Shown: piece after piece, positions 1 through 64,000 of the stretch
Position numbering within the stretch: position 1 is the stretch's first letter
Layout: each line of letters starts with the position of its first letter
Virus record (IMG/VR): IMGVR_UViG_3300029305_002725
Span: 36,815-100,814 of that record
Strand: one strand, 5' to 3'
DNA length: 64,000 nt
Origin: a virus
Taxonomy: Duplodnaviria > Caudoviricetes
Program-made: the position numbers and the translations under genes
Notes under the pieces: generated by a model
What the model saw: the letters and a program-made list of their open reading frames with translations, nothing else
The model's database searches: none
Told to the model about the DNA's origin: nothing

Positions 1-30
1 ACAACATTTCTGTTATGTGTTCGAGCAATG

Positions 31-375
31 TTATCCAACAAAGTCAAAGTCATGCCCAATGATTGCCTTGAGCTGCGCATATGTATATTTCTCTTTAGGA
101 CGTTCCCACACAACATCCACAGGAATTGGAGAATCGTCAAAGAGGTATTCCAAATGTCTGGGCAACCAAACTTTTACAATATCATTTTCTCTTTTTTGTG
201 AAAGAAAACACAGATTGTCGCTGTAGTCAACCATACGAATAAAAGTGCGGCTGCTGTCCATACAGATAGCTCTATGAGCGTTACTAGTGTTAGGGAAAAT
301 ATCCTTGAATAAAAGAAATTTCTTTCCGTCACGGCGCTCAAGAATCATGCCGCTTTTGAGTTCGCTTTTAGTCAT
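31..375 (-). CDS. hypothetical phage protein
   Basis: ORF track; SD AGAAAGG upstream; co-oriented with left-arm genes. Confidence 0.75.
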   Translation of the reverse strand: MTKSELKSGMILERRDGKKFLLFKDIFPNTSNAHRAICMDSSRTFIRMVDYSDNLCFLSQKRENDIVKVWLPRHLEYLFDDSPIPVDVVWERPKEKYTYAQLKAIIGHDFDFVG

Positions 376-495
376 TTTTATTTCCTTTCTGTTGTTTTGT
401 AAAACTTAACATACATTAAAATTCCAAAATATGTATGCTAAGAAAAGATATGATGCAGCAAGCAAGATTTTCATTTGCCTTGTCCTCCCACTTTA

Positions 496-891
496 TTATT
501 TGTGATTTCTAATTCCCTCAAGAGCCTCCTCATAAGAAGAGTATTTCTCTTGTGCATTATCAAAGGATACACGGATAATATCCTCATTTTTGTTCACAGA
601 AATCATGATGACTTTTCCATTCCAGTCCTGAATAATCAAGTTGTGAATTCCGTTGTATTCTTCTGGGAACAGAACAGCCATATTGAATACATAATTACAC
701 AGAATGTATTCAAAGTCGGAGTAGCTCATCTTGTCGTATCCCTCAGTTACCTTAAAGTGATTGAAGAACATTGTAGGATGCATTACAGCGTCACGAACTA
801 TGAACTTCTTTTCTCTTACGGAATAGTCAACAACTTCGCCATTTTCGACGATGATACCACTGAACAACCTTCTAACACAGATAGCTTTCAT
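496..891 (-). CDS. hypothetical phage protein
   Basis: ORF track; GAGGTG SD followed by AAGGCAAATG start context. Confidence 0.75.
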   Translation of the reverse strand: MKAICVRRLFSGIIVENGEVVDYSVREKKFIVRDAVMHPTMFFNHFKVTEGYDKMSYSDFEYILCNYVFNMAVLFPEEYNGIHNLIIQDWNGKVIMISVNKNEDIIRVSFDNAQEKYSSYEEALEGIRNHK

Positions 892-896
892 TTGCC

Positions 897-1100
897 TTAC
901 ACCTCAATAAAACCTACACGTTGTGTCACACCATGCTTTGCATAGAGTTCACGAATTTCCTTTGCTGCTTTCTGAACTTCATTCCAGTCATAGAGCCGAC
1001 CAACACGGCGAGCCATGCCATCTTCATCCATGATGACGAGCTGATACTGCTTTTTATTTCCGTTTTCACAGTAGCGAGGGCAATAATCTCTAGGATGCAT
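897..1100 (-). CDS. hypothetical protein (MHPRDYCPRYC...)
   Basis: Start moved to ATG 1100 behind AGAAAGGAG SD. Confidence 0.65.
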   Translation of the reverse strand: MHPRDYCPRYCENGNKKQYQLVIMDEDGMARRVGRLYDWNEVQKAAKEIRELYAKHGVTQRVGFIEV

Positions 1101-1117
1101 TTCTGTTGTCTCCTTTC

Positions 1118-1234
1118 TTAATTCTCTTTTACATGATGCCCACACTCAGGGCAGACAATGGCATCCTTATCTGCATCATATGCCTCTTCAGTAAAGAAGC
1201 TATATTGACAGTTTTTACAAATATGATCAAACAT
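1118..1234 (-). CDS. small zinc-ribbon protein, 38 aa (CKNC...CPEC)
   Basis: Hand-translated; GGAGG SD; not in ORF track. Confidence 0.65.
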   Translation of the reverse strand: MFDHICKNCQYSFFTEEAYDADKDAIVCPECGHHVKEN

Positions 1235-1248
1235 TTGCCTTGCCTCCA

Positions 1249-1425
1249 TTAGATTGAAATTCTATTTTTGAACATCCATATTATTTCAGACAGGATGCGC
1301 TTTCTTCTTTTGCGGTATTCTTGAGGGACATCTTCTTTGCGTGCACGTTTAACACGCTTTACTTTTCCTTTGTGATATTCAATGGGATGAGGTGTGTATG
1401 GTGCTTGAATATAATACATTTGCAT
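1249..1425 (-). CDS. small basic protein, 58 aa
   Basis: Hand-translated MQMYYIQAPYTPHP...; GAGGT SD; fills gap in operon. Confidence 0.55.
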   Translation of the reverse strand: MQMYYIQAPYTPHPIEYHKGKVKRVKRARKEDVPQEYRKRRKRILSEIIWMFKNRISI

Positions 1426-1430
1426 TTACC

Positions 1431-1601
1431 TCATCTACATTCACAGAACACTTGCGTTCCACACATAAAATAATCTGTGTCGATGATGTTACAGTGTTCT
1501 TCAAGCCATTTGTGTGCTTCCTTTGTGGTCATCGCTTTGCGCAGATAGATTTTGAGATTGCCTACCATGATGTAAGCGTTCCATTTTTTAGTCTTGTACA
1601 T
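1431..1601 (-). CDS. hypothetical protein (MYKTKKWNAY...)
   Basis: Start moved to ATG 1601 behind GAGG SD, overlapping upstream gene end. Confidence 0.55.
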   Translation of the reverse strand: MYKTKKWNAYIMVGNLKIYLRKAMTTKEAHKWLEEHCNIIDTDYFMCGTQVFCECR

Positions 1602-1725
1602 TTGCGTTTTCCTCACTTTCAAGTTCCCTTTGTATTTCTGAACGGCTATCGCCAGAGCAGATAAATACTCCATTTAGGTATGCTGCATAATGGTCACCTA
1701 TATGACGGATTTCATATTTTTCCAT
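1588..1725 (-). CDS. small hypothetical protein, 45 aa (MEKYEIRHIGDHYAAYLNGVFICSGD...)
   Basis: Hand-translated; GGAG SD plus AAGGCAAATG context. Confidence 0.6.
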   Translation of the reverse strand: MEKYEIRHIGDHYAAYLNGVFICSGDSRSEIQRELESEENANVQD

Positions 1726-1942
1726 TTGCCTTGTTCTCCATCATTTGCCGTTTCTTTTCAAGGTATTTTTGCAGAGTGTTTCCGTCTGCGTGATAGACAT
1801 AGAGAGGAATAGGGTCGCCCCATTCATCATAGTTGTGTTCAGCGCATTGTTTGCTATGACAAGTTCCACCATGTTTCGCTTGACAAGCAAGGCATGATTC
1901 ATCCCACTTGATGGACTGAAACCATGCATAGTTCTTTTTCAC
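1712..1942 (-). CDS. small Cys-containing hypothetical protein
   Basis: ORF track; GGAGGTG SD, GTG start. Confidence 0.7.
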   Translation of the reverse strand: MKKNYAWFQSIKWDESCLACQAKHGGTCHSKQCAEHNYDEWGDPIPLYVYHADGNTLQKYLEKKRQMMENKANGKI

Positions 1943-1974
1943 TTTGCGTCACCTCCATTGTTGATTTGGGTTGT

Positions 1975-2036
1975 AAAGCCCATATTTATAGGCCCAATGG
2001 ACGGGGGATTTCCGTTGGGCCCATAGTATATAGGTT
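1975..2036 (-). promoter_or_regulatory. conserved intergenic RNA hairpin, copy 1 (possible RNase III-type processing site)
   Basis: Minus strand AACCUAUA...GGCCCAA/UUGGGCC...UAUGGGCUU, between a stop codon and the next SD. Confidence 0.6.
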
Positions 2037-2384
2037 TTATTCAAAGAAATTTGAATGCATTTTGTATTTCAACTCCCATCCGTTTGCCTTGAGGAATGTC
2101 AGCAGGCTCTCCATGCTGGGCAGCTCAAATTCTCCCTTAACAGGAATAGGATTGACGGGGCATTTAATCCTACAGAAACACTTAGACATCTGCACAATTC
2201 CCTTGCGAGTAGACACAGGAAATTCTTCCCATCGGACAGAGGCAACCAACTGGATATTGCGCTCCTGTCCATAATATTCCTTTGCCTTTTCAATGTTGGC
2301 AACATTACGGGAACCCTTATCCGTATTCAGATAATCAATCAGGTTTCCCTTTTTGGTAAACACAAGAACACAGTTATACTTCAT
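2037..2384 (-). CDS. hypothetical phage protein
   Basis: ORF track; ATG 2384 behind GGAGGT. Confidence 0.75.
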   Translation of the reverse strand: MKYNCVLVFTKKGNLIDYLNTDKGSRNVANIEKAKEYYGQERNIQLVASVRWEEFPVSTRKGIVQMSKCFCRIKCPVNPIPVKGEFELPSMESLLTFLKANGWELKYKMHSNFFE

Positions 2385-2657
2385 AAAGAATACCTCCATT
2401 ATTTTTAAGCCTATCGGCTGTTGATTACAAATTTGCCCCAGTATTATTTCAATCCAAAAAACACTTATGTTTCCGTTGTCAGCATCGGGGCATAGTGGAT
2501 ATGTTTGTTCTACATATCAAGCCTAAGAGCCTTGGCCGCTCTCACTCTTTGCCGTGTCATTTTCTTTACTAGATGACACTCTAGTTAGTGTGATTTCCTT
2601 TTAAGGATAACGCTCCATGAGGCCTACAACGTGTTTGCGTTATAGACCCGAGCAACG

Positions 2658-2834
2658 TTATTTAAGTATATAAATTATGTCTTTATGTGTGCTTGCAATT
2701 GCGCACTGGTTGCAGTTGATATGCTTTCCAGTTTTGGCGCATATCTCGCAAGATTTCTCGAAAGCCTTTTTGGCCTTAGCAATATTAGTGGCGCTGTATT
2801 GGTAATTAACGCCGACAAATTCAAAATAAGTCAT
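2658..2834 (-). CDS. small Cys-rich protein, 58 aa (CEIC...CNQC)
   Basis: Hand-translated MTYFEFVGVNYQY...; AGGAGGT SD. Confidence 0.65.
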   Translation of the reverse strand: MTYFEFVGVNYQYSATNIAKAKKAFEKSCEICAKTGKHINCNQCAIASTHKDIIYILK

Positions 2835-2871
2835 GTTTATTACCTCCTATTTGGGCATGGATTTTGTGCTT

Positions 2872-2917
2872 AAGCCCATAATGATAGGTAGGATACACCT
2901 ACCCACGGTTATAGGTT
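2872..2917 (-). promoter_or_regulatory. conserved intergenic RNA hairpin, copy 2
   Basis: AACCUAUAACCGUGGGUAGG-uguau-CCUACCUAUCAUUAUGGGCUU. Confidence 0.6.
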
Positions 2918-3222
2918 TAATCTAATCTAACACCTAAATATGATTCGATGAGCGCATAGTCTACATAGCATAGGTCACAGAACCTCTTGACTACATCAAT
3001 TGCACCCTCATGCCAACCATAGAACTCAGCTGAGCGCACAGCATCTGCTAAGAATGATATGAACTTCTTCATATCGGGAATACCACAATTGACGTAATTG
3101 GCTGCTGATAGTGCACCACCGAATACAGGGATAGCATTCGGGTATTGCTCGTTGAGTGCCTCAATGGCAGATTTGATACTTGGGTCATACCAGATGATGT
3201 TAGATGAATATAGTTCTTTCAT
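2917..3222 (-). CDS. hypothetical phage protein
   Basis: ORF track; ATG 3222 behind GAGGTG. Confidence 0.7.
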   Translation of the reverse strand: MKELYSSNIIWYDPSIKSAIEALNEQYPNAIPVFGGALSAANYVNCGIPDMKKFISFLADAVRSAEFYGWHEGAIDVVKRFCDLCYVDYALIESYLGVRLD

Positions 3223-3246
3223 ACAAAACACCTCACATTTCAGAGG

Positions 3247-3360
3247 TTACGACAGGAACACACACATAAGCATTATGGCAAATACGGATACAGCTGTTAA
3301 TGCGAGCATGAGTGCAAACTGGGTCAGCTGATTCATGCGTGTTTGAAATGTGTGCAACAT
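3247..3360 (-). CDS. small membrane peptide, 37 aa
   Basis: Hand-translated; hydrophobic C-terminal half; AAGGGGTG SD. Confidence 0.5.
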   Translation of the reverse strand: MLHTFQTRMNQLTQFALMLALTAVSVFAIMLMCVFLS

Positions 3361-3393
3361 AGTTGTCACCCCTTGATTATTTATTCGGGTAGT

Positions 3394-3444
3394 AAGCCCA
3401 TAATAAGGGGCTCGACACTTGGTCAAGCCCCATGGTTATAGGTT
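3394..3444 (-). promoter_or_regulatory. conserved intergenic RNA hairpin, copy 3
   Basis: AACCUAUAACCAU-GGGGCUUGAC-caagu-GUCGAGCCCC-UUAUUAUGGGCUU. Confidence 0.6.
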
Positions 3445-3473
3445 CACTGCGCATTAATTTTGTGCTGTTGAGA

Positions 3474-4142
3474 TTAAGCGTTGGCTGCTGCTTTCTTTGC
3501 GGCCTTACGAGCCTTAGCTCTAGCCTTACGGTCAGCTTTCTTGGCTTCTTCCTCAGCTGCTACCTGTTCTGCAGACTTAGCCTCCTGTTTGTTGATAGCG
3601 TCACCAAGAAGAGCCTCAACAGCCTTGACAAATGCAGATTCTGCCTGAATTGCAGGGATACGCTTACAGTTGCCAGGAAGTGCCTCAAGGCGAGCCACCT
3701 CAGCCTTTGCTGCGTCATAGGCTGCGATAGTTTCCTCAGTTTCTTCCTCATTCATTGCATTGCGAGCAAGACGGAATTCCTCACGAGCGTGAGCCATTTC
3801 GTTGGTGATATCAATGACACGGAATCTCATGGCATTAGAGATAATTTCCTCTGCCACGTTGTGGACATCGAGTTTTGCCCCGTTGACTTCGCCCACCATG
3901 TCAATGACAGGCTTTAATGCACCGTAAAGTGCAGACTGGTCACAAGGTGCGACAGTTTCAGCGTCACCCATGTGGTTATATCTGTATACACGGATAGCGT
4001 ATGCAGGGATACGAAGAGCCTTTACGGCAGAAATCCATACACGGGCATTGGTTACTCCAACGGCTTCGCCGTTGATACGTGCGCTCTTGAACTCACGGTT
4101 AGAAGCTAATGCTTCAGCATAGATAGACATTTCTTTAGACAT
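3474..4142 (-). CDS. first gene of leftward operon; helical protein with Lys/Ala-rich C-terminal tail
   Basis: ATG 4142 behind AGGAGGT; strongly biased codons; ends KKADRKARAKARKAAKKAAANA. Confidence 0.85.
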   Translation of the reverse strand: MSKEMSIYAEALASNREFKSARINGEAVGVTNARVWISAVKALRIPAYAIRVYRYNHMGDAETVAPCDQSALYGALKPVIDMVGEVNGAKLDVHNVAEEIISNAMRFRVIDITNEMAHAREEFRLARNAMNEEETEETIAAYDAAKAEVARLEALPGNCKRIPAIQAESAFVKAVEALLGDAINKQEAKSAEQVAAEEEAKKADRKARAKARKAAKKAAANA

Positions 4143-4192
4143 AATATACCTCCTATTAGTGGTTAGGTCACTACCCAATTATTTTAGTGGTT

Positions 4193-4243
4193 TATGAGCC
4201 ACTTTCTGAGCACAGATATACTATACTCACAAAGTGACCCATA
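4193..4243 (-). promoter_or_regulatory. long leader hairpin before first left-arm gene
   Basis: UAUGGGUCACUUU-g-UGAGUAUAG pairs with CUGUGCUCA-g-AAAGUGGCUCAUA. Confidence 0.55.
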
Positions 4244-4904
4244 GTGTCACGTGGTTACTGTATAAACATTGTTCATATAGTAACCCTATGGGTACTCGGG
4301 GTTATGATTCCTCTAGGGCATTGGCTCTCCCAACTGGGCACTCTCGCCGTTGCCGTGTGTAGCCTCCCACACGTTTCATGGTGTTACACCATTACTCCCA
4401 CAGACATAGCTATTATTACATAGCGTGGACTGACTTGCTGACCTCTCGCCCTATTCAGTCCGTGGGTATAGTTACCCCTCTATTGTAATGTGTCCAGTGT
4501 TGCAATATGACACACCACGCACGCACAGTGCTGACCATGGTACAAACGACTTTGCAAAGCCTCCCATTTTATGTACAAACGTACGGTCATTTACTTGTCA
4601 AACCTAGCGTTCCAAACTAGGGCAAGGGTGAAAAACTAACATAAGGTTGCCTGTTAGGGCATAGCTGTCCCATAGTTAAGCCTGTTAGGGCTATTGGAAA
4701 AAGTACCACCTGAAAAAATTTTAAACACGTGGATTTTTCCGATACGGAAAAGCCAAAAAATGCTAGATTTTCAAGGAACATCGGCGAGTTGCCTCGCCTC
4801 ACCTTGGGGTGTTGCCCCTCGGCTTGTCTATATACTACCACCACCCCCCACAAAATGCAAATCAATTCTATGCAACAAATATGTATTTCTTGCGAGTTTT
4901 TTAT

Positions 4905-4953
4905 ATACTATATATTGTGTTACCGGGGTGCATAAAACCACAAGATATAGTGT
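4905..4953. promoter_or_regulatory. tandem NrdR-box-like operators
   Basis: ATACTATATATTGTGT (4905-4920) and CCACAAGATATAGTGT (4938-4953) resemble consensus acaCwAtATaTwGtgt; 33 bp apart. Confidence 0.55.
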
Positions 4954-5559
4954 TTTTTTACCATTTTTAGTAAGGTAGTTCATTTACACACTGACTGCAA
5001 AATTTAAGCTAAACACACCACTACACACCGAACCATCACCAAAACAATAACTTAATAATCATATCAAATGAACAAAATACACACAATAAACATATCACTC
5101 AAAACCAACATCTACACAACATTACATAAACCACAACAGATCCCTATTAAATAATAGTACTTTTTTATTAGTAACCAAAACCTCGGGCAACCCACAGCAA
5201 TTCCCTACTAAAAACAACCAATTCCCCACACGAGGTCTAATAAATATAATAGCCAAAAAATTCGTACAATTAAATCTTGATCATAATCAACATCTAAAAA
5301 CGCTAACAATTCACTACGATTTATCCGCATACCCAACAACTTACACCAACAAATGTTCGTATTAACATATGAGCAATCATGCATATGTTCACCAAAACTA
5401 CCAAAATACCAACAATAAATTACTAAAATAACCGCATAGGGGGGGTACTTTCAACTAAAACACATTAATCTATATAAACTACTATACCCTTGACTCAGGC
5501 GCCGTCAGGCTTATAACAGCAAGAAAAAATGCACTTCAAGTCCCAATTGCACTGCACAC

Positions 5560-5588
5560 TTGACAAATTAAAAAATATATATTATACT
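5560..5588 (+). promoter_or_regulatory. sigmaA-type promoter
   Basis: TTGACA-17 bp-TATACT. Confidence 0.75.
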
Positions 5589-5626
5589 ATGTACACAATA
5601 CAAAATTAATGCCAAGGAGGTGCACA

Positions 5627-5950
5627 ATGTTCAACTTTCAAATCCACTCATCTATCATGCACGCATTAAACAAACACAACGACTTACTTCCAAATCCGCG
5701 TCTAACACTTCTAGATGGAGCAATTTTATGTCTCACCAAATCATTCTATGAAGCTGACCGCAAACTCTTCATGTCAAATAAAGAGCTCAGCAAATTATTC
5801 CTGTCAGACCCAGGCACTATTCAGCGCTCAATAGATCGCCTTGTCACAGCAGGTCTAATCTCCAAAGAAAAAGAATATGTAGGTTCAAAACAGCGCCGCT
5901 ATCTCACCTATAAACCAGAAGCCGTAGGCAACCTTTTAAATCTAATGTGA
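5627..5950 (+). CDS. winged helix-turn-helix DNA-binding protein
   Basis: SNKELSKLF...TIQRSIDRLVTAGLI pattern, as in replication-initiator-type wHTH domains; AAGGAGGT SD. Confidence 0.7.
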   Translation: MFNFQIHSSIMHALNKHNDLLPNPRLTLLDGAILCLTKSFYEADRKLFMSNKELSKLFLSDPGTIQRSIDRLVTAGLISKEKEYVGSKQRRYLTYKPEAVGNLLNLM

Positions 5951-6155
5951 AGTGCATTGTCAATTGCATTATGCAACTGAGTGTCAAGTGCATAGTGCAC
6001 TTATATAATACTAATATATATTTATAATACTAAGTTAGATACTCGCAATGCTGACGCATTCCTCGTATCTTATATATATTTACTTTATATATAATAATTT
6101 ATATATATAATATATAATTATCTTAATTGTATAATACACTTGACATATATACCAC

Positions 6156-6183
6156 TTGACAAATGGGAAATATATGTTATAAT
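6156..6183 (+). promoter_or_regulatory. sigmaA-type promoter with extended -10
   Basis: TTGACA-16 bp-TATAAT with TGn. Confidence 0.75.
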
Positions 6184-6233
6184 AGTTTCAGATAAATTAC
6201 AATACAAAATTAATATAGAGGTGAAACAGTAAC

Positions 6234-6383
6234 ATGCTTGATATATTACTAGTTTTTATTATTCTAAAATGGACTGGCGCAGTAGATTGGTCATGGGGCA
6301 CAGTATTTATCCCAGTTTGGATCAGCATCATTGAATGGATTGGTTTGGCGCTATATTCTTGGTGGCTAAATCTAGATCTATAA
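6234..6383 (+). CDS. small membrane protein, 49 aa (LKWTGAVDWSWGTVFIPVWI)
   Basis: Hand-translated; LKxxGxIxWSWxxVxxPxW motif of a common phage membrane-protein family; GAGGTG SD. Confidence 0.7.
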   Translation: MLDILLVFIILKWTGAVDWSWGTVFIPVWISIIEWIGLALYSWWLNLDL

Positions 6384-6414
6384 CAAACAATACAAAATTA
6401 ATGAGGTGACAACA

Positions 6415-6651
6415 ATGGATGTCCAATCCAAAATCTTTTTTGGCACACAATTCAACAGCGCAGATGATCAATTCAACCAATGGATAAGCGAGCACCAAGG
6501 TGCCTCAATCGTTGAATTTAAATATCAGCACACATCAACATATTGGCACCATTCAATTTGTATTCTATATAAAGAACAAAAATATAACTATGAGCCCCAT
6601 GGTGGCGTTGTATGCCATGATGAATATTTTCTTGACACGCTTATCGACTAA
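6415..6651 (+). CDS. hypothetical protein
   Basis: ORF track; GAGGTG SD. Confidence 0.7.
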   Translation: MDVQSKIFFGTQFNSADDQFNQWISEHQGASIVEFKYQHTSTYWHHSICILYKEQKYNYEPHGGVVCHDEYFLDTLID

Positions 6652-6705
6652 AATAAAAAGCGCTCACATAGGCTCTCATGGGCTCACACAAGAAAGGACA
6701 ATAAT

Positions 6706-6873
6706 ATGCAGATTGAAAAGCTAAACAAATATAAGACTTCTGATGATGGTTATCATTGGTATGAGTGTCCAACCAGAGATGACATTATTGATAAGATCAA
6801 TGAAATCATCGACTACATCAACTCAGCAGAAAATGCTTGCGCAAATGTTTTAACGAGCATTAAGGAGAATTAA
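6706..6873 (+). CDS. hypothetical protein, 55 aa
   Basis: Hand-translated MQIEKLNKY...IIDKINEIIDYIN; AGAAAGGA SD. Confidence 0.65.
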   Translation: MQIEKLNKYKTSDDGYHWYECPTRDDIIDKINEIIDYINSAENACANVLTSIKEN

Positions 6874-6874
6874 C

Positions 6875-7066
6875 ATGGGAAACAAATATGAAATCTTAGC
6901 AGCCCACTACCCCTTCAAAGGCCACTATGAAAAATCATTTCAATGCAATACTCTTTGGGTTGCTTTGAAGTATTTTAGAGAATATAGGCATCAGGGCTAT
7001 GAGATTATTGACGTACATTACAGAGATATCAAGGAAACATTCACTTGGGCATTTACGGAGGATTAA
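6875..7066 (+). CDS. hypothetical protein
   Basis: ORF track; AAGGAG SD. Confidence 0.65.
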   Translation: MGNKYEILAAHYPFKGHYEKSFQCNTLWVALKYFREYRHQGYEIIDVHYRDIKETFTWAFTED

Positions 7067-7071
7067 AAAAA

Positions 7072-7467
7072 ATGGAAGAGTATATTTCGCGTAAATATTT
7101 AGAAGGCATCGTAGATTATTATCTCGCCCACTCTAACGGCGCAGAGCATTATGCTTACGGTATTATCAGAGGCGAAGTTAGAATTGCGCCGTCTACAAAT
7201 AATGTTCCAGTAGATGAAATTCGGCTACATCATATACTTGTTGATGAAAACGGTGTACCAGAAGTCAAGCTTCAGTTTGGAGAAACATTCGTTCTTCTTC
7301 GTGGAGACCGAGTTGATGTTAGGGAAGTGGTGCATGGACATTGGGTTTTGGCTGATGATGGTGACGGAGATGTTTGTTCTGTGTGTGGAACGGACTTCTG
7401 CAACATAATCTATAAAACTGGGAATTGGAACTACTGCCCCAGCTGCGGCGCTCGTATGGATGCATAA
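7072..7467 (+). CDS. phage protein with C-terminal zinc ribbon
   Basis: HGHW...CSVCG...YCPSCGARMD; GGAGG SD. Confidence 0.75.
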   Translation: MEEYISRKYLEGIVDYYLAHSNGAEHYAYGIIRGEVRIAPSTNNVPVDEIRLHHILVDENGVPEVKLQFGETFVLLRGDRVDVREVVHGHWVLADDGDGDVCSVCGTDFCNIIYKTGNWNYCPSCGARMDA

Positions 7468-7493
7468 TAAAATACGAATTTTATGAGGTAGTT

Positions 7494-7853
7494 ATGGATA
7501 GATTTACATGGAAAGCACCTGATGATACATATCAAATTGATGATTGTATGGCAGTTCATACAGTAACTTGTTTTGATGAAGACTTTAAGAATGCTTTTAC
7601 TATTTATGAAGGAGCGGCAATTGATAAGCTTGGTCATTATGAAGACTTAGAAGAACAAGGTAGATTACTAATTCTTCCTTGTAAGATTGGAGATAGAATT
7701 TATAGAGTTGTTCCAGACCTTTCTGTTGATTGGCCTGACCCTCCAGAATACAAGGTAGTGTGGGACACATTTAAACCAAATGATATTTATGAGTTTGGCA
7801 AGAAGATTTTCTTAACTCGTGAAGAAGCAGAAAAAGTAGCAAAGAGCAAATAA
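7494..7853 (+). CDS. conserved clostridial phage protein
   Basis: KLGHYEDLEEQGRLLILPCKIGD...IFLTREEAE motif. Confidence 0.75.
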   Translation: MDRFTWKAPDDTYQIDDCMAVHTVTCFDEDFKNAFTIYEGAAIDKLGHYEDLEEQGRLLILPCKIGDRIYRVVPDLSVDWPDPPEYKVVWDTFKPNDIYEFGKKIFLTREEAEKVAKSK

Positions 7854-7878
7854 AAATAAAATTTTAAATGGTGGTCAT

Positions 7879-8082
7879 ATGACAAGAAACGAATTTATTA
7901 AATTGTTAAAAGACAATCTTAAGCCAAATGCACAAATGGATTTTTTGGTTTGTGATTATAAAAAACCAATGGTTGCATTTTTGGACATTCACGATGTATG
8001 TATGAATGCCGATGTGGATGACCCGAACAATAAAAATCGTGGTGGCATCGTGTTCACAATTAAAGAAGACTTGACAACATAA
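7879..8082 (+). CDS. hypothetical protein
   Basis: ORF track, tight packing. Confidence 0.65.
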   Translation: MTRNEFIKLLKDNLKPNAQMDFLVCDYKKPMVAFLDIHDVCMNADVDDPNNKNRGGIVFTIKEDLTT

Positions 8083-8107
8083 AAACAAACTTTTAAGAGG
8101 TAGTATT

Positions 8108-8458
8108 ATGGACAGAAAATTATTAGACGCTAAAAGAGCAATCTTTAAAATGATTTCACAGTTCCACCATCCCACCATGTTTGATGATGGCGAACTTTAT
8201 ATTTATAATTACTGCGAATCGGCTTTGGAAGCAGCCTTTGAAGTTCTTGGTATTGAAGAAGATTATATTCCTTTGATGGACTTTTGCAAAATGTGGGAAG
8301 ATAATGACAGAGAATACTGGGTCAATGAACCGTTTGATGGCATAACCGCAGACATCCATTATGAATGTATGAAAGAAGACTACGAATCATGGCAAAGAGC
8401 TATTGATTATCTTGACGAAGATGATCAAACACATAAAAATTCATATTTTAAGAGGTAA
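8108..8458 (+). CDS. acidic hypothetical protein
   Basis: ORF track; GAGGT SD. Confidence 0.7.
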   Translation: MDRKLLDAKRAIFKMISQFHHPTMFDDGELYIYNYCESALEAAFEVLGIEEDYIPLMDFCKMWEDNDREYWVNEPFDGITADIHYECMKEDYESWQRAIDYLDEDDQTHKNSYFKR

Positions 8459-8460
8459 TT

Positions 8461-8805
8461 ATGAAAATTTATAAAAGAGAAATTAAACCATATATCCAAC
8501 CACCTCAGCTGCAAGGTTTTAACGACAAACCATTTCCTGTTCAGGGATATGACTGGGTGTCAGAAGAATTAGAAGATAAACTGAGAAATGAAATTGTAGT
8601 TGATGATCCTTGGTCTAAGCTAATTTTTGTAGAAAGATATGTAGTACTAGGTGATGGAGTGCTTGATAAGTGGGAAGCCGAATGGGTATATGACCATTGG
8701 TGCGAATTTAAATGCTCTAATTGCGGCAACTGGTCAGACTCTAAACCACACAAAGGAAAAGAAAAATATTGTCCTGAGTGTGGATCAAAAATGTTTAAGA
8801 GGTAA
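8461..8805 (+). CDS. phage protein with C-terminal zinc ribbon
   Basis: FKCSNCG...YCPECGSKM. Confidence 0.75.
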   Translation: MKIYKREIKPYIQPPQLQGFNDKPFPVQGYDWVSEELEDKLRNEIVVDDPWSKLIFVERYVVLGDGVLDKWEAEWVYDHWCEFKCSNCGNWSDSKPHKGKEKYCPECGSKMFKR

Positions 8806-8808
8806 TAT

Positions 8809-9105
8809 ATGAAATTTTTACTATGGGAAATTAAATTTGAGCCATATAGACTAGCCAAGCTCCAGTGGGTATTATTTAAACTATTTAAGATTAAGTGCAA
8901 CGCCTGCGGTTATATCAAACCAAACTACGGATTTTGCCACCAGCCTTGGGAGATTGAACGTTGTGATGTAATCAATGAGGACAAAAATCACAGAGTTATC
9001 TGTAAATGTTGCGGCACCACACGAATCCAAAGTAGCCATTATATTAATCCTAACCCAAAACAAATTGGTGAGTGGTTCAGTTTTGATGAGGAGGATTTTA
9101 TATGA
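8809..9105 (+). CDS. Cys-containing hypothetical protein
   Basis: ORF track; GAGGT SD. Confidence 0.65.
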   Translation: MKFLLWEIKFEPYRLAKLQWVLFKLFKIKCNACGYIKPNYGFCHQPWEIERCDVINEDKNHRVICKCCGTTRIQSSHYINPNPKQIGEWFSFDEEDFI

Positions 9106-9446
9106 GAGTTGAAAACACAAAAGTAAAATTTACAATCCCTATTCCTATTAACAAGCCAGATTGTAACGGAATTATTTATACAGAAGAAGCGGTAGAAAAA
9201 GCTGTGAGCAATCTTAATAAATATCTTCCTATACTCTATAAAAAAGATACCGAAACCGATGCAGTGGTTGTTGGCGCGACTACAGGAGATTCTCATATTG
9301 TCACCTTGGATCTAGATAACCAAATCTGTAAGCTGACGGTAGACGGAGTTATCTTCCATAGCGGTGCGGAAATTATTGTAAATGACATGACGGAAGACGG
9401 TAAGATTACTGATTTTAGAATAGCAAGTATTGGGTTGACAACATAA
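9102..9446 (+). CDS. hypothetical phage protein
   Basis: ORF track; ATGA overlap; GGAGG SD. Confidence 0.7.
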   Translation: MRVENTKVKFTIPIPINKPDCNGIIYTEEAVEKAVSNLNKYLPILYKKDTETDAVVVGATTGDSHIVTLDLDNQICKLTVDGVIFHSGAEIIVNDMTEDGKITDFRIASIGLTT

Positions 9447-9457
9447 GGGGTGAAAAT

Positions 9458-9937
9458 ATGTTAGGTGTAGCGCTAACAGGACATAGACCTGAAAGATTAG
9501 GGTATGCCAAAGATACATATGCAACAGAATCCTGGGGTCGTATGATTGATTGGCTAAAACTAAAAATTGAAGAAAATGATATAACGGATGTTTATTGTGG
9601 CATGGCAAATGGATGTGATATTGCATACGGCATTGCCGCACTAGAGCTAAAAGATGAAGGCCATTTGGTAAAGCTGCATTGTATACTTCCTTGTAAAAAT
9701 TATAACGAATCAAATACATGGTATAAGATGCTAAAGGAAGGCGCAGACGAATGGGTTGAGTTGTCTGAACAGTTTTATAAAGGTTGCGACGATGCTCGCG
9801 ATCAGTATATGGTGGATCACAGTGATAAGTTATTTGCTATTTGGGATGGCAATAAATCTGGCGGTGTCTGGTCCACTATCAGAAAGGCACAAAAGAAAGG
9901 TATAGATATTATTTACTATCCAAAAGAGAATTTATAA
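9458..9937 (+). CDS. SLOG superfamily protein (YspA/DUF1273-like)
   Basis: TGHRP, GMANGCD, RDQYMVDHSD-LFAIWDG-SGG motifs. Confidence 0.85.
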   Translation: MLGVALTGHRPERLGYAKDTYATESWGRMIDWLKLKIEENDITDVYCGMANGCDIAYGIAALELKDEGHLVKLHCILPCKNYNESNTWYKMLKEGADEWVELSEQFYKGCDDARDQYMVDHSDKLFAIWDGNKSGGVWSTIRKAQKKGIDIIYYPKENL

Positions 9938-9947
9938 GAGGTATTAT

Positions 9948-10178
9948 ATGAAGCGTTGGACAGATGAAGAAACAGGTACGAAAATGTGTGAGCCAGATTG
10001 TGTAGATGAATGGTTATTTTTCATCTGGGCAATTGGATGTGACTATGACGGGTGCCGCAATGTAGAAGATCTAAAAAAGCTAGTTGATGAGCTAGTTGAC
10101 ATGGCTAATAAGGCAAGAGAGTGTTTGTGGACCAATAGGCTATTTGGCATACACGGCTCCCCTACTGATGAGGTGTAA
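9948..10178 (+). CDS. hypothetical protein
   Basis: ORF track; GAGGT SD. Confidence 0.7.
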   Translation: MKRWTDEETGTKMCEPDCVDEWLFFIWAIGCDYDGCRNVEDLKKLVDELVDMANKARECLWTNRLFGIHGSPTDEV

Positions 10179-10181
10179 AAT

Positions 10182-10505
10182 ATGAACAATAATATGATGG
10201 GCCAAGCTATGTTAATTGCCTATGCTGAGCTTGGTGTTCAAATTGACAGATTTGACAACACAGATACGGGAATTATATTGCTATTTACCGTACCAAAGGG
10301 CTCCTATCATAGAGGCGCTGACAATATAGAAATGTCTGGCAAACATCTTGCATCAAGAGTAAAGCGTACACTTGAAGAAATGGGCGTTGTTTTTGCTGAT
10401 TGTAGATGTAAGATTCGTGATGAATACTGGAGCGAAGATATGGCGAAGCTTGCTAAGAAAATGGCATATAAAGACATTGGATATAAAGATTGGCAAATTA
10501 AATGA
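10182..10505 (+). CDS. hypothetical protein
   Basis: ORF track; GAGGTG SD. Confidence 0.7.
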   Translation: MNNNMMGQAMLIAYAELGVQIDRFDNTDTGIILLFTVPKGSYHRGADNIEMSGKHLASRVKRTLEEMGVVFADCRCKIRDEYWSEDMAKLAKKMAYKDIGYKDWQIK

Positions 10506-10514
10506 GGTGACTCA

Positions 10515-10706
10515 ATGGAAGAACTTAAACAAGGAATCTGGGAACGAATAGTAAAGCAGCACGGCAACGAGCAAGATGGTTTCTGGACAGAACAGTTTTG
10601 GAAATGCTCAGAATGTAACTATGAGCGCCGTGATGCATTTATTCCAAAATACAAGCCGAATTACTGTGAAGATTGTGGTGCATATATGAAAGGTGATCAA
10701 AAATGA
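10515..10706 (+). CDS. zinc-ribbon protein
   Basis: WKCSEC...YCEDCGAYM. Confidence 0.7.
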   Translation: MEELKQGIWERIVKQHGNEQDGFWTEQFWKCSECNYERRDAFIPKYKPNYCEDCGAYMKGDQK

Positions 10707-11011
10707 CAGTAGAACAGCTAAATAAAGCAAATGAGATTCAAAAAGAAATTGAGATGCTAAATAAGGTCTTTTCTATGCTAGACTCTACAATTGTATATGA
10801 AGAAGATAGAGGTACACCAATTAAAAGTTTTATTCGTTTTATTAACGGAAAGCTTAAGAATTGGGAGGAACCTAAGGCACATGTAATTCTATTTAGAGAT
10901 AATAGAGTCTCTGGTGAAGACATTCCTGTTGATGTGGAATTTCTCAAGTGCTTGCGTTCATATTTTCAGGATCGTCTGAATGAAAAGAAACGAGAGCTTG
11001 GTGATATTTGA
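10703..11011 (+). CDS. hypothetical protein
   Basis: ORF track; ATGA overlap. Confidence 0.7.
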   Translation: MTVEQLNKANEIQKEIEMLNKVFSMLDSTIVYEEDRGTPIKSFIRFINGKLKNWEEPKAHVILFRDNRVSGEDIPVDVEFLKCLRSYFQDRLNEKKRELGDI

Positions 11012-11301
11012 TGGCAAACTGTAAAACTTGTATGCACGAACAAGCTTGCGCCGCATGGATTCGCCATGGAGAAATGCTATATGATGATTTTGAGTACTCT
11101 GTAGAGGATTGTCAGTATTACACTAAGGCCGCACATGGAAGATGGATGTGGGAAGGACAATTTAAAGCGTGCTCTGAATGCGGTTCATATGTTGAATGGA
11201 GTGAAACACTTGGAGCAAATTTTTGGAAGTATTGTCCGTATTGTGGCATAAAAATGGAGGAAGATAATATTGATTGGCGTAGAAATTTTAGCAACGAATG
11301 A
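11008..11301 (+). CDS. Cys-rich protein with C-terminal zinc ribbon
   Basis: HGRW...CSECG...YCPYCGIKM. Confidence 0.7.
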   Translation: MMANCKTCMHEQACAAWIRHGEMLYDDFEYSVEDCQYYTKAAHGRWMWEGQFKACSECGSYVEWSETLGANFWKYCPYCGIKMEEDNIDWRRNFSNE

Positions 11302-11614
11302 AGTTGTGGTGGCGTATGAATTTAATTGGTATATATATGTTGGGATTATTATTGTTGTTACTGTTATTATGGTTTTAATATCAATTATGAATGTTCGTTA
11401 TGTCGGAATTGAAGACATTGTTGTTGGAGCAATTGTTGGTCTTGTTTTGGGCACAATATTTGGACTGCCTATTGCAAACAATATAATTCCAAGTGAGTAT
11501 GAAACACACTATAAAGTCACAATCTCTGACGAAGTATCAACGAATGAGTTTTTAGATCAATATGAAATCATTGGTCAAGAAGGAAAGATTTATACAGTGA
11601 GGGAAATAAAATGA
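11270..11614 (+). CDS. two-TM membrane protein
   Basis: Two hydrophobic stretches; GGAGG SD. Confidence 0.7.
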   Translation: MIGVEILATNEVVVAYEFNWYIYVGIIIVVTVIMVLISIMNVRYVGIEDIVVGAIVGLVLGTIFGLPIANNIIPSEYETHYKVTISDEVSTNEFLDQYEIIGQEGKIYTVREIK

Positions 11615-12180
11615 AGGATTTTATAGACGAGCTTAGATCAAATGTTGTTTCTACTAGAAAATTTCATACCACAACAGCAAAAGTCGGAAGAGATGTGATT
11701 GAAAACGCAGAATATTTTACTTTTGACTTTTCTGATTGGTGCGCATCAAAGAAAATGAAATGGCACGAAAAGATTTTGGATGTTATTACTACTGTATTTT
11801 ATAGAACTAGACATAAAATAAGAGATGCCTATTGGGAAGTGCGTTACGGTTTTCAAAGAATGTTTAAGGGCTATGATAGCGTAGATACTTTTGAAACTTT
11901 TGCAAAGTTTATTGAGCGCTATACTAAAATCCTTACTGAATATAGAAAGACCCATGTTGGTTATGTTGGAACAATGACCAATGAAGAGTGGGAAACAATC
12001 ATTGATGAAATGCTTTATCATTTGTATTACATGGACGAAGAACATGTGACGGAGGAGCTTGAAAAAGATGTTCCTGACGACTGGTCTGCAAGTAATAAAA
12101 CTATATATGAAATTTTGGACAAACATAAGGATGAGTTCTTTAAATTGTTTTCGGAGTATTTTTATAATTTGTGGGATTGA
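11611..12180 (+). CDS. conserved phage protein (ends ...FSEYFYNLWD)
   Basis: ORF track; typical LWD terminus. Confidence 0.75.
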   Translation: MKDFIDELRSNVVSTRKFHTTTAKVGRDVIENAEYFTFDFSDWCASKKMKWHEKILDVITTVFYRTRHKIRDAYWEVRYGFQRMFKGYDSVDTFETFAKFIERYTKILTEYRKTHVGYVGTMTNEEWETIIDEMLYHLYYMDEEHVTEELEKDVPDDWSASNKTIYEILDKHKDEFFKLFSEYFYNLWD

Positions 12181-12241
12181 GGTGTAATTAAAATGATTTT
12201 GTTTTATAACCGTATGATGGCACCTGAAAGGAGATATAGAC

Positions 12242-12790
12242 ATGGCAAATTATATGGCAGAAGTCGCAAAAATGCTTGGCGTTGAGTTTGATGAAGAATT
12301 TGAGATTGAGTTCCCGTCACCTTCATCTGTTAAAGCAACCGCAGTTTTTTCGGAGAATGGATTTCGTATTATAAATACAGACGCTTATATATTAACTCCA
12401 TATTGGGCAGAGTCTGTATTCCATAACTTGTTAAAAGGTTCTTTAACTATTAAACGTAAGCCTTGGAAACCAAAAGACAATGAACTATTTTTTGTCGTCT
12501 CGTTTGATGGCAAGGTTATGTTTAAGTATTGGGATGAAGAAAGTACACCTTATAGAACATATTATAAGATTGGCAACTGTTATCGTTATAAAGATGAAGC
12601 GGAAGCAAACCGCGATAAGTGGATGGCCTTTTATGCATCTGATGAGATTTCGGATGGTAAAATGAAATGCAAGGATTGCAACTGTGCAGTTAAAGATTTT
12701 TTTAAGTGCGCGCCAGGGAAATATGTTTGTACTGGAGTAAAAAACCCGTTTGTTATTGAAGATATTAATACAGAATGCACTGAATATTAA
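12242..12790 (+). CDS. hypothetical phage protein
   Basis: ORF track; AAAGGAG SD. Confidence 0.75.
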   Translation: MANYMAEVAKMLGVEFDEEFEIEFPSPSSVKATAVFSENGFRIINTDAYILTPYWAESVFHNLLKGSLTIKRKPWKPKDNELFFVVSFDGKVMFKYWDEESTPYRTYYKIGNCYRYKDEAEANRDKWMAFYASDEISDGKMKCKDCNCAVKDFFKCAPGKYVCTGVKNPFVIEDINTECTEY

Positions 12791-12809
12791 AATAAAAGGA
12801 GTAAATAAA

Positions 12810-13031
12810 ATGAGTGGACGTTATATTCGGCAAGAGCCCTATGTTGACAAGAATGGTATTTACATTCCAGACAAGGAATATGTTCCAGAGGGGTGTGAGA
12901 GTACATATAGATGTGTGATGACGAAAGAAATGTTTGTCGAAGCATATAATAAGTGGATTGTTGGCAAGAGAAATGTGTTTAACAGTCCGTTTGTTGGACA
13001 AGATGATGCAGATGATTGGTGTGATGATTAA
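12810..13031 (+). CDS. hypothetical protein
   Basis: ATG 12810 behind AAAGGAG. Confidence 0.7.
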   Translation: MSGRYIRQEPYVDKNGIYIPDKEYVPEGCESTYRCVMTKEMFVEAYNKWIVGKRNVFNSPFVGQDDADDWCDD

Positions 13032-13195
13032 TGAGTGGCTCAATTGAGGTGCGTCGTGATGGCGAAGTAATTTGTGTGTGCAAAGATGAAACATGTCTTT
13101 ATCCGCCTGAAATTATGAAGGATATGAAGACAAATGGTTATAAATTTTATCAAGACGGAAAGATTTATAAACCAGAAAAGAAGCAAGAAAAATAA
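13031..13195 (+). CDS. hypothetical protein, 54 aa
   Basis: Hand-translated MSGSIEVRRDGEV...; TAATG coupling with upstream gene. Confidence 0.6.
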   Translation: MSGSIEVRRDGEVICVCKDETCLYPPEIMKDMKTNGYKFYQDGKIYKPEKKQEK

Positions 13196-13215
13196 AAATA
13201 TAAAGGCGGTGATGT

Positions 13216-16017
13216 TTGTTGGCGAAGCAAAAGAAATTACAACAATACGTGTTTAAGATAAACTCTACTCTATTGCGAAAAAATGATTGGAATTTAACTT
13301 TGCCGCTAAACAGAGCTAGAAATACAACTGGGCTTGTCGTTGCCCTAGCAGATTCACAGATTTTATCTTGGATTAATGAATTGAATGGAACAGAAGATTA
13401 TGATGTGCAGGCAAAAGAAATTAAGCGTCAGATTAAAGAAATAAAAAAACAATCTATTAGCCGTGAAAATAAGACTAAAATTGCAAATTTATATAAGCAA
13501 TTATATAGGCTTCAATTTAAAGAAGATTATCTGTGCGTTATAATGGATAAAAAATCAGATTATGATCGTGCAAATCAAGGATTTTATGTTAATGGGATCA
13601 AGTATTTGCGCCTACTGTGTACAACTGGTGGTGTTAAAACATCTACGGTTGTATATGTTAGTGAGAAACTGCATCCAGAATTAAAGAAACGTATTGAAAA
13701 CGGGAAAAATAATGAAGTGAAACTTGTGCCTGCAAAATTAGGAGCATATGAGGCGCTTGCAGCCAGTGGATCTCTTGAAGTAAGTTGGCCAAAGGATAAA
13801 TATGCCCCAATTCCAGGTGGAGTTATAGTTATAAGAGATGCATTTACAGAATTTTATGCAGATTTGATTAATATTGACGACAGTGATCGTTCACAAGAAC
13901 CAATTGTTCAGTTTGTTTCAAACCAACTAGTTAGAAATGACTGTTCTGATGGCTGCTCTATGATGCTCCCTTCTCTATCAAGGAGATGGAATGGTGAACT
14001 TAATGATGATTATGAGCATACAATGAGTGGATGCAATCTTCGTTGCGCTTGGACCAAGGGTATGACATTCACTTTTGATTATATAAAATTTGCAGAAGAA
14101 GTTGTTGGCGCATCAGACGACTGTCCTGAAAAGTATTTTATTACGGATATTTGGGGCCAGAAAAGAGATATCAGAGACTCTGAATTGATTATTACAGAAA
14201 GTCAGTTAAAGCTTTGGAGCTGTTATAGTTCTTGGGAAGATTACTATAATAAGTGCTTAGAAAACAAGTATACTATCAGAGTTGCGAAGACTGCACCGCA
14301 TGAAGTTGATAACGTTAGACAGTTAAATTATCAATTTATTCAGTCTTTGGACTTATCAAATGATGATATCCAGGATCTTATCTCCACTACTGTGAATGAA
14401 ATTAAGGATACTATAGGCTTAGACCCTAGAAAAAGTATTGTTTATTTATGTGGCAAAAACTTAAAAGCAGAGAACATTCAGTACACAGATGCCGCCGCAA
14501 GAGCATTGATGGCCAATTCTGACACCATAAAAGACCCGTATATCCGTAATAGAATCAAAAAAATGATTAATAAACGTATCAGAGAAGCCAAAATTGGTGT
14601 GCTTGATGTGTGTGGTAACTTCCAAATCATCTCTGGAGACATATATGCTTTATGTGAAAGCATGTTCGGTTTAGAGATACATGGTTTACTAAAAGCGGGT
14701 GAAATTTACAGTAAATACTGGAAGGACAGCGGTGTTCAGCGTGTCATGTGTGCAAGAGCACCAATGTCAAATGAACATTCTTTGGTCTCTCAGGACATTT
14801 GCTATGATGATAAAGTGGAGTATTGGTTTAAATATATGGATACTGTTGCAGTTGTAAATGCTTGGGACACTATGCCAATGGCTTTAAATGGTTTTGATTT
14901 TGATGGAGATCTACTATTTACGACTAATAGCCCTCCTCTGCTTAAGAATCAAAAGAACTTGCCTGCGCTAAACTGCATTCAGTATAATGCTTCAAAGAAA
15001 GTTGTTACAGAGGAAGACGTTATCAAGGCAAACAAGAATGGATTTGGTAGTAAAATTGGTAGTATTACTAATAGAATTACTGCGATTACATCTTTGATGG
15101 CAAATTATGAGCCAGGAAGCGTTGAGTATGAGATTTTAAGGTATAGAACCCAGTGTGGACAGGCGCTGCAGCAAGAAGAAATCGACAAAGCCAAGGGAAT
15201 TTTGCCCAATCCAATGCCTAAAAGTTGGTACATTTTTAGTGAAAATATCATAAAAAATGATGATTCTGAGGAGATTAAGGCCCAAAAAATACTCAATCAG
15301 AGGCTTTGCGCGGCCAAAAAACCTTACTTTTTCGGCTATAATTACACTACTTTAAAGCAAGAATATGACACTTTTGTGCGTGATACAGATGAACATATTC
15401 AGAGTATAACAGGTAAAAATATACGAGATTTACTTAAAAATGATGGAAATTTGCCCGAAAATGAGCAAAAAATCTTAGAATTTTACAAAAAACGGCTGCC
15501 TCTAGACGTCTCTCCATCAACCATGAACCGAATTTGCTGGGCTATTGAGGATGAATTTGATGGTGTTGATCTCTTTGAAAATGTGAAATTTGACCATTCT
15601 ATTTATAAAAGTGGCGTGGAATACCCATTGGAATATTATGAGCTTATCAAGTTAAAATGTGAAGCTTATAAGCAGAAAAAGCGCGAGATAAACAAGAAAA
15701 AGTTTGTTGACCATGAGGATATGGAAGAAAGCACAATGGATCAAATTATTAAATTAAACGCAGATTTAGAGGAAAATTGTTTTTCCATCTGTCCAAATGA
15801 ACAAGTTCTTTGTGAGATTTTACTTGATATTTGCTATCGAGATGGTGTTGATGTTAATATTGTTTGGAATTTGTGCGGTGATATCATTGTTGACAAGCTT
15901 GTAAAGAAATCTGGTTTATATCGCTATCCTGAGCAAGACGACAATGGGGAATTTAGTTACGGTGGAATTAAATTTAGTATGAAAGATGTTGTTGCGGGAG
16001 GTGAAGTGGATGATTAA
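13216..16017 (+). CDS. yonO: YonO-like single-subunit double-psi-beta-barrel DNA-dependent RNA polymerase
   Basis: Catalytic GFDFDGD motif, upstream RAP motif, DG and KG motifs; 933 aa; position before HU/phosphoesterase/terminase as in SPbeta. Confidence 0.88.
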   Translation: MLAKQKKLQQYVFKINSTLLRKNDWNLTLPLNRARNTTGLVVALADSQILSWINELNGTEDYDVQAKEIKRQIKEIKKQSISRENKTKIANLYKQLYRLQFKEDYLCVIMDKKSDYDRANQGFYVNGIKYLRLLCTTGGVKTSTVVYVSEKLHPELKKRIENGKNNEVKLVPAKLGAYEALAASGSLEVSWPKDKYAPIPGGVIVIRDAFTEFYADLINIDDSDRSQEPIVQFVSNQLVRNDCSDGCSMMLPSLSRRWNGELNDDYEHTMSGCNLRCAWTKGMTFTFDYIKFAEEVVGASDDCPEKYFITDIWGQKRDIRDSELIITESQLKLWSCYSSWEDYYNKCLENKYTIRVAKTAPHEVDNVRQLNYQFIQSLDLSNDDIQDLISTTVNEIKDTIGLDPRKSIVYLCGKNLKAENIQYTDAAARALMANSDTIKDPYIRNRIKKMINKRIREAKIGVLDVCGNFQIISGDIYALCESMFGLEIHGLLKAGEIYSKYWKDSGVQRVMCARAPMSNEHSLVSQDICYDDKVEYWFKYMDTVAVVNAWDTMPMALNGFDFDGDLLFTTNSPPLLKNQKNLPALNCIQYNASKKVVTEEDVIKANKNGFGSKIGSITNRITAITSLMANYEPGSVEYEILRYRTQCGQALQQEEIDKAKGILPNPMPKSWYIFSENIIKNDDSEEIKAQKILNQRLCAAKKPYFFGYNYTTLKQEYDTFVRDTDEHIQSITGKNIRDLLKNDGNLPENEQKILEFYKKRLPLDVSPSTMNRICWAIEDEFDGVDLFENVKFDHSIYKSGVEYPLEYYELIKLKCEAYKQKKREINKKKFVDHEDMEESTMDQIIKLNADLEENCFSICPNEQVLCEILLDICYRDGVDVNIVWNLCGDIIVDKLVKKSGLYRYPEQDDNGEFSYGGIKFSMKDVVAGGEVDD

Positions 16018-16897
16018 TTTTAAATTTGATGATAGAAAAGATATTGAGAATAAAATGTTAGTTGGTTATGTTAATCAAGATAACCCTGAAGATACTATTA
16101 GAGACTTGGCAAGATATAATCATCATGTTCTTGAGATGGATAAAGAAGATAATTATGATGCCATTCTAGCTTACATGACTAAAAATTGCAGTGATTTTTA
16201 TGAAGAGAAATATTTTAAGATTATTTATAGAAACATTGCAAGCGCCAAGAAATATAAGTTTAGAAGTGTTGATCCGGTTGTAATTACTAAATCTGAAATT
16301 GATAAAATAGTCAGCTTGAACGATATTAGGAAAGAAAAAATTGCATTTGTGCTTTTAGCTATTGCCAAATATTACAACAATGTATCTGATGATAACAATA
16401 ATAGAATGTATATATCTATTGGTGACTTGTTCAAACTTGCTAGAGTGGCAATTCCATGTAAAGAAAGAGCAAGCTATTTGCATTTTGCTTACCAAGAAGG
16501 AATTTTAGTTGAGCACATGTTTGTTGGAACCAATTTAAAAATTGTTGGTTTTGTAGACAATGATAGTGAACCAGTTTTCGAACTTAGTGAAGATGATTAT
16601 AAAGAGCTTGCGTATGCGTATCTGAATTATAAGAATGGTGGATATAAGTACTGTAAGGGTTGCGGCAAGTTATTTAAGATGCATAAGAACTCTCCCGGTA
16701 GATTGTATTGTAAAGAATGTGGGAAAAAAGAAGAATCTAGTGAATTTAAGGCAATTAAGTGTGTTGATTGTGGTGAAGATCTTGTGATTGGCGTGTTAAA
16801 TACTAAAACTTGTAGGTGCGGAACATGTCAAGACGTACGAAATAAGGAACTAAAAGCAGTGAGAAATGCTAGATACTATGAGCAACATAAAAATTAA
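16010..16897 (+). CDS. zinc-finger protein coupled to RNAP gene
   Basis: Four CxxC pairs at C-terminus; overlaps RNAP stop; GGAGGTG SD. Confidence 0.75.
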   Translation: MINFKFDDRKDIENKMLVGYVNQDNPEDTIRDLARYNHHVLEMDKEDNYDAILAYMTKNCSDFYEEKYFKIIYRNIASAKKYKFRSVDPVVITKSEIDKIVSLNDIRKEKIAFVLLAIAKYYNNVSDDNNNRMYISIGDLFKLARVAIPCKERASYLHFAYQEGILVEHMFVGTNLKIVGFVDNDSEPVFELSEDDYKELAYAYLNYKNGGYKYCKGCGKLFKMHKNSPGRLYCKECGKKEESSEFKAIKCVDCGEDLVIGVLNTKTCRCGTCQDVRNKELKAVRNARYYEQHKN

Positions 16898-16929
16898 GAC
16901 GCTTGCCTTAAAACTTACAATACAAAATT

Positions 16930-16970
16930 AATGTTAAAAACACTAGGAATTCTCTAGTGTTTTTGACATT
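16930..16970. terminator. 17-bp inverted repeat / terminator
   Basis: AATGTTAAAAACACTAG...CTAGTGTTTTTGACATT. Confidence 0.65.
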
Positions 16971-17068
16971 GTAAAAATTTTGAATTGAATTTTCATAAAA
17001 TGATAGAACTTGTTGTGCAAATTGAACAAGGCAATATTAATAAATTAACAACACAAGGGGGCAAAAAG

Positions 17069-17404
17069 ATGGAACGAATAATGAAAAAACCAGAGCTTGT
17101 AGAAGAAATAGCTGCAAGAACTGGATTCTTTAAGTGCAATGTAAAAGAAATGGTAAATGCATTGTCAGATATTATAATAGAACATTTTGAAACAGCTGAA
17201 TTTGGGGCAGATAGTGAATTCCACATAGCTCCAGGAGTTGTATTAAAAGGAACTCGCAAACCAAAAGGTGAGGCAAAAGATCCTCGCACTGGAGAAGTTG
17301 TTATTAGTCCAGAGAAAGTTATCCCCTCTGCGGTATTTAAGCAATCTGTGAGATTGAAATTATATAAAAAACCAAAGGGTTATAAAAAGAAAAAGAAGGG
17401 GTAA
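17069..17404 (+). CDS. HU/IHF-family DNA-binding protein
   Basis: MKKPELVEEIAARTG...DPRTGE...PSAVFKQSVR. Confidence 0.85.
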   Translation: MERIMKKPELVEEIAARTGFFKCNVKEMVNALSDIIIEHFETAEFGADSEFHIAPGVVLKGTRKPKGEAKDPRTGEVVISPEKVIPSAVFKQSVRLKLYKKPKGYKKKKKG

Positions 17405-17409
17405 TATTT

Positions 17410-18621
17410 ATGGTTGATAGTTTAAAGAGAATGGAAAATGAAACTCAGGATCAGTATTTCTATCGTGTATGCAGCATGAAGGATAGTCTTGGTTTTACTT
17501 GGCCGCAAATGGCTGAAATTTTTAATAAAGAATTTGGGTGCAATAAAGGCGATACGGCGTATAGAAAAGAGTGGGCGGCATTTAATAAAATTTTTAACGC
17601 TAATGTGGATAAGCTTGTTGGCGATAGCGCATATTTGAACGAAGTCATGGAAGCTACACAAAAGCTAGAAAAGGAAAGACATAAGCTAAATGCTACCAAG
17701 ATAGAGATACATCGCAATTCAAGACAGGAAAGTAGATCCGAGTTATTTTACGAGAATGTAAGAAATGCTATTGAAACTCTGCCAATGCCAGAAATTGTTG
17801 CAAATAGAACTCTACATCTTGTCGGAAACAAGGAGTATTTATTATGCTTAGCAGATATTCAAGCTGGTGCAAAGTTTGAAGTACCTACAAATACATACTC
17901 TCTTGATATTTGTGAAGAGAGATTTAATAAGCTACTAAATGATGTTGTTAGCTATGTGCAAAATCATGATATTGTAAATCTAAAGGTTGTTGGTCTTGGT
18001 GATAGTGTGCAAGGTATTCTGCGTTTAACTGATTTGAAGTTAAATGAGACATCTGTTGTAGAGGCCACCGTTATGGTTGCAAGAATGATTGCTTGTTTCT
18101 TAAATCAGCTGTCTGCGTATTGCTATGTAGAATATTACCATGTTCCAACATCCAACCATAGTCAAACTCGCCCACTTGGTAGTAAGGCAAGTGAGTTGGC
18201 ATGTGAGGATATGGAATATGTTATTGGTAATTATATTTGTGATATGTTGACATCAAATAATAGAGTTGTTGTGTATTTAAACAATAAATATGATTTTATT
18301 GAAATACCTATTTTTAATTTTAATGTATTAGCTACACATGGACATACAATCAAGAATCTTGATACAGCACTTAAGGATTTGAGCGCAACTCACAGAAAAT
18401 TAATTGATTATGTAATTGTTGGACATTGGCATAATGGCAAAGTTATCCCTGGTAATGAACATGATAGTCATGATACCGAGGTATTAATGTGCCCATCTTT
18501 CCAAGGTACTGACCCTTATGCTTTTTATAAATTAGGTTTGAGTTCTAAGGCAGCATGTAAGATGTTTGTATTTGATGAGAAGTATGGCTGCACTGGAACA
18601 GAAAAGTTTATATTAAATTAA
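17410..18621 (+). CDS. calcineurin-like metallophosphoesterase
   Basis: ADIQAG, GD, SNH, HGH, GHWH motifs; synteny with SPbeta yonJ region. Confidence 0.8.
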   Translation: MVDSLKRMENETQDQYFYRVCSMKDSLGFTWPQMAEIFNKEFGCNKGDTAYRKEWAAFNKIFNANVDKLVGDSAYLNEVMEATQKLEKERHKLNATKIEIHRNSRQESRSELFYENVRNAIETLPMPEIVANRTLHLVGNKEYLLCLADIQAGAKFEVPTNTYSLDICEERFNKLLNDVVSYVQNHDIVNLKVVGLGDSVQGILRLTDLKLNETSVVEATVMVARMIACFLNQLSAYCYVEYYHVPTSNHSQTRPLGSKASELACEDMEYVIGNYICDMLTSNNRVVVYLNNKYDFIEIPIFNFNVLATHGHTIKNLDTALKDLSATHRKLIDYVIVGHWHNGKVIPGNEHDSHDTEVLMCPSFQGTDPYAFYKLGLSSKAACKMFVFDEKYGCTGTEKFILN

Positions 18622-18623
18622 TT

Positions 18624-18785
18624 ACCGTTTAGTTTCTCAGGCTAGGGCGGTTAATATAGGTGTTCCGCCACCGTTAAGTGCGAAACGTTAGGGCTGATTG
18701 TGTGTGGAAAGCACTTTCCAGGTCCACCGAGCGGCGTGGATATTCTTCGCCAAATTGAGTAGGGGTTCACTCCCCTACTCTTTTT
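18624..18785 (+). ncRNA. candidate structured non-coding RNA
   Basis: GC-rich island in AT-rich DNA with several short stems and a 3' intrinsic terminator; family not recognised. Confidence 0.5.
18757..18785 (+). terminator. intrinsic terminator
   Basis: GAGTAGGGG-ttcact-CCCCTACTC-TTTTT. Confidence 0.85.
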
Positions 18786-18821
18786 ATTTTATAAATAATA
18801 AAAATACAAGGAGAAATAATT

Positions 18822-19046
18822 ATGGAAACCAATAAGAATTTTAATAAAGAGGCTAAGCTCATCTTTAATATGGGTGTTGGTAGAGCACTTCTTAAAGCAG
18901 GAGCTCAGGTCATCGATGTAAAACCTGACAGAGCAAACGCTGATAAAACTGTTCTGGTCTTCAAGAATGATGAAGTGTTCCAGAGAGAGCTTGCCCGTAT
19001 CAATAAGGAGATTGCAGAAGCTAAGGCTGCAGATGAAGTCCTGTAA
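18822..19046 (+). CDS. small conserved phage protein (DUF5659-like)
   Basis: KTVLVFK motif; AAGGAG SD. Confidence 0.65.
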   Translation: METNKNFNKEAKLIFNMGVGRALLKAGAQVIDVKPDRANADKTVLVFKNDEVFQRELARINKEIAEAKAADEVL

Positions 19047-19092
19047 TGGGCTTCTTTTTTTATTTTAGAATACAAGGAAGGAGGTAGAGTAA

Positions 19093-20343
19093 ATGGCAAG
19101 AAGTGCTGGTAAAAAAACTACTTCCACTAAAAAGACTATTGTTGATGACAGAAAATATTTGTGTCCACATTGCTTGAAAGAAAAGAAAAAAAGTGAATTT
19201 TACATGTCTACTGACCCAAGAGTTTTAACTGGAATTACATCAATCTGCAAAGACTGTGTAAGAAAAATTGCACTGGCTTGGGATGAAAACAGACAGGAAT
19301 TTGGAGCATGTACTAAAAAAACAGTTATGGATGCATTGGAATATATAGATCGACCGTTTTTGGAAAGATTGTGGGATTCCAGTTATGCTGAATGGGCTGA
19401 TGATACAAGTCAAAAACGCAGAACAACAATATGGGACGCATATATAAAGAATGTTGGTATGGTCCAGTATCGAGGATTACGTTGGCGTGATGGTGACATA
19501 TTTAATACATATATTGAAGATGCTAAACAAGTTGCTGCATTAGAAACAGGCAATAAAGAAGCAGCGCAGACATTGTTGCTAAGTCAAGAAGTTGATGGAG
19601 AGTTTGAAAAAAATAGAAACAGCGTTATTAGACTTCTTGGTTATGATCCATTTGAAGGTGAAAAGATTGAAGATCAGCCATTACTCTACTCCCAGTTAAT
19701 TGGATATCTTGATGCAGGCGGAGATGGCAACGAAGATATGATGCGTACATCTTCTGCTATTACTATTGTTCGTGGCTTTTTACAGCAAGCTAAACTTGAT
19801 GATAAACTGGCAAAAGTTATGGCAAATAGTAGTTCAAATCCTGCAGAGATGAAAACGCTTTTGGACGCAAAGAAGAATCTTAGTGCTACTATTTCACAAT
19901 TAGCGGAGCAATCATGTTTAAGTTTAAAGCATAATAAAAATGCCAGCAAAGGTGAAAATACTTGGACTGGTAAAATCAAGAAACTTAAAGATATGGACTT
20001 AAGAGATGCCGAAGTTAATGGTTTTGATATAGGAACATGTCGTGGAATGCAACAGGCTCTTGAAATTAGTGACATATCTATCATGAAGGCGTTGGCATTA
20101 GATGAGTCTGAGTGGTCAGAAGTTGTTGCGGATCAACGTAAACTTTTGGTTGATACGCAGAGAGAAAGAGATGTTTATAAAGAAATTAATAGAATTCTTC
20201 TAAGGGAAAATCTTGATTTGAGGGATACACTAGAAGAGCATAATATATTAAACAAAGATAGCCTGCAAAACTTAAAAGATTTATTCTCACCATTTGGAGA
20301 AACTGTATCTCAAGATAATGAGGAGAGTGAAACAGATGAGTGA
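19093..20343 (+). CDS. putative terminase small subunit / packaging-associated protein
   Basis: N-terminal CPHC...CKDC zinc motif; directly upstream of TerL as in SPbeta-like phages. Confidence 0.6.
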   Translation: MARSAGKKTTSTKKTIVDDRKYLCPHCLKEKKKSEFYMSTDPRVLTGITSICKDCVRKIALAWDENRQEFGACTKKTVMDALEYIDRPFLERLWDSSYAEWADDTSQKRRTTIWDAYIKNVGMVQYRGLRWRDGDIFNTYIEDAKQVAALETGNKEAAQTLLLSQEVDGEFEKNRNSVIRLLGYDPFEGEKIEDQPLLYSQLIGYLDAGGDGNEDMMRTSSAITIVRGFLQQAKLDDKLAKVMANSSSNPAEMKTLLDAKKNLSATISQLAEQSCLSLKHNKNASKGENTWTGKIKKLKDMDLRDAEVNGFDIGTCRGMQQALEISDISIMKALALDESEWSEVVADQRKLLVDTQRERDVYKEINRILLRENLDLRDTLEEHNILNKDSLQNLKDLFSPFGETVSQDNEESETDE

Positions 20344-22381
20344 TTTTAAGTTTAAGATTCTTGATGATATTACAGATGAAGATTTAATGTCAATTTTTGA
20401 TGATGATACTTATATATATGTAAAACCAACTGTTTATGCAATGTCTGATAGGAAGTTGGAGTCTTTAGTGCATATTGCAAAGATTCAAAAATATTATCAA
20501 TGCAATCCTGTTAGGTTTATTGAAGATTTTTTTAATATTACATTATTGGATGCGCAGGCATACATTGTTCAGAGAACTTGGAATTGTCCCAATGTTCTTG
20601 TATTGGCATCTCGTGCATTTGGTAAGTCTACTGTTATTGACTTAATTCTAATGGCTAAAGATATGCTATTCTGTAATGTTTGGACTTATATTGCTAGTGG
20701 TTCTGGTTCACAGGCTGAACAAACGTTTATGACATTAGAACGTTTGGCTAATGACGGTATTGATGAAATGAGAAATTCTACTGGATATATTTTCAAAAAT
20801 GAAGTAGAAATTAATAATGCTGCTGGTGATGGATTTAGTCACGGCAGTAATGGCTTTAAGTATAGTCTATATAATGGGTCTTTTACTCAGACGCTAAACT
20901 CCAACATCGACAAGAAGCGTGGTATGCGTGGTAGTGTCGTTTTTGACGAGTGTGGTTTTTTGTCTGAAGAAATGCTTGAAGTTTATGGTGCATTTGCCGC
21001 TGTAAACAAAGGATTCGTGTCAGGTAAAGATCGCAATGGTAAAATGATTGATACTGTTAGACTTAGAACATTTGCTACAAATATCCCAAACCAGAAATTT
21101 TATATCAGTTCTGCATCTAGTACTGACACTAAATATTATAGACTTTATAGAGAATTTGCTAAGCGTCAATTGATGGGTGATAGAGATTATTGTGTGATTC
21201 AGGTTAGTTGTGATGTTGTTTTGAAACCAACTATTCGTGGTGAAGTTGTTAACGCACTATTAAAAAAGAGTGATATTGAAACAGCTATTAGAACAAATCC
21301 AGAAAAAGCACGCAGAGAATATTACTGCGAATTTACTTCTGACGCTGGCATGAATGCGATTATTAGGCGTGGTGTTATTGCTAGAAATAGTGAAACTCGT
21401 GCCCCACTACTATATAATGATACTGGCAAAAAGAAGTTTATTCTTGCATATGACCCAGCTAGAAGTAGAGATAATTCTGTAATTCTTGTTATGGAAATTT
21501 ATCAAACTGAAAGTGGAGAATATAAAGGCCGTATTGTAAATTGTGTAAACTTACTTGATGTAGGTAAAAAAATTAAAAGCCCTATGAGAACACCCGACCA
21601 AATTCAATATTTAAAACAATTAATATTAGATTATAATGGTGATGCACCTGATTATGAAAATATAGAATGTGTTTTAATTGATGCTGGTTCTGGTGGTGGC
21701 GGTGTTAATATCGCCGACTTCTTAATGGAAGATTGGTATGACCAAAAAGGTAAAATGCACCGTGGACTTATTGATAAAGAATATAGCGAAGAATATGCTA
21801 GTCGTTATCCTAATGCAATTAATAAATTAAAACTTGTGTCTCCTACTCAGTATAAGTCTATTATTTATGAAGCATTAATTGAAATGCTTGATATTGATGT
21901 AATTAGTTTTACTTCTGACTATGACAATAAAGGTTATCTTACTGTGTTTGAGGCGGATGAGAAAAAGTTAGAAAAGGAAAAACAGCGTATTAGTGAAGAC
22001 CTTAAAACAAAAGGTTTTACAGGTGAAGAATTTGCAAAGAAACTTGAGGAAGGATTATCTCAGGCATCTTGTGTAAAAACTAAAGTTGTTAAGCTTGATC
22101 AATTCCAAGAAATTGCATTAGCAAATATTGATGCAATGAAAGAGGAAATGGTTAATATGGTTCGTAAAAAAAGAGAGTCGGGTAAAGACTCTTTTGAAAT
22201 TACACCAGAGAAAGCTAATAAATTACATGATGACCGCTCATATACAATGGCTCTTTGTGCGTGGTGGTTATCGGAAAAGCGTTTGGAAAGCGTACGTGCT
22301 CGTAAAAAACCAAATGCAATAGATTTAATAAATATGCTTCCAGTAAGTGGAGGCAGGCCACTAAATAAACTATTTGGTTGA
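20336..22381 (+). CDS. terL: terminase large subunit
   Basis: Walker A SRAFGKST, Walker B VVFDE, nuclease YDPARSRDNS and HDDRSY. Confidence 0.92.
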   Translation: MSDFKFKILDDITDEDLMSIFDDDTYIYVKPTVYAMSDRKLESLVHIAKIQKYYQCNPVRFIEDFFNITLLDAQAYIVQRTWNCPNVLVLASRAFGKSTVIDLILMAKDMLFCNVWTYIASGSGSQAEQTFMTLERLANDGIDEMRNSTGYIFKNEVEINNAAGDGFSHGSNGFKYSLYNGSFTQTLNSNIDKKRGMRGSVVFDECGFLSEEMLEVYGAFAAVNKGFVSGKDRNGKMIDTVRLRTFATNIPNQKFYISSASSTDTKYYRLYREFAKRQLMGDRDYCVIQVSCDVVLKPTIRGEVVNALLKKSDIETAIRTNPEKARREYYCEFTSDAGMNAIIRRGVIARNSETRAPLLYNDTGKKKFILAYDPARSRDNSVILVMEIYQTESGEYKGRIVNCVNLLDVGKKIKSPMRTPDQIQYLKQLILDYNGDAPDYENIECVLIDAGSGGGGVNIADFLMEDWYDQKGKMHRGLIDKEYSEEYASRYPNAINKLKLVSPTQYKSIIYEALIEMLDIDVISFTSDYDNKGYLTVFEADEKKLEKEKQRISEDLKTKGFTGEEFAKKLEEGLSQASCVKTKVVKLDQFQEIALANIDAMKEEMVNMVRKKRESGKDSFEITPEKANKLHDDRSYTMALCAWWLSEKRLESVRARKKPNAIDLINMLPVSGGRPLNKLFG

Positions 22382-22399
22382 GAAAGGCGGTGAGTTTTT

Positions 22400-23932
22400 G
22401 TGGCAGAAAAAAAACAATTAACTGAAAAAGAAAGAATAGAGTTTTTACGTAGAGATGAACGTAATAAAGCCGCATATGCCGCCGTCAAAGATGCACTGGC
22501 ATTAATTGACTTAACTCAAAATAAAAGTATCACATATACTACTTATTCAAGAGAAAGTTTACGCTCATATTTACAAAACCCTGCAGCAGAAGGCAACCAA
22601 AAGAATTTAAGAAAATTAAGTAACTATTTATATACTGTTTCTCATGTATATAGAAGACTAATTAATTTTAAAGCATATCAAATACAGTTAAAGTCATGGA
22701 CGGTTTATCCAGATGTTCCTTTGACAGAAGAGCCAGATTTGGAAAGCATACTTTCCAATTATGAACAAGTTACAAAATATGTTCGTAATATGGATATGAA
22801 AAATCAGATTTTAAAATGTATGCTACAGGCTTGGAAGAATGATGTTGTGTATGGTTTCTGCTATGGAGACCCTGAGAATGATGGAGAATTTTTTATCCAT
22901 CTCTTAGATCCTGACTATTGTAAAATTTCTAGTCAGCAATATTATAGAGGCGTTCTGAATTTTGCTTTCGACTTTAGTTATTTTGACTCTGGTACGAATT
23001 CTTACTATTTGGATATTTATGATCCAATTTTTAAAAAGCTCTATAATAAATATAAGGGCGATAATACGCAAAGATGGGCAGAGTTGCCTATTGAAAACAC
23101 TTTTTGCTTAAAAATAAATCTAGACATGCTTGACTATCCGATTCCTCCGTTAAGCGGACTGTTTGATAGTATCATCAGTCTTGCCGACTTACAGGCCGTC
23201 CAAGACTTAAAAGATGAGCTTGAAGCATATAAATTGATTTATGCAAAAATTGATACTATTTCTGGTACAAAAGATGTTGATGATTTTGAGATTGACTTAG
23301 AGCTTGCCAATAAGTTCTTCCAGAAGCTACAGGCAGCGCTACCTGATAATATTGCTATTGCTATGTCTCCGATGAAATTAGAGGCAATTGATTTCAATAG
23401 CAACAATGCTAATGATGTTAATATTATTTCTGAAGCATACGAAAATATTATTAATGCCAATGGCGGTATTGTTTTAAATCAGAATAAAATTACTAATAGT
23501 GCAAGTTTTAATAAAGCTTTACAGTTTGATTCTATGGATGCTATGGCTCCAGTAGAACAAATCAATGCATGGGTCAACTTGTGGATCCTCAATCACCTTG
23601 GCGAAACAGGTATGATTGTTGAATATAGTGACGTATCACCATATTTTGTAGACGATAGAATTGATAAGCTACTTAAGGTTGCACAATATGGCGTTCCTGT
23701 CAAACTCGAATTGGCATCCTTGTTAAATGCCAATCCAACCAAGGAACGTGGTATGTCATTTATGGAAGAAGCTCTCGGAATGGGAACTACATCTTGGGCA
23801 AATCCTCTTGTATCTAGTAATGTTCAAAATGGAGACATGTCTGAAAATGGCGATGGTTCTGATGGAAGAGCAAAAACCGAAAATCCTGATGATTTGTCTG
23901 ATGAGGGACAAAAAACTAGAGATAAGAAATAA
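22400..23932 (+). CDS. portal protein
   Basis: 510 aa after TerL; helical; acidic tail with GR motif. Confidence 0.8.
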   Translation: MAEKKQLTEKERIEFLRRDERNKAAYAAVKDALALIDLTQNKSITYTTYSRESLRSYLQNPAAEGNQKNLRKLSNYLYTVSHVYRRLINFKAYQIQLKSWTVYPDVPLTEEPDLESILSNYEQVTKYVRNMDMKNQILKCMLQAWKNDVVYGFCYGDPENDGEFFIHLLDPDYCKISSQQYYRGVLNFAFDFSYFDSGTNSYYLDIYDPIFKKLYNKYKGDNTQRWAELPIENTFCLKINLDMLDYPIPPLSGLFDSIISLADLQAVQDLKDELEAYKLIYAKIDTISGTKDVDDFEIDLELANKFFQKLQAALPDNIAIAMSPMKLEAIDFNSNNANDVNIISEAYENIINANGGIVLNQNKITNSASFNKALQFDSMDAMAPVEQINAWVNLWILNHLGETGMIVEYSDVSPYFVDDRIDKLLKVAQYGVPVKLELASLLNANPTKERGMSFMEEALGMGTTSWANPLVSSNVQNGDMSENGDGSDGRAKTENPDDLSDEGQKTRDKK

Positions 23933-23946
23933 GGAGGCGGAAATTT

Positions 23947-24132
23947 ATGAATGATAAAAAGTTTATTGTTACAAAAGATGAAGCTATTGCAAATAAAATG
24001 ATTGCATATAAGTTTAGATTAGTTTCCGCTATAGCTGGAACCTATACTTTTGTGAATGAAACGCCAGATAAATTTTCTTTTGATATGTTCGATGTGAAGA
24101 AATTACACTTCACAAATAACTTACATTTGTAA
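23947..24132 (+). CDS. small hypothetical protein
   Basis: ORF track; AAGGAGG SD. Confidence 0.65.
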   Translation: MNDKKFIVTKDEAIANKMIAYKFRLVSAIAGTYTFVNETPDKFSFDMFDVKKLHFTNNLHL

Positions 24133-24182
24133 TTCCCATATTGGGATTGCATATATAAAACTGATAGAAAGGAGGAGGTAAT

Positions 24183-25775
24183 ATGCCAAGAACTTTTTAT
24201 ACAATTGATGATCTTGCGACTTTTTGTAAGCAAAATAATTTTGCACGTTTTAGTTCTAAGGAGCACGGTAACAAACCACTCATTGTACAATCTGTTGAAA
24301 CTTTTGAGGTGTCAGATAATAGCAAAGACGGTTTAATGCCTGTGAGTCTTAAGTCTTGTCATATCGGCGTAAATAGAAATCAATCATGTATTTCTGAAGA
24401 CGTAATGAAGACAAATATGTCATCTTTTAAGGGTAGACCTATTCTGGCAAACATCATTAAAACAGATGAAGGAACTTATGAATTTCACAGCCATGACATT
24501 GAATTTAATGAAGATGGCGAAATTGAATACCTAGAACGTCCTGTTGGTGTTATCAGCCAACTTGAAGAGCCATATTTAGAATATGATAAAGAAGAGGGTA
24601 AAACATATTTGCATGTTAATGGACATATTTTTACTGAATATTCTAGGGCTGCTGAAATTTTAGAGAGACGCAGAACTTGCAAGTGTTCTGTTGAAATTGC
24701 TGTTAACGAAATGTCTTGGAATGGTGAAGAAGATTATTTGTCTATTGACTCTTTTACTTTTATGGGTGTTACTATTTTAGGATATGAGCAAGATGGCGTT
24801 ACTGAAATTCAGGAAGGTATGAAAGGCAGTAAGATCACTATTGATAGTTTTAGCTCCAATAATAGTATGTTGGGTGTAAACTATCAAGAAAAGATGATTG
24901 AAGTTTTAGATAAGTTAAATACTACTCTATCTAATTTCAATAAAAATAATGAGAAAGGAGGAGAGGAAGAGATGGTTGATGTTGAAGACATCGTCGTCGA
25001 GGAGGAACTTAATGATCCTGAAACTGTTGTCGTAGAGGAACAGGTCGAAGGTGAGGAAGTTGTCGTTAACGAAGAGATCGTTTCTGAGGAAACTTCTTTC
25101 GAAGATGGTGATGAACCAGTGGTTGAGGAAGTTGTTGTTGAGAATGAAGCAGAAGTAGAAGAACCGGTTGTTGAGGAATCTGAAGAGAATTTTGAGATTA
25201 AATTTGAACTTAGTCACGACGATATTAGATCTTCGCTATATCAATTGCTCAATGCATATTCCGAAGATGGTTATAGTTATGCATGGATTATTGAAGTTTT
25301 TGATAATAAGTTTATCTATGAGGATTGGACTGATGAGGGTTGTAAGTTCTTTAGACAGGCTTATTCTAAGGATGGAGATAATGTTGCATTTGATGGCGAA
25401 AGAGTTGAAGTTTTCAATGAATGGTTGTCTAAGGCAGAGAAAGACGCTCTTGATGAGTTAAAGTCTAACTATGCAGAACTAAAGGCATTTAAGGAGAATT
25501 ATGATGCCACTACTCTAAAGGCAGAAAAAGATGCTATCTTTGCCAGTGTTGAGTATGATGAAATTAGAGAATCTGATGAATTCAAAGTCCTAATGTCTGA
25601 GATGGATAATTATTCTGTTGAAGAGCTAAAGGTTAAAGCTGACTTGCTATTCGCAGCTTCTATGAAGAAGAAGTATAACTTCAATGCAAAACCTGCAAAG
25701 AAAGGTTCCGTTAGTTTGAACTTTAATGCAGAACCAGATAATAAGAAAGAAGCTTATGCTGGTTTATTTAAATAA
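24183..25775 (+). CDS. prohead protease-scaffold fusion
   Basis: CH-G-NRN-S and S-E-I protease-like motifs, acidic linker, coiled-coil C-terminus; between portal and capsid. Confidence 0.7.
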   Translation: MPRTFYTIDDLATFCKQNNFARFSSKEHGNKPLIVQSVETFEVSDNSKDGLMPVSLKSCHIGVNRNQSCISEDVMKTNMSSFKGRPILANIIKTDEGTYEFHSHDIEFNEDGEIEYLERPVGVISQLEEPYLEYDKEEGKTYLHVNGHIFTEYSRAAEILERRRTCKCSVEIAVNEMSWNGEEDYLSIDSFTFMGVTILGYEQDGVTEIQEGMKGSKITIDSFSSNNSMLGVNYQEKMIEVLDKLNTTLSNFNKNNEKGGEEEMVDVEDIVVEEELNDPETVVVEEQVEGEEVVVNEEIVSEETSFEDGDEPVVEEVVVENEAEVEEPVVEESEENFEIKFELSHDDIRSSLYQLLNAYSEDGYSYAWIIEVFDNKFIYEDWTDEGCKFFRQAYSKDGDNVAFDGERVEVFNEWLSKAEKDALDELKSNYAELKAFKENYDATTLKAEKDAIFASVEYDEIRESDEFKVLMSEMDNYSVEELKVKADLLFAASMKKKYNFNAKPAKKGSVSLNFNAEPDNKKEAYAGLFK

Positions 25776-25880
25776 TTTTAACAGTGCAAAATGAATGTAA
25801 CGTTAACACTTAAACAATTGGTTATAATTGTTTTTGTTATATTAAACAAATTATTTATTTTATGAAAGGATGTAAATATT

Positions 25881-26378
25881 ATGGCACAGGATATGAATCT
25901 AAATGTCTCCCACGTTGTAGCTGAATCTACTATGCTAGGTGCTACTCAGTGGGCTGAACATATTTTTAGCGTAAAAATGAATGCCGACAGAGATAATGGC
26001 GGTATTATTGCTCGTGGTGATTATATTGATGACGAGTATTATGAGGAGGCAGCTTATGCTGCTGGCAAGGAGCCTATGCTAGTTCTAGCTCCCCCTATCA
26101 TGGCTTTTGATGGCCTAAAGGAATATACTTATGAAGAGCGTTTCTACAATGCCAAGGATGCAGTTGTTAGATGTTATGTTCTAAAGGTTGGCGACAGATA
26201 CTCTCTATCTGAGAACGCTTTTGATGTCGCTCCCAAGGAAGGTCAGTACGTAACTTATGATGGTTCCATTTATAATGTTGCTGATGCTGCTGATGACACT
26301 CAGTTCTGCGCAAAGGTTCTAAAGAAGATCGTGCGTAAGAACAGAATTATGTATAAGCTCGTTGTCGAGCATCTATAA
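25881..26378 (+). CDS. capsid decoration/auxiliary head protein
   Basis: Position before MCP; same extreme codon bias. Confidence 0.6.
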   Translation: MAQDMNLNVSHVVAESTMLGATQWAEHIFSVKMNADRDNGGIIARGDYIDDEYYEEAAYAAGKEPMLVLAPPIMAFDGLKEYTYEERFYNAKDAVVRCYVLKVGDRYSLSENAFDVAPKEGQYVTYDGSIYNVADAADDTQFCAKVLKKIVRKNRIMYKLVVEHL

Positions 26379-26400
26379 TTTGAAAGGATGGTGAAACTAT

Positions 26401-27507
26401 ATGAAGAATCTAATGAATTTTGATGCTACCGTTCGTGCAGCTTTTGAAAACGATGAAAGCAAGCTAATGGCTTTTAGCAAGCTAATGATTGACGCTAAGA
26501 ATGGTGTATTTGAGGCTGGTATCACTGCTAAGGATGCAAGCGATAAGATTGTCTCTATTTTCCGTAATGCTCTTGGTCTAAGCGAGAATGCTAATAAGGC
26601 AGAAGTCCGTAAGGCTATTCGTAGAAACCAGAATGTTCTATTTGCTCTATCTGAGGATCTAATTGAGGATATGCTAGTTACTGGTTGGCAGGAGAACCCC
26701 TTCTTCATGGAATATGTTGATGTTAGAAACCTAGCTCTAGGCGATGAGAACATCTTTACTATGGAAGACGATTCTCTACTAAGTGTTAGCCGCGTTGCAG
26801 ATGGTCATTGGAATATTGATCGTCAGAGACTAGGCAAGGGTCGTTCTTTCAGCGTGGAGACTGCTACTTATGGTATTGGTATCTACAGCGAGTATGAGAG
26901 ACTACTAACTAATGCTGAAGACTTTGCCACTTTCGTAACTAAGATTTATGAGGCTATTGACCGTTTTGTTAACGAGTCTATTTATCAGGCATTCAAGTCC
27001 GCTGCTGAGCAGCTACCTGGTGGTGCTTCTGGCGCAGGTCAGTGGGTTAAGACTTCCGACCTATCCGCTACTACTAAGGACGCTTTCATTCAGCTAATCG
27101 AAGATGTTCAGATGGCCACCGGTAAGGAAGTTGTCATCATGGGTACTAAGGTTGCTCTAAGCAAGCTAGAAAAGATTCAGGACATCAATTGGGTTTCTAA
27201 TGAAATGAAGCAGGAGCGTCATACCACTGGTCGTATTGGCCTATTTGATGGCATCAGACTAGTTGAGCTAAAGCAGGGCTTCGCTCTAAATGATACTTCT
27301 AATAGACTAATTGACGACAAGCAGCTATTTATTATGCCTGTTGGTGACAACAAGTTTGTTAAGGTTGTTAATGTTGGCGATCAGGAGATGCGTCAGACTG
27401 CCGATATGACCTCTAACCAGGACCAGACTTATGACTACCGTCTAGTCTTCCGTATGGGCGTTGCTGTTCAGATCGGTCTAATGTTCGGTGTTTGGAACCT
27501 AGCTTAA
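26401..27507 (+). CDS. major capsid protein
   Basis: 368 aa; synteny; strongest high-expression codon bias. Confidence 0.8.
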   Translation: MKNLMNFDATVRAAFENDESKLMAFSKLMIDAKNGVFEAGITAKDASDKIVSIFRNALGLSENANKAEVRKAIRRNQNVLFALSEDLIEDMLVTGWQENPFFMEYVDVRNLALGDENIFTMEDDSLLSVSRVADGHWNIDRQRLGKGRSFSVETATYGIGIYSEYERLLTNAEDFATFVTKIYEAIDRFVNESIYQAFKSAAEQLPGGASGAGQWVKTSDLSATTKDAFIQLIEDVQMATGKEVVIMGTKVALSKLEKIQDINWVSNEMKQERHTTGRIGLFDGIRLVELKQGFALNDTSNRLIDDKQLFIMPVGDNKFVKVVNVGDQEMRQTADMTSNQDQTYDYRLVFRMGVAVQIGLMFGVWNLA

Positions 27508-27542
27508 TATAAATACAAAAAGGAATAAAAGGAGAATTTAAT

Positions 27543-28082
27543 ATGGCAACTAAGAAATCTAATGAAACTGAAGTTGTTACTGAAGAAGTGACAACAAAGT
27601 CTGAACCTAAGCAGGTCACAAAAGCTCCCCGCAAGTTTGCACCTGATGACAGAATTGTTTGTCGTAGTGTAACTTTTGGAGAGCTTTTACTGACCGGTGT
27701 AAAATCTAAACTACTGTATACTTGGGCTAATTATGGTGATACCACTGAAGTTGAGTTCCAAGATCTACAAGCTATGAAGTCTATGAGATCTAGTTATTTA
27801 TATAGACCAAGATTTATCATTGAAGATGAAGAGCTTGTTGAACAGTGGGGCAAAGATTTTGGTGATATGTATAAAAATATCGAAGATACGGATGTGGAAA
27901 ATCTATTTAAACTTCCTATTGGTCAATTCAAAGCTAAGCTTAAGAAGGCACCTAAGGGTGTTCAGCAAGCAGTGAAGAATATTGCAGGAGAGAAGATTCT
28001 AAATGGTTCTCTAGATAGTATTGCTAAAATCAAAGCTATTGACGAGTGCTTAGGTACAGATTTAAAGGTTTATATTCAGTAA
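27543..28082 (+). CDS. conserved post-capsid protein
   Basis: Synteny; AAAGGAG SD. Confidence 0.65.
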   Translation: MATKKSNETEVVTEEVTTKSEPKQVTKAPRKFAPDDRIVCRSVTFGELLLTGVKSKLLYTWANYGDTTEVEFQDLQAMKSMRSSYLYRPRFIIEDEELVEQWGKDFGDMYKNIEDTDVENLFKLPIGQFKAKLKKAPKGVQQAVKNIAGEKILNGSLDSIAKIKAIDECLGTDLKVYIQ

Positions 28083-28099
28083 TTTGGAGGTGACCTTAT

Positions 28100-28519
28100 A
28101 TGGCGACTCCATATGAAAAAATTTATGAACGTTTTTTAAATAGTGTTACTGATTTTAATTTGGCTGAACTAGATGATTATACACTAGATAAAATGTTAAA
28201 AGATTGGTTACATAAGGCAGTTGTGAGAACACGCACTTCAAGTGATTTATCTCGTGGTAATGAAAATGAAGAGTTTAATGGTGATTTGTCTGATTTAGAT
28301 ATTGAACTATTAGCTTTAGGAATGAAACTTGCGTGGCTAGATCAAACTCTTGGTTCTACTGAATTAACTTTACAGTTTATCGGAGGAAAAGAAGAGAAGT
28401 ATTATAGCCAAGCAAATCATATTTCTGAACTTCGTGCACTGCGTGAAGATACAAAGCTTGAAATGCAAAAATTGCATTCTTATAACACCTATACCAACAG
28501 CTCATATTTTAATGACTAA
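28100..28519 (+). CDS. head-tail adaptor
   Basis: MATPYEKIYERFL...FNGDLSD-IELLA...YSQANH family pattern; synteny. Confidence 0.65.
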   Translation: MATPYEKIYERFLNSVTDFNLAELDDYTLDKMLKDWLHKAVVRTRTSSDLSRGNENEEFNGDLSDLDIELLALGMKLAWLDQTLGSTELTLQFIGGKEEKYYSQANHISELRALREDTKLEMQKLHSYNTYTNSSYFND

Positions 28520-28532
28520 GGGGGCGTTTCCA

Positions 28533-28838
28533 ATGAATATTTATGAAGAAATGCCACAAAGTCAAATTGCTGCAGAAAAGAAATATATCCGATCTGCAAT
28601 TTTTAAACTACTACCATACAAAGAAGAGTCTTACGAATATTTAAATGAATATTTCAACTCTGTGCTACAACTACTTAGAGGTTTCAATAAGGTTTCTGGC
28701 AATCAGCCGGAGATGGTCAGTATTATTAGTAAGATTGCATATGCGCAAGATGTTGAAGATTTTAGCGAATATCGTAAGGCTATTCTTGATTGTTGTAGTC
28801 TGGTAGATAGAATTAAGGAGAGTGATCCTAATGCTTGA
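28533..28838 (+). CDS. hypothetical virion-module protein
   Basis: Start moved to ATG 28533 behind AAGGGGG. Confidence 0.65.
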   Translation: MNIYEEMPQSQIAAEKKYIRSAIFKLLPYKEESYEYLNEYFNSVLQLLRGFNKVSGNQPEMVSIISKIAYAQDVEDFSEYRKAILDCCSLVDRIKESDPNA

Positions 28839-29913
28839 ATCTTATAGGCTTCGCATGGCTGCGCTTGGTGGCTATGAAGGCGAAGCTAAGCGTAGGAATG
28901 CTCAAAAAATTATGGATGCATCTTGGATGCGAGATCCAGCTACTAAACTCGTTTATGTTAAATGGGTTGATAGTGGTCTCCCGCTAATAGATGATGATGA
29001 TATTCCAATTTACGCTAAATATAACGTAAAGTCTTATCACAATATTACTGGAGATTCAATTGCGTATTTGTTGCAATTTAGATTAGAAGACATGAAAGCC
29101 AATCCTAATATTAGGGTTGGCGCTTATGTTCAAATTATGAATGAAATGGATGAGCCTGAATGGTGGTTAATCGTTCATTTTGACGACAGAACTCAATTTA
29201 GGCAGTTTTCAATTTTGAAATGTACGTGGACTTATAAATGGGTTTCTAGAGTTAGTGGTAAGCGTGTTGTGCATCAATGTCTTGGTGCACCTCGCAAACA
29301 GAACTCTTATAACAGCGGTGTTTGGTTAGATTACTACACACAAACTGTTGAAAATCAGGAAGTTTTTTGGGTACCTACAAATGATGATACTAGAACGATT
29401 GTTTACGACACTAAGTTTTTGAAATCTTCCGAGGGCAGATATCCTCCTTTGAGATGGACAATCACAAAGATTGAAGATACTGCGGTTGAAGGAATTTCAA
29501 TGTTTACTTTGGCACAAGATCAATTCGATCCTGCTAAAGATAATGCAGAACTTGGCATAGCCAGCTATTATGATTCTTATGTAGAGCCAGAGATTACCGA
29601 GATGGAAGAAATACCTACTATAAGCGATTTAGAAATTATCTATTCTGGTTCCCCTGCAGTTCGTGCTGGTGGTGGATATAAAAAATTCACACTTAAGGAA
29701 CGTATCGATGGAAAACTAGTTAATGGCACAGATGTTAAGTGGAGCATTGATTTTTCCGACGGTGACTTAGATAAACTTGAACAATCTGTGAAAGATAATG
29801 TTTTAAAGGTAAAGTGCTTGCCATATTATGATTTAGTTGGAAAAACATTCACTATTATCGCTGAAAGCAAATATAGTTCAAAATCTCTCATCGTGGAGGT
29901 GATTAGTCTATGA
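28831..29913 (+). CDS. putative head-closure/neck protein
   Basis: Synteny; beta-rich with Ig-like C-terminus. Confidence 0.55.
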   Translation: MLESYRLRMAALGGYEGEAKRRNAQKIMDASWMRDPATKLVYVKWVDSGLPLIDDDDIPIYAKYNVKSYHNITGDSIAYLLQFRLEDMKANPNIRVGAYVQIMNEMDEPEWWLIVHFDDRTQFRQFSILKCTWTYKWVSRVSGKRVVHQCLGAPRKQNSYNSGVWLDYYTQTVENQEVFWVPTNDDTRTIVYDTKFLKSSEGRYPPLRWTITKIEDTAVEGISMFTLAQDQFDPAKDNAELGIASYYDSYVEPEITEMEEIPTISDLEIIYSGSPAVRAGGGYKKFTLKERIDGKLVNGTDVKWSIDFSDGDLDKLEQSVKDNVLKVKCLPYYDLVGKTFTIIAESKYSSKSLIVEVISL

Positions 29914-30431
29914 AACGAGATATTCAAAATATTGAAGATGACATTAGCAAGATGAAGAGACAGATTAAACAAATGTTAATAGATGACGAGGATATCCTTG
30001 AGGTGTTACATAATCCTAAGATTGACATTGATAGTCCAGATGAATTTTTGGATAATAATATTTTTGGATTTATTAGAATTCCTAACACTCAAGATACCGT
30101 TCGAAATTTTATATGTGTAACTGTTGATGATATTGAAGAACATCGCTTTAATGAAGTGATGAAACTTCAAGATATTACGTTTGCCGTTATTTGTCATCTT
30201 AGTGATATGAAAACAGAGTATGGAGTTGACAGACATGACTTACTTGGGTATTTAATTAGAGATTCTATAAACTGGACTAATTTGTTTGGTTTACAGTTTA
30301 AATTGATTTATAACAAGGAAAGTACCATTGATGGAGATTATTACTGTCGAACTTTGAAATTTGAAGCAATTAAACCAAATTCACTTAATAACGCAAGGAC
30401 GGCTAATCCTCGTGATAAACTTAGACGTTGA
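29910..30431 (+). CDS. putative tail terminator/completion protein
   Basis: Synteny and size; RHDLL motif. Confidence 0.55.
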   Translation: MKRDIQNIEDDISKMKRQIKQMLIDDEDILEVLHNPKIDIDSPDEFLDNNIFGFIRIPNTQDTVRNFICVTVDDIEEHRFNEVMKLQDITFAVICHLSDMKTEYGVDRHDLLGYLIRDSINWTNLFGLQFKLIYNKESTIDGDYYCRTLKFEAIKPNSLNNARTANPRDKLRR

Positions 30432-31143
30432 TGACTTGAAACTTTATATTGGCGATGATTATGTCATCAATGATAATATTAAAGTATTACAGCCAACTAT
30501 AAGACAAATTGCAGAGTTTGGTGAACGTGATTTTTTCTCTGTAGTTCATACGGTATGTGCCATACCGAGCGATATGAAAAGTCAGCTTTGGGACATGGGT
30601 CTCGATTGGACAGAAGTTGATGATTTTGAACTATTTGTAATGCTTGTACAGACTTTAACTCCAGATAGAACTGGACTTTTATTTGGTGATATAGATCTTT
30701 CAAAATTAAGACCGTACAAACATCCACACATTGAAGATGAAATTATTTTAGTTGACAAACAAGCTGGAATTCTTGTTGACAAAATGATTTATCTTAGAAT
30801 TGTATCCTATCTTCGTAAAGCATTTAATATTACGCCGAAAGTTGAAAAAGCGGCTAATAAAATGACTAAGAAAATTTTAATTGAAGAAGATAGGGCAAAA
30901 TTAAAATTTAATAAAAATAAGCCTTTTAAGTCTTTTTTGTTGCCGCTGATATCATCTGTTAAAGTTAGGCAAGGTTATACTAAAGAATATGTACTAAATA
31001 TGGGGTATGTTGAATTTATGAATGACGTTGCAAGACTTCAAGTGATTCATAATGCAGACCACTTGTTAAGCGGTGTGTATGCTGGCACTATAGATATGAA
31101 GAAAATTGATAAAAAATCTCTTAACTGGATGTGCGAGTTATAA
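30361..31143 (+). CDS. conserved tail-module protein (start uncertain)
   Basis: ORF track; synteny. Confidence 0.6.
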   Translation: MKQLNQIHLITQGRLILVINLDVDDLKLYIGDDYVINDNIKVLQPTIRQIAEFGERDFFSVVHTVCAIPSDMKSQLWDMGLDWTEVDDFELFVMLVQTLTPDRTGLLFGDIDLSKLRPYKHPHIEDEIILVDKQAGILVDKMIYLRIVSYLRKAFNITPKVEKAANKMTKKILIEEDRAKLKFNKNKPFKSFLLPLISSVKVRQGYTKEYVLNMGYVEFMNDVARLQVIHNADHLLSGVYAGTIDMKKIDKKSLNWMCEL

Positions 31144-31178
31144 TTTCAGATAAGAGTATAAAAAATTATATGTATAAT

Positions 31179-31206
31179 AAAGAGCCAAAATCAATTGGCT
31201 CTTTTT
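31179..31206 (+). terminator. terminator-like hairpin
   Basis: AAAGAGCCAA...TTGGCTCTTTTT. Confidence 0.6.
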
Positions 31207-31245
31207 GTATTTAAAATTTAAATTATTTTATGGAGGTAAATTATC

Positions 31246-32061
31246 ATGGCTTTTGATATGAATAATTTTGTAATTGATAGAATTATCCGTGGTGTTGCAC
31301 TATCTCAGAAAGATGATAGTGTCTTATTCTCTATCAATCAGATCCAGAACGCTTCTCTAAACTGCGCTTCTGAGTCTACTGATGCTGTTGACGCAATGGG
31401 CACTCCTATTGCTACTTTCTACAGAGCTAAGTCTGCAGAATTTTCTGCTGAAAATGCTCTATTCGACATGAACCTAATGGCTACCCAGCTAGGTACTTCT
31501 AAGAAGGTTGCTTCTGCTTCTGCAAAGGTTGTTGCTCCTTCCATGGAAAGCTTTGTTATTGGCGAGGAAGCTTGGGACAAGAAGGTTGTTGCAGATAAAT
31601 ACACTCTAAAGCACAAGCCTCTAGCTATTCCTACTGAGATTTACGCTATCAATGGCGATAGCACTTTTGGCGTAAAGTTTGTTAAGGAAACTGATGCTTC
31701 TGCTACTGGTTTTGCTTACGCTGAGGATGACAATACCATTACTCTACCTACTGGTCTAGCCGATGGTACTGAGCTATTTGTTATGTATGAGTACGAGTCT
31801 GAGAATGCTGTTGAGGTTGTCAACTCTGCTAAGAACTTCCCTGTTGGTTGTAAGTTTGTTATGGAAGTCCTAGGTTGTGACGTTTGCGATCAGACCAACC
31901 TAGTTTATGCTTATGTTATCTTCAATAACGCTAAGCTAAGCCCTGACTTCGACTGGTCCATCGCTACTGATGGAACCCACCCCTTCTCTATGAAGGCTCA
32001 GCAAGATTATTGCGACAGAGAAAAGAGACTATTCTCCATCGTCATCCCTGGCGACGAATAA
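31246..32061 (+). CDS. major tail (tube) protein
   Basis: Synteny, beta-rich, high-expression codon bias, followed by terminator. Confidence 0.7.
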   Translation: MAFDMNNFVIDRIIRGVALSQKDDSVLFSINQIQNASLNCASESTDAVDAMGTPIATFYRAKSAEFSAENALFDMNLMATQLGTSKKVASASAKVVAPSMESFVIGEEAWDKKVVADKYTLKHKPLAIPTEIYAINGDSTFGVKFVKETDASATGFAYAEDDNTITLPTGLADGTELFVMYEYESENAVEVVNSAKNFPVGCKFVMEVLGCDVCDQTNLVYAYVIFNNAKLSPDFDWSIATDGTHPFSMKAQQDYCDREKRLFSIVIPGDE

Positions 32062-32094
32062 TAGTTTATAATTTGAAATTAATGTGTTAAATAC

Positions 32095-32120
32095 GGGCTA
32101 GTGATATTTGTCACTAGCCC
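32095..32120 (+). terminator. terminator hairpin
   Basis: GGGCTAGTGA-tatttg-TCACTAGCCC. Confidence 0.7.
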
Positions 32121-32152
32121 ATTATTAATATCTCGAAAGGAGCATGAACCAT

Positions 32153-32545
32153 ATGGGAAGACGTACTCGCGAATGCTATCTCTGTGGTCAAGACTACCAA
32201 TACTGCCCCACTTGTTCTCAAGACAAAATGAAACCAGCATGGATGTCTGACTTTCACAGCGAAAATTGCAAAAACATTTTTGATATTTGCACTCGTTTTA
32301 ATATGAGTCTAATGTCCAAAGATGAGGCTCAGGACGCCCTAAATGCCTGCGACTTATCCAATAAAGCAAACTTTAAATCCTATGTTCAACGTGACCTAGA
32401 AAATATTTTTAAAGTTGACGAAGTTCCTGTACCGGTTGCAGAACCAAAATTTAAGCGCGGAAAGCGCATTGAAATAAAACCTGTCGATGATGCAATGATC
32501 ATCGAAGAATCACATGAAGTAGTTGTTAAAAAAGAAAATGAATAA
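32153..32545 (+). CDS. Cys-rich hypothetical protein
   Basis: CYLCG..Y.YCPTC...HSENC. Confidence 0.7.
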   Translation: MGRRTRECYLCGQDYQYCPTCSQDKMKPAWMSDFHSENCKNIFDICTRFNMSLMSKDEAQDALNACDLSNKANFKSYVQRDLENIFKVDEVPVPVAEPKFKRGKRIEIKPVDDAMIIEESHEVVVKKENE

Positions 32546-32597
32546 GGCACTATAAACTTCATGTTCAACGAAGCTTACGGTGCCTTATTTTTTTTTA
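32541..32597 (+). terminator. long hairpin with T tract
   Basis: AATAAGGCAC...GTGCCTTATT-TTTTTTT. Confidence 0.6.
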
Positions 32598-32620
32598 TGC
32601 AAAAAAAGGAGGAAAAGGAA

Positions 32621-32845
32621 TTGATCAAGTCCCTGATCACAGGCCGAGAATATGCCGAAAATAACTGTGTCTATGTAACCAATATGCTACAGGCACAAAA
32701 ATATCTGGCGCACATTGGACCACAGTACCTTTTAGATATCCTATACACAGGTACATATAGAAAAGATTCCTTAGTTTTTGTTTTTGAGCGTTGTCCAGAG
32801 ACACGCAAGGCAAAAGAACTGTGGGATAAACATGAATTAAATTAA
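32621..32845 (+). CDS. small conserved phage protein (DUF5659-like)
   Basis: TTG start behind GGAGG; LVFVFE motif. Confidence 0.6.
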   Translation: MIKSLITGREYAENNCVYVTNMLQAQKYLAHIGPQYLLDILYTGTYRKDSLVFVFERCPETRKAKELWDKHELN

Positions 32846-32963
32846 AACGAAAAATAAATTTGCTATTATAACTAGTTGGTGTCACATTTATCTCCGACTG
32901 AATTACAATAGCTATTGATAATATTAAATAAAACATTACATTTTTAAAAAGGATGTGATTTAA

Positions 32964-33209
32964 TTGAGTACAAAAAAACTACAACTTCTAGGACAACTAG
33001 GAGAAAAAATTTATAAACAGAATGAGGAACCAACTAACCCAGTTGAGGGATCTTTATGGATTGATATGGACGAAGAAGGTGGCGGTGGTTCTGGCGGAAA
33101 GTGCTCTATGCCAGAAATTACTGCAGAAACTGAAGGTGCATTTTTATGTGTAGTTAATGGAGAAGCTACCTGGCAAGTTATTCCAGATGCTGAGGGGGTT
33201 GGATTTTAA
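32964..33209 (+). CDS. fibre adaptor, cassette 1
   Basis: Shares QNEEP..GSLWIDMDEEGGGGSG with 34604 and C-terminal FL.VVNG..W with 36013. Confidence 0.6.
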   Translation: MSTKKLQLLGQLGEKIYKQNEEPTNPVEGSLWIDMDEEGGGGSGGKCSMPEITAETEGAFLCVVNGEATWQVIPDAEGVGF

Positions 33210-34288
33210 TGTCTAAATACTTAGTTAGAGGAGAGACCTTGACGGCAGTTGCTAATGCTATTAGAAATAAAACTGGTAAGACTGGTGCTATAACTTTAAA
33301 TGACTTTGTTACTGAAATTGAGCAGGTGGACTATCGAGAAGTTATAGATACTGTACCTTCTATTACTGGATCCCTAACATACAATGGTTCGGAACAGTCT
33401 CCAACAATACTTGCTTATAATCCAGATCAGCTTATGATGACTGGCATTTCTTCTGCTACAAATGCAGGAACTTATGAGATTGCTTTTAGTCCAAAAGATG
33501 GTTATAAATGGGCTGATGACACTACAACAGCAAAAGTTGTTGAGTGGAGCATTGCGAAAGCTTTCGGCAGTCTGTCTTTGAGTGCAACATCTGGAAAAAT
33601 AATTGGCAAGAGTAATAATACGGCAACATTTACAGTTACAAGAACTGGTGACGGTGCAATATCTGTACAGTCCAGCAACACTTCGATTGCTACTGCTACG
33701 GTATCTGGAACAACTGTTACTGTTACATCTAAAGCATATGGATCGGCAACAATCACCGTGTCTGTTGCCGAAGATGCTAATTATACTGCACCAAGTAGCA
33801 AAACATACTCCGTTACAGTCGATTATTTATATCTATTCAATGCTGGTGACGAAAATACTTCTGTTACTGGTGGCTGGCAAGCTAGAGGATGGAGAGGAAG
33901 CAGTGCTGTTTCAACTGGTACAGCACCTACAATTACAAAAAGTAATGGAACAATGGCGATCGCATTTGCCGCTGGTGCGGCTGGTGTAGCAGAACCTAAA
34001 AAAGATATCAATTTCAAGGGATTTGAAACAATATATTGTAGAATTACAAAAATAGCAAACGGAAGTGATCCATTTTCCAAAGCAAGACTTTCGATTGTTA
34101 GTAGAAGTGCTACTTATTATATCACCAACTCTGTTACGAATGTGACTATTGGTTCAACTGGCACTGTATCCATCAATATTTCGGGACTTAGTTCCACCAC
34201 AAGCTATGATGTTGTTATTGGTGGTGCAGGTAGAGGTACTGGTTCTTCTGCATATACAGTTACAGTTGATAAAATCTGGTGTGAATAA
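33209..34288 (+). CDS. putative receptor-binding fibre with Ig-like domains, cassette 1
   Basis: LTAVANAIRNKTG N-motif; Thr/Ser-rich Ig-like repeats; variable beta-sandwich C-terminus. Confidence 0.65.
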   Translation: MSKYLVRGETLTAVANAIRNKTGKTGAITLNDFVTEIEQVDYREVIDTVPSITGSLTYNGSEQSPTILAYNPDQLMMTGISSATNAGTYEIAFSPKDGYKWADDTTTAKVVEWSIAKAFGSLSLSATSGKIIGKSNNTATFTVTRTGDGAISVQSSNTSIATATVSGTTVTVTSKAYGSATITVSVAEDANYTAPSSKTYSVTVDYLYLFNAGDENTSVTGGWQARGWRGSSAVSTGTAPTITKSNGTMAIAFAAGAAGVAEPKKDINFKGFETIYCRITKIANGSDPFSKARLSIVSRSATYYITNSVTNVTIGSTGTVSINISGLSSTTSYDVVIGGAGRGTGSSAYTVTVDKIWCE

Positions 34289-34300
34289 GGAGGTTGCGAT

Positions 34301-34594
34301 ATGAAAGTTTATATTGATTCTGATTTCCATTGCCACACCAGCAATCCAGATGGATATTTCCGGGAAGTTGAGGACGAGTTTTTTAACGATAAATGCCAAA
34401 CGTTTATCGAGGGTTACTGCTACGATACAAGCAAAGGATACGTCCAGATTTATCCTTGGAAGCCTTATGATGAACTGGATGAAGCGCAGAGAACTTACGA
34501 AAAACAACAGTTAGAAGAATATAAAGATATCGTTGCGGAGCAAGATCTAATGATATTAGATATGCAATACAATGCTTTGGTTAATGATTTATAA
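34301..34594 (+). CDS. putative fibre chaperone/partner, cassette 1
   Basis: YIDSDF.CH...F..KC..FIEGYC...PWKPY.ELD.AQR.YE family, repeated in the array. Confidence 0.65.
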   Translation: MKVYIDSDFHCHTSNPDGYFREVEDEFFNDKCQTFIEGYCYDTSKGYVQIYPWKPYDELDEAQRTYEKQQLEEYKDIVAEQDLMILDMQYNALVNDL

Positions 34595-34603
34595 AAAGGA
34601 GGT

Positions 34604-34978
34604 ATGAAAATGCCTGTTTTAAAAATTTATAAAGACGGAGAGTGGCAGAATATTTCTGGTGGTTCTGCCACCGATATGACAGATAAGATTTATAAACAAA
34701 ATGACGAGCCTATTGATGCACCAGATGGATCTCTATGGGTCGATATGGATGAAGAAGGTGGCGGTGGTTCTGGAAATATTGATCTATCTGGTTATGCAAC
34801 AAAAGATGATTTAAAAAATTTTATCACTGAAATTCCATCCGAGTATGTTACTGATAGTGAGTTAACCAGTTATGCTAAAAAGTCAGAAATTCCAGATATA
34901 AGTGCTTTTCAGACTGCTGAACAAGTTTCTTTATTAATTAATGAAGCATTGGGGGTAATTGAAAATGGCTCTTATTAA
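34604..34978 (+). CDS. fibre adaptor, cassette 2
   Basis: MKMPVLKI N-terminus shared with 36013; internal block shared with 32964. Confidence 0.6.
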   Translation: MKMPVLKIYKDGEWQNISGGSATDMTDKIYKQNDEPIDAPDGSLWVDMDEEGGGGSGNIDLSGYATKDDLKNFITEIPSEYVTDSELTSYAKKSEIPDISAFQTAEQVSLLINEALGVIENGSY

Positions 34979-35813
34979 TAAGTTAACGGCTATTGCCGAC
35001 TCTATTCGTGAAAAGACTGGCAAAGAGGATTCGCTCACTCTTGACCAGATGCCATTGGAAATTGCTGGAATCCAAACTGGAGTAGAACTTAATTTTGATG
35101 TTGTAGGAGGTACTTCCGCACCTGCTTCTCCATCTGAAAATATGATTTGGGTTAATACAGAAAATGAAATTACATATTGGGTATTTAGTGCCACTGAGCC
35201 TGAAACTATAATTGAAGGTGCGGCCTGGTTTTTTACAGGTACATCTAGTGCTGTAGAATTTAATATATTGAAAGAAAATAGCGTACAAGCATACCCATTA
35301 TCTGCCAAACAATATATTAATGGTACATGGATTGATGTAGAAGCAAAAAGTTATCAGAAGGGGAACTGGGTTGAATGGTGGAATGGCCAACTTTATGTTT
35401 TAGGAGAAGAATATAAACAAATTACTGGCGGTTGGATGTTTACTGGAGAATATGGTTCTAAAACTGATGAAAATATTACAGTTGGCACTACAACAGAAAA
35501 AGCAGCATTTACTGGTACTGTGGAAACAGTTAATTTAATTGATCTTACTTCTTTTAATACTATATCTATTCATGTTGTTTCTATGGGAGGAAGTAGTAGC
35601 GGCTCTTCAAAAGGAGAACTTCGAATTTGTGATTCTTCCAATAATGTAATAGCAACCACTGATTTATTTTCAGGAAATACAACTATTACAGATAAATTAG
35701 TTACTCTTGATATTAGTATATTAACTAGTGAATATAAAGTTGTTGTTTTTACAGGACATGCTTCAAGTACTAGAAGTGCATATGTTACTTTTGATTCTAT
35801 AATTTTATCATAA
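34965..35813 (+). CDS. putative receptor-binding protein, cassette 2
   Basis: Conserved NF.VVGGT..P..PSEN.IWVNT domain plus variable C-terminal domain. Confidence 0.65.
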   Translation: MALINKLTAIADSIREKTGKEDSLTLDQMPLEIAGIQTGVELNFDVVGGTSAPASPSENMIWVNTENEITYWVFSATEPETIIEGAAWFFTGTSSAVEFNILKENSVQAYPLSAKQYINGTWIDVEAKSYQKGNWVEWWNGQLYVLGEEYKQITGGWMFTGEYGSKTDENITVGTTTEKAAFTGTVETVNLIDLTSFNTISIHVVSMGGSSSGSSKGELRICDSSNNVIATTDLFSGNTTITDKLVTLDISILTSEYKVVVFTGHASSTRSAYVTFDSIILS

Positions 35814-35814
35814 A

Positions 35815-36003
35815 ACATGGACACGTTCTAACAGAGCAGTTTTTGAAGGCGAAATGATTGCACCATGGAAAGATTATGACGAATTGGATGCAGTATAAAG
35901 AGATTATGAAAGATAATAGCTAGAAGAATATAAAAATATCGTTGAGGAACAAGATTTAATAATTTTAGATATGCAATACAATGCTTTGGTTAATGATTTA
36001 TAA
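35815..36003 (+). pseudogene. 5'-truncated chaperone remnant with three in-frame stops
   Basis: TWTRSNRAVFEGEMIAPWKDYDELDAV*RDYER**LEEYKNIVEEQDLIILDMQYNALVNDL*; aligns with 34301. Confidence 0.85.
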
Positions 36004-36012
36004 AAAGGAGGT

Positions 36013-36399
36013 ATGAAAATGCCTGTTTTAAAAATAAAAAATAACGGCGTATGGGAAGAAATATCTGGTGGCGTAGCTGCCGAAATAGATGATGTTATTA
36101 CTATAGATCTTGATGATACAGTATCTGGCACTTCAAATCCAATAAATGCCGACACACTTGGTGGTAGAAGTGCAGATGAATTCGTTTTAATTTCTGATAT
36201 TGAAAATTTACCAACTGAATCTTATGATGATACAGAGCTTAGAGGCTTAATTTCTGAAAATTCTACAGAAATTGAAAACCTAAAAAATATGCCTATTATT
36301 CCTGCAGTTTCTTCTGAAGACAATGGAAAATTCCTTCGTGTAGTAAATGGCGCATGGGCTGCTGTAGAGCTTCCTAATGCAAAGGAGGCTACATTTTAA
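36013..36399 (+). CDS. fibre adaptor, cassette 3
   Basis: NADTLGG motif; C-terminal GKFLRVVNGAW. Confidence 0.6.
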   Translation: MKMPVLKIKNNGVWEEISGGVAAEIDDVITIDLDDTVSGTSNPINADTLGGRSADEFVLISDIENLPTESYDDTELRGLISENSTEIENLKNMPIIPAVSSEDNGKFLRVVNGAWAAVELPNAKEATF

Positions 36400-37280
36400 T
36401 GAGTAAATATATAATTGATGGCGAAGATTTAACCTCTTTAGCCGATGCTATTAGAGAACAAACTGGAGAAACTGAAGCTTTGTCTTTGGAAGCAATGAAG
36501 GTTTCAATTGGCAATATTTCTGGTACTAATTTTAGTATAGTTGGTGGTACGACTGAGCCAGCAAACCCAAGTGAGAATACCATTTGGGTAAATACGGATG
36601 TTGAAATTACTGATTGGATATTTAGTGCTACAGCACCTGAAAGCCCTATTGATAATATGATATGGTTTTCTACAGGCACAGTCAGTACCGCAGAATTTAA
36701 CGCACTGAAAAAGAATGGATTGCAAGTTTATCCGCTGTATGCAAAGCAGTATTTGGATGGTGCATGGGTTGAAAAGACTGCAAAAAGTTATCAAGATGAT
36801 ACATGGGTCACATGGATATATGAGTTATATTTATATGACACAGGTACTATATCCGATATTGCTGGAAGTCTGGTGCAGACTGGCGTAAAATATGGTTCTG
36901 GTTCTGCGGGTACTTGTACCATTACATTATTAGCTAATAAAGCAACAATTGGCTCATATGCAGGTGGAGCTGCTTTGGCCTATTTTTCCAATAAAATCAA
37001 CTTAACTAATTTTAAAAAGCTTTATTTCAATGGTAGCGTCGTGGCTGTAAGTAGCCCTGAATCTAATAAGATCGGCATTGGTGTTTGGAAAGAAATCCCT
37101 AAAACAAATGCTGGTACAGAGGCTTCGGCAATTATGGAAGGTTGGAGAACAGATGGCATACATGAACTGAATATCGAAAACTGCACAGGAGAGTATTATA
37201 TTGGTATTGTAGTTTATGGATTCGGCACCCCTACTGGTCCATATTCAATCGCTACAATGAATCAGTTGTGGTTGAAATGA
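36399..37280 (+). CDS. putative receptor-binding protein, cassette 3
   Basis: Same conserved domain, different C-terminal domain. Confidence 0.65.
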   Translation: MSKYIIDGEDLTSLADAIREQTGETEALSLEAMKVSIGNISGTNFSIVGGTTEPANPSENTIWVNTDVEITDWIFSATAPESPIDNMIWFSTGTVSTAEFNALKKNGLQVYPLYAKQYLDGAWVEKTAKSYQDDTWVTWIYELYLYDTGTISDIAGSLVQTGVKYGSGSAGTCTITLLANKATIGSYAGGAALAYFSNKINLTNFKKLYFNGSVVAVSSPESNKIGIGVWKEIPKTNAGTEASAIMEGWRTDGIHELNIENCTGEYYIGIVVYGFGTPTGPYSIATMNQLWLK

Positions 37281-37290
37281 GGTGGTATAA

Positions 37291-37578
37291 ATGAGAACAG
37301 TTTATATTGATTTAGATTATAAATGTCACATTGTTAATAATGGTACAATGAAGGCGATTGAAACGGATTATTTTGATGGAAAATGTGATACTGTTATTGA
37401 AGGTTATTGTATTGAGCCTTCCGAAACTGGTCAGAAAATTTATCCGTGGAAAGACTATAACGAATTGGACAACGCGCAGCGTGCCTATGAAAAGCAATTA
37501 CTTGAAGAGCAAGCAGCCGAACTGGCCGAGCTTGATGCGCTAGTACTAGAATTACAATACAATACCCTAGTGGTATGA
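37291..37578 (+). CDS. putative fibre chaperone, cassette 3
   Basis: Paralog of 34301. Confidence 0.65.
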   Translation: MRTVYIDLDYKCHIVNNGTMKAIETDYFDGKCDTVIEGYCIEPSETGQKIYPWKDYNELDNAQRAYEKQLLEEQAAELAELDALVLELQYNTLVV

Positions 37579-37604
37579 TTTTATAAAATAAGGAGGAATG
37601 ACTT

Positions 37605-38312
37605 ATGTCTGAATTCTTAAAACCGCAAAGTCCTTTGCAACATAAGGACGGAGCGTATATATATCCTCTAACTACATCGGATCAGGTTATTTTAGAAGAT
37701 AATACTAGATTAAATGTGGCTTTAGAGGATATTAAAGATAAAGTTAATAATATTGACTTTAGCAATTTAGATTTAGAAGGCATAGCATATATAGGAGAAA
37801 CACTTGATTCAGCAGTGGCTCCTATTAATGCTGATACTCTTGGTGGAAGACCGGCTGAATATTATGCTACAAAAGATGATGTTCAGGCCATCCCTCTTGG
37901 AATTGAGTATGGCGGCACTGGCGCCACTAATGCGGTGGATGCTAGAAAAAATCTTGGTATTACACCTGAGAACATTGGCGCACTGTCCATGGACCTGCTG
38001 TGGGAAAATGCTAGTCCTACAAGTGAGTTTATCGAGCAAACCATTTCCTTAGATTTAAATGAGTATTCGTTTGTTGTTATTTGTTTTGTTGCATCTGCGG
38101 GTGCAACTACATATGTCGCTACTGGATTTATTATGGTTGGCGGCGGTTTTCACGCCGAAGAATATATAGCCAACAGCGGAAGTGTTCACAAGAGACATTT
38201 CAAGGCTGAAACCAGCGGTGTCAGATTTGAAAACGGCAGACAGGACTCTACATCGGGTGCACAATATATGATTCCGGTGAAAATCTATGGTGTTAAGGGG
38301 GTATCCGTATGA
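37605..38312 (+). CDS. tail-fibre protein, cassette 4
   Basis: NADTLGG, GGTGAT.A..ARKNLG and LLWENASP.SEF..QTI.LDL motifs of phage fibres. Confidence 0.65.
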   Translation: MSEFLKPQSPLQHKDGAYIYPLTTSDQVILEDNTRLNVALEDIKDKVNNIDFSNLDLEGIAYIGETLDSAVAPINADTLGGRPAEYYATKDDVQAIPLGIEYGGTGATNAVDARKNLGITPENIGALSMDLLWENASPTSEFIEQTISLDLNEYSFVVICFVASAGATTYVATGFIMVGGGFHAEEYIANSGSVHKRHFKAETSGVRFENGRQDSTSGAQYMIPVKIYGVKGVSV

Positions 38313-38599
38313 AATACGCATTGAATCTAGCAGAAGATGGACGTATTTTGTCCGCTTGTATGGGACTTCTCAACGGCAACTATGATGGTATGCCTCGTGT
38401 TGATTATCTTCCAGAAGGTAACATTTATGAATACCGTTATATAGAAAATGAAAATCTCGACACTGGCGAATTAACTTGGGAATATATCCACGACCCTCTA
38501 CCTAAGCCAGTCGTAGAAGAAAAGCCTTCCCAACTAGACATTATTGAAGCCCAAGTCACATACACCGCTATGATGACAGATACATTATTGGAGGTGTAA
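38309..38599 (+). CDS. fibre chaperone-like protein, cassette 4
   Basis: MKYALNL.EDGRILSA...QLD.IEAQV.YTAMMTDTL pattern; precedes XkdX-like gene. Confidence 0.55.
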   Translation: MKYALNLAEDGRILSACMGLLNGNYDGMPRVDYLPEGNIYEYRYIENENLDTGELTWEYIHDPLPKPVVEEKPSQLDIIEAQVTYTAMMTDTLLEV

Positions 38600-38603
38600 G
38601 ACC

Positions 38604-38732
38604 ATGAAAGAAAGAATTATGAAATGGTATAAACTTGGTCTTTGGACTGAAGAAATGATTCAAAATGCCGTTGAAAAAGGCGTTATTACTGCCGATGATG
38701 TGGCAGAAATTTTAGGAGTAAAGGAGGAATAA
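38604..38732 (+). CDS. XkdX-family protein, 42 aa
   Basis: Hand-translated IMKWYKLGLWTEEMIQNAVEKGVIT...EILG. Confidence 0.75.
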   Translation: MKERIMKWYKLGLWTEEMIQNAVEKGVITADDVAEILGVKEE

Positions 38733-38735
38733 TAA

Positions 38736-39227
38736 ATGTCTTTGATTGGCAATATTAAAACACTTTTTGAAGATAAAGAAAAAACTTCTCCTGTTTTCCC
38801 TATTACTAAAATAAAGGCAGTTAGCGATGATAATGGAGTTGGATTAGACGCTATTTTAAATACAGTTGTTTATTCAGAAGAATACGGTGGAGATGTTGCA
38901 ACTGTTGGTGTAAGCGCAGATACATTGGGCGGAAAAACTGTCGATGATTTTGCACAGGCTCCACTACGTAAATCTGCAACAATATTAGCAAGCGGTTGGT
39001 CTGATTCAACCCCTTATACTCAAACGATTTCTGTAGAGGGCGTTACTGTCGATGATGTCCCGCACATTTCTCCTGTATATTCTGATGATTTGGCAATTGC
39101 GATATCGCAGAAAGAAGCTTGGGGAATGGTTAGCAGAGCAAAAACTAACAATAACATTATTACATTTATATGTTTTGAAGAAAAGCCTGCTGTTGATATT
39201 GATGTACAGATTGAGGTGATTCGCTAA
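38736..39227 (+). CDS. fibre adaptor, cassette 5
   Basis: IKTLF.D...FP.T N-motif shared with 40850; LASGW...QTISVEGVT...F.C.E.P domain. Confidence 0.6.
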   Translation: MSLIGNIKTLFEDKEKTSPVFPITKIKAVSDDNGVGLDAILNTVVYSEEYGGDVATVGVSADTLGGKTVDDFAQAPLRKSATILASGWSDSTPYTQTISVEGVTVDDVPHISPVYSDDLAIAISQKEAWGMVSRAKTNNNIITFICFEEKPAVDIDVQIEVIR

Positions 39228-40357
39228 TGGCTGAATGCATTTTATATGGAAATGGCGGTAGTGGTGGTAGTGGAGCGCCGCTGAACTTCAAAGTTGTCGG
39301 TGGCACTTCCGCCCCTGCTTCCCCGTCTGAAAATATGATTTGGGTTAATACAGATGCAGAAATTACTAGTTGGATATTTTCTATGGAAGAACCATATACC
39401 GAAAACCTTCTAGAAGGCGCAATCCTTAAAACTGGTTATTTTTCGGATACTGGTTCACTTAAGAGTGCAACAGCTAATCCAGAATTCTATACAGAAGAAT
39501 ATATCCCAGTAAAGTATGGCTCATCTTATAAATGGAGTTATAATGTTTCAGCATCAAATCCAATGTGGCTTGCCATTGTTGAATATACTGAAGGCTATAC
39601 ATTTAAACAAAGATTAGTGCCAGTTAATTCTGTAACAGGAACTTATCAGACTGGTCAATATTTACCATCTTCAAGTGATGTAATTGCCGTGCGTTTAAAT
39701 TGGAGTACCTTTACAAATATTACATATGATGTAAAATTTATCGGGATTAATCCTGAGAATGCTGATGAAACATATAATGGCGCTGTGTGGTTCCCAACAG
39801 GTACATTTGCCAATACAGCCTTTAATGCACTAAAGAAAGACGGTATCATGGTTTATCCTAGGTCAGCAAAGCAGTATATAGATGGTGTATGGATGAATGT
39901 GACTGCGGAAATTTATCAAAACGGCGAATGGGCGAACTGGGCACGTTATATTTTTAAGTCTGGAGAAGGCGCGCTTGTTCCAATTACTCATCTTATTAAT
40001 CATACGGCTAACTCAAGTAATACGAATGTTAGCATAGTTATGGATGGTAGCTCTTCTTCGGGAAGTAGTTTAGCAACTGCGGTAACAAGCGAAGCCGTTG
40101 ACTTAAGTGGCTATTCTATGATATATGCACGTGCAAAATGCACATATAATTATCCCGACAGTAAATATCTACGTGTTGGTATTTTTAGCACCAAACCAAA
40201 AGATTCACTTACCTATCCTGATATTGCTCATACTGGTTTTAACGCAGATTCAACAGAAACCATCTATAGCTTACCAATTCCATCTGACATTGAAAAAGCA
40301 TTTATTGGAATTTTTGGCAATGGTAATGGTGAAATTTATGATATTTGGATGGAATGA
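39227..40357 (+). CDS. putative receptor-binding protein with inserted domain, cassette 5
   Basis: Conserved domain interrupted by ~125 aa insert; C-terminal domain related to 41232. Confidence 0.65.
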   Translation: MAECILYGNGGSGGSGAPLNFKVVGGTSAPASPSENMIWVNTDAEITSWIFSMEEPYTENLLEGAILKTGYFSDTGSLKSATANPEFYTEEYIPVKYGSSYKWSYNVSASNPMWLAIVEYTEGYTFKQRLVPVNSVTGTYQTGQYLPSSSDVIAVRLNWSTFTNITYDVKFIGINPENADETYNGAVWFPTGTFANTAFNALKKDGIMVYPRSAKQYIDGVWMNVTAEIYQNGEWANWARYIFKSGEGALVPITHLINHTANSSNTNVSIVMDGSSSSGSSLATAVTSEAVDLSGYSMIYARAKCTYNYPDSKYLRVGIFSTKPKDSLTYPDIAHTGFNADSTETIYSLPIPSDIEKAFIGIFGNGNGEIYDIWME

Positions 40358-40367
40358 GGTGGCATAA

Positions 40368-40682
40368 ATGAGAATGATTTATATTGATTCGGATTATAAG
40401 TGTCATATCGCAAATGATGGCACAATGACTGCGGTTGAAACAGCCTTTTTCGATGGCAAGTGTGATATCTTTGTGGAAGGCTACTGTTATAATGACAGCA
40501 AGGGGTATGTACAAATTTATCCTTGGAAACCATATAAGGAACTGGATGCTGCACAGAGAGATTATGAGAAGCAACTTCTCGAAGAATATAAAACAGAATT
40601 GGTAGAATACGAAAATGAGCTTGCAGAGTTAGACTCCTTAATTCTAGACTATCAGTATAATAGTTTAATGGAGGGATTATAA
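40368..40682 (+). CDS. putative fibre chaperone, cassette 5
   Basis: Paralog of 34301/42028. Confidence 0.65.
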   Translation: MRMIYIDSDYKCHIANDGTMTAVETAFFDGKCDIFVEGYCYNDSKGYVQIYPWKPYKELDAAQRDYEKQLLEEYKTELVEYENELAELDSLILDYQYNSLMEGL

Positions 40683-40683
40683 T

Positions 40684-40830
40684 ATGAATATTTTATTTAA
40701 AGTTTGTAAAAGAACTATTGAACGTGGAAGTTTTCCTGATGATATGGCAATGCGAATTAATGTGTTCTATGTAGCAGGATTAATTAATACAGAAGAATAT
40801 AATACTTTAATCGGTATGATTTCTAAATAA
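40684..40830 (+). CDS. small XkdX-like protein, 48 aa
   Basis: Hand-translated FKVCKRTIERG...INVFY.AGLI.TEEYN.L; paralog of 42323. Confidence 0.7.
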   Translation: MNILFKVCKRTIERGSFPDDMAMRINVFYVAGLINTEEYNTLIGMISK

Positions 40831-40849
40831 TAATAAGGAGGAATAATAA

Positions 40850-41218
40850 ATGGCTTTAACAGGCAGAATTAAAACGCTATTTACTGATAGCACAAAAACC
40901 GAAGTGTTATTCCCCCGTACAAGTATTGATGCAGTTACTGATGAAAATGGTACTAGCTTAAAAGCGCTGATTGGTAATAAGCAAAAGAAGGGTTCGGTAT
41001 CTCTTCTTGCGTCAAACTGGTCTGATATGATGCAAACAGTGAGCGTTGATGGAGTAACTGAGGATAATTCAATAATTCCAGTTCCTGCTCCTGAAAATCA
41101 TACTGCTTATTGTGAAGCAGGTATTTATTGCTCTGCTCAATCAAATGGAGCATTAACATTCATTTGTTCTGAAGTACCAACTACAGATTTAATTGTTAAT
41201 GTTCTGATTTTTGATTAA
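40850..41218 (+). CDS. fibre adaptor, cassette 6
   Basis: Paralogous N- and C-terminal motifs to 38736. Confidence 0.6.
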   Translation: MALTGRIKTLFTDSTKTEVLFPRTSIDAVTDENGTSLKALIGNKQKKGSVSLLASNWSDMMQTVSVDGVTEDNSIIPVPAPENHTAYCEAGIYCSAQSNGALTFICSEVPTTDLIVNVLIFD

Positions 41219-41231
41219 GGGGTGAAACAGT

Positions 41232-42017
41232 ATGATTTTTAATATGATTGGTGGAGGAAATGGTGGCGGCGGTGCTAGTCTCAACTTTAAAGTTGTTGGT
41301 GGCACGGTGGAACCCGCTTCCCCGTCTGAAAATATGATTTGGGTTAATACGGATGCAGAAATTACAAATTGGGTATTTTCTCCAGAAGTTCCAGAAAGTC
41401 CTTCTGATGGTATTGTTTGGTTTTATGTTAATGCATCTAAAACCACAATAGCTTTTGAAGCATTAAAAGAAAATAGTATACCAATTTATCCTAAATCTGC
41501 CAAGCAATACATTAATGGTGCATGGACAAATATAACTGCGAAAATTTATCAGAATAATAAATGGATAGAATGGGCTCGATATATTTTCCGCTCTGGTGAA
41601 GGTCCAATTGTTCCGATTACACAATATGGCTGGTATCGAGGAACAGCAACTCACACAAATGATAGTATTGTGCATAGTAGGTACGATTCGGGAAATGATA
41701 TGTCGGCTACATCAACAACAGATATTGTTGATTTAAAAGGCTACTCTACAATATATGCACTGGCAAATTTCACAAGTGGTTATAGTATTACATCAAGTAC
41801 ACCAACTAAGTGCCCATGTATCGGTCTTTCAACTAAAAAACCAAACTTTTCAGACGTAACCAATTCTTTTACAAGACCTGATATTGCATTAACTACTTTT
41901 GAACTTAATTCAACAAAAACTCTCTATAGCTTGCCGATTCCATCTGGTCTTAGTGCTGCATATATTTGGCTTCATGGTAATGGCAAGTTTGAAGTTTATG
42001 ATATTTGGATGGAGTGA
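41232..42017 (+). CDS. putative receptor-binding protein, cassette 6
   Basis: Conserved domain plus variable C-terminal domain ending YDIWME. Confidence 0.65.
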   Translation: MIFNMIGGGNGGGGASLNFKVVGGTVEPASPSENMIWVNTDAEITNWVFSPEVPESPSDGIVWFYVNASKTTIAFEALKENSIPIYPKSAKQYINGAWTNITAKIYQNNKWIEWARYIFRSGEGPIVPITQYGWYRGTATHTNDSIVHSRYDSGNDMSATSTTDIVDLKGYSTIYALANFTSGYSITSSTPTKCPCIGLSTKKPNFSDVTNSFTRPDIALTTFELNSTKTLYSLPIPSGLSAAYIWLHGNGKFEVYDIWME

Positions 42018-42027
42018 GGTGGCGTAA

Positions 42028-42321
42028 ATGAGAATGATTTATATTGATTCAGATTACAAGTGCCACGTTAATAATGACGGCACTATGGTCGCTGTAGAAG
42101 GCTCTTTTTTTGAGGGCAAATGCGACACCTTTGTGGAAGGCTATTGTTACGATGATAGCAATGGCTATGTACAGATTTATCCTTGGAAACCTTACGACGA
42201 ACTGGACTCTGCACAGCGAGAATATGAAAAACAACTTATTACACAGTATGAAACAGAGCTTGCAGAACTTGATGCTGCTTTATTGGAGGCACAATATCAA
42301 AATTTAATTGGAGGAATGTAA
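42028..42321 (+). CDS. putative fibre chaperone, cassette 6
   Basis: Paralog of 40368. Confidence 0.65.
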   Translation: MRMIYIDSDYKCHVNNDGTMVAVEGSFFEGKCDTFVEGYCYDDSNGYVQIYPWKPYDELDSAQREYEKQLITQYETELAELDAALLEAQYQNLIGGM

Positions 42322-42322
42322 A

Positions 42323-42469
42323 ATGAGTATTATGTTTAAAGTTTGTAAGAGAACTATTGAAAGAGGTAACTACCCTGAAGACATGGCAATGCGCGTTAAC
42401 GTATTTTATGGCGGCGGTTTAATTACAACCGATGAATATAATGAGCTAATGGGTATGCTCTCTGAATAA
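42323..42469 (+). CDS. small XkdX-like protein, 48 aa
   Basis: Hand-translated; paralog of 40684. Confidence 0.7.
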   Translation: MSIMFKVCKRTIERGNYPEDMAMRVNVFYGGGLITTDEYNELMGMLSE

Positions 42470-42497
42470 TTGTTATATAATAAAAGGAGGTGAAGTT

Positions 42498-43196
42498 GTG
42501 CCTCAAAACATATTTAAAATTTATGATGGACGCAATTGTTTTTGGCAGTGGGATACTAAGCAAAAACTTATTGTTTTAGATGAACGTGTCACAGAGGTGC
42601 GTTTTTCTAACAGAGATATGGAGCATTCTAAAAGAAGACCAGTCTATGCTGATAAAAATGGATTAAGAATTTGTAATGTTCCAGATATATTGCTACAGCT
42701 GCCTAAAAATTTAATTGCATATGCATGTATGAAAAATGGTGATGGTTCTTGTAGTACAATCAAAGCGGTTAAATTTGCAGTTACTAGGCAGCCAATCCCT
42801 ACTGATTATATATGCGAGCAAGATGCTGTGATTGAGGATATTCTATTTAGAATTGAACTATTGGAAAACTTGTTGAAAGACGTTGAAGCCGGTAAACAAC
42901 AATTTGTTAAGTTCAACAACGAAGTGGATGCCGCAAAATGGGCACTTGATAACGGAGAACCTGGAGATATTATCGTTGTTCATCTTACTGTAGGCTGGGT
43001 GCCACATACTATTGAAAATGATAGGAGCATTAAGCCTATTTGCAATTGCGAGGGTGAAATGATGATTATCGCTCTTGATGGAGATGATGCCGATGGAATT
43101 CCAGAAGATGAAGTTGAAATATATTATGACGGAAACTATATGGATGACGCAGATCTGATCCGATGTTTTGATGGTGGAAATGCTGCAGGTATTTAA
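42498..43196 (+). CDS. putative fibre anchor A
   Basis: FWQWDT.QKLIV...V.R.P.P.DYI domain; close paralog of 49043. Confidence 0.6.
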   Translation: MPQNIFKIYDGRNCFWQWDTKQKLIVLDERVTEVRFSNRDMEHSKRRPVYADKNGLRICNVPDILLQLPKNLIAYACMKNGDGSCSTIKAVKFAVTRQPIPTDYICEQDAVIEDILFRIELLENLLKDVEAGKQQFVKFNNEVDAAKWALDNGEPGDIIVVHLTVGWVPHTIENDRSIKPICNCEGEMMIIALDGDDADGIPEDEVEIYYDGNYMDDADLIRCFDGGNAAGI

Positions 43197-43245
43197 TTGT
43201 ATTGGCAGTTTTTTCATATAAAAAATTATGAAAGGATGATATTGA

Positions 43246-44124
43246 ATGGCAGTTCAAAAAATCAAAACTGTGTTCCAATTCCGTAGAGCGACTGCGGAAG
43301 AGTGGCTGTTAAATAAAGACGTTAAACCTGCCGCTGGTGAACCTTGTTTTGTTATTGATGAGAACATTCTAAAAATTGGTGATGGTATTCATACCTTTGA
43401 GCAGCTAGAGCCAATTAATGGTGTCAAACTAGAAATTGCCGCTGATGAAAAGTCTATTATTTTAGATGATAATATTCTAAAACTAATGGGCTTTGATGAT
43501 GCACCAGAAGGTGCTCAGCCGCAAAAGGATAAAGACGGAAAACTTAAGTGGGCTGTTCCATCTACTGAAGTTATTGACACTCTAAAATCTGATGTTGCGG
43601 GTTTAAAAACTAGTGTTGATAGCATTGCAACTGATGTTGGTGGACTACAGACCGAAGTTTCTGACCTAAAGGTTATCATTGGTTCTGACGATAGTGGTTC
43701 TGAAACACTATTGTCTAGAATTGAAGGTCTAGAGAAAGAAGTTGACACCATTATTAATGGTTTAACACCTGATGATGGCACAATTGATAGTTTAGTTGAA
43801 CTTATTAATTATGTTGAAACTCATGGTAAAAAGACTGCAAAAATCGTATCTGATATCACTACGCTCCAAGATTTGGTTGGTACAGATCCTGTTGCTGATC
43901 AAATCGCTACAGCCACTGCCAATTGTGTCAAGAAAATTGCTGTTAATGGTATTCTACTAGATATGATTGATGGCAGGATTGATATTACTATTCCTGAAAT
44001 TAAGGAATCTGATGAGATCGCTGTCAATGAAGATGGTTCTTTAAGCATTAAGACTATTAGCTTTGACAAGATTGCACAGAGTCCCGACGTTACCATTATT
44101 ATGGATGGTGGAAGTGCTGTCTAA
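43246..44124 (+). CDS. fibre protein with Mtd_N-like N-terminal domain and coiled coil
   Basis: QFRRATAEEW...GEPCF...LKIGDG..TF.QL. Confidence 0.7.
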   Translation: MAVQKIKTVFQFRRATAEEWLLNKDVKPAAGEPCFVIDENILKIGDGIHTFEQLEPINGVKLEIAADEKSIILDDNILKLMGFDDAPEGAQPQKDKDGKLKWAVPSTEVIDTLKSDVAGLKTSVDSIATDVGGLQTEVSDLKVIIGSDDSGSETLLSRIEGLEKEVDTIINGLTPDDGTIDSLVELINYVETHGKKTAKIVSDITTLQDLVGTDPVADQIATATANCVKKIAVNGILLDMIDGRIDITIPEIKESDEIAVNEDGSLSIKTISFDKIAQSPDVTIIMDGGSAV

Positions 44125-44167
44125 CAGTACAAAATTAATGTAAGTTTACGAATGAGGAGGTGATATT

Positions 44168-45148
44168 ATGAGAAAAGGTATTGATTGTAAGGGTCGTGAG
44201 TGGGAAGAAAATTTCAATAAACTGTCACCAGATAAAGATTTAGTTGGAAAGGTTTTTGGAAAACTTTCTGTTCAATTTCGAGTTCAAAATGACAAGCAAG
44301 GAAATTCATATTGGATGACTTCATGTGAATGTGGCAATGATCTTGTGGTGAAAGGTGTTAGTCTTAGAAATCAACATACGAAATCTTGTGGTTGTTCATC
44401 TAGCGAATTTGTGTCAGAAAAATTAATAAAACCATTTAATATTGGTGAGCAAATTGGATATTTTACTATTATTAAACAGGCTGATGGTTATCTTGGAAAA
44501 GGTGCGTATTGGCATGTTTTGTGTAGATGTGGAACAGAAAAGGTTGTACAGGCTGAAGCACTGCGAAATGGCGCAATCGTGTCATGTGGATGCTATCATA
44601 AAGATGTAACACGAGAAAAAAACTTAATTGATTTATATGGAAGAAGATTTGGTTATTTGACTGTGTTAAAACTATCTGATAATCAGCTACATGATGAACT
44701 TTATTGGACTGTTCGTTGTGACTGTGGAACAATTAAAGATATTTCAGGTCATAGTATGAAAAGCGGAAATACGATTTCTTGTGGATGTAAAAAGCGTTCA
44801 TTTGGAGAAACTGTAATTGACCAGCTATTGACGACTAATGAAATATCATTTAAATCAGAATATGTTTTTACCGACTTGTTGTCACCTAGAAATGGATACT
44901 TAAGATATGATTTTGCTATTCTTGATACAAACAATCGACCAACTAGGCTGATTGAATTTGATGGGCAGCAGCACGATGAACCAGTAGATTATTTTGGTGG
45001 CAGTGAATCATTTCAAATTTTAAAAGAAAACGACAAACTGAAAAATCAATATGCATTATCTCATAATATACCACTAGTTCGTTTACCATATACAAAAAGA
45101 AATAATATAAATTTAGAAGATCTCTTAGGAGATAAATATTTAATTTAA
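44168..45148 (+). mobile_element. free-standing putative homing endonuclease (zinc-ribbon repeats + Vsr/DUF559-like nuclease)
   Basis: 3x G..FG.L.V...W..C.CG...L..G...SCGC repeats, then S.GE, LRYDF, IEFDGQQH, D..KN, IPL.R.PY. Confidence 0.75.
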
Positions 45149-45163
45149 AGGAGAAATGTAATT

Positions 45164-47275
45164 ATGGCTATTGAAAATGCAAAGACTCTAAATGTAAGAA
45201 TTCGTAATAAGTATGACTCTTATGAGAATTGGATTTCATCTGGTCTAACTTTAGAGGCTGGAGAAATTGCAATCGCATATACCACAGTTGATGTTAAGGT
45301 TGATAATGGTGTAGCAAAACATCCAGCATTGCTTGCAAAAGTCGGCAATGGATCCGACTCCTTTAAGGATTTACCTTGGCTAAGTGCTCGTGCAGCTGAT
45401 GTTCTAGCTGTTTGTAAGAATGAAGCCGAACTAAAAACCTTCATCAATGGTGTTATTGCTGATGCTGGCATTGCTTCTAGCGATGCTATGGAAGCTCTAG
45501 CTGGCAGAGTTACCACTGCTGAGGGCAAGGTTACTACCCTAGAGGGCAAGATGACAACTGCAGAGGGTAAGATTACTGCTAATGAAGGTGCTATTGCTAC
45601 TCTAAACGAGCTAGTTGGTAACACTTCTGTTAACGCTCAGATTAAGGCTTATGTTGACGCTCTAAATCTAGCTGACACTTATGCTGCAAAGACTCACGGC
45701 CATGCTATTGCTGATGTTGAAGGTCTATCTGACAGTATTGCCGCTGCCAAGAAGGCTGGTACTGATGCCAATGCTGCGCTAGAGGCTTACAAGACCACTA
45801 ATGACGCTGCCGTTAAGGTTAACTCCGATGCTATTACTGCTATTAAGAATGGTACTTCCATTGACAACTTCAAGGAAGTCGAAGAGGCTCTAGCTGGCAA
45901 GCAGGCTGCTGGTGACTACTCTGTTGTTGGTCACAAGCATGAAATTGCTGATGTGAACGGCTTATCTGATGCTATCGCTGATGCTAAGAAGGCTGGCACT
46001 GATGCTGCTACTGCTGCTGGTCAGGCTCTAACTGACGCTAAGGCATACACCGACAGCGAGATGACCAGACTAGTTGGTGCAACTCCTGTTGCTGATCAGA
46101 TTTCTGGTGCTATTACCGAGCTAGACCTAGCCAACACTTACGACGCTAAGGGTGCAGCTGCTGCCGCTGAGACTGCTGCTAAGTCCCACGCTACCGAGCT
46201 AAATACTGCTATGGATGGCAGAATGCAGGCTGTTGAGGCTAAGAAGCACGAGCATGAGAATAAGACTGTTCTAGATGGCATTACTGCTGAGAAGGTTGCT
46301 GCTTGGGATGCTGCTGAGCAGAACGCTAAGGATTATGCTGATGATCTAGACGAGGCTATGGATGCTAGAGTTCTAGCTCTAGAGGCTAAGTTCGGTGATG
46401 GCGAAGGCAACGTTGAAGCTCAGATTGCTGCCGCTGTTGCTGCTGAAGCTAAGCTACGTGACGATGCTGACAAGGCTCTACAGGCTCTAATTGAGTCCAA
46501 CGATGCTGATATCCTAGCTCTACAGGGTCTAGTTGGTGAAACCAAGGTTTCTACTGCTATTGAGACTGCTGTTAATGCTGAAAAAGAAAGAGCAATGGGC
46601 GTTGAGGGTGGTCTAGAGACCAGACTAAAGGCTGTTGAGGACGATCATCTAGTTGCTGCCGACAAGACCGAGCTAGAGGGTAAGATTAAGTCCAACACCG
46701 ACGCTATTGCTCTACTAACTAATGGTGCTGATCCTGATGTTGTTGACGGTGTTACCGACCTAATTGCTTATGTTGCAGAGCATGGTACTGAGGTCACTGG
46801 TATTAAGGCCGACATCAAGACCAATGCTGATGACATTGATGCTCTAGAAGGCAGAATGACTACTGCCGAAGGTGCTATTGCTACCAAGGCTGCTCAGGCT
46901 GACCTAGAGGCTCTAGCTGGTCGTGTTACTACTGTTGAGGGCGACCTAAACACTGAGACCACTGGTCTAAAGGCTAGAATGACTGCTGCTGAGGCTGATA
47001 TCGATGCTCTAGAGGCAAAGGTTGACACTGGTGATAAGAAGGTTTCTGAGTATGTTGCTGCTGCTATCAATGCACTAAGCATTGGTGATTATGCTAAGGC
47101 TGCAGACCTAACCGCTGCTATTAATCAGCATAACACTGACAAGGCTGCTCTAGAGGCTGAAATTGCTAAGAAGGCTAACGATGCTGATCTAGCTGCTATT
47201 GCTAAGACTGGTTCTACCGACGATCTAGTTCAGGGTGAACTTGTTCTAGTATTTAACTGCGGTGGCGCTAACTAA
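45164..47275 (+). CDS. long coiled-coil fibre protein with Mtd_N-like N-terminal domain
   Basis: RIRNKYD..ENW...GEIAI...KVGNG...F.DLPW; Ala-rich heptads; H.H.IADV.GL repeats. Confidence 0.75.
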   Translation: MAIENAKTLNVRIRNKYDSYENWISSGLTLEAGEIAIAYTTVDVKVDNGVAKHPALLAKVGNGSDSFKDLPWLSARAADVLAVCKNEAELKTFINGVIADAGIASSDAMEALAGRVTTAEGKVTTLEGKMTTAEGKITANEGAIATLNELVGNTSVNAQIKAYVDALNLADTYAAKTHGHAIADVEGLSDSIAAAKKAGTDANAALEAYKTTNDAAVKVNSDAITAIKNGTSIDNFKEVEEALAGKQAAGDYSVVGHKHEIADVNGLSDAIADAKKAGTDAATAAGQALTDAKAYTDSEMTRLVGATPVADQISGAITELDLANTYDAKGAAAAAETAAKSHATELNTAMDGRMQAVEAKKHEHENKTVLDGITAEKVAAWDAAEQNAKDYADDLDEAMDARVLALEAKFGDGEGNVEAQIAAAVAAEAKLRDDADKALQALIESNDADILALQGLVGETKVSTAIETAVNAEKERAMGVEGGLETRLKAVEDDHLVAADKTELEGKIKSNTDAIALLTNGADPDVVDGVTDLIAYVAEHGTEVTGIKADIKTNADDIDALEGRMTTAEGAIATKAAQADLEALAGRVTTVEGDLNTETTGLKARMTAAEADIDALEAKVDTGDKKVSEYVAAAINALSIGDYAKAADLTAAINQHNTDKAALEAEIAKKANDADLAAIAKTGSTDDLVQGELVLVFNCGGAN

Positions 47276-47301
47276 TATTAGTTAATTTGAATAAGAATGA
47301 T

Positions 47302-47330
47302 GGGGAGCCTGAAACGATGGCTCCCCTCTT
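47302..47330 (+). terminator. terminator-like hairpin
   Basis: GGGGAGCC...GGCTCCCC. Confidence 0.6.
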
Positions 47331-47370
47331 CTCTAAAATCTGAAATGATGATTTGAAGGAGAAATTAATA

Positions 47371-48792
47371 ATGGCTGAAAAAAATTTAAATAATATTCGT
47401 ATCATTAATAAACATGATACAGAAGAGAACTGGCTAAAAGCCACGGGATTTTCACCATTACAGGGTGAACTTATTGTTTATGACGTAGATGCTAATTATT
47501 CATATGAGCGCTTAAAAATCGGTGACGGCACAACAAATGTGAACGACCTACCGTTTATTGATGATTCTTTATATGAGCAAATTAAAACAGAAATTGACGC
47601 AATTCCAGTTCCAGTACAAGCTGATTGGAATGAAAATGATAGCACAAGTATATCTTATATTAAAAATAAGACGCACGGTGTTGAAAAAGTTGACGTTGTT
47701 GTCATAGAGGAACAAGAGGTCACTTTTGTTTTAAGTGAGTCGCTTTATATGGCAGAGGTTTCAGGCACTTTCTTGCATGAACCAAACATGGTTGATGAAA
47801 ATGGATTTACTATCATATGGGATGGTGAAACATATCAAAGATCTATCGTTATTTTTTATGGAGATTATTTTATAGGTAATTTATCTATATTGACTGGTGA
47901 TGAAACACATAATACGGGAGAACCTTTCGTGTTTATGTGTTACCCTGATGGATGCCTTGTTGGATGTCCGCAGTCTGAAGGAATGGTACATACCATTAGT
48001 TTGTCATATAATGCAGAAGACGTACAAAAGCTAGATATGAAATATTTGCCAAGTGATTTGGCATTGAAGTCTGAAATACCAACTATTCCTACAAACGTTT
48101 CAGCATTTGTTAATGATGCAGAATATGTTGCTTTAATCAAAGGTAATGAACAAACTTTTGAATTTACAAGAGACGAAACTTATTCTGGAGACCATTTTAA
48201 ATGGAATGGTTTTGATTATTATAAAGTTTCCGATATGACACCGTTATATGATGATATTACCGCTGTAAGTGGTACGTGGTTTGCTAATGGTAATATATCT
48301 ACTCAAGAAACTCTGATGACCGGCACTTCTTGTTATTATGCTGGACATGCTATAGTTATTATTGAGCCAGGTTCTTGCACACTTTCAAATATGACTTTTA
48401 ATGCACCATCTGCCGGTATTTATTTTAAGAAGTCTAGCGATACATATTATCAGACCGCATTGTCTATGACATTTGCACGTAAATGCATCAGCGACAATAT
48501 TATTCCAGATAATATTGCAAGAACACCAAAAATGACAGGCGTAACATTATCTGCTACAAGTTGGACTGGTGATACTAATCCATATTCTCAAGTTGTAACC
48601 ATTAATGGAGTCACTACTAATAGCAAGGTTGATTTGCAGCCTACTGCGTATCAAATTGTTGAAATGCAGAACAATGATATTGCATTTATTGCAGAGAATA
48701 ATGATGGTGTAGTTACTGTTTATGCTATTGGTGGTAAGCCTGCTGTGGATTATACTATGCAAGCATTAATTACGGAGGTGGTTGTAGTATGA
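47371..48792 (+). CDS. fibre protein with Mtd_N-like N-terminal domain
   Basis: KHDTEENW...GELIVYD...LKIGDG.T.V.DLPF; QADWNEND...YIKNK motif. Confidence 0.7.
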   Translation: MAEKNLNNIRIINKHDTEENWLKATGFSPLQGELIVYDVDANYSYERLKIGDGTTNVNDLPFIDDSLYEQIKTEIDAIPVPVQADWNENDSTSISYIKNKTHGVEKVDVVVIEEQEVTFVLSESLYMAEVSGTFLHEPNMVDENGFTIIWDGETYQRSIVIFYGDYFIGNLSILTGDETHNTGEPFVFMCYPDGCLVGCPQSEGMVHTISLSYNAEDVQKLDMKYLPSDLALKSEIPTIPTNVSAFVNDAEYVALIKGNEQTFEFTRDETYSGDHFKWNGFDYYKVSDMTPLYDDITAVSGTWFANGNISTQETLMTGTSCYYAGHAIVIIEPGSCTLSNMTFNAPSAGIYFKKSSDTYYQTALSMTFARKCISDNIIPDNIARTPKMTGVTLSATSWTGDTNPYSQVVTINGVTTNSKVDLQPTAYQIVEMQNNDIAFIAENNDGVVTVYAIGGKPAVDYTMQALITEVVVV

Positions 48793-48986
48793 AGATAGTC
48801 GGTAATATGGTCGGATGCTACAGCCCGATTGGTAAAACCTTTATTCTCGAAGATGAAAATGGAAATGAACTTACTGGTATTGTTGTAGATCAAGAAGTAG
48901 TATTTACAGCAACTGCAGCGGATATTGTGAAAGGTAAAGTTGCTGGAACTGAAGATGGCGTTGTTGTTGGAACACATGAATGTTAA
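48789..48986 (+). CDS. small fibre-associated protein
   Basis: TATAADIVKGK.A...G.V.GT motif; ATGA overlap. Confidence 0.6.
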   Translation: MKIVGNMVGCYSPIGKTFILEDENGNELTGIVVDQEVVFTATAADIVKGKVAGTEDGVVVGTHEC

Positions 48987-49042
48987 TATATGGTACTAGT
49001 AAATTAAATATAAATATTGCACAATTTTGAAAAGGAGGTGCA

Positions 49043-49777
49043 TTGATGCCTGATAAGATATTTAAAATTCATGATGGAAGAACAAATTTCTGGCAATGGG
49101 ATACACAACAAAAATTAATCGTCTTAGATGAAAATATTACAGAAGTTCGTTTTTCCAACAGAAATATGGATCATTCAAAACGTAGAATTGTTTATACTGA
49201 CAATGATAATAATAGGGTTTGCAATGTACCAGACATACTATTACAACTACCAAAGGATTTAATGGTATACGCCTGTATAAAACAAGATAATAAGTCTTTT
49301 CGTACTGTTAAGGCAGAGAAATTTGAGGTGTATAGACAGCCAATTCCATCTGATTATATTTGTGAGCAAGATGCGGCAGTTGATGCGATTCTTGGTAGAT
49401 TAGAAATGTTAGAAAATCTTATTGAAGATATTAAAAATGGAAGCCAAGAACTTAAGAGGTTTGACAATATAGTTGATGCAGCAAAATGGGCGGTGACTAA
49501 CGGCACTGCTGGTAATATTGTTGTTGTTTATATAGAAGATAAGTGGGTTCCCCATGTTATTGAGGGAGATTTTACTTTATCTGCTATTTGTGATTGTAGT
49601 GGCGAAATGATGAATATAGGTACTTATGTACCTAGACTTGAACATGATAAATTAATTTTTGAACTAAAAGACACTCCTGATGAAGAAAAGATTGTTATTG
49701 ATATTGACAGAACTAATGAGTGGGGTACTATTGAAACCGCCAATGATACTAATTATATTTGGGAGTATTTGGAATAA
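49043..49777 (+). CDS. putative fibre anchor B
   Basis: Paralog of 42498 with a different C-terminus. Confidence 0.6.
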   Translation: MMPDKIFKIHDGRTNFWQWDTQQKLIVLDENITEVRFSNRNMDHSKRRIVYTDNDNNRVCNVPDILLQLPKDLMVYACIKQDNKSFRTVKAEKFEVYRQPIPSDYICEQDAAVDAILGRLEMLENLIEDIKNGSQELKRFDNIVDAAKWAVTNGTAGNIVVVYIEDKWVPHVIEGDFTLSAICDCSGEMMNIGTYVPRLEHDKLIFELKDTPDEEKIVIDIDRTNEWGTIETANDTNYIWEYLE

Positions 49778-49840
49778 TATTATGAGTAGAAATGATAAAA
49801 TCGTATTTCTATAAATTGATTTTATGAAAGGAGAAAACAA

Positions 49841-50344
49841 ATGGCAAATAATAATGTGCGTTTTATCAATGTTAAATTACAAGAGACTTATGATTCTTTA
49901 CTTCAAAAGGATGCTAGTACACTTTATTTTGTTCAAGAAACAAATAGATTTTACCACGCTGACCGCCTAATGGGTACTGGTGCATTGGTTGGAGAGATTG
50001 CCGGTTTAATGTCTCCAGAAGACAAGAAAAAACTTGATGAATTAGTATCTAGCTCCACTTCTGGTTTGTCGCCGGTGGCGGGTGATGGTATTGTTATTAG
50101 CAATAATGTTATTGAAGTTAATATTTCTGATAATGCACATGGTCTAACTGCTGTCGATGGTGCTCTGACCATTAAACTCGCAACAGCAGAAAGAGACGGT
50201 GCTATGTCTGCCGCAGATAAGGCAGCTCTAGACTCTTTGGTCGCACTTGGTATTGTTGATAATTACGCCACTAGAACAGAAGTACAAGCTATTTTTGATA
50301 AAATTACATCTGTTGAAGAATCTTACACTTGGGGTGAGATATAG
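49841..50344 (+). CDS. fibre segment protein
   Basis: TLYF..ET, GLMS.EDK.KLD and GAMSA.DK fibre repeats. Confidence 0.6.
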   Translation: MANNNVRFINVKLQETYDSLLQKDASTLYFVQETNRFYHADRLMGTGALVGEIAGLMSPEDKKKLDELVSSSTSGLSPVAGDGIVISNNVIEVNISDNAHGLTAVDGALTIKLATAERDGAMSAADKAALDSLVALGIVDNYATRTEVQAIFDKITSVEESYTWGEI

Positions 50345-50377
50345 TTTATAATACAATTTTATAGGAGGAAAATAAAC

Positions 50378-51937
50378 ATGGCATTACTGAGATTTTTGAA
50401 GGGTAATTATAACTCCCTAAGCTCTGCCACTATTACAGAGGGTCAGGTGCTAATTTGTGGTGACACTGGTGAGATGTTTGTTGACGTTGCTGCCGACAAG
50501 CGTGTAAAAATCGGTGATTTCGTTGTTGTGTCTAATCTAGCGGCACTAGAGATGTTGGATGCGTCTGCTGTTCCTACTTCTAGACTTTATTATGTTGAAG
50601 ATGGCAATATTTTAGCACGCAGCAATGGAACCACCTGGATCCAAATAAACAAGCAGCAAACCCTTTCTGAACTAGGCGGTGTTGCTAAGTCCGTTTATGA
50701 GGAAAAAGTTGTATCTCTAGAGAAAGCAGACACTGACAATGCTAATGCAATTGCTGACGTTGACACTAGACTTAAGACTGCTGAAGATAAGCTAAAGTCC
50801 GTTGCAACCACTGAGGGTCTAGGCGATTTGGCAGACACTGTTGCTGAACATGCAACCGCTATTGATATTATTAATGGCACTGTTGAAACTGAAGGCTCTA
50901 TGCTAAAGATTGCTAAGGATACTGCAGACTTAGCTATCAGCAACAAGATTGGCGACGTTGAAGATGGCAAGACTATTGTTGATATGATTGCCGAGGTGCA
51001 GTCTTCATCTGGTTATGACGACGAAGAAATTCGTGGTTTAATTAATGATAATGCCGAAGCTATTGATCAAGAAATTTCTGATCGTGAAGGTGCAATTTCT
51101 GACTTGCAAAGCGAGTTGGAGGATCAGATTAGCAGTAAGGTTGCACAGTCTGATTATGATGATAAGGTTGCTGAATTAGTTGCCGAGGATGAAAGACTAT
51201 CTGGTCTAGTCAATGGTAATGCTGCTGCTATTGAAGAGCTAGGCGGTGAGATTGACACTCTAGTTGGTGACGATGCTGGCAAGTCTATTCGTACTATTGC
51301 TAATCAGGAACTAGCTGCTCAACTAATTCCTGAAAGTGCAGCTGAAGCCCTAGATACTTTACATGAGATTGCAGCTTGGATTCAGGAGCATCCCGATAGT
51401 GCTTCTGCTATGAACGCTGCTATTGGGACTCTACAGGATAAGGTAGATACTGGTGATCAGACCGTGTCTGCATATGTTACTGCTGTTATCGAGGCTTTAA
51501 ATATTGGTGACTATGCTAAAGCTACAGAACTAGCCGCTGCCATTGAGCGCATTACTGCTCTAGAATCCTCTTCTGCTACTCATGCAACTAAGACTGAGAT
51601 GCAGAGCGTTGCTGATGATCTAGATGCTTATAAGCAGAATCATAATACCGATTATGACAATGACACTATTGACGCTAAGGTTAAGGGTGTTCAGGATCAG
51701 ATTGATGCTCTTGATAATACCTATGCTACTGATGCAGAGCTAACATCTGCTATTAATGCAGAGGTTGAGCGTGCTAATGGTGTTTATGCTGACAAGACTA
51801 TTGTTGATAGTCATACAAGTAACACAGATATTCATGTTACTACTGCTGACAAAGAAAAGTGGAATTCTGCACAAGAAAACGCAGAAAAAACTGCAAATGA
51901 TGCTCTAATAGCAGCATTGTCCTGGAGTGAGTTTTGA
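50378..51937 (+). CDS. coiled-coil fibre protein
   Basis: LDTL.EIAAWI.EH motif; heptads; shares KVDTGD..VS.YV...I.AL.IGDYAKA with 45164. Confidence 0.7.
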   Translation: MALLRFLKGNYNSLSSATITEGQVLICGDTGEMFVDVAADKRVKIGDFVVVSNLAALEMLDASAVPTSRLYYVEDGNILARSNGTTWIQINKQQTLSELGGVAKSVYEEKVVSLEKADTDNANAIADVDTRLKTAEDKLKSVATTEGLGDLADTVAEHATAIDIINGTVETEGSMLKIAKDTADLAISNKIGDVEDGKTIVDMIAEVQSSSGYDDEEIRGLINDNAEAIDQEISDREGAISDLQSELEDQISSKVAQSDYDDKVAELVAEDERLSGLVNGNAAAIEELGGEIDTLVGDDAGKSIRTIANQELAAQLIPESAAEALDTLHEIAAWIQEHPDSASAMNAAIGTLQDKVDTGDQTVSAYVTAVIEALNIGDYAKATELAAAIERITALESSSATHATKTEMQSVADDLDAYKQNHNTDYDNDTIDAKVKGVQDQIDALDNTYATDAELTSAINAEVERANGVYADKTIVDSHTSNTDIHVTTADKEKWNSAQENAEKTANDALIAALSWSEF

Positions 51938-51956
51938 TTAAAACTAAAAAACATAT

Positions 51957-51985
51957 GGGCTAGTGGGGAAACTCACTAGCCTTTT
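51957..51985 (+). terminator. intrinsic terminator
   Basis: GGCTAGTG-gggaaact-CACTAGCC-TTTT. Confidence 0.75.
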
Positions 51986-52116
51986 ATAAAAAACGTATTT
52001 TAACATATTTAAATTTGAAAATAATAGTTAGGTTTTATGGACGGTTAGAGACGCATAAACTAATTTTTACATAAAGCTAACAAAAATCTGTCTTTAGAAA
52101 GGATTGATTGTAGAGC

Positions 52117-52521
52117 ATGGCACTTTTTAAAATTTTCAAGGGCTTAAAAGCAAATTTGCCATCGACAAAAACCGCTGGTTATTGCTGGTATACCATTGAT
52201 GATTCTTTGTTTTATATTGATTATGAAGATGAGAATGGCGTTGTGCAACGTAAAGCCCTAAATAGTCAAGATGCACAAACTTTGTGCGGTGCGTCCTTGT
52301 CTACAATTGTAACTGAAAGTGATTCAAAAATACCTACATCTCAAGCCGTACTTTCTGCAATTGCGGCAGCTGTTAGTAATGCAATTAATAATTTAAATAC
52401 AACGATTCAGGCAAAATTAAATGATAAAGCGCCAAAATATACTTATGGTACAACAGATTTAATTGAAGGCACGAGCACCCTTCCTGCAGGAACATTATAT
52501 TTTTATTATACAACAGATTAA
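52117..52521 (+). CDS. fibre adaptor protein
   Basis: LFKI.KG...LP N-motif shared with 53494; ends YTYGT.DL..G.S.L..GTLYF. Confidence 0.6.
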   Translation: MALFKIFKGLKANLPSTKTAGYCWYTIDDSLFYIDYEDENGVVQRKALNSQDAQTLCGASLSTIVTESDSKIPTSQAVLSAIAAAVSNAINNLNTTIQAKLNDKAPKYTYGTTDLIEGTSTLPAGTLYFYYTTD

Positions 52522-52541
52522 TTAGAAGAAGGTGTTGTATT

Positions 52542-53366
52542 ATGAGTAAAACATACATTAGTCCTTCTAGTACAGCTTGTTTAGTTAATAAAATATATTT
52601 AGGTGATCCAAGTAAATCAATTGCACGTGCGGTTAAAAAGGCTTATATTGGAGACGAAAATAATAAGGCACAATTAATATTTATTTATACCTCATGGTCT
52701 TGTAGTGATCCAGTGTTATATTCAACGGCTACTGATCAAACTGGTAGTATATCCGGGTATAGTAATTTTGAGTTTGATAATGAAACTGGATATTTTACTT
52801 TATTAGGATCTGCAACTGATTATACTTTAGCAAATTTATATGTTAGTGGTGCATGTGTTTACACGGAAACATATCATGCACCTGGTATGCAATATATGGT
52901 GCTACAAAAGGTCTCTGACATAAAATCTACTCCAATGTATACTTATGACATATGGGCGATGACAAAGGCTCGTGGAGAAGATAAAATTAGATATGAGGAA
53001 AATGATACTGTAACTGGATACACTGCACTTACAAAGGGTGGAGGTGCTTCTGGTCCAACATTTAACTTATCTGGGTATTTTAACACGGAATTTTTCGAAC
53101 AGTTTGGAGAAGACGGTGGGACTTATTATACAATAGACCGTTCAGAACCAGGCTATTATGAATGGACTGTAACTTATAATCCAAGTAATTGGGGATATAC
53201 CCAGTCATACGTGCATCATTATCCAATTCAGTCAAGTGAAACATTTAGTAGTAAACAAATTGTTGGTTGGAATGTGACTAAAGACGTGTATATGAATAAT
53301 GAAGTAATTGGATCAAAGAATTTATATACCATTGAGACATATAGAATAATCGCAATGGAAAACTAA
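52542..53366 (+). CDS. putative receptor-binding tip protein
   Basis: V.KIY.G...AR.VKKAYIG N-motif; Tyr/Thr-rich variable domain. Confidence 0.5.
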   Translation: MSKTYISPSSTACLVNKIYLGDPSKSIARAVKKAYIGDENNKAQLIFIYTSWSCSDPVLYSTATDQTGSISGYSNFEFDNETGYFTLLGSATDYTLANLYVSGACVYTETYHAPGMQYMVLQKVSDIKSTPMYTYDIWAMTKARGEDKIRYEENDTVTGYTALTKGGGASGPTFNLSGYFNTEFFEQFGEDGGTYYTIDRSEPGYYEWTVTYNPSNWGYTQSYVHHYPIQSSETFSSKQIVGWNVTKDVYMNNEVIGSKNLYTIETYRIIAMEN

Positions 53367-53493
53367 TTTTTTAAATACGTAGTAGTTCATATATTTTGGC
53401 AATCTTATATTTAAAAAGATTTATCTTCAGAGTTGCTTATTAGCATATTATAGTTATATTTTTAAAATAATAAATAAGAAAGGGTGATTTATA

Positions 53494-55113
53494 GTGTCAT
53501 TGTTTAAAGTAAATCGTGGTAATGAAATTGATCTTCCAACTGAATTAAATGATGGATGGATATATTTTTGTGTGGATACTGGTAGAATTTTAATTGATCA
53601 TTATAACTCCACCAACAATCTTGTTCGTTCTAAAGTCAATGCAGAATGCGCAGATACACTCCGCTATGTTCAAGATGGAGAAACTATTGAGCTGACTCCA
53701 CAAGACATCAATATTGCTCTTAATAATAAAGCTGATAAAACAGAAACTTCAGATTTAAATGATAGGATTGATGATGTAGAAAATAGTATTAATATTACTA
53801 ACCAAACACTAAATGGTGTTTCTCAAGAATTTGAAAGTTATAAAACAACCAATAACGATGCTGTTTCTACAAACGCCAGTGGTATTGCGAGTAATAAGGA
53901 TGCTATCGAAGAAATTCAAGGCGATTACTTAATGTCAACTGACAAAACACAGCTACAAGACGATATCTCAAAAGTATCTGAAAAGGCTACTGCAAATGCA
54001 TCTGCAATAGAAATCTTAAATGGCGAAGGTGATGGATCTGTTAAGCAATCTATTGATAATGCTTTTAATGAATTTGCTGCAAATGTGACAAACGATGATG
54101 TAGTTAATACCTATAAAGAGTTGATTGATTATGCTGCAACACATGGTCCAGAATTTGTTGCTCTTGTAGGCGAGGTTGATACTATTGACTCACACGTTGG
54201 TGAAATCGAAGCAGGTTTTATTGAGTATCAAGATGATGTTTCTGAACGATTTACCGAGGTTGATACAATAATTAATAATCACGTGGATAATACGAACAAC
54301 CCTCATGGTGTAACAAAAGAGAGCATCGGTCTTTCAAATGTTGATGATACGTCGGATATGAATAAGCCAATTAGCAGTGCCATGCAGGCAGCCTTGGACG
54401 AAAAGGCAGATATAGGACATGTTCATGATAATATATACTATACAAAGGATGAAGTTACAGAAGTTATTAATGAGCATGCTTCTAATATAGAAAATCCTCA
54501 CGATGTCACAAAAGAACAAATTGGTCTTGCGAATGTTGACAATACATCTGATATGGACAAACCAATTAGCTATGCTACACAGGCGGTTTTGGATGAAAAG
54601 GCAGATGCAAACCACGATCATGATAATGCATACTATACAAAGGATGAATTGTCAGAGATGTTCGAACTGATTACCATTGATGATATTGATACTATATGTT
54701 TAGGGCCAATTATATCATTTACAATAGGTGATACGTTATATAGGGCAATAGAAGGTATGACATGGGCTGAGTGGGTAGATAGTAGATTTAATACAGGTAT
54801 GTGGTACATTGGTAGTGAAACATATATAGAAAGGCAAGAGGGAACAATTTCAGGTGTAGCGACAACTGATGTAATAATGCCGAACAATGCCTATACCATA
54901 TCTGTAGGGAAGACTATATCATTTACAATAGGTGATACGTTATATAGGGCAATAGAAGGTATGACATGGGCTGAGTGGGTAAAAAGTGGATATAATGTAG
55001 ATGGATGGTACGTTAGTGGTGAGTATGTAGATGGCCCAGATTGCACAATGCCTGGCGTATTTGCAACTGATGAAATCATACCAGATAATGTCTATCAGGC
55101 ATTTTATTGGTAA
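53494..55113 (+). CDS. fibre protein with internal repeats
   Basis: 2x H..N..NPH.VTK..IGL.NVD.TSD..KPIS; 2x ISFTIGD..Y.AIEGMTWAEWV. Confidence 0.7.
   Translation: MSLFKVNRGNEIDLPTELNDGWIYFCVDTGRILIDHYNSTNNLVRSKVNAECADTLRYVQDGETIELTPQDINIALNNKADKTETSDLNDRIDDVENSINITNQTLNGVSQEFESYKTTNNDAVSTNASGIASNKDAIEEIQGDYLMSTDKTQLQDDISKVSEKATANASAIEILNGEGDGSVKQSIDNAFNEFAANVTNDDVVNTYKELIDYAATHGPEFVALVGEVDTIDSHVGEIEAGFIEYQDDVSERFTEVDTIINNHVDNTNNPHGVTKESIGLSNVDDTSDMNKPISSAMQAALDEKADIGHVHDNIYYTKDEVTEVINEHASNIENPHDVTKEQIGLANVDNTSDMDKPISYATQAVLDEKADANHDHDNAYYTKDELSEMFELITIDDIDTICLGPIISFTIGDTLYRAIEGMTWAEWVDSRFNTGMWYIGSETYIERQEGTISGVATTDVIMPNNAYTISVGKTISFTIGDTLYRAIEGMTWAEWVKSGYNVDGWYVSGEYVDGPDCTMPGVFATDEIIPDNVYQAFYW
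54711..54981 (+). repeat. 67-bp identical intragenic direct repeat (54711-54777, 54915-54981)
   Basis: TATATCATTTACAATAGGTGATACG...GGGCTGAGTGGGTA. Confidence 0.9.
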
Positions 55114-55130
55114 ATAAGGAGGTAAGATAT

Positions 55131-55835
55131 ATGACAAACTCTTCAATTTTAGATGCTTTTGAAAGATTTTGGGAACATGTAACTACTGCTCTTGGTAAAA
55201 AATCCGATATTGACCATACTCATGCTATAATTCCAAGAAATTTAATTGATAACTCTGATTTTACAAACCCTGTCAATCAGAGAGGGCAAACATTATATAG
55301 TATTTACAACAATGGCATGACGATTGATAGATGGAAACTTGGCAGTTCGTCACCGGTATCTGTGTCTGTAATTGTGAATGAAAATGGTTTAACGGTTAAT
55401 TTCAATAACTCACCTAATCCTTTTGCAACCATGAGACAACGCATTCCAGAAGGTTTACTTTCGCCTGATAAAAAGTATACTTTTGCAGTCTATTATGCTA
55501 GTAAAGGATTGAGAGTTAGTGATCACAGCGCAAACAGCGTAAGCACCTATCCGCGGATAGATAAATACGGTGATACTTATTACGCGGAATTTTCTATGGA
55601 AGAGGATGAAACGGTTGTTTGGGCAGCGCTCTACGAGGGGGAATATACCGTAGATACGTTACCTGAGTATCAACCAAAGGGATATGGTGCGGAATTATTG
55701 GAATGTCAGAGATATTACCAGATTCGCTCCACAAACAACGTTCCAGCAGTTGATATGCGTCCTACAATGATAAGTAGCTCTCCAACCATTACTTCTGTGA
55801 GTGGTGGATATGCCTATTCTGTGGAAGGATTTTAA
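55131..55835 (+). CDS. tail-fibre tip / carbohydrate-binding-like protein
   Basis: NLIDNSDF..PVNQRGQ...IDRW...Y..ELLECQRYY family motif. Confidence 0.7.
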   Translation: MTNSSILDAFERFWEHVTTALGKKSDIDHTHAIIPRNLIDNSDFTNPVNQRGQTLYSIYNNGMTIDRWKLGSSSPVSVSVIVNENGLTVNFNNSPNPFATMRQRIPEGLLSPDKKYTFAVYYASKGLRVSDHSANSVSTYPRIDKYGDTYYAEFSMEEDETVVWAALYEGEYTVDTLPEYQPKGYGAELLECQRYYQIRSTNNVPAVDMRPTMISSSPTITSVSGGYAYSVEGF

Positions 55836-55869
55836 GTTATAAAACAATGTAAATAAGGAGGTTAGTCTT

Positions 55870-56829
55870 ATGAGTGTAAAAATTGGACACGCTTCCATTG
55901 ATGAAAATGGTAAGGCATCTGGTGGAAACGCTGGAGACTCTACAAAGAAAGAAGTATGTGTGAGAGGCTGGTATAATGGTGGATGGCACACTGTCCTGAG
56001 ACCTAAAAATAGTAATATTGCAGAGAAATCTGCTATTGCGTGTGAGAATGCTTGTGCCAACGATAGAATTGGATATGACCAATATCAGCGCAATACCTTA
56101 TATGCAAAGGCAAAAGCAGTCGGGTTTGATATTGCTAAAATTATCGATTCTTGTGAGACTGACTGTTCTGCTCTTATGCATGTATGTGCTATTGCTGGAG
56201 GGGCCAATTTATCTTATGGTTCAAATGGTTTTACCACTCGTAATATGGTTAGTGGTTTTTATAATTCTGGAGATTATGAAAAGTTAACAGATTCTAAGTA
56301 TTTAACTTCTGATCAATACCTAAAAAGAGGAGATATTCTAGTTAAAAATGGACATACTGCCATGGTGTTGGAGAATGGTTATAAGGCAGGAGCAAGCACA
56401 CCTGCAATTAAACCAGAAACTTCTAATACTGGTGAAATAGTTTATGTTGTTAAAGCTGGAGACACACTTTCTAAGATTGCTATGCAATATAACACTACAT
56501 ATCAGGAGTTGGCAAAGTATAACGACATTTCTAATCCGAATATTATTAGCGTTGGGCAGAGTATTAGAATTCCAGGAGATAATCCTGTTGTGATAACTCC
56601 TAATTCAAATTGGACTCCTCAGGTTGGTGATATTGTTACTTTTAGTGGCACAAAGCATTATGCAAGCGCAAATGCTATAATTGGTCTTTATTGTAAGAGT
56701 GGTAAGGCGAAGATTACTCAAATTTATAAGCCTGAGTCAGCAAAACATCCATATCATCTTGTTAGAATTGCTGGTGGCGGATCATCTGTGTATGGATGGT
56801 GCGATCGTGATAGTTTTTCTAAGGCTTGA
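55870..56829 (+). CDS. endolysin: NlpC/P60-like peptidase + LysM + C-terminal wall-binding domain
   Basis: IGYDQ.QR.TL, DCSA, GDIL...GHTA; LysM YVVKAGDTLSKIA...NPNII.VGQ.IRIP. Confidence 0.85.
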   Translation: MSVKIGHASIDENGKASGGNAGDSTKKEVCVRGWYNGGWHTVLRPKNSNIAEKSAIACENACANDRIGYDQYQRNTLYAKAKAVGFDIAKIIDSCETDCSALMHVCAIAGGANLSYGSNGFTTRNMVSGFYNSGDYEKLTDSKYLTSDQYLKRGDILVKNGHTAMVLENGYKAGASTPAIKPETSNTGEIVYVVKAGDTLSKIAMQYNTTYQELAKYNDISNPNIISVGQSIRIPGDNPVVITPNSNWTPQVGDIVTFSGTKHYASANAIIGLYCKSGKAKITQIYKPESAKHPYHLVRIAGGGSSVYGWCDRDSFSKA

Positions 56830-56911
56830 TTTTTGTAATTATTGACGTACTGTAGGAGATGGCTTCGGCTCTCTCTTATTTCATTTGTTTAAAAATAAAG
56901 GGGATGGTAAT

Positions 56912-57823
56912 ATGAAGAATGAAAAAATTATATGGGATTTTTTTAAATCAAAAGGATTAAATGATTATGCTTGTGCGGGAATTGTTGGTAATGCTTATGC
57001 TGAGAGCGGATGCATTCCTACTAACCTAGAAAATGCATATGAAAAAAGATTTGGAATGTCTGACAATGACTATATGAATGCCGTAGACAATGGAACTTAT
57101 ACGAACTTTGTATACGATTGTGCAGGATGGGGAATTTTCCAATTTACATATTTTACACTTAAACAAGGTCTGTTAGACTATGCTCGTCAAACAAATAGAT
57201 CTATTGGCGACATCAATATGCAATTAGAATATAGCTGGTTATTGTTTGAAAAGAACTATGGTAAAATGTTACAGAAATTAAGATCTGCTACTTCTATACT
57301 TCAGGCTTCTAATGCCATTCTTTTAGATTTTGAGCGTCCAGCAGATCAAAGTGTAGCTGCACAACAAAAACGTGCAAGTTTTGGGCAAAAGTTTTATGAC
57401 CAGTATGCGGGTTGTAAAGTGGAGCAGTCACAAGAATCTATACAGGAAGTTCAAGTGAAGCCTACGTCAAATGATGAGATTTACACTGTTAAGTGTGGAG
57501 ACACTTTGTCTGGCATTGCCTTAAAATATAATACTACTTATAAAAAATTAGCCGAGCATAATAATATTGCTAATCCCAGTATTATTTATGTCGGACAAAA
57601 AATTAAAATCCCATGGGAGCCAGGAGTTGGAGATACAGTCGTATATAATGGAACCGTCCATTATACTAATGCTTATGCTAATATTGGCCCGAATTGTACT
57701 GGTGGTAAAGCAAAGATTACACAAATCTATCAATTAGGTAAATCAAAACACCCATATCATTTGGTTGGAATAGATTGCTCTGTACATGGATGGGTGGACG
57801 CTGGTACTTTTACAAAGTCATGA
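56912..57823 (+). CDS. endolysin: phage tail-lysozyme-like + LysM + C-terminal wall-binding domain
   Basis: AGIVGN..AESG, G..QFT, FERPA motifs; LysM; C-terminal domain shared with 55870. Confidence 0.85.
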
Positions 57824-57835
57824 TGGAGGCGCTTT

Positions 57836-58114
57836 ATGGGTAGAAAGAAGAGAAAAAAGAATATGGAATTTTCTAAGAAACTCGTAATTGCAGTTGGGAT
57901 TATTAACGTTGTTGTTATTGGATTTTCAGTTGCGCTAATGTGGAGAACTATGGATGTCACACCACTTGCTTATTTAATTCCAGCCGTATCAGCAGAAATG
58001 GCTACCGCAAGTGGCTTTTATCTAAGTAAGGCTCGTCGAGAAAACATCTTAAAAATTATGAAATCAAACGGCATGGAAATTAATGAAAATACTATTCATA
58101 ATCTTTTAAATTGA
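57836..58114 (+). CDS. putative holin
   Basis: EFSKKLV, two TM helices, FY..KA..EN..K. Confidence 0.7.
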   Translation: MGRKKRKKNMEFSKKLVIAVGIINVVVIGFSVALMWRTMDVTPLAYLIPAVSAEMATASGFYLSKARRENILKIMKSNGMEINENTIHNLLN

Positions 58115-58139
58115 TTGTTGTTACAAAAGAGGAAATTGT

Positions 58140-59111
58140 ATGGAAGAATATATTGGAGGATATAAAGTATATCAAGGCAAATGTGGAAACAGGCACAAGA
58201 GCTTGATAGGACAAAAATTTGGTATGCTCACAGTTATTGCACGAGGAGAAAATAAAGGAAATAATCCTAGATGGATTTGCCAATGCGATTGTGGTGGTTA
58301 TTCTTTATCTATGACTGGAAACTTAAAACAGGGTATTTCAACGTCTTGTGGATGCCAAAGCAGTCGAAAACAAAGAAGTGGCTTTATAGATTTGATGGGA
58401 AAACGATTTGGAAGACTATTTGTATTGGAAGAGGCTTATACAATAAAGAAACGTATATATTGGAAATGTCGATGCGATTGTGGAACAGTGTGTTATGTAT
58501 GTGGTGATGAACTTCGACATGGTAAAACAAAATCATGTGGGTGTTTAAAAAGTGAAATGACGACAGAGAGGTGTCTTATAGACATAACAGGGCAACGTTT
58601 TGGAAAATTAGTGGTATTACATAGGGTTCCTACAATAAATGGAAAGTGGGTTACATGGAGATGCCAGTGTGATTGTGGAAACATTGTTGATGTTCCAAGT
58701 TGTAATTTAAGATATGGTTATTCAACATCCTGTGGATGCACAACATCGAAAGGTGAGGAGCGTATACTTCAAATATTAACAGAGCAAAAATTATCATTTA
58801 AGCCACAAGTTAAATTTACAGATCTTTTTGGTAAGAAATTCCCTCTTCGATATGATTTTGGCATATATAAAAATAGTTGTCTGTTATGCTTAATTGAATA
58901 TAATGGTGAACAACATTATCGGCCAGTAGATATTTTTGGTGGTGAAGAAGGATTTAAGATACGCCAAGAATATGACAGGCTTAAAGCTAACTACTGCAAG
59001 GATCATAATATTCCTTTGATTATTATTCCATATACTGAGTATGACAATTTAAGTTGTAATTTTTTATTGAATTTAATTAAACAAAATACAGGTTTTACAA
59101 TACAAAATTAA
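58140..59111 (+). mobile_element. free-standing putative homing endonuclease (paralog of 44168)
   Basis: 3 zinc-ribbon repeats, SKGE, LRYDF, IEYNGEQH, IPL.IIPY. Confidence 0.75.
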
Positions 59112-59134
59112 TTATTTGAAAAGGAGAGACGAAT

Positions 59135-59476
59135 ATGGATATGGAAATGATGATGCAACTTTTTGCATATGCGTTAGGTATTGTTTTATCAGCTGGTGCA
59201 CTATATATCGGTAACCAGTATTTAATTCCTTGGCTAAAGGCAAAGCTTGGAAATGAGCAATATGATCTTTTAATCAAGAACTTGAAAGACTTAATTGTTA
59301 TTGCCGAACAGCATTTCGGTCCAAAGACTGGTGCAGAGAAAAAGGCTTGGGTAATTGAAGAACTAAAGAAGACCGGAATTAAATTTGACGAAAAGTTCGT
59401 TAGCAATCTTATTGACGGTATGGTTTTTGTACTTCAAGTAGATGGCCTTGTCAATACAAATAAAGAAAAAGAGTAA
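59135..59476 (+). CDS. holin, LL-H-like family
   Basis: N-terminal TM, IPWLK.K, AEQ...GAEKK.WV...L. Confidence 0.75.
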   Translation: MDMEMMMQLFAYALGIVLSAGALYIGNQYLIPWLKAKLGNEQYDLLIKNLKDLIVIAEQHFGPKTGAEKKAWVIEELKKTGIKFDEKFVSNLIDGMVFVLQVDGLVNTNKEKE

Positions 59477-59482
59477 GTAATT

Positions 59483-59557
59483 CAGCTTACATATCGGAGT
59501 AGTTTTTATATGTAAGCTGGGGAGGGTTGTGCGAAAGCATGCTCTCCCCAATTTTTT
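59483..59557 (+). terminator. tandem hairpins, second with T tract
   Basis: CAGCTTACATAT...ATATGTAAGCTG, then GGGAGGG...CTCTCCC-AATTTTTT. Confidence 0.6.
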
Positions 59558-59581
59558 ATCTTAAATAAAGGAGGTATATAG

Positions 59582-62500
59582 ATGCCTTTTATTAATAAGG
59601 TTACCGTAAGAGGTACGACCTATTATTTAGAAAATTTAACAGACGGCTCTAATATTGCTAAATTGCCAACATCTGCTCAAGGATTGAAGGCCAATGACGT
59701 GATTGTTACTGAAGGTACCCTTGGAAAGTTTACAGTTACACCAAGTCAGCTAGAAGATTTTAAGAGCGAAGTTGAAATAAATTTTTCTGAATTCGAAAAA
59801 GATTTTTCTGGTAAATTTAATACACTTGAGACTGATCTTACTGGTCAGATGAACGATTTTCAGAAAGATATTAAGGACGATTTTGCAGAATTTGAGGAAG
59901 AAGTTAACAAACTAGTTAGATACGAACTTCCTGTTGCAAGCGAAAGTGTTCTTGGTGGTGTACAACCAGCAACAAAGACCGATGAAATGATACGTGAAGT
60001 TGGTGTTGATGCAGCCGGTAAACTATGGGTGGCTACTGATATCGATGCAGCAAAACAATATACTGATTCAAAAGCTTACTCTGTTGAAGTCGTAGATGCT
60101 CTACCTGCAGTTGAAGATGCAGAAGATAGAACATTTTATCTGATTCCAAAAGCATCTGGTAATGGTTATGAGAAGTATTGGAAGATTACTGATGGTAATG
60201 GTAATTCTCAGCTAGATGAATTTGCTGGATCTTCCACAGAAATTGTGTCAGAACTTCCTGTTGAGGGTGAGATTGATGTTGACTACATTCTGTATGATGG
60301 TAACGTGTGCCTATATTACAAGTGGATTAGCGGCAACTGGTGCATGGTTGCCGGTTCTGTCGCTAAAATTGTGGACACCGTTGAAGGAGAAGTTGGCAAT
60401 GAATATACCGATTATTATATTAAAAATGGAGATATTTATTTTCATTACCGTTGGGATAATGAAACTTCTCGCTTCGTAATGGTTGGTAGTGATAGTTATG
60501 ACAAGACTGAAATTGATGCAAAATTTACAGCCGTAAGTGATACTTTTGCGACAAAAGAAGAGCTAGGCGTTGCACAAGATATTGCAGTTACTAACGCAGA
60601 AAAAATTGAAGATGTCAAAACTGATATTAAAGCAATTAATAAAACAATTTCTGAAATGAAGGGTGATAATGAAAATCTTATCATTCAATATAATGAGGTT
60701 GGTAGTGTTCTTCATTTATATGAAAAAGATGAAAATGGTGAAATTACAATTGTTGATGGCGACAAAGAGATTAAAGTAAAAGAAATTTATTCCACTATTA
60801 TTGTAGGCGGAGGCGGAGGCGGTGACGCTTTAGTTTCTACTATTAAAATGGGATTAGACGTAGATGGAGACAAAAATCTAAAAGTTTTATACGGAAATAC
60901 CGTTTCGCTAGATTATGTTTTATCAACACGTAAAGCTAAGACTGTTGAAGATGAAAATGGTAAAGAAATAACTGTGTATGAAGAAGCTGTTATCCCTGGA
61001 GATATCACAATTTCTCTATATAAGGATAATATTTATCAAACACACTTTATTGTTAAAAAGACAGAATTGACTGTGCAAAAGGGCAGTTTTGATGTAACTA
61101 AATATGTATCTTTAGGTTCACAGGTTCTAAGTCTTAAGGCTACATATATAGAACAATTAGGTTCTGGTGAAGAAACAATTACTGTTAGAGCGGGTGCAGA
61201 CTGGAGTATTGAAGCTGTTAATTTAAAACTAATTGACCTACCAGACAATCAATGGGAAACTACTGTGAAAACTAGTAGCACTACATTTTATTGTACGCCA
61301 GTTGGCGATCTAGAAAAGAAAGTATATTTCCAAATTGATGATGCGGAACCAGAAGTTAAAATTACTAAATTCAATGGCACTCCAATGCCATACACTATTA
61401 AAATGCAGTCACATGGTGTGCATACTTTACGTATATGGTGTACTGGTGAAATTGGTGGAACTACTATTTCAACAGATGTTTATAAATATATTTTAATGTT
61501 CAAAGAAAGTGGCAATAATACACCAATTATTAGAATTAAAGCGCCTGAAACTTTAGAACAATATTCTGCTGCAAATATTTATTATAATGTCATTGATCCG
61601 CTAAATGATGTTATTGATGAGGTAACTATTTGCGATGACGATGGAACTGTTTTGTCATCTGTGGCAAACATTACTTCTGCAGAACAAACTTATGAATTTA
61701 AACCTACTGTTGCAAAAAATACAACAATTACTATTAAATATAAAGACAAAACAGAGTCTGTAAATATTGATGTTACTAAATTCCCATATGAAATTAGTGC
61801 AGTTACAAAAGATCTAATGCTAGACTTTGTTCCTACTGGTAGAACAAATTCTGATGTAGACTATAATGTATTTAAGAATAATGCTTATTCTATTGAGCTA
61901 GACGACGAGACTGGTGAAGAAATTCAAAAGGAAATTCCTATGACTTGGAGTTTTTCTGATAATTTTGACTGGATTAATGGCGGTTGGCAAAGAGATGAAG
62001 CGGGAGATACCTACTTCTGTGTAAAAGCAGGTACTCATGTTGCATTTAATTATAAGCTATTTGAAAATGCAAATACTGTAGCACAAAAGGATGCATATGG
62101 AAACTATTCTATTCCAGGCATTGGTAAGGAATTTAAAATAATCTTCAAGACAACAAATGTTGCTCGTTCTGATGCAGAATGGTTAACATGTTATGGACCA
62201 ACCGAAGATGGATATGATGCTGGTATTAGAATGGAAGTTCACAATGGCTATATTTCTTCTAATATTGGTACTTTAGAGATTCCTTATAGTGAAGAAGATA
62301 TTATTGAATTTGACACCAACATTGTCCCTATTTCTGAATTTAGTGCAAATTTTGAACCACAATTTACTTCAAAGAATATTCCAATGGTTCTAACATATGA
62401 AGACGGCACCCCTGTTCAGCCCATGGTTATTACAAGTGCGTCCACTTCATTCCAGCAAGAAGATGCCGTTCCTATTACTATTGGTTCTGATTATTGTGAT

Positions 62501-64000
62501 GTTCATATTTATCGTATGAAGATATATGATAGATATTTAACTGATAAGGAAATTTTAAATAACTTTATTGCAGATGCCCGTTCTGGCGTAACTATGGCAG
62601 AAAGATATGTCAGAAATGATATTTATACTGTTGATGGCCAGCTAGATCCAGAAACATTAGCAAAGAAATGCCCCGATCTATTTGTATATGTTTTGTCTGC
62701 TCCTAAGTTTACAAATGATAAAAAAGATAAGGTTGAAAATACCACTATTAGACAGTATAAGTATGATGCTAAGACAGGTTCATGGCCTATTGAATATAAC
62801 TGGACTGCGACTGGAGCGATCCACAATGGCCAGGGTACTTCCTCTAATGAGTATGGTTACGCAAGTAGAAACCTAGAGTTCAATATGAAGAAGGCTACCA
62901 TTACTTTGGGCGACAATTCAACTGTTGTTAAAAATATTCAAATGTCTGATACTTCTGTACCGACTAATTATTTGAATTTAAAGGTAAATGTCGCTTCTTC
63001 CGAACATGGTAACAATTCACTATTACAAAAGCGTTATGATAGATACTTACCATATACTACATTGGCAGCAGAAAAAGATGATAGAGCTAAAAACTCTATG
63101 GAATTCTTTAACTGTGTTGTATTTATTCAGGAAACTGGAGATGAGACACACAGAGAATTCAGCGATAAAGACGTGCATTTTTATGCGATTGGTAACATCG
63201 GTGATTCAAAGAAAACCGACGATTCAAGAGCTAATGATCCAGATGATGTAAATGAGTTCTGCGTTGAAATTATGGACTGGAATAGAGACTTGTCTGAATT
63301 CCCAGCAGAAACCCGCCTATTTGCGGCGCATACTATTGGTTATGTCAAAGCAGAGGAAGATGACTTAACTGTTGAAAATCTATCTAATCTATATGAAAAA
63401 GTAGAATTACCAGAAGGAACATCTTATGAAAAGACTTCCGATAGTGATATTAATCCTTCGACTACCTACTATGTCAAGACTGAAACTATTAAGTATATTG
63501 ACTTGTTAAAACCAGAAAATTGTGGTGAAAATGGCATTGTTTATGAAAAGAATGCTAACGGAGAACTCGTTCATTGTATGGACACTGTAATGGACTTTAC
63601 AAAGGATTATTATGTTGATGTCCTTGAGGGTGACGATTTTAGTGAAGATTATACTTATGGATTCAGATACATTCAAAAAGAGTGGGATGAAGACGATGGT
63701 TCCGATTATAAGGAAAAGAATGAAGCATTCCAAAAACCTCTACGTCAAAAATGGATTGAGTTCTATCGTTTTGTAACCCGTGATTTAACGACTAATGGCA
63801 AAGAAGACAAAGCAAAAGTCGATGCATGGAAGAAAGAGTTTGAGGATTGGTTTATCCTAGATTCTGCTTTGTATTACTATCTATATACTTTGAGATATAC
63901 CATGGTCGACAACAGAGCCAAGAACTCATTCTATCATTACGGCAAATGTCCTGATGGCAAATACAGATTTGAGTTCTGGGCGTACGATATGGATACAGCT
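59582..64000 (+). CDS. giant protein (>1473 aa, truncated by window): fibre-like N-terminus, beta-rich domains, LamG-like domain, CotH-like kinase domain
   Basis: ATG behind AAGGAGGT; same frame at both ends; hand-translated motifs ITIGSD.CDVHIYRMKIYDR.L, QGTSS..Y..RN, LKVNVASSE, DNRAKN, WAYDMDTA. Confidence 0.8.
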   Translation, partial: MPFINKVTVRGTTYYLENLTDGSNIAKLPTSAQGLKANDVIVTEGTLGKFTVTPSQLEDFKSEVEINFSEFEKDFSGKFNTLETDLTGQMNDFQKDIKDDFAEFEEEVNKLVRYELPVASESVLGGVQPATKTDEMIREVGVDAAGKLWVATDIDAAKQYTDSKAYSVEVVDALPAVEDAEDRTFYLIPKASGNGYEKYWKITDGNGNSQLDEFAGSSTEIVSELPVEGEIDVDYILYDGNVCLYYKWISGNWCMVAGSVAKIVDTVEGEVGNEYTDYYIKNGDIYFHYRWDNETSRFVMVGSDSYDKTEIDAKFTAVSDTFATKEELGVAQDIAVTNAEKIEDVKTDIKAINKTISEMKGDNENLIIQYNEVGSVLHLYEKDENGEITIVDGDKEIKVKEIYSTIIVGGGGGGDALVSTIKMGLDVDGDKNLKVLYGNTVSLDYVLSTRKAKTVEDENGKEITVYEEAVIPGDITISLYKDNIYQTHFIVKKTELTVQKGSFDVTKYVSLGSQVLSLKATYIEQLGSGEETITVRAGADWSIEAVNLKLIDLPDNQWETTVKTSSTTFYCTPVGDLEKKVYFQIDDAEPEVKITKFNGTPMPYTIKMQSHGVHTLRIWCTGEIGGTTISTDVYKYILMFKESGNNTPIIRIKAPETLEQYSAANIYYNVIDPLNDVIDEVTICDDDGTVLSSVANITSAEQTYEFKPTVAKNTTITIKYKDKTESVNIDVTKFPYEISAVTKDLMLDFVPTGRTNSDVDYNVFKNNAYSIELDDETGEEIQKEIPMTWSFSDNFDWINGGWQRDEAGDTYFCVKAGTHVAFNYKLFENANTVAQKDAYGNYSIPGIGKEFKIIFKTTNVARSDAEWLTCYGPTEDGYDAGIRMEVHNGYISSNIGTLEIPYSEEDIIEFDTNIVPISEFSANFEPQFTSKNIPMVLTYEDGTPVQPMVITSASTSFQQEDAVPITIGSDYCDVHIYRMKIYDRYLTDKEILNNFIADARSGVTMAERYVRNDIYTVDGQLDPETLAKKCPDLFVYVLSAPKFTNDKKDKVENTTIRQYKYDAKTGSWPIEYNWTATGAIHNGQGTSSNEYGYASRNLEFNMKKATITLGDNSTVVKNIQMSDTSVPTNYLNLKVNVASSEHGNNSLLQKRYDRYLPYTTLAAEKDDRAKNSMEFFNCVVFIQETGDETHREFSDKDVHFYAIGNIGDSKKTDDSRANDPDDVNEFCVEIMDWNRDLSEFPAETRLFAAHTIGYVKAEEDDLTVENLSNLYEKVELPEGTSYEKTSDSDINPSTTYYVKTETIKYIDLLKPENCGENGIVYEKNANGELVHCMDTVMDFTKDYYVDVLEGDDFSEDYTYGFRYIQKEWDEDDGSDYKEKNEAFQKPLRQKWIEFYRFVTRDLTTNGKEDKAKVDAWKKEFEDWFILDSALYYYLYTLRYTMVDNRAKNSFYHYGKCPDGKYRFEFWAYDMDTA

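What the first reader, a model, noticed from the sequence alone, without database searches (positions are those of the whole stretch)
25881..51937. Extreme CTA-Leu preference restricted to abundant late genes
Seen: by hand count 29 of 30 Leu codons in the major capsid gene are CTA. The decoration gene, tail tube and fibre 45164 show the same bias by eye, and fibre 50378 more weakly. The codon-biased left-arm gene 3474-4142 uses CTT/TTA/CTC with no CTA, and accessory genes are mixed. Known: CTA is usually a minor Leu codon in Bacillota. Inference: late translation is tuned to tRNA-Leu(UAG), perhaps phage-encoded outside this window, or avoids host Leu tRNAs destroyed during infection.
Basis: partly seen in the sequence, partly recalled or inferred. 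Interest (0 to 1): 0.7.

Follow-up and report, generated by a model that had tools for sequence, protein, structure and literature searches.

The report
CTA-only leucine in abundant phage proteins
In this uncultured gut phage the most abundant proteins spell leucine almost only as CTA, while another group of equally codon-biased genes, probably early ones, uses CTT/CTC/CTG; the pattern is real and kept by selection, no phage tRNA explains it, and it is a sharp case of a known phage habit whose cause is still open.

Summary
The capsid gene has 29 CTA among 30 Leu codons. Eight genes together have 164/220, against 167/1457 in the other genes (P 5e-84).

- The bias is not limited to late genes. 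A Sak4-like ATPase and its SSB-like neighbour, both upstream of the window, share it.
- It sits inside a general optimised dialect: NNT in family boxes, AAG and CAG, with other A-ending codons avoided.
- Other genes with that same dialect use CTT/CTC/CTG instead. So there is a leucine-specific split, and a complete relative keeps it.

The contig is about 63% complete and carries seven tRNA genes, none for leucine. Two relatives, one of them complete, carry Leu-UAA/CAA tRNAs but no Leu-UAG. The phage tRNAs read the very codons that the abundant genes avoid.

CTT is avoided only in frame, and CTA sites align with Leu in distant homologues. The effect is therefore at decoding, not a sequence motif or a recoding.

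The host is unknown. CTA is enriched in highly expressed genes of all four candidate gut taxa tested, but never as strongly as in the phage.

Best reading: selection for decoding by a host tRNA-Leu(UAG). This may be specific to a stage of infection.

This scan has noted similar CTA biases in other phages before.

The parts
25881..26378 (+). Decoration-like head gene, CTA class (9/10 Leu = CTA)
   Evidence: phrog_4147; orthologues in relatives have 13/14, 10/14 and 13/16 CTA
26401..27507 (+). Major capsid gene, CTA class (29/30)
   Evidence: relatives have 30/32 and 28/28, and more weakly 18/27, 18/28 and 17/30; lineage-specific Leu sites are also CTA; CTA sites align with Leu or hydrophobic residues in distant capsids
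31246..32061 (+). Virion structural gene (tube-like), CTA class (14/15); highest general bias
   Evidence: (phrog_2729)
43246..44124 (+). Minor tail / whisker-like gene, intermediate (12/24 CTA)
45164..47275 (+). Ala-rich fibre gene, CTA class (48/54). The first ~100 codons are ordinary (CTA 5/9); the rest has 43/45
50378..51937 (+). Fibre gene, weaker CTA class (22/40)
3474..4142 (-). First gene of the leftward operon: an Ala/Lys-rich protein with a basic tail. General bias as strong as the CTA class, but Leu = CTT 7, TTA 2, CTC 1, CTA 0
   Evidence: orthologue in the complete relative G002 has CTT 12, CTG 7, CTC 3, CTA 1
31..4142 (-). Leftward operon of small genes (it continues upstream of the window): third Leu dialect, CTT .31, CTC .21, CTG .17, CTA .04
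   Evidence: chi-square against bulk genes P 7e-12; against the late class P 6e-29

Best explanation
The CTA bias is translational selection on the phage's most abundantly made proteins: capsid, decoration, tube, two fibres, and a Sak4-like / SSB-like pair.

These genes are written in a strongly optimised dialect:
- GCT, GGT/GGC, ACT/ACC, CCT, TCT and GTT in the family boxes;
- AAG and CAG;
- almost no ACA, CCA, TCA, GGA, AAA, CAA or ATA;
- CTA for leucine.

CTA as the leucine word points to decoding by a tRNA-Leu with anticodon UAG that the host supplies, not the phage. The phage's own tRNAs read A-ending codons (AAA, GAA, AGA, ATA; in relatives also CAA, GGA, ACA, CCA, TTA). They therefore serve the A/T-rich bulk genes, not the abundant ones.

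Shown here: the bias, its gene set, its general character, its in-frame nature, its conservation, and the lack of a phage Leu-UAG tRNA in the available sequence.

Inferred: that a host tRNA-Leu(UAG) is the selective agent. It is open whether CTA is best at all times or only at the stage when these proteins are made.
For: - Per-gene counts and pooled test.
- The same genes shift nearly all amino acids: GCT .64 v .29, GGA .07 v .34, AAG .85 v .43, CAG .87 v .43, ATA .02 v .19.
- A PCA built without any Leu codon picks the same genes. Seven of its top eight are CTA-rich (Spearman rho 0.39, P 2e-4).
- Out-of-frame CTT is not depleted in these genes (.0217 and .0091, against .0155 and .0108 elsewhere), and CTAG is not avoided. 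The choice is therefore made at the codon.
- CTA sites align with Leu (39% v 8% background) or with L/I/V/M/F (80% v 30%) in three distant capsids.
- Relatives keep the bias, and Leu sites unique to one lineage are CTA in 6/7, 9/9, 7/7 and 8/9 cases.
- Phage and relative tRNA sets lack Leu-UAG.
- CTA is enriched in the ribosomal-protein/EF set over background in all four candidate gut genomes tested: G004 .53 v .19, G046 .28 v .08, G047 .24 v .08, G045 .23 v .14. CTA is the main Leu codon of tuf in G045, G046 and G047 and in many Clostridia.
Against: - The host is unknown. There are no CRISPR spacer matches, no prophage relatives and no close cultured phage.
- No candidate reaches the phage's 77-97% CTA. 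All candidates keep ACA, CCA and TCA, which the phage avoids.
- The tuf genes that best match the phage's non-Leu dialect are split between CTT users (L188, L351) and a CTA user (L189).
- A second set of equally biased phage genes uses CTT/CTC/CTG. These are gene 3474-4142(-), the leftward operon, and genome 20763-21716(-) with CTT 17/21. The split is conserved in G002. A single host optimum that never changes does not explain this.
- The MAG that holds a related phage contig (G004) never uses CTG in its highly expressed genes, yet that contig's capsid gene has 6 CTG. This makes G004 doubtful as its host.
Confidence: 0.55

Rival explanations
1. Stage-specific leucine-tRNA pool. Early genes are tuned to the uninfected cell's pool, in which tRNA-Leu GAG and CAG read CTT/CTC/CTG. 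Later in infection that pool changes: either the phage or a host defence cuts or inactivates those tRNAs, or tRNA-Leu(UAG) rises. The abundant middle and late proteins are therefore written in CTA. This refines the best explanation rather than excluding it.
For: - The leucine-specific split sits on an otherwise shared dialect. ACA, CCA and TCA are near zero and AAG is favoured in both classes; CAG too, except in genome 20763-21716 (CAG 1, CAA 3).
- The CTT/CTC/CTG class includes the first gene and the small genes of the leftward operon next to the divergent control region.
- The Sak4-like / SSB-like pair is intermediate (CTA .64) and the virion genes are extreme (.77-.97).
- The split is conserved in a relative whose early protein is only 29% identical.
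- The phage carries RNA-end-repair-type genes next to its tRNA array: a Tpt1/KptA RNA 2'-phosphotransferase (E 3e-47) and a metallophosphoesterase.
- From my own knowledge, not checked here: T4 infection cleaves a host leucine tRNA (Kano-Sueoka and Sueoka 1968; Yudelevich 1971).
Against: - Timing is inferred from gene position only; there is no transcript data.
- No nuclease was identified.
- Some CTT-class genes (next to the reverse-transcriptase module, and a peptidase-like gene) could be imported modules.
- tRNA levels cannot be tested with sequence alone.
Confidence: 0.3
2. A phage-encoded tRNA-Leu(UAG) lies in the unsequenced part of the genome and drives late translation.
For: The contig is about 63% complete, and its tRNA array sits at the contig start. 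By synteny with G001 it probably continues beyond the end.
Against: - None of the seven tRNAs here is a Leu tRNA.
- G001 (87% complete) and G002 (complete, terminal repeats) have Leu-UAA/CAA only, also when introns are allowed. Yet their capsid genes are CTA-rich.
- The phage tRNAs match codons that the CTA-class genes avoid.
Confidence: 0.07
3. The cause is not translational. It is mutation bias, recent horizontal origin of the late genes, avoidance of a nuclease or restriction motif containing CTT, or a changed meaning of CTA.
For: The CTA-class genes are somewhat richer in G+C (0.42-0.47) than the bulk genes.
Against: - CTT is avoided in frame only.
- The bias is kept across relatives and at newly arisen Leu sites.
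- CTA sites align with Leu.
- The bias runs along most of each gene and follows a Leu-independent bias axis.
Confidence: 0.03

Closest known systems
Host-preferred codon usage concentrated in phage structural genes (Lucks et al. 2008, PMC2266997)
   Same: The strongest bias is in capsid and tail genes. It spans many amino acids and is kept by selection.
   Different: The host is unknown, so the match to host-preferred codons is unproven. The bias also covers two replication/recombination genes. A second optimised gene class uses a different leucine codon.
Early-versus-late codon-usage classes in phages (Mioduser et al. 2017, PMC5683454; T4 classes of Cowe and Sharp 1991, cited from my own knowledge)
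   Same: There are discrete codon dialects by gene class: leftward operon, bulk genes and abundant proteins.
   Different: Between the two optimised classes the difference is almost purely in leucine (CTT/CTC/CTG against CTA). The phage tRNAs serve neither optimised class.
Phage tRNAs as codon compensation or as replacements for tRNAs hit by host nucleases (van den Berg et al. 2023, PMC10264068)
   Same: The phage and its relatives carry 7-15 tRNA genes for A-ending codons, which are common in the bulk genes.
   Different: There is no tRNA for the codon in question. The abundant genes avoid the codons that the phage tRNAs read.
Rare-leucine-codon control as with bldA/TTA in Streptomyces, and the phiC31-like phage with its own CUA tRNA noted earlier in this scan (e1-3298698)
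   Same: One leucine codon marks one gene class.
   Different: Here the codon marks the most abundant proteins and no dedicated tRNA gene was found. No regulatory role is shown.

Membership tests
Translational selection for host-preferred codons in highly expressed phage genes | Bias concentrated in genes expected to be highly expressed | tested here: met
   Capsid, decoration, tube, fibres, and the Sak4-like / SSB-like pair top a Leu-independent bias axis
Translational selection for host-preferred codons in highly expressed phage genes | Bias affects many amino acids, not one | tested here: met
Translational selection for host-preferred codons in highly expressed phage genes | Preferred codons equal those of the host's highly expressed genes | tested here: inconclusive
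   The host is unknown. Four candidate genomes enrich CTA, AAG, CAG and GGT in ribosomal/EF genes but keep ACA, CCA and TCA, and they reach at most .53 CTA in that gene set (.68 in tuf)
Translational selection for host-preferred codons in highly expressed phage genes | Maintained by selection rather than ancestry | tested here: met
   Relatives keep it; lineage-specific Leu sites are CTA
Phage-tRNA codon compensation for late genes (T4 type) | The phage carries a tRNA that reads the over-used codon (anticodon UAG) | tested here: not met
   None in the contig or in G001/G002. Caveat: the contig is 63% complete
Phage-tRNA codon compensation for late genes (T4 type) | Codons read by phage tRNAs are enriched in the late or abundant genes | tested here: not met
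   AAA, GAA and ATA (and CAA, GGA, ACA, TTA for the relatives' tRNAs) are depleted in the CTA class; only AGA is kept
Temporal codon-usage classes (early v late) | Discrete codon dialects between gene classes | tested here: met
   Three Leu dialects; conserved in G002
Temporal codon-usage classes (early v late) | The classes correspond to time of expression | not testable with these tools
   Only gene position and operon layout are available; there is no transcript data
Infection-induced loss of a host leucine tRNA (T4 precedent) | A specific tRNA-Leu is cleaved or depleted after infection | not testable with these tools
   Only circumstantial: Tpt1 and phosphoesterase genes beside the tRNA array
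Codon reassignment | The codon's positions align with another residue in homologues | tested here: not met
   CTA sites align with Leu or hydrophobic residues

The most novel reading that the evidence does not exclude
During infection the usable leucine-tRNA pool is remodelled: tRNA-Leu GAG/CAG function is lost and only tRNA-Leu(UAG) remains reliable. The phage lineage has accordingly written its genes in two leucine dialects, CTT/CTC/CTG for the first genes and CTA for everything that must be made in bulk afterwards. Earlier notes of this scan report the same CTA habit in unrelated phages, including E. coli phages where CTA is the host's rarest Leu codon. If that holds, this could be a widespread and undescribed phage strategy (or counter-defence) centred on one isoacceptor.
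Probability: 0.25. Interest if true: 0.8.

Novelty: new variant of a known kind. Interest (0 to 1): 0.5.

Why it matters
Codon dialects by gene class are known in phages, and on that level this is a very clean example.

What goes beyond the textbook is the split itself. Two equally optimised gene classes differ essentially only in the leucine codon. The split is conserved in relatives and no phage tRNA accounts for it.

If the cause is a change of the leucine-tRNA pool during infection, the two dialects would be a sequence-only readout of tRNA-level conflict between phage and host. That could be read in thousands of uncultured phages.

If the cause is simply the host's optimum, the full dialect (CTA with NNT, AAG and CAG) is a useful fingerprint for finding the host.

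Tried and rejected
- Host search by capsid relatives in species genomes. One protein found nothing. The alignment found only two MAG contigs that look like binned phage. Of 401 genomes of the order of G045, 2 had distant capsid matches at about 1e-31.
- CRISPR arrays of G003, G045, G048 and G014: 126 spacers or repeat-spacer units, with no match above 16 bases to the phage or its relatives.
- Nearest cultured phages: none by DNA. Capsid about 30% identical (Bacillus, Lactococcus and SPbeta-like phages), terminase about 25%, lysin about 35%. These only suggest a Gram-positive host.
- Three EF-Tu codon-fingerprint scans of all species genomes and one of 401 genomes of the order of G045. They gave candidates but no genome with the phage's full dialect.
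- G004 (MAG labelled Kiritimatiellae) as host. CTA is its preferred Leu codon in ribosomal proteins. But it uses a Shine-Dalgarno motif less often than the phage (42% v 69%), uses no CTG where the binned phage contig does, and prefers ACA and CGT.
- Search for orthologues of the Sak4-like gene in relatives: not found with this query.
- Shared late-promoter motif by eye: nothing convincing.
The longer contigs of the closest relatives (96% capsid identity) therefore could not be fetched to look for a Leu-UAG tRNA.
Full report
**What the window is.** The window is bases 36815-100814 of a 100,814-base viral contig with 36.7% G+C. CheckV rates the contig about 63% complete. It belongs to a large family of uncultured phages. 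A capsid search found 938 homologues (E <= 1e-20); many of the best 120 lie on contigs of about 160-170 kb. The nearest cultured relatives are only about 30% identical in the capsid: Bacillus, Lactococcus and SPbeta-like phages. Two related contigs sit in ruminant or animal gut MAGs. The window holds the packaging, head, tail, fibre and lysis genes on the plus strand, and a leftward operon of small genes at its left end.

**Checking the observation.** I called genes as the longest non-overlapping ORFs and counted the six Leu codons per gene.

| Gene | CTA / Leu |
|---|---|
| Capsid 26401-27507 | 29/30 |
| Decoration 25881-26378 | 9/10 |
| Tube-like 31246-32061 | 14/15 |
| Fibre 45164-47275 | 48/54 |
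| Fibre 50378-51937 | 22/40 |
| 43246-44124 | 12/24 |

- The contrast gene 3474-4142(-) has CTT 7, TTA 2, CTC 1 and no CTA.
- Outside the window two more genes belong to the set. Genome 9283-10428(-) is an AAA_24 / Sak4-like annealing ATPase with 23/37. Its neighbour 10462-11529(-) has an acidic C-terminal tail; I call it SSB-like by inference only. It has 7/10.
- Pooled, the eight genes have 164/220 CTA against 167/1457 in the other genes (odds ratio 22.6, P 4.6e-84).
- So the bias follows expected abundance rather than lateness as such.

**It is part of a general dialect.** The same eight genes differ from the rest at nearly every amino acid:

| Codon | CTA class | Other genes |
|---|---|---|
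| GCT | .64 | .29 |
| GGA | .07 | .34 |
| ACT | .69 | .41 |
| ACA | .07 | .39 |
| CCT | .72 | .43 |
| TCA | .02 | .16 |
| GTT | .71 | .48 |
| AAG | .85 | .43 |
| CAG | .87 | .43 |
| ATA | .02 | .19 |

A principal-component analysis of codon use that leaves out all Leu codons puts the tube, fibre, capsid, decoration, Sak4-like, SSB-like and second fibre genes among its top eight. The bias is thus a general optimisation. Its odd feature is that every A-ending codon is shunned except CTA, and AGA is kept.

**There is also a leucine-specific split.**
- The remaining gene in that top eight is 3474-4142(-). It shares the dialect (no ACA, CCA or TCA; AAG 12/17; CAG 4/4) but writes Leu as CTT.
- Genome 20763-21716(-) has CTT 17/21. 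Genome 30886-33356(-) has CTT 20, CTG 13, CTC 8, CTA 3.
- The ten small genes of the leftward operon together use CTT .31, CTC .21, CTG .17 and CTA .04. That differs from the bulk genes (TTA .32, CTT .26, TTG .19, CTA .12; P 7e-12) and from the late class (CTA .77; P 6e-29).
- The phage therefore has three leucine dialects. The two optimised ones differ mainly in leucine.
- The split is old. The complete relative G002 has an orthologue of 3474-4142 that is only 29% identical but has the same basic tail. It uses CTT 12, CTG 7, CTC 3, CTA 1, while the capsid gene of the same genome has CTA 18/27.

**Selection and level of action.**
- Relatives with 65-68% identical capsids keep CTA in the decoration, capsid and tube genes. 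Examples are 13/14, 30/32 and 13/15 in L002, with weaker values in L128.
- Leu sites present in this phage but not in a given relative are CTA in 6/7, 9/9, 7/7 and 8/9 cases. So new leucines are also written as CTA.
- In the CTA-class genes, CTT in the two other reading frames is as common as elsewhere, and CTA is followed by G as often as expected. This argues against avoidance of a motif by a nuclease or restriction enzyme.
- The 29 CTA sites of the capsid align with Leu in 39% (background 8%) and with L/I/V/M/F in 80% (background 30%) of residues in three distant capsids. CTA therefore means leucine.

**Phage tRNAs.**
- The contig has seven tRNA genes at its very start: Asp-GUC, Glu-UUC, Arg-UCU, Asn-GUU, Lys-UUU, Ile-GAU and Ile-UAU. 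None is in the window.
- G001 (87% complete) has 14. G002 (complete) has 10, or 15 if intron-bearing predictions are allowed. They include Leu-UAA and Leu-CAA but no Leu-UAG.
- Most of these tRNAs read A-ending codons (AAA, GAA, CAA, GGA, ACA, CCA, TTA, ATA, AGA). Apart from AGA, these are the codons that the abundant genes avoid and the bulk genes use. Only AGA stays common in the abundant genes.
Because the array lies at the contig end, it cannot be fully excluded.

**The host question.** I could not identify the host. The attempts are listed under Tried and rejected.
- To learn whether CTA can be a preferred codon at all, I scanned one genome per species for EF-Tu genes with CTA at three conserved Leu sites. 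They include many Clostridium, Peptoniphilus, Anaerococcus, Tissierellia and Peptostreptococcus, and also Moraxella and Campylobacter. Most of the Clostridia among them prefer A-ending codons throughout, unlike the phage.
- A narrower fingerprint (GGT, GCT, CTA, CCT, CAG) gave 24 hits. Among them were Ruminococcaceae UBA3903 (G045), an Oscillospiraceae isolate (G046), Clostridium sp. CAG:964 (G047) and low-G+C Kiritimatiellia MAGs.
- In all four genomes studied, CTA is enriched in ribosomal-protein and elongation-factor genes over background.23 v .14.28 v .08.24 v .08, and .53 v .19 in G004. GGT, GCT, GTT, AAG and CAG rise with it. The direction of bias correlates with the phage's at r 0.42-0.58.
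- None of them avoids ACA, CCA or TCA, and none approaches 77-97% CTA.
- G004 is the MAG that holds a related phage contig. It is doubtful as a host, for the reasons given under Tried and rejected.
- Among 247 tuf genes in hand, the best matches to the phage's non-Leu dialect include both CTT users (L188; L351 with CTT 15, CTC 7, CTA 3) and a CTA user (L189 with CTA 14, CTT 9).
Host-type genomes that favour CTA exist in the right habitats, but so do ones that favour CTT.

**How it most likely works.** The facts fit selection for decoding of the bulk-produced proteins by a host tRNA-Leu(UAG). Two versions remain.
- In the plain version, CTA is simply the host's best Leu codon. The CTT/CTC/CTG class then needs a separate explanation.
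- In the stage-specific version, the first genes are tuned to the uninfected pool (tRNA-Leu GAG and CAG) and the later, abundant ones to a pool in which only tRNA-Leu(UAG) is dependable.
- The stage-specific version explains the conserved split and the gradient: operon .04, Sak4-like / SSB-like pair .64, virion genes .77-.97. It also fits the presence of a Tpt1/KptA RNA 2'-phosphotransferase and a metallophosphoesterase beside the tRNA array. It has a precedent in the cleavage of a host leucine tRNA after T4 infection (my own knowledge, not checked here).
- It rests on gene position as a proxy for timing, and no nuclease was found.
- I give the general statement 0.55 and the stage-specific refinement 0.3.

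**Relation to earlier notes of this scan.**
- Similar CTA biases in abundant phage proteins were noted before on other DNA. One case is a 181-kb rumen phage with three dialects (e1-5747714). Others are a gut phage with a leucine-specific rewrite (e1-5885715), a jumbo phage with early CTG and late CTA (e1-5726290), and two E. coli jumbo phages where CTA is the host's rarest Leu codon (e1-314817, e1-258430).
- I did not check those genomes. The notes led me to test for the three dialects and the leucine-specific split here, and both hold.
- The recurrence is a reason to keep the stage-specific reading alive. It is not evidence for it.

**Verdict.** The pattern is real, strong and selected. It is a sharp variant of known phage codon-usage classes (Lucks 2008, PMC2266997; Mioduser 2017, PMC5683454). 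The phage-tRNA idea is not supported. The destroyed-tRNA idea is untested but predicts what is seen. The host-optimum idea cannot be judged without the host.

Noticed in passing
L349:5169-5717 (-) and L349:2910-3674 (-) (same contig, upstream of the window): A Tpt1/KptA RNA 2'-phosphotransferase (Pfam E 3e-47, phrog_5470) and a calcineurin-like metallophosphoesterase lie close to the tRNA array and the GOLLD RNA. The phosphoesterase also matches the phosphoesterase part of a phage 'RNA ligase' family. This looks like an RNA end-healing or repair module. No ligase or kinase was found in the contig.
   Followed up: partly
L007:2590-2733, 4967-5326, 7888-7997 (relative G002): Several tRNA-like genes of the complete relative are predicted only when introns are allowed (His-GUG with a 71-base insert, and others of 106-128 bases). 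Rfam's tRNA model also hits long copies of 143 and 114 bases.
   Followed up: no
window 45164-45463: The first ~100 codons of the fibre gene have ordinary codon use (17 A-ending family-box, Lys, Gln and Ile codons; CTA 5/9). The remaining 600 codons are extremely biased (1-4 such codons per 100; CTA 43/45). The N-terminal module may be exchanged among paralogues or be of different age.
   Followed up: partly
L349:12654-14630 (-): A tyrosine recombinase (Phage_integrase, E 5e-32) sits next to a protein with an MrpR-like core-binding domain. The phage may be temperate, or it may resolve multimers.
   Followed up: no
window 55870-56829 and 56885-57823: Two adjacent LysM-bearing lysins with different catalytic domains (ELLD, E 6e-62; Phage_lysozyme2, E 1e-25).
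   Followed up: no
L212, L151 (G004) and L158 (G014): Two low-G+C genomes in the same order as G004 (MAGs labelled Kiritimatiellae/Kiritimatiellia) use CTA as the main Leu codon of ribosomal-protein and EF genes (e.g. rplB 13/18). The 28 other genomes of that order whose tuf was read use CTC, CTG or CTT in tuf, with CTA at most 1.
   Followed up: partly
L350:14083-15323 (+) (genome 34083-35323): Two long plus-strand ORFs rich in Cys and Leu look like chance reading frames, probably not genes. I left them out of the counts.
   Followed up: no
window 4143-5600: A long stretch with few ORFs and higher G+C lies upstream of the first leftward gene. It is the divergent control region between the leftward and rightward gene sets.
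   Followed up: no

Follow-up and report, generated by a model that had tools for sequence, protein, structure and literature searches.

The window (the whole 64,000-nucleotide stretch of DNA, from a large uncultured gut phage, that was analysed) probably encodes two sets of tail-fibre pieces, joined by two kinds of joint that are not interchangeable. In the reading that we prefer, to which we give a probability of about 0.65, each set consists of separate and probably trimeric polypeptides held together non-covalently, with the C-terminal peptide (plug) of one protein bound by the N-terminal cap (head) of the next. The features concerned are:

42498..43196, + strand: anchor A (232 aa), a putative baseplate-adaptor body (residues 1-190) and a flexible tail with an A-type plug at its end
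43152..43193, + strand: A-type plug of anchor A, DLIRCFDGGNAAGI (residues 219-232), which is the contact stretch in the complex model
43246..44124, + strand: segment A1 (292 aa), made up of an Mtd_N head (about residues 1-60), a helical shaft and a small beta module, with ..IIMDGGSAV as plug
44168..45148, + strand: free-standing HNH homing endonuclease in the A1/A2 junction, outside the fibre (PHROG 374, E 1.5e-41)
45164..47275, + strand: segment A2 (703 aa), with an A-type head (VRIRNKYDSYENW), a long shaft rich in Ala/Glu/Lys and ..LVFNCGGAN as plug
47371..48792, + strand: segment A3 (473 aa), KHD-type head (IRIINKHDTEENW), beta-rich body and tip ..ITEVVVV; terminal, without plug
49043..49777, + strand: anchor B (244 aa), body as in anchor A and B-type plug ..DTNYIWEYLE
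49841..50344, + strand: segment B1 (167 aa), with a B head (MANNNVRFINVKL..) and ..EESYTWGEI as plug
50378..51937, + strand: segment B2 (519 aa), with a B head (MALLRFLKGNYNSL..), a long shaft and ..IAALSWSEF as plug
52117..52521, + strand: short B3-headed protein (134 aa), head MALFKIFKGLKANLP.. and C-terminal end ..GTLYFYYTTD
52542..53366, + strand: 274-aa protein without family, which holds KIYLGDPSKSIARAVKKAYIG (KIY..KKAYIG motif)
53494..55113, + strand: second B3-headed protein (539 aa), head MSLFKVNRGNEIDLP.., with fibre repeats and two copies of a C-terminal beta domain
55107..55835, + strand: 242-aa fibre-like protein with neither A nor B head (PHROG 4492 tail fibre C-terminus, E 7.4e-8), the gene of which overlaps the 3' end of 53494 by 7 nt

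Since a Shine-Dalgarno site is present for each of the head genes, the products are separate polypeptides. The C-terminal peptides and N-terminal heads quoted in a preliminary description of this DNA are all present in the ORF translations: the ends are ..CFDGGNAAGI (42498), ..IIMDGGSAV (43246) and ..VFNCGGAN (45164) in chain A, and ..NYIWEYLE (49043), ..SYTWGEI (49841), ..ALSWSEF (50378) and ..GTLYFYYTTD (52117) in chain B. It had also been proposed there that tails and heads fall into two classes which match within a chain, and their co-occurrence in adjacent genes of related phages bears this out. Among 604 unique adjacent gene junctions, taken from related and unrelated phage contigs, an A tail (D[G/C]G-x-A) is followed by an A (Mtd_N-like) head 73 times and never by a B head ("MALFK..G" type), and a B tail (W-x-x-x) precedes a B head 53 times and an A head not once (Fisher p 2.5e-63 and 7e-39, odds ratios 163 and 53; most counted junctions are related by descent and not phylogenetically independent). 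The same tails are seen in loci that were fetched from contigs of other phages by head similarity only: the upstream gene ends in ..DGG.A.. in all but one of the unique junctions having an upstream ORF (the lone exception, L113, is a mid-gene match), and at least four of the upstream protein families have only the tail in common with the anchor. Class B gives the same picture when its loci are gathered in this way. Across 114 unique tails, D-G-G is spelled by 39 different 9-nt codon combinations. Judged from these sequences, the pairing of tail and head is conserved far beyond this phage, at the level of protein rather than DNA. Within class A a finer correlation is observed, which would set the order of the segments: adaptor tails (DGG.A.G.) are accompanied by Q.RR heads, shaft tails (L.LDGG.A.) by RI.LK.D..NW heads and DCG tails by K[H/R]D.E.NW heads, the KHD-type class following DCG tails in 7/7 unique junctions.

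According to its description, Mtd_N forms the N-terminal end of fibre proteins; Mtd of Bordetella phage BPP-1 and the hyaluronidase HylP of streptococcal prophages carry it. All three chain-A heads had been called Mtd_N-like, which holds without reservation for 43246 (E 6.5e-8; 32.8 bits, residues 11-47, and 36.5 bits when the genome was searched, against a Pfam gathering cut-off of 26.3 bits for PF18454); the HylP head (6x3m) aligns with it at E 6.6e-4. The heads of 45164 (15.0 bits) and 47371 (17.7 bits) score below this cut-off and are tied to 43246 only by a custom HMM and alignment. The former, a weak Mtd_N match, is matched by the custom head HMM, and the HMM built from the three chain-A heads picks up all A-type heads in relatives. 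Needle and fibritin-like PHROG matches are obtained for the A2 shaft. The chain-B heads are not Mtd_N (no match for 49841, 50378 and 53494 at E up to 1), and profile-profile comparison of A with B heads (hhalign) yields a probability of 5.6%. Bodies are nonetheless common to both classes: L012_11750 (A head, chain A) and L035_1802 (B head, chain B) have bodies that are 52% identical over 344 aa (E 1.7e-104) and unrelated heads, the head of L035_1802 being 78% identical to that of B2 (50378). Likewise, the last 85 aa of A3 (47371) are 49% identical to the tip of the B3-headed protein L018_8621. Receptor-binding bodies evidently exchange heads to suit their chain.

Identity between the two anchors is 62% over their first 192 residues, and their last 40 or so residues are unrelated. 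Whereas the common body presumably binds the same kind of baseplate site, the plugs at the flexible C-terminus differ, so that each anchor would recruit its own fibre set. More than 1000 homologues were obtained for anchor A, with D225, G226, G227 and G231 invariant. On the tree of anchor bodies the B-tailed anchors do not group together: they make up two starred clades (98/99 and 98/100) that lie among A-tailed anchors, anchor B sitting in a starred clade of five B-tailed members. The downstream heads change together with the tail type, which has switched at least twice, each time with matching heads. The pair of anchors did not arise by local duplication; A and B are old allelic types, either of which is carried singly by other phages.

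Docking itself had been put forward for every joint, and a complex prediction agrees with it for anchor A and A1. Three copies of A1 head residues 1-100 and three of anchor A residues 170-232 were modelled in one job from custom, unpaired alignments, giving an ipSAE of 0.78 (runs 0.79, 0.55 and 0.78) against 0.39 for the best of three controls, at a contact agreement between runs of at least 10% and a partner pLDDT of only 41-46. In the calibration of the prediction tool, 58 of 80 solved complexes came up to this mark, as did 2 of 110 mismatched pairs, counts that are only rough for this case. The predicted interface runs between residues 219-232 of anchor A and residues 1-15, 19-20, 22-23, 26, 29, 34 and 51 of the A1 head, thereby placing the invariant anchor residues D225/G226/G227/A229 against the invariant head residues Q11/R13/R14/W20/C34; in this model the last 14 residues of the anchor are predicted to dock on roughly the first 15 of the head. 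Both partners are disordered on their own. The AF2 model of anchor A (pLDDT 67) has a beta domain (1-95), a helix (108-130) and an alpha/beta domain (137-180), followed by a tail (196-232) with pLDDT below 50, and the A1 monomer has helices at 107-225 with disorder at residues 1-14 (pLDDT below 50) and 287-292. A sequence search yielded no solved complex of such a joint, the only match being free HylP (6x3m).

The DGG/Mtd_N joint is also present in well-known phages, which suggests that fibre architecture may be readable from sequence. In Javan467 an endopeptidase (..MILDGGS) lies upstream of HylP, and in S. mitis MissF PblB (..FIFDGGRT) lies upstream of a hyaluronidase; gp24 (..INCGGADAFLT) precedes gp25 in crAss001, and gp26 (..DFDGGEL) precedes gp27 in Gordonia Vendetta. 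The tail reads ..FNFDGGSAA in Arthrobacter Ryan and Persistence, and in Arthrobacter MellowYellow the pair occurs twice in series (..IDGGTP). Three heads were tested (Javan467, crAss001 and Ryan) and match Pfam Mtd_N at E 2e-12 to 3e-14. The finer code is not universal, since crAss001 combines an NCGG tail with a Q.RR head, and the Mtd_N heads of cyanophages P-RSM4 and Syn19 and of Gordonia StarStruck have no DGG tail upstream. We found no published description of these tail/head joints, nor of a binding partner of the Mtd_N domain.

Mechanistically, the last 10-14 residues or so of a protein (a hydrophobic strand and a turn) would be bound by about the first 15-50 residues of the next head. 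In class A, phi-x-phi-[D/N]-[G/C]-G-x-[A/S] would dock on an Mtd_N-type head, in class B, phi-x-W-x-[E/D/S]-phi may dock on a 'M-A-L-F-K-x-x-x-G...L-P...G..Y' head, and the two would not mix. The most likely assemblies in this phage would then be anchor A - A1 (43246) - A2 (45164) - A3 tip (47371), and anchor B - B1 (49841) - B2 (50378) followed by 52117 or 53494. The product of 53494 (B-head HMM score 96, with matches to PHROG tail fibre families) is likely an alternative tip for the B2 plug. A fourth chain-B pair, formed by the YFYY tail of 52117 and the KIY..KKAYIG head of 52542, had been suggested and is unsupported: the motif is unique to the window and absent from about 170 loci examined, and the 52542 product has no Pfam or PHROG match. 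The 52117 protein is a candidate adaptor to a further partner. The B-type head at 53494-55113, fourth in chain B, was missing from the preliminary description.

Gene order had been thought to encode assembly order. This holds within the window but breaks down in relatives: in five genomes with a DCG-tailed gene lacking an adjacent head gene, one strong KHD-type head (E 1e-32 to 1e-36) is found at another place, 10-23 kb off in four of the five (G001, G002, G004 and G005), while in L003 it lies immediately upstream of the anchor. If an upstream gene is present in the flank of the remote head, that gene is without a DCG tail. Strictly linear chains are unlikely, given four B heads against three W tails in chain B and three A-type heads after one free DGG tail in L017-type phages. 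Since heads can outnumber tails, some fibres are probably alternative or branched. Short headed proteins without plug between the anchor and A1 in L009 and L011 likewise speak against one linear chain.

It might be argued that the headed proteins are independent short fibres on the anchors or baseplate, the C-terminal motifs being ends of shaft modules that dock nothing. We consider this improbable, though several observations point towards it. Besides the surplus of heads over free tails and the terminal DCG tails without adjacent partner gene in many relatives, the A1 homologues of L017, L027, L030 and L039 have ..LILDGG.A.. internally, followed by a tip of about 170 aa in the same chain, so that the motif, instead of being a free plug, may be where a shaft module ends. 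The anchor model is also weakly like BppU of TP901-1 (4v96, E 0.018, probability 0.66), where three receptor-binding trimers are held per adaptor trimer. BppU chains are among the top Foldseek matches (4v96 chains at E 0.018-0.027, probability 0.51-0.66 and TM about 0.2, a weak match), with BFVD 'BppU domain protein' entries at E about 4e-3, and the anchor model has the element order of TP901-1/Tuc2009 BppU, a small trimeric adaptor in which a baseplate-binding domain at the N-terminus is followed by a helical linker and then by a C-terminal part holding the BppL trimer N-termini. However, there is no sequence similarity, the holder here would be a disordered terminal peptide, and the protein held can bear a further plug. 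Independent fibres would moreover leave A1 and A2, mostly helical shaft, without distal domain, a design that is sensible only with something attached at their ends. Nor would they explain that the tail subclass predicts the next head subclass, that a KHD head is retained elsewhere in genomes whose DCG tail is orphaned, that MellowYellow has two joints in series, or that in the complex model the head is met by the terminal peptide and not by a folded anchor domain.

Still less probable is mere linkage, in which a tail and the next head are co-inherited as one DNA block (a recombination linker at a module boundary) and make no contact. Just 15-95 nt separate the two motifs, mosaicism is seen in fibre modules and homing endonucleases are repeatedly found in these junctions, but the synonymous sites of the motif are scrambled, the pair is retained with its genes 10-23 kb apart, the same tail sits on unrelated proteins in phages of three bacterial phyla, always preceding an Mtd_N head, and the complex model passed its controls. 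Chance likeness of short gene-end motifs is refuted, despite motifs of just 5-7 residues and a coded W-tail pattern that also matches unrelated proteins (36 junctions), because 126 paired junctions (odds ratios 163 and 53) contain 0 cross pairs and because the A-tail motif is present in 82% of genes preceding an A head against 2.7% of genes without an A head after them.

Peptide-and-cap joining, as we propose it, resembles known systems in part. The T4 long tail fibre (gp34-gp35-gp36-gp37) is built from the products of several genes, connected end to end, and the genes lie in the order of assembly; here such joining is predicted, for one junction. The end of gp36 (..VQDFGYY) and the start of gp37 (MATLKQIQFKRS..AEGELAINLKD) resemble a class-A tail and head, but at motif level and not as homologues, since the gp37 N-terminus matches neither Pfam Mtd_N (E up to 1) nor the A/B head HMMs. 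T4 has a monomeric kneecap (gp35) and chaperones, and is without a second orthogonal joint class and without paralogous anchors. In streptococcal prophages, the gene upstream of hylP has the DGG tail that is seen in the window. In the anchor-branch receptor-binding proteins of Klebsiella phages and Ackermannviridae, T4gp10-like branching domains dock further receptor-binding proteins by short, conserved N-terminal anchors (PMC8262889, PMC10253068, PMC9700779). A tail-anchored first protein with docking sites and a modular, swappable build are shared features; there, however, docking takes place along folded gp10-like domains and gives branches, whereas here a terminal peptide would meet an N-terminal cap, serially and in two non-mixing classes. 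No Pfam/PHROG family of gp10-like branching domains was found on anchors or segments.

The assignment to SPbeta-like phages finds no support: among 50,697 phage records there is no megablast match of the region and no tblastn match of the anchor, and the listed portal matches, about 30% identical, are to an Alicyclobacillus phage, Brevibacillus phage Sundance and Lactococcus 949-group phages.

Short B3-headed proteins elsewhere bear other tails, DCG and DGG included, and a B head with an A tail would be a natural converter. Tentatively, and with confidence slightly short of even, terminal peptides and cognate caps could form a general assembly grammar with at least two orthogonal classes and order-setting sub-classes, extending from streptococcal prophages and actinophages to crAss-like phages, in which converters and exchangeable anchors bolt on a second fibre set. 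In that case the genome sequence would suffice to predict how fibres are built and where each receptor-binding protein attaches, and heads of about 50 residues could be exchanged to re-mount receptor-binding modules.

The endonuclease that had been noted as inserted between 43246 and 45164 is confirmed as an HNH homing endonuclease. A homologue lies between the anchor and A1 in L064, and the window holds a paralogue at 58140-59111.

Two classes of pairing are distinguished among the fibre genes, according to the C-terminal peptide of one protein (tail or plug) and the N-terminal domain of another that is proposed to bind it (head or cap). Class A combines a DGG/DCG-type tail with an Mtd_N-like head, and class B a W-type tail with a MALFK..G-type head. 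Every gene at 42498-55835 lies on the + strand.

Features of the fibre region (single coordinates are gene starts)
42498, +, anchor A, 232 aa
43246, +, A1, class-A head
44168-45148, +, HNH homing endonuclease, between A1 and A2
45164, +, A2, class-A head
47302-47326, terminator-like hairpin: GC-rich inverted repeat GGGGAGCC..GGCTCCCC, then a T-rich run
47371, +, A3, class-A head (KHD-type)
49043, +, anchor B, 244 aa
49841, +, B1, class-B head
50378, +, B2, class-B head
51958-51981, terminator-like hairpin: GC-rich inverted repeat GGCTAGTG..CACTAGCC, then a T-rich run
52117, +, short protein, class-B head of subtype B3
52542, +, protein with KIY.G..KKAYIG motif
53494, +, 539-aa protein, B3 head
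55107-55835, +, 242-aa fibre-like protein, overlapping the 53494 stop by 7 nt and ending ..VSGGYAYSVEGF

All C-terminal peptides and heads quoted in the preliminary description are present in the ORF translations. Its assignment of Mtd_N heads throughout chain A stands for 43246, which exceeds the Pfam cut-off; 45164 and 47371 are sub-threshold, yet align with the 43246 head. The second head class comprises 49841, 50378, 52117 and 53494 (the last had been overlooked). These heads matched no Pfam family, and their profile gave only spurious beta-propeller blade matches against PDB sequences. Homology of A and B heads was not supported (profile-profile hhalign probability 5.6%). Each head gene is preceded by a Shine-Dalgarno sequence of its own and the two hairpins occupy two longer intergenic spacers of the fibre operons, which indicates that the fibre segments are separate polypeptides. 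Translational recoding across the junctions is ruled out by these ribosome-binding sites, together with the two junctions that have terminator-like hairpins; the hairpins may set different expression levels of proximal and distal segments.

The window derives from a 100.8-kb IMG/VR virus contig (completeness estimate 63%), and the relatives of this phage are metagenomic phages of 155-176 kb. Against 50,697 phage records neither megablast of the region nor tblastn of the anchor gave a match. Searching genome contigs with the anchor returned one binned MAG contig labelled Eubacteriales, which does not establish the host. By portal (~30% identity) the closest cultured relatives are an Alicyclobacillus phage, Brevibacillus phage Sundance and the Lactococcus 949 group; the earlier label 'SPbeta-like' is unsupported.

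Loci (numbered L) were fetched with the anchor (24 viral contigs, 18 metagenomes and 1 MAG) or with head alignments alone (80 + 20 + 25); heads were classed by HMMs seeded from the window and tails by two regular expressions. In 604 unique adjacent junctions we counted 73 A tails followed by an A head and 53 B tails followed by a B head, with zero cross pairs in either direction: the classes are unmixed in all 126 paired junctions. The A-tail motif is found in 82% of the genes before an A head against 2.7% of other genes. Co-occurrence of tail and head types in adjacent genes, proposed beforehand as a check, is a property of related phages as well; the 604 junctions share descent, so p-values overstate their independence, but five further observations are independent of that. 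The fourth pair proposed for chain B, 52117 (..YFYYTTD) with 52542, is confined to the window and has no other instance in any locus. No ORF of the fetched loci contains an internal A or B head, as a fused tail-plus-head form would.

At loci found by head similarity only, on contigs of other phages, the upstream gene ends in ..[IVFWY]DGG.A.. in all unique cases with an upstream ORF but one (L113, where the match is mid-gene). With some of the upstream proteins the anchor has only its C-terminal alpha/beta domain in common, and in L077, L094, L123 and L126 the tail is the sole common feature. The D-G-G codons occur in 39 nine-base combinations among 114 unique tails, and this free synonymous variation shows that conservation acts on the protein.

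Several named phages also have this pair. Where Pfam was applied to their heads (Javan467, crAss001, Ryan), it clearly identified Mtd_N domains (E 2e-12 to 3e-14). No such pair precedes the Mtd_N-headed proteins of Gordonia phage StarStruck or of the cyanophages P-RSM4 and Syn19.

Class-A pairs in named phages
S. pyogenes prophage Javan467: endopeptidase ..QMILDGGS, then HylP
S. mitis phage MissF: PblB ..FIFDGGRT, then hyaluronidase
Javan166: ..IIFDGNGGI
Bacteroides phage crAss001: gp24 ..INCGGADAFLT, then gp25
Arthrobacter phages Ryan and Persistence: ..FNFDGGSAA
Arthrobacter phage MellowYellow: two joints in series, ..IDGGTP
Gordonia phage Vendetta: gp26 ..DFDGGEL, then gp27

Receptor-binding bodies swap heads according to their chain: L012_11750, with an A head, shares 52% identity over 344 residues with the B-headed L035_1802, whose head in turn is 78% identical to that of 50378, and a B3-headed tip has 49% identity to the final 85 residues of 47371. 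Tails switch likewise. In a maximum likelihood tree built from the anchor body without its tail, the B-tailed anchors fall into two distinct, well-supported clades that lie among A-tailed anchors, and the heads downstream switch along with the tails. Anchors A and B belong to different clades; they are 62% identical across 192 residues and diverge completely thereafter, against 72-78% identity of anchor B to B-type anchors of other phages. Each relative examined has one anchor type, the window phage both. The window is the clearest natural evidence of orthogonality, its anchors differing essentially only in the plug and each being followed by heads of its own class only. Distant pairs exist too: five genomes have a DCG-tailed A2 protein without a head gene after it, and each encodes a single strong KHD-type head (E 1e-32 to 1e-36) at another site, 10-23 kb off in four genomes and, in L003, directly before the anchor. 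Any gene that the fetched flank includes upstream of this head has no DCG end.

Within class A the pairing appears finer still. Adaptor tails (DGG.A.G..) go with [FI]Q.RR.T..W heads, shaft tails (L.[LM]DGG.A..) with R[IL]..[KR].D[ST]...W heads and [DN]CG tails with RI..K[HR]D.E.NW heads (7 of 7). This sub-code fits the order anchor-A1-A2-A3, a correspondence confounded with orthology; it is not universal, crAss001 combining an NCGG tail with a Q.RR head.

For the anchor A/A1 junction a single complex was predicted (three copies each of A1 residues 1-100 and anchor A residues 170-232, with our own alignments). This prediction, which covers one cognate pair of the multimer check proposed in the preliminary description, yielded an interface with an ipSAE of 0.78 (runs 0.79, 0.55 and 0.78) against 0.39 for the best of three controls; in calibration 58 of 80 solved complexes and 2 of 110 mismatched pairs attained that mark, counts that are only roughly valid here. 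Contacts agree between runs to at least 10%; with a partner pLDDT of at least 41, the fold of the partner itself is uncertain. Predicted contacts join anchor residues 219-232 (DLIRCFDGGNAAGI) to head residues 1-15, 19-20, 22-23, 26, 29, 34 and 51, and the interface residues are those invariant in the alignments (anchor D225, G226, G227, A229; head Q11, R13, R14, W20, C34). In models of the single proteins, disorder is seen both in the anchor tail (196-232) and in residues 1-14 of A1, as would be expected if these two peptides fold against one another. The only PDB sequence match is free HylP (6x3m), which makes it unlikely that the result stems from a remembered complex. Overall, docking of tails on heads is probable (roughly 65%), as a prediction.

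Several findings are at odds with a simple chain. Four A1 homologues (L017:10713-12374, L027:10706-12271, L030:804-2393, L039:2606-4255) have the motif internally (..LILDGG.A..), followed in the same polypeptide by a C-terminal tip of ~170 residues (NVTIDLGGK..GAIKVEGG..GTDLIYASG..) that looks like a right-handed beta-helix. The fused form corresponds to the position of a gene boundary in the window. By this reading the motif marks where a shaft module ends distally; what comes next is joined there either covalently or, in split form, through a separate headed protein. The tip domain at the C-terminus of 47371 (..[IL][TQ]EV..V) is a separate gene of 103-123 aa in some relatives (L011:15387-15758, L186:2214-2564, L018:10723-11034), so even the tip is sometimes split off.

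Heads exceed plugs in chain B of the window (52117 and 53494 are both B3-headed) and in L017-type phages, and L009 and L011 have a short plug-less headed protein between anchor and A1; a strictly linear chain was therefore an over-statement. The same applies to the claim that gene order encodes assembly order, since order is not conserved among relatives and the KHD head may lie far away or upstream of the anchor. Taken with the internal DGG, these departures make alternative or branched occupancy of some fibre positions probable. The anchor model has a weak likeness to BppU of TP901-1, which would allow branching or alternatives because each BppU chain holds a trimer; a Foldseek search of the PDB with this model had no match at or below E 0.001.

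Fibres made of several proteins, and receptor-binding proteins mounted on adaptors, are already known, but to our knowledge which protein sits on which cannot be read from sequence for most phages. The serial segments of the T4 long tail fibre are functionally similar, as are adaptor or anchor-branch systems (BppU; branched receptor-binding proteins of Klebsiella phages and Ackermannviridae). Unlike in these, the joint described here is predicted to be a terminal peptide bound by an N-terminal cap, it can recur serially, and it comes in two classes without mixing in the paired junctions. The T4 gp36 end (..QDFGYY) and gp37 start (IQFKRS..GELAINLKD) resemble the class-A joint at motif level; neither Pfam nor our head HMMs link gp37 to these heads. 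We found no literature description of the joint, including in work on 0305phi8-36, crAss001, A1002, PhiXacm4-11 and T4. In the crAss001 cryo-EM structure the fibre proteins distal to gp22 were too flexible to resolve (PMC10172136).

If true, a plug/cap pair conserved in phages of Bacillota, Actinomycetota and Bacteroidota would name a partner for the widespread Mtd_N domain, that of streptococcal prophage HylP and of crAss001 gp25 included. The fibre architecture of uncultured phages could then be annotated, and small orthogonal connectors would be available for work on host range in laboratory systems of phage and bacterium.

Natural proteins that combine a class-B head with a class-A plug ('converters', ~100-110 aa) also occur. 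The first (L077:3612-3944; head MAIIAFKKGLAINLP.., plug ..DLIDGGNAAGIE) has an Mtd_N-headed gene after it; before the second (L135:6098-6403, also present as L158; head VALFKSLRGKREKLP.., plug ..TLIFDCGNSNV) lies a ..LAWGSF tail, with no A head recognised downstream. A third head class without Pfam match (MAKYNLDKYT..GLGFPLNFRRGNPNPLD or MADFGKLNF..AFPLDARYYF) occurs in L012:13025-14887, L080:5251-6543 and a 382-aa ORF of L149 upstream of position 4001. These proteins have a DGG plug, or a W plug in L149 (..IDIEWGTF), and usually come after a terminal protein.

L045 is a siphovirus-like contig of much smaller size, on which the anchor N-terminal domain has two distant homologues in tandem (9995-11532; NFWQWD motif, 27% identity). 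They lack A and B plugs and come after tape-measure, Dit-like and Tal-like genes, a position that would fit the anchor body being a baseplate-attachment module.

HNH homing-endonuclease genes are placed exactly in tail/head junctions: besides the window copy between A1 and A2, there is a 46%-identical homologue that separates anchor and A1 in L064 (3413-3994). A 39%-identical paralogue follows the lysins of the window (58140-59111), and junctions of L038 and L041 are interrupted by other, unrelated ORFs of 418-435 aa. The conserved junction sequences may serve as homing sites. Finally, a 284-aa protein with an end similar to that of 55107-55835 (..VTGGYAYSADL) is encoded upstream of the anchor in L023 (8618-9472), and this different placement is another sign of mobile fibre genes.
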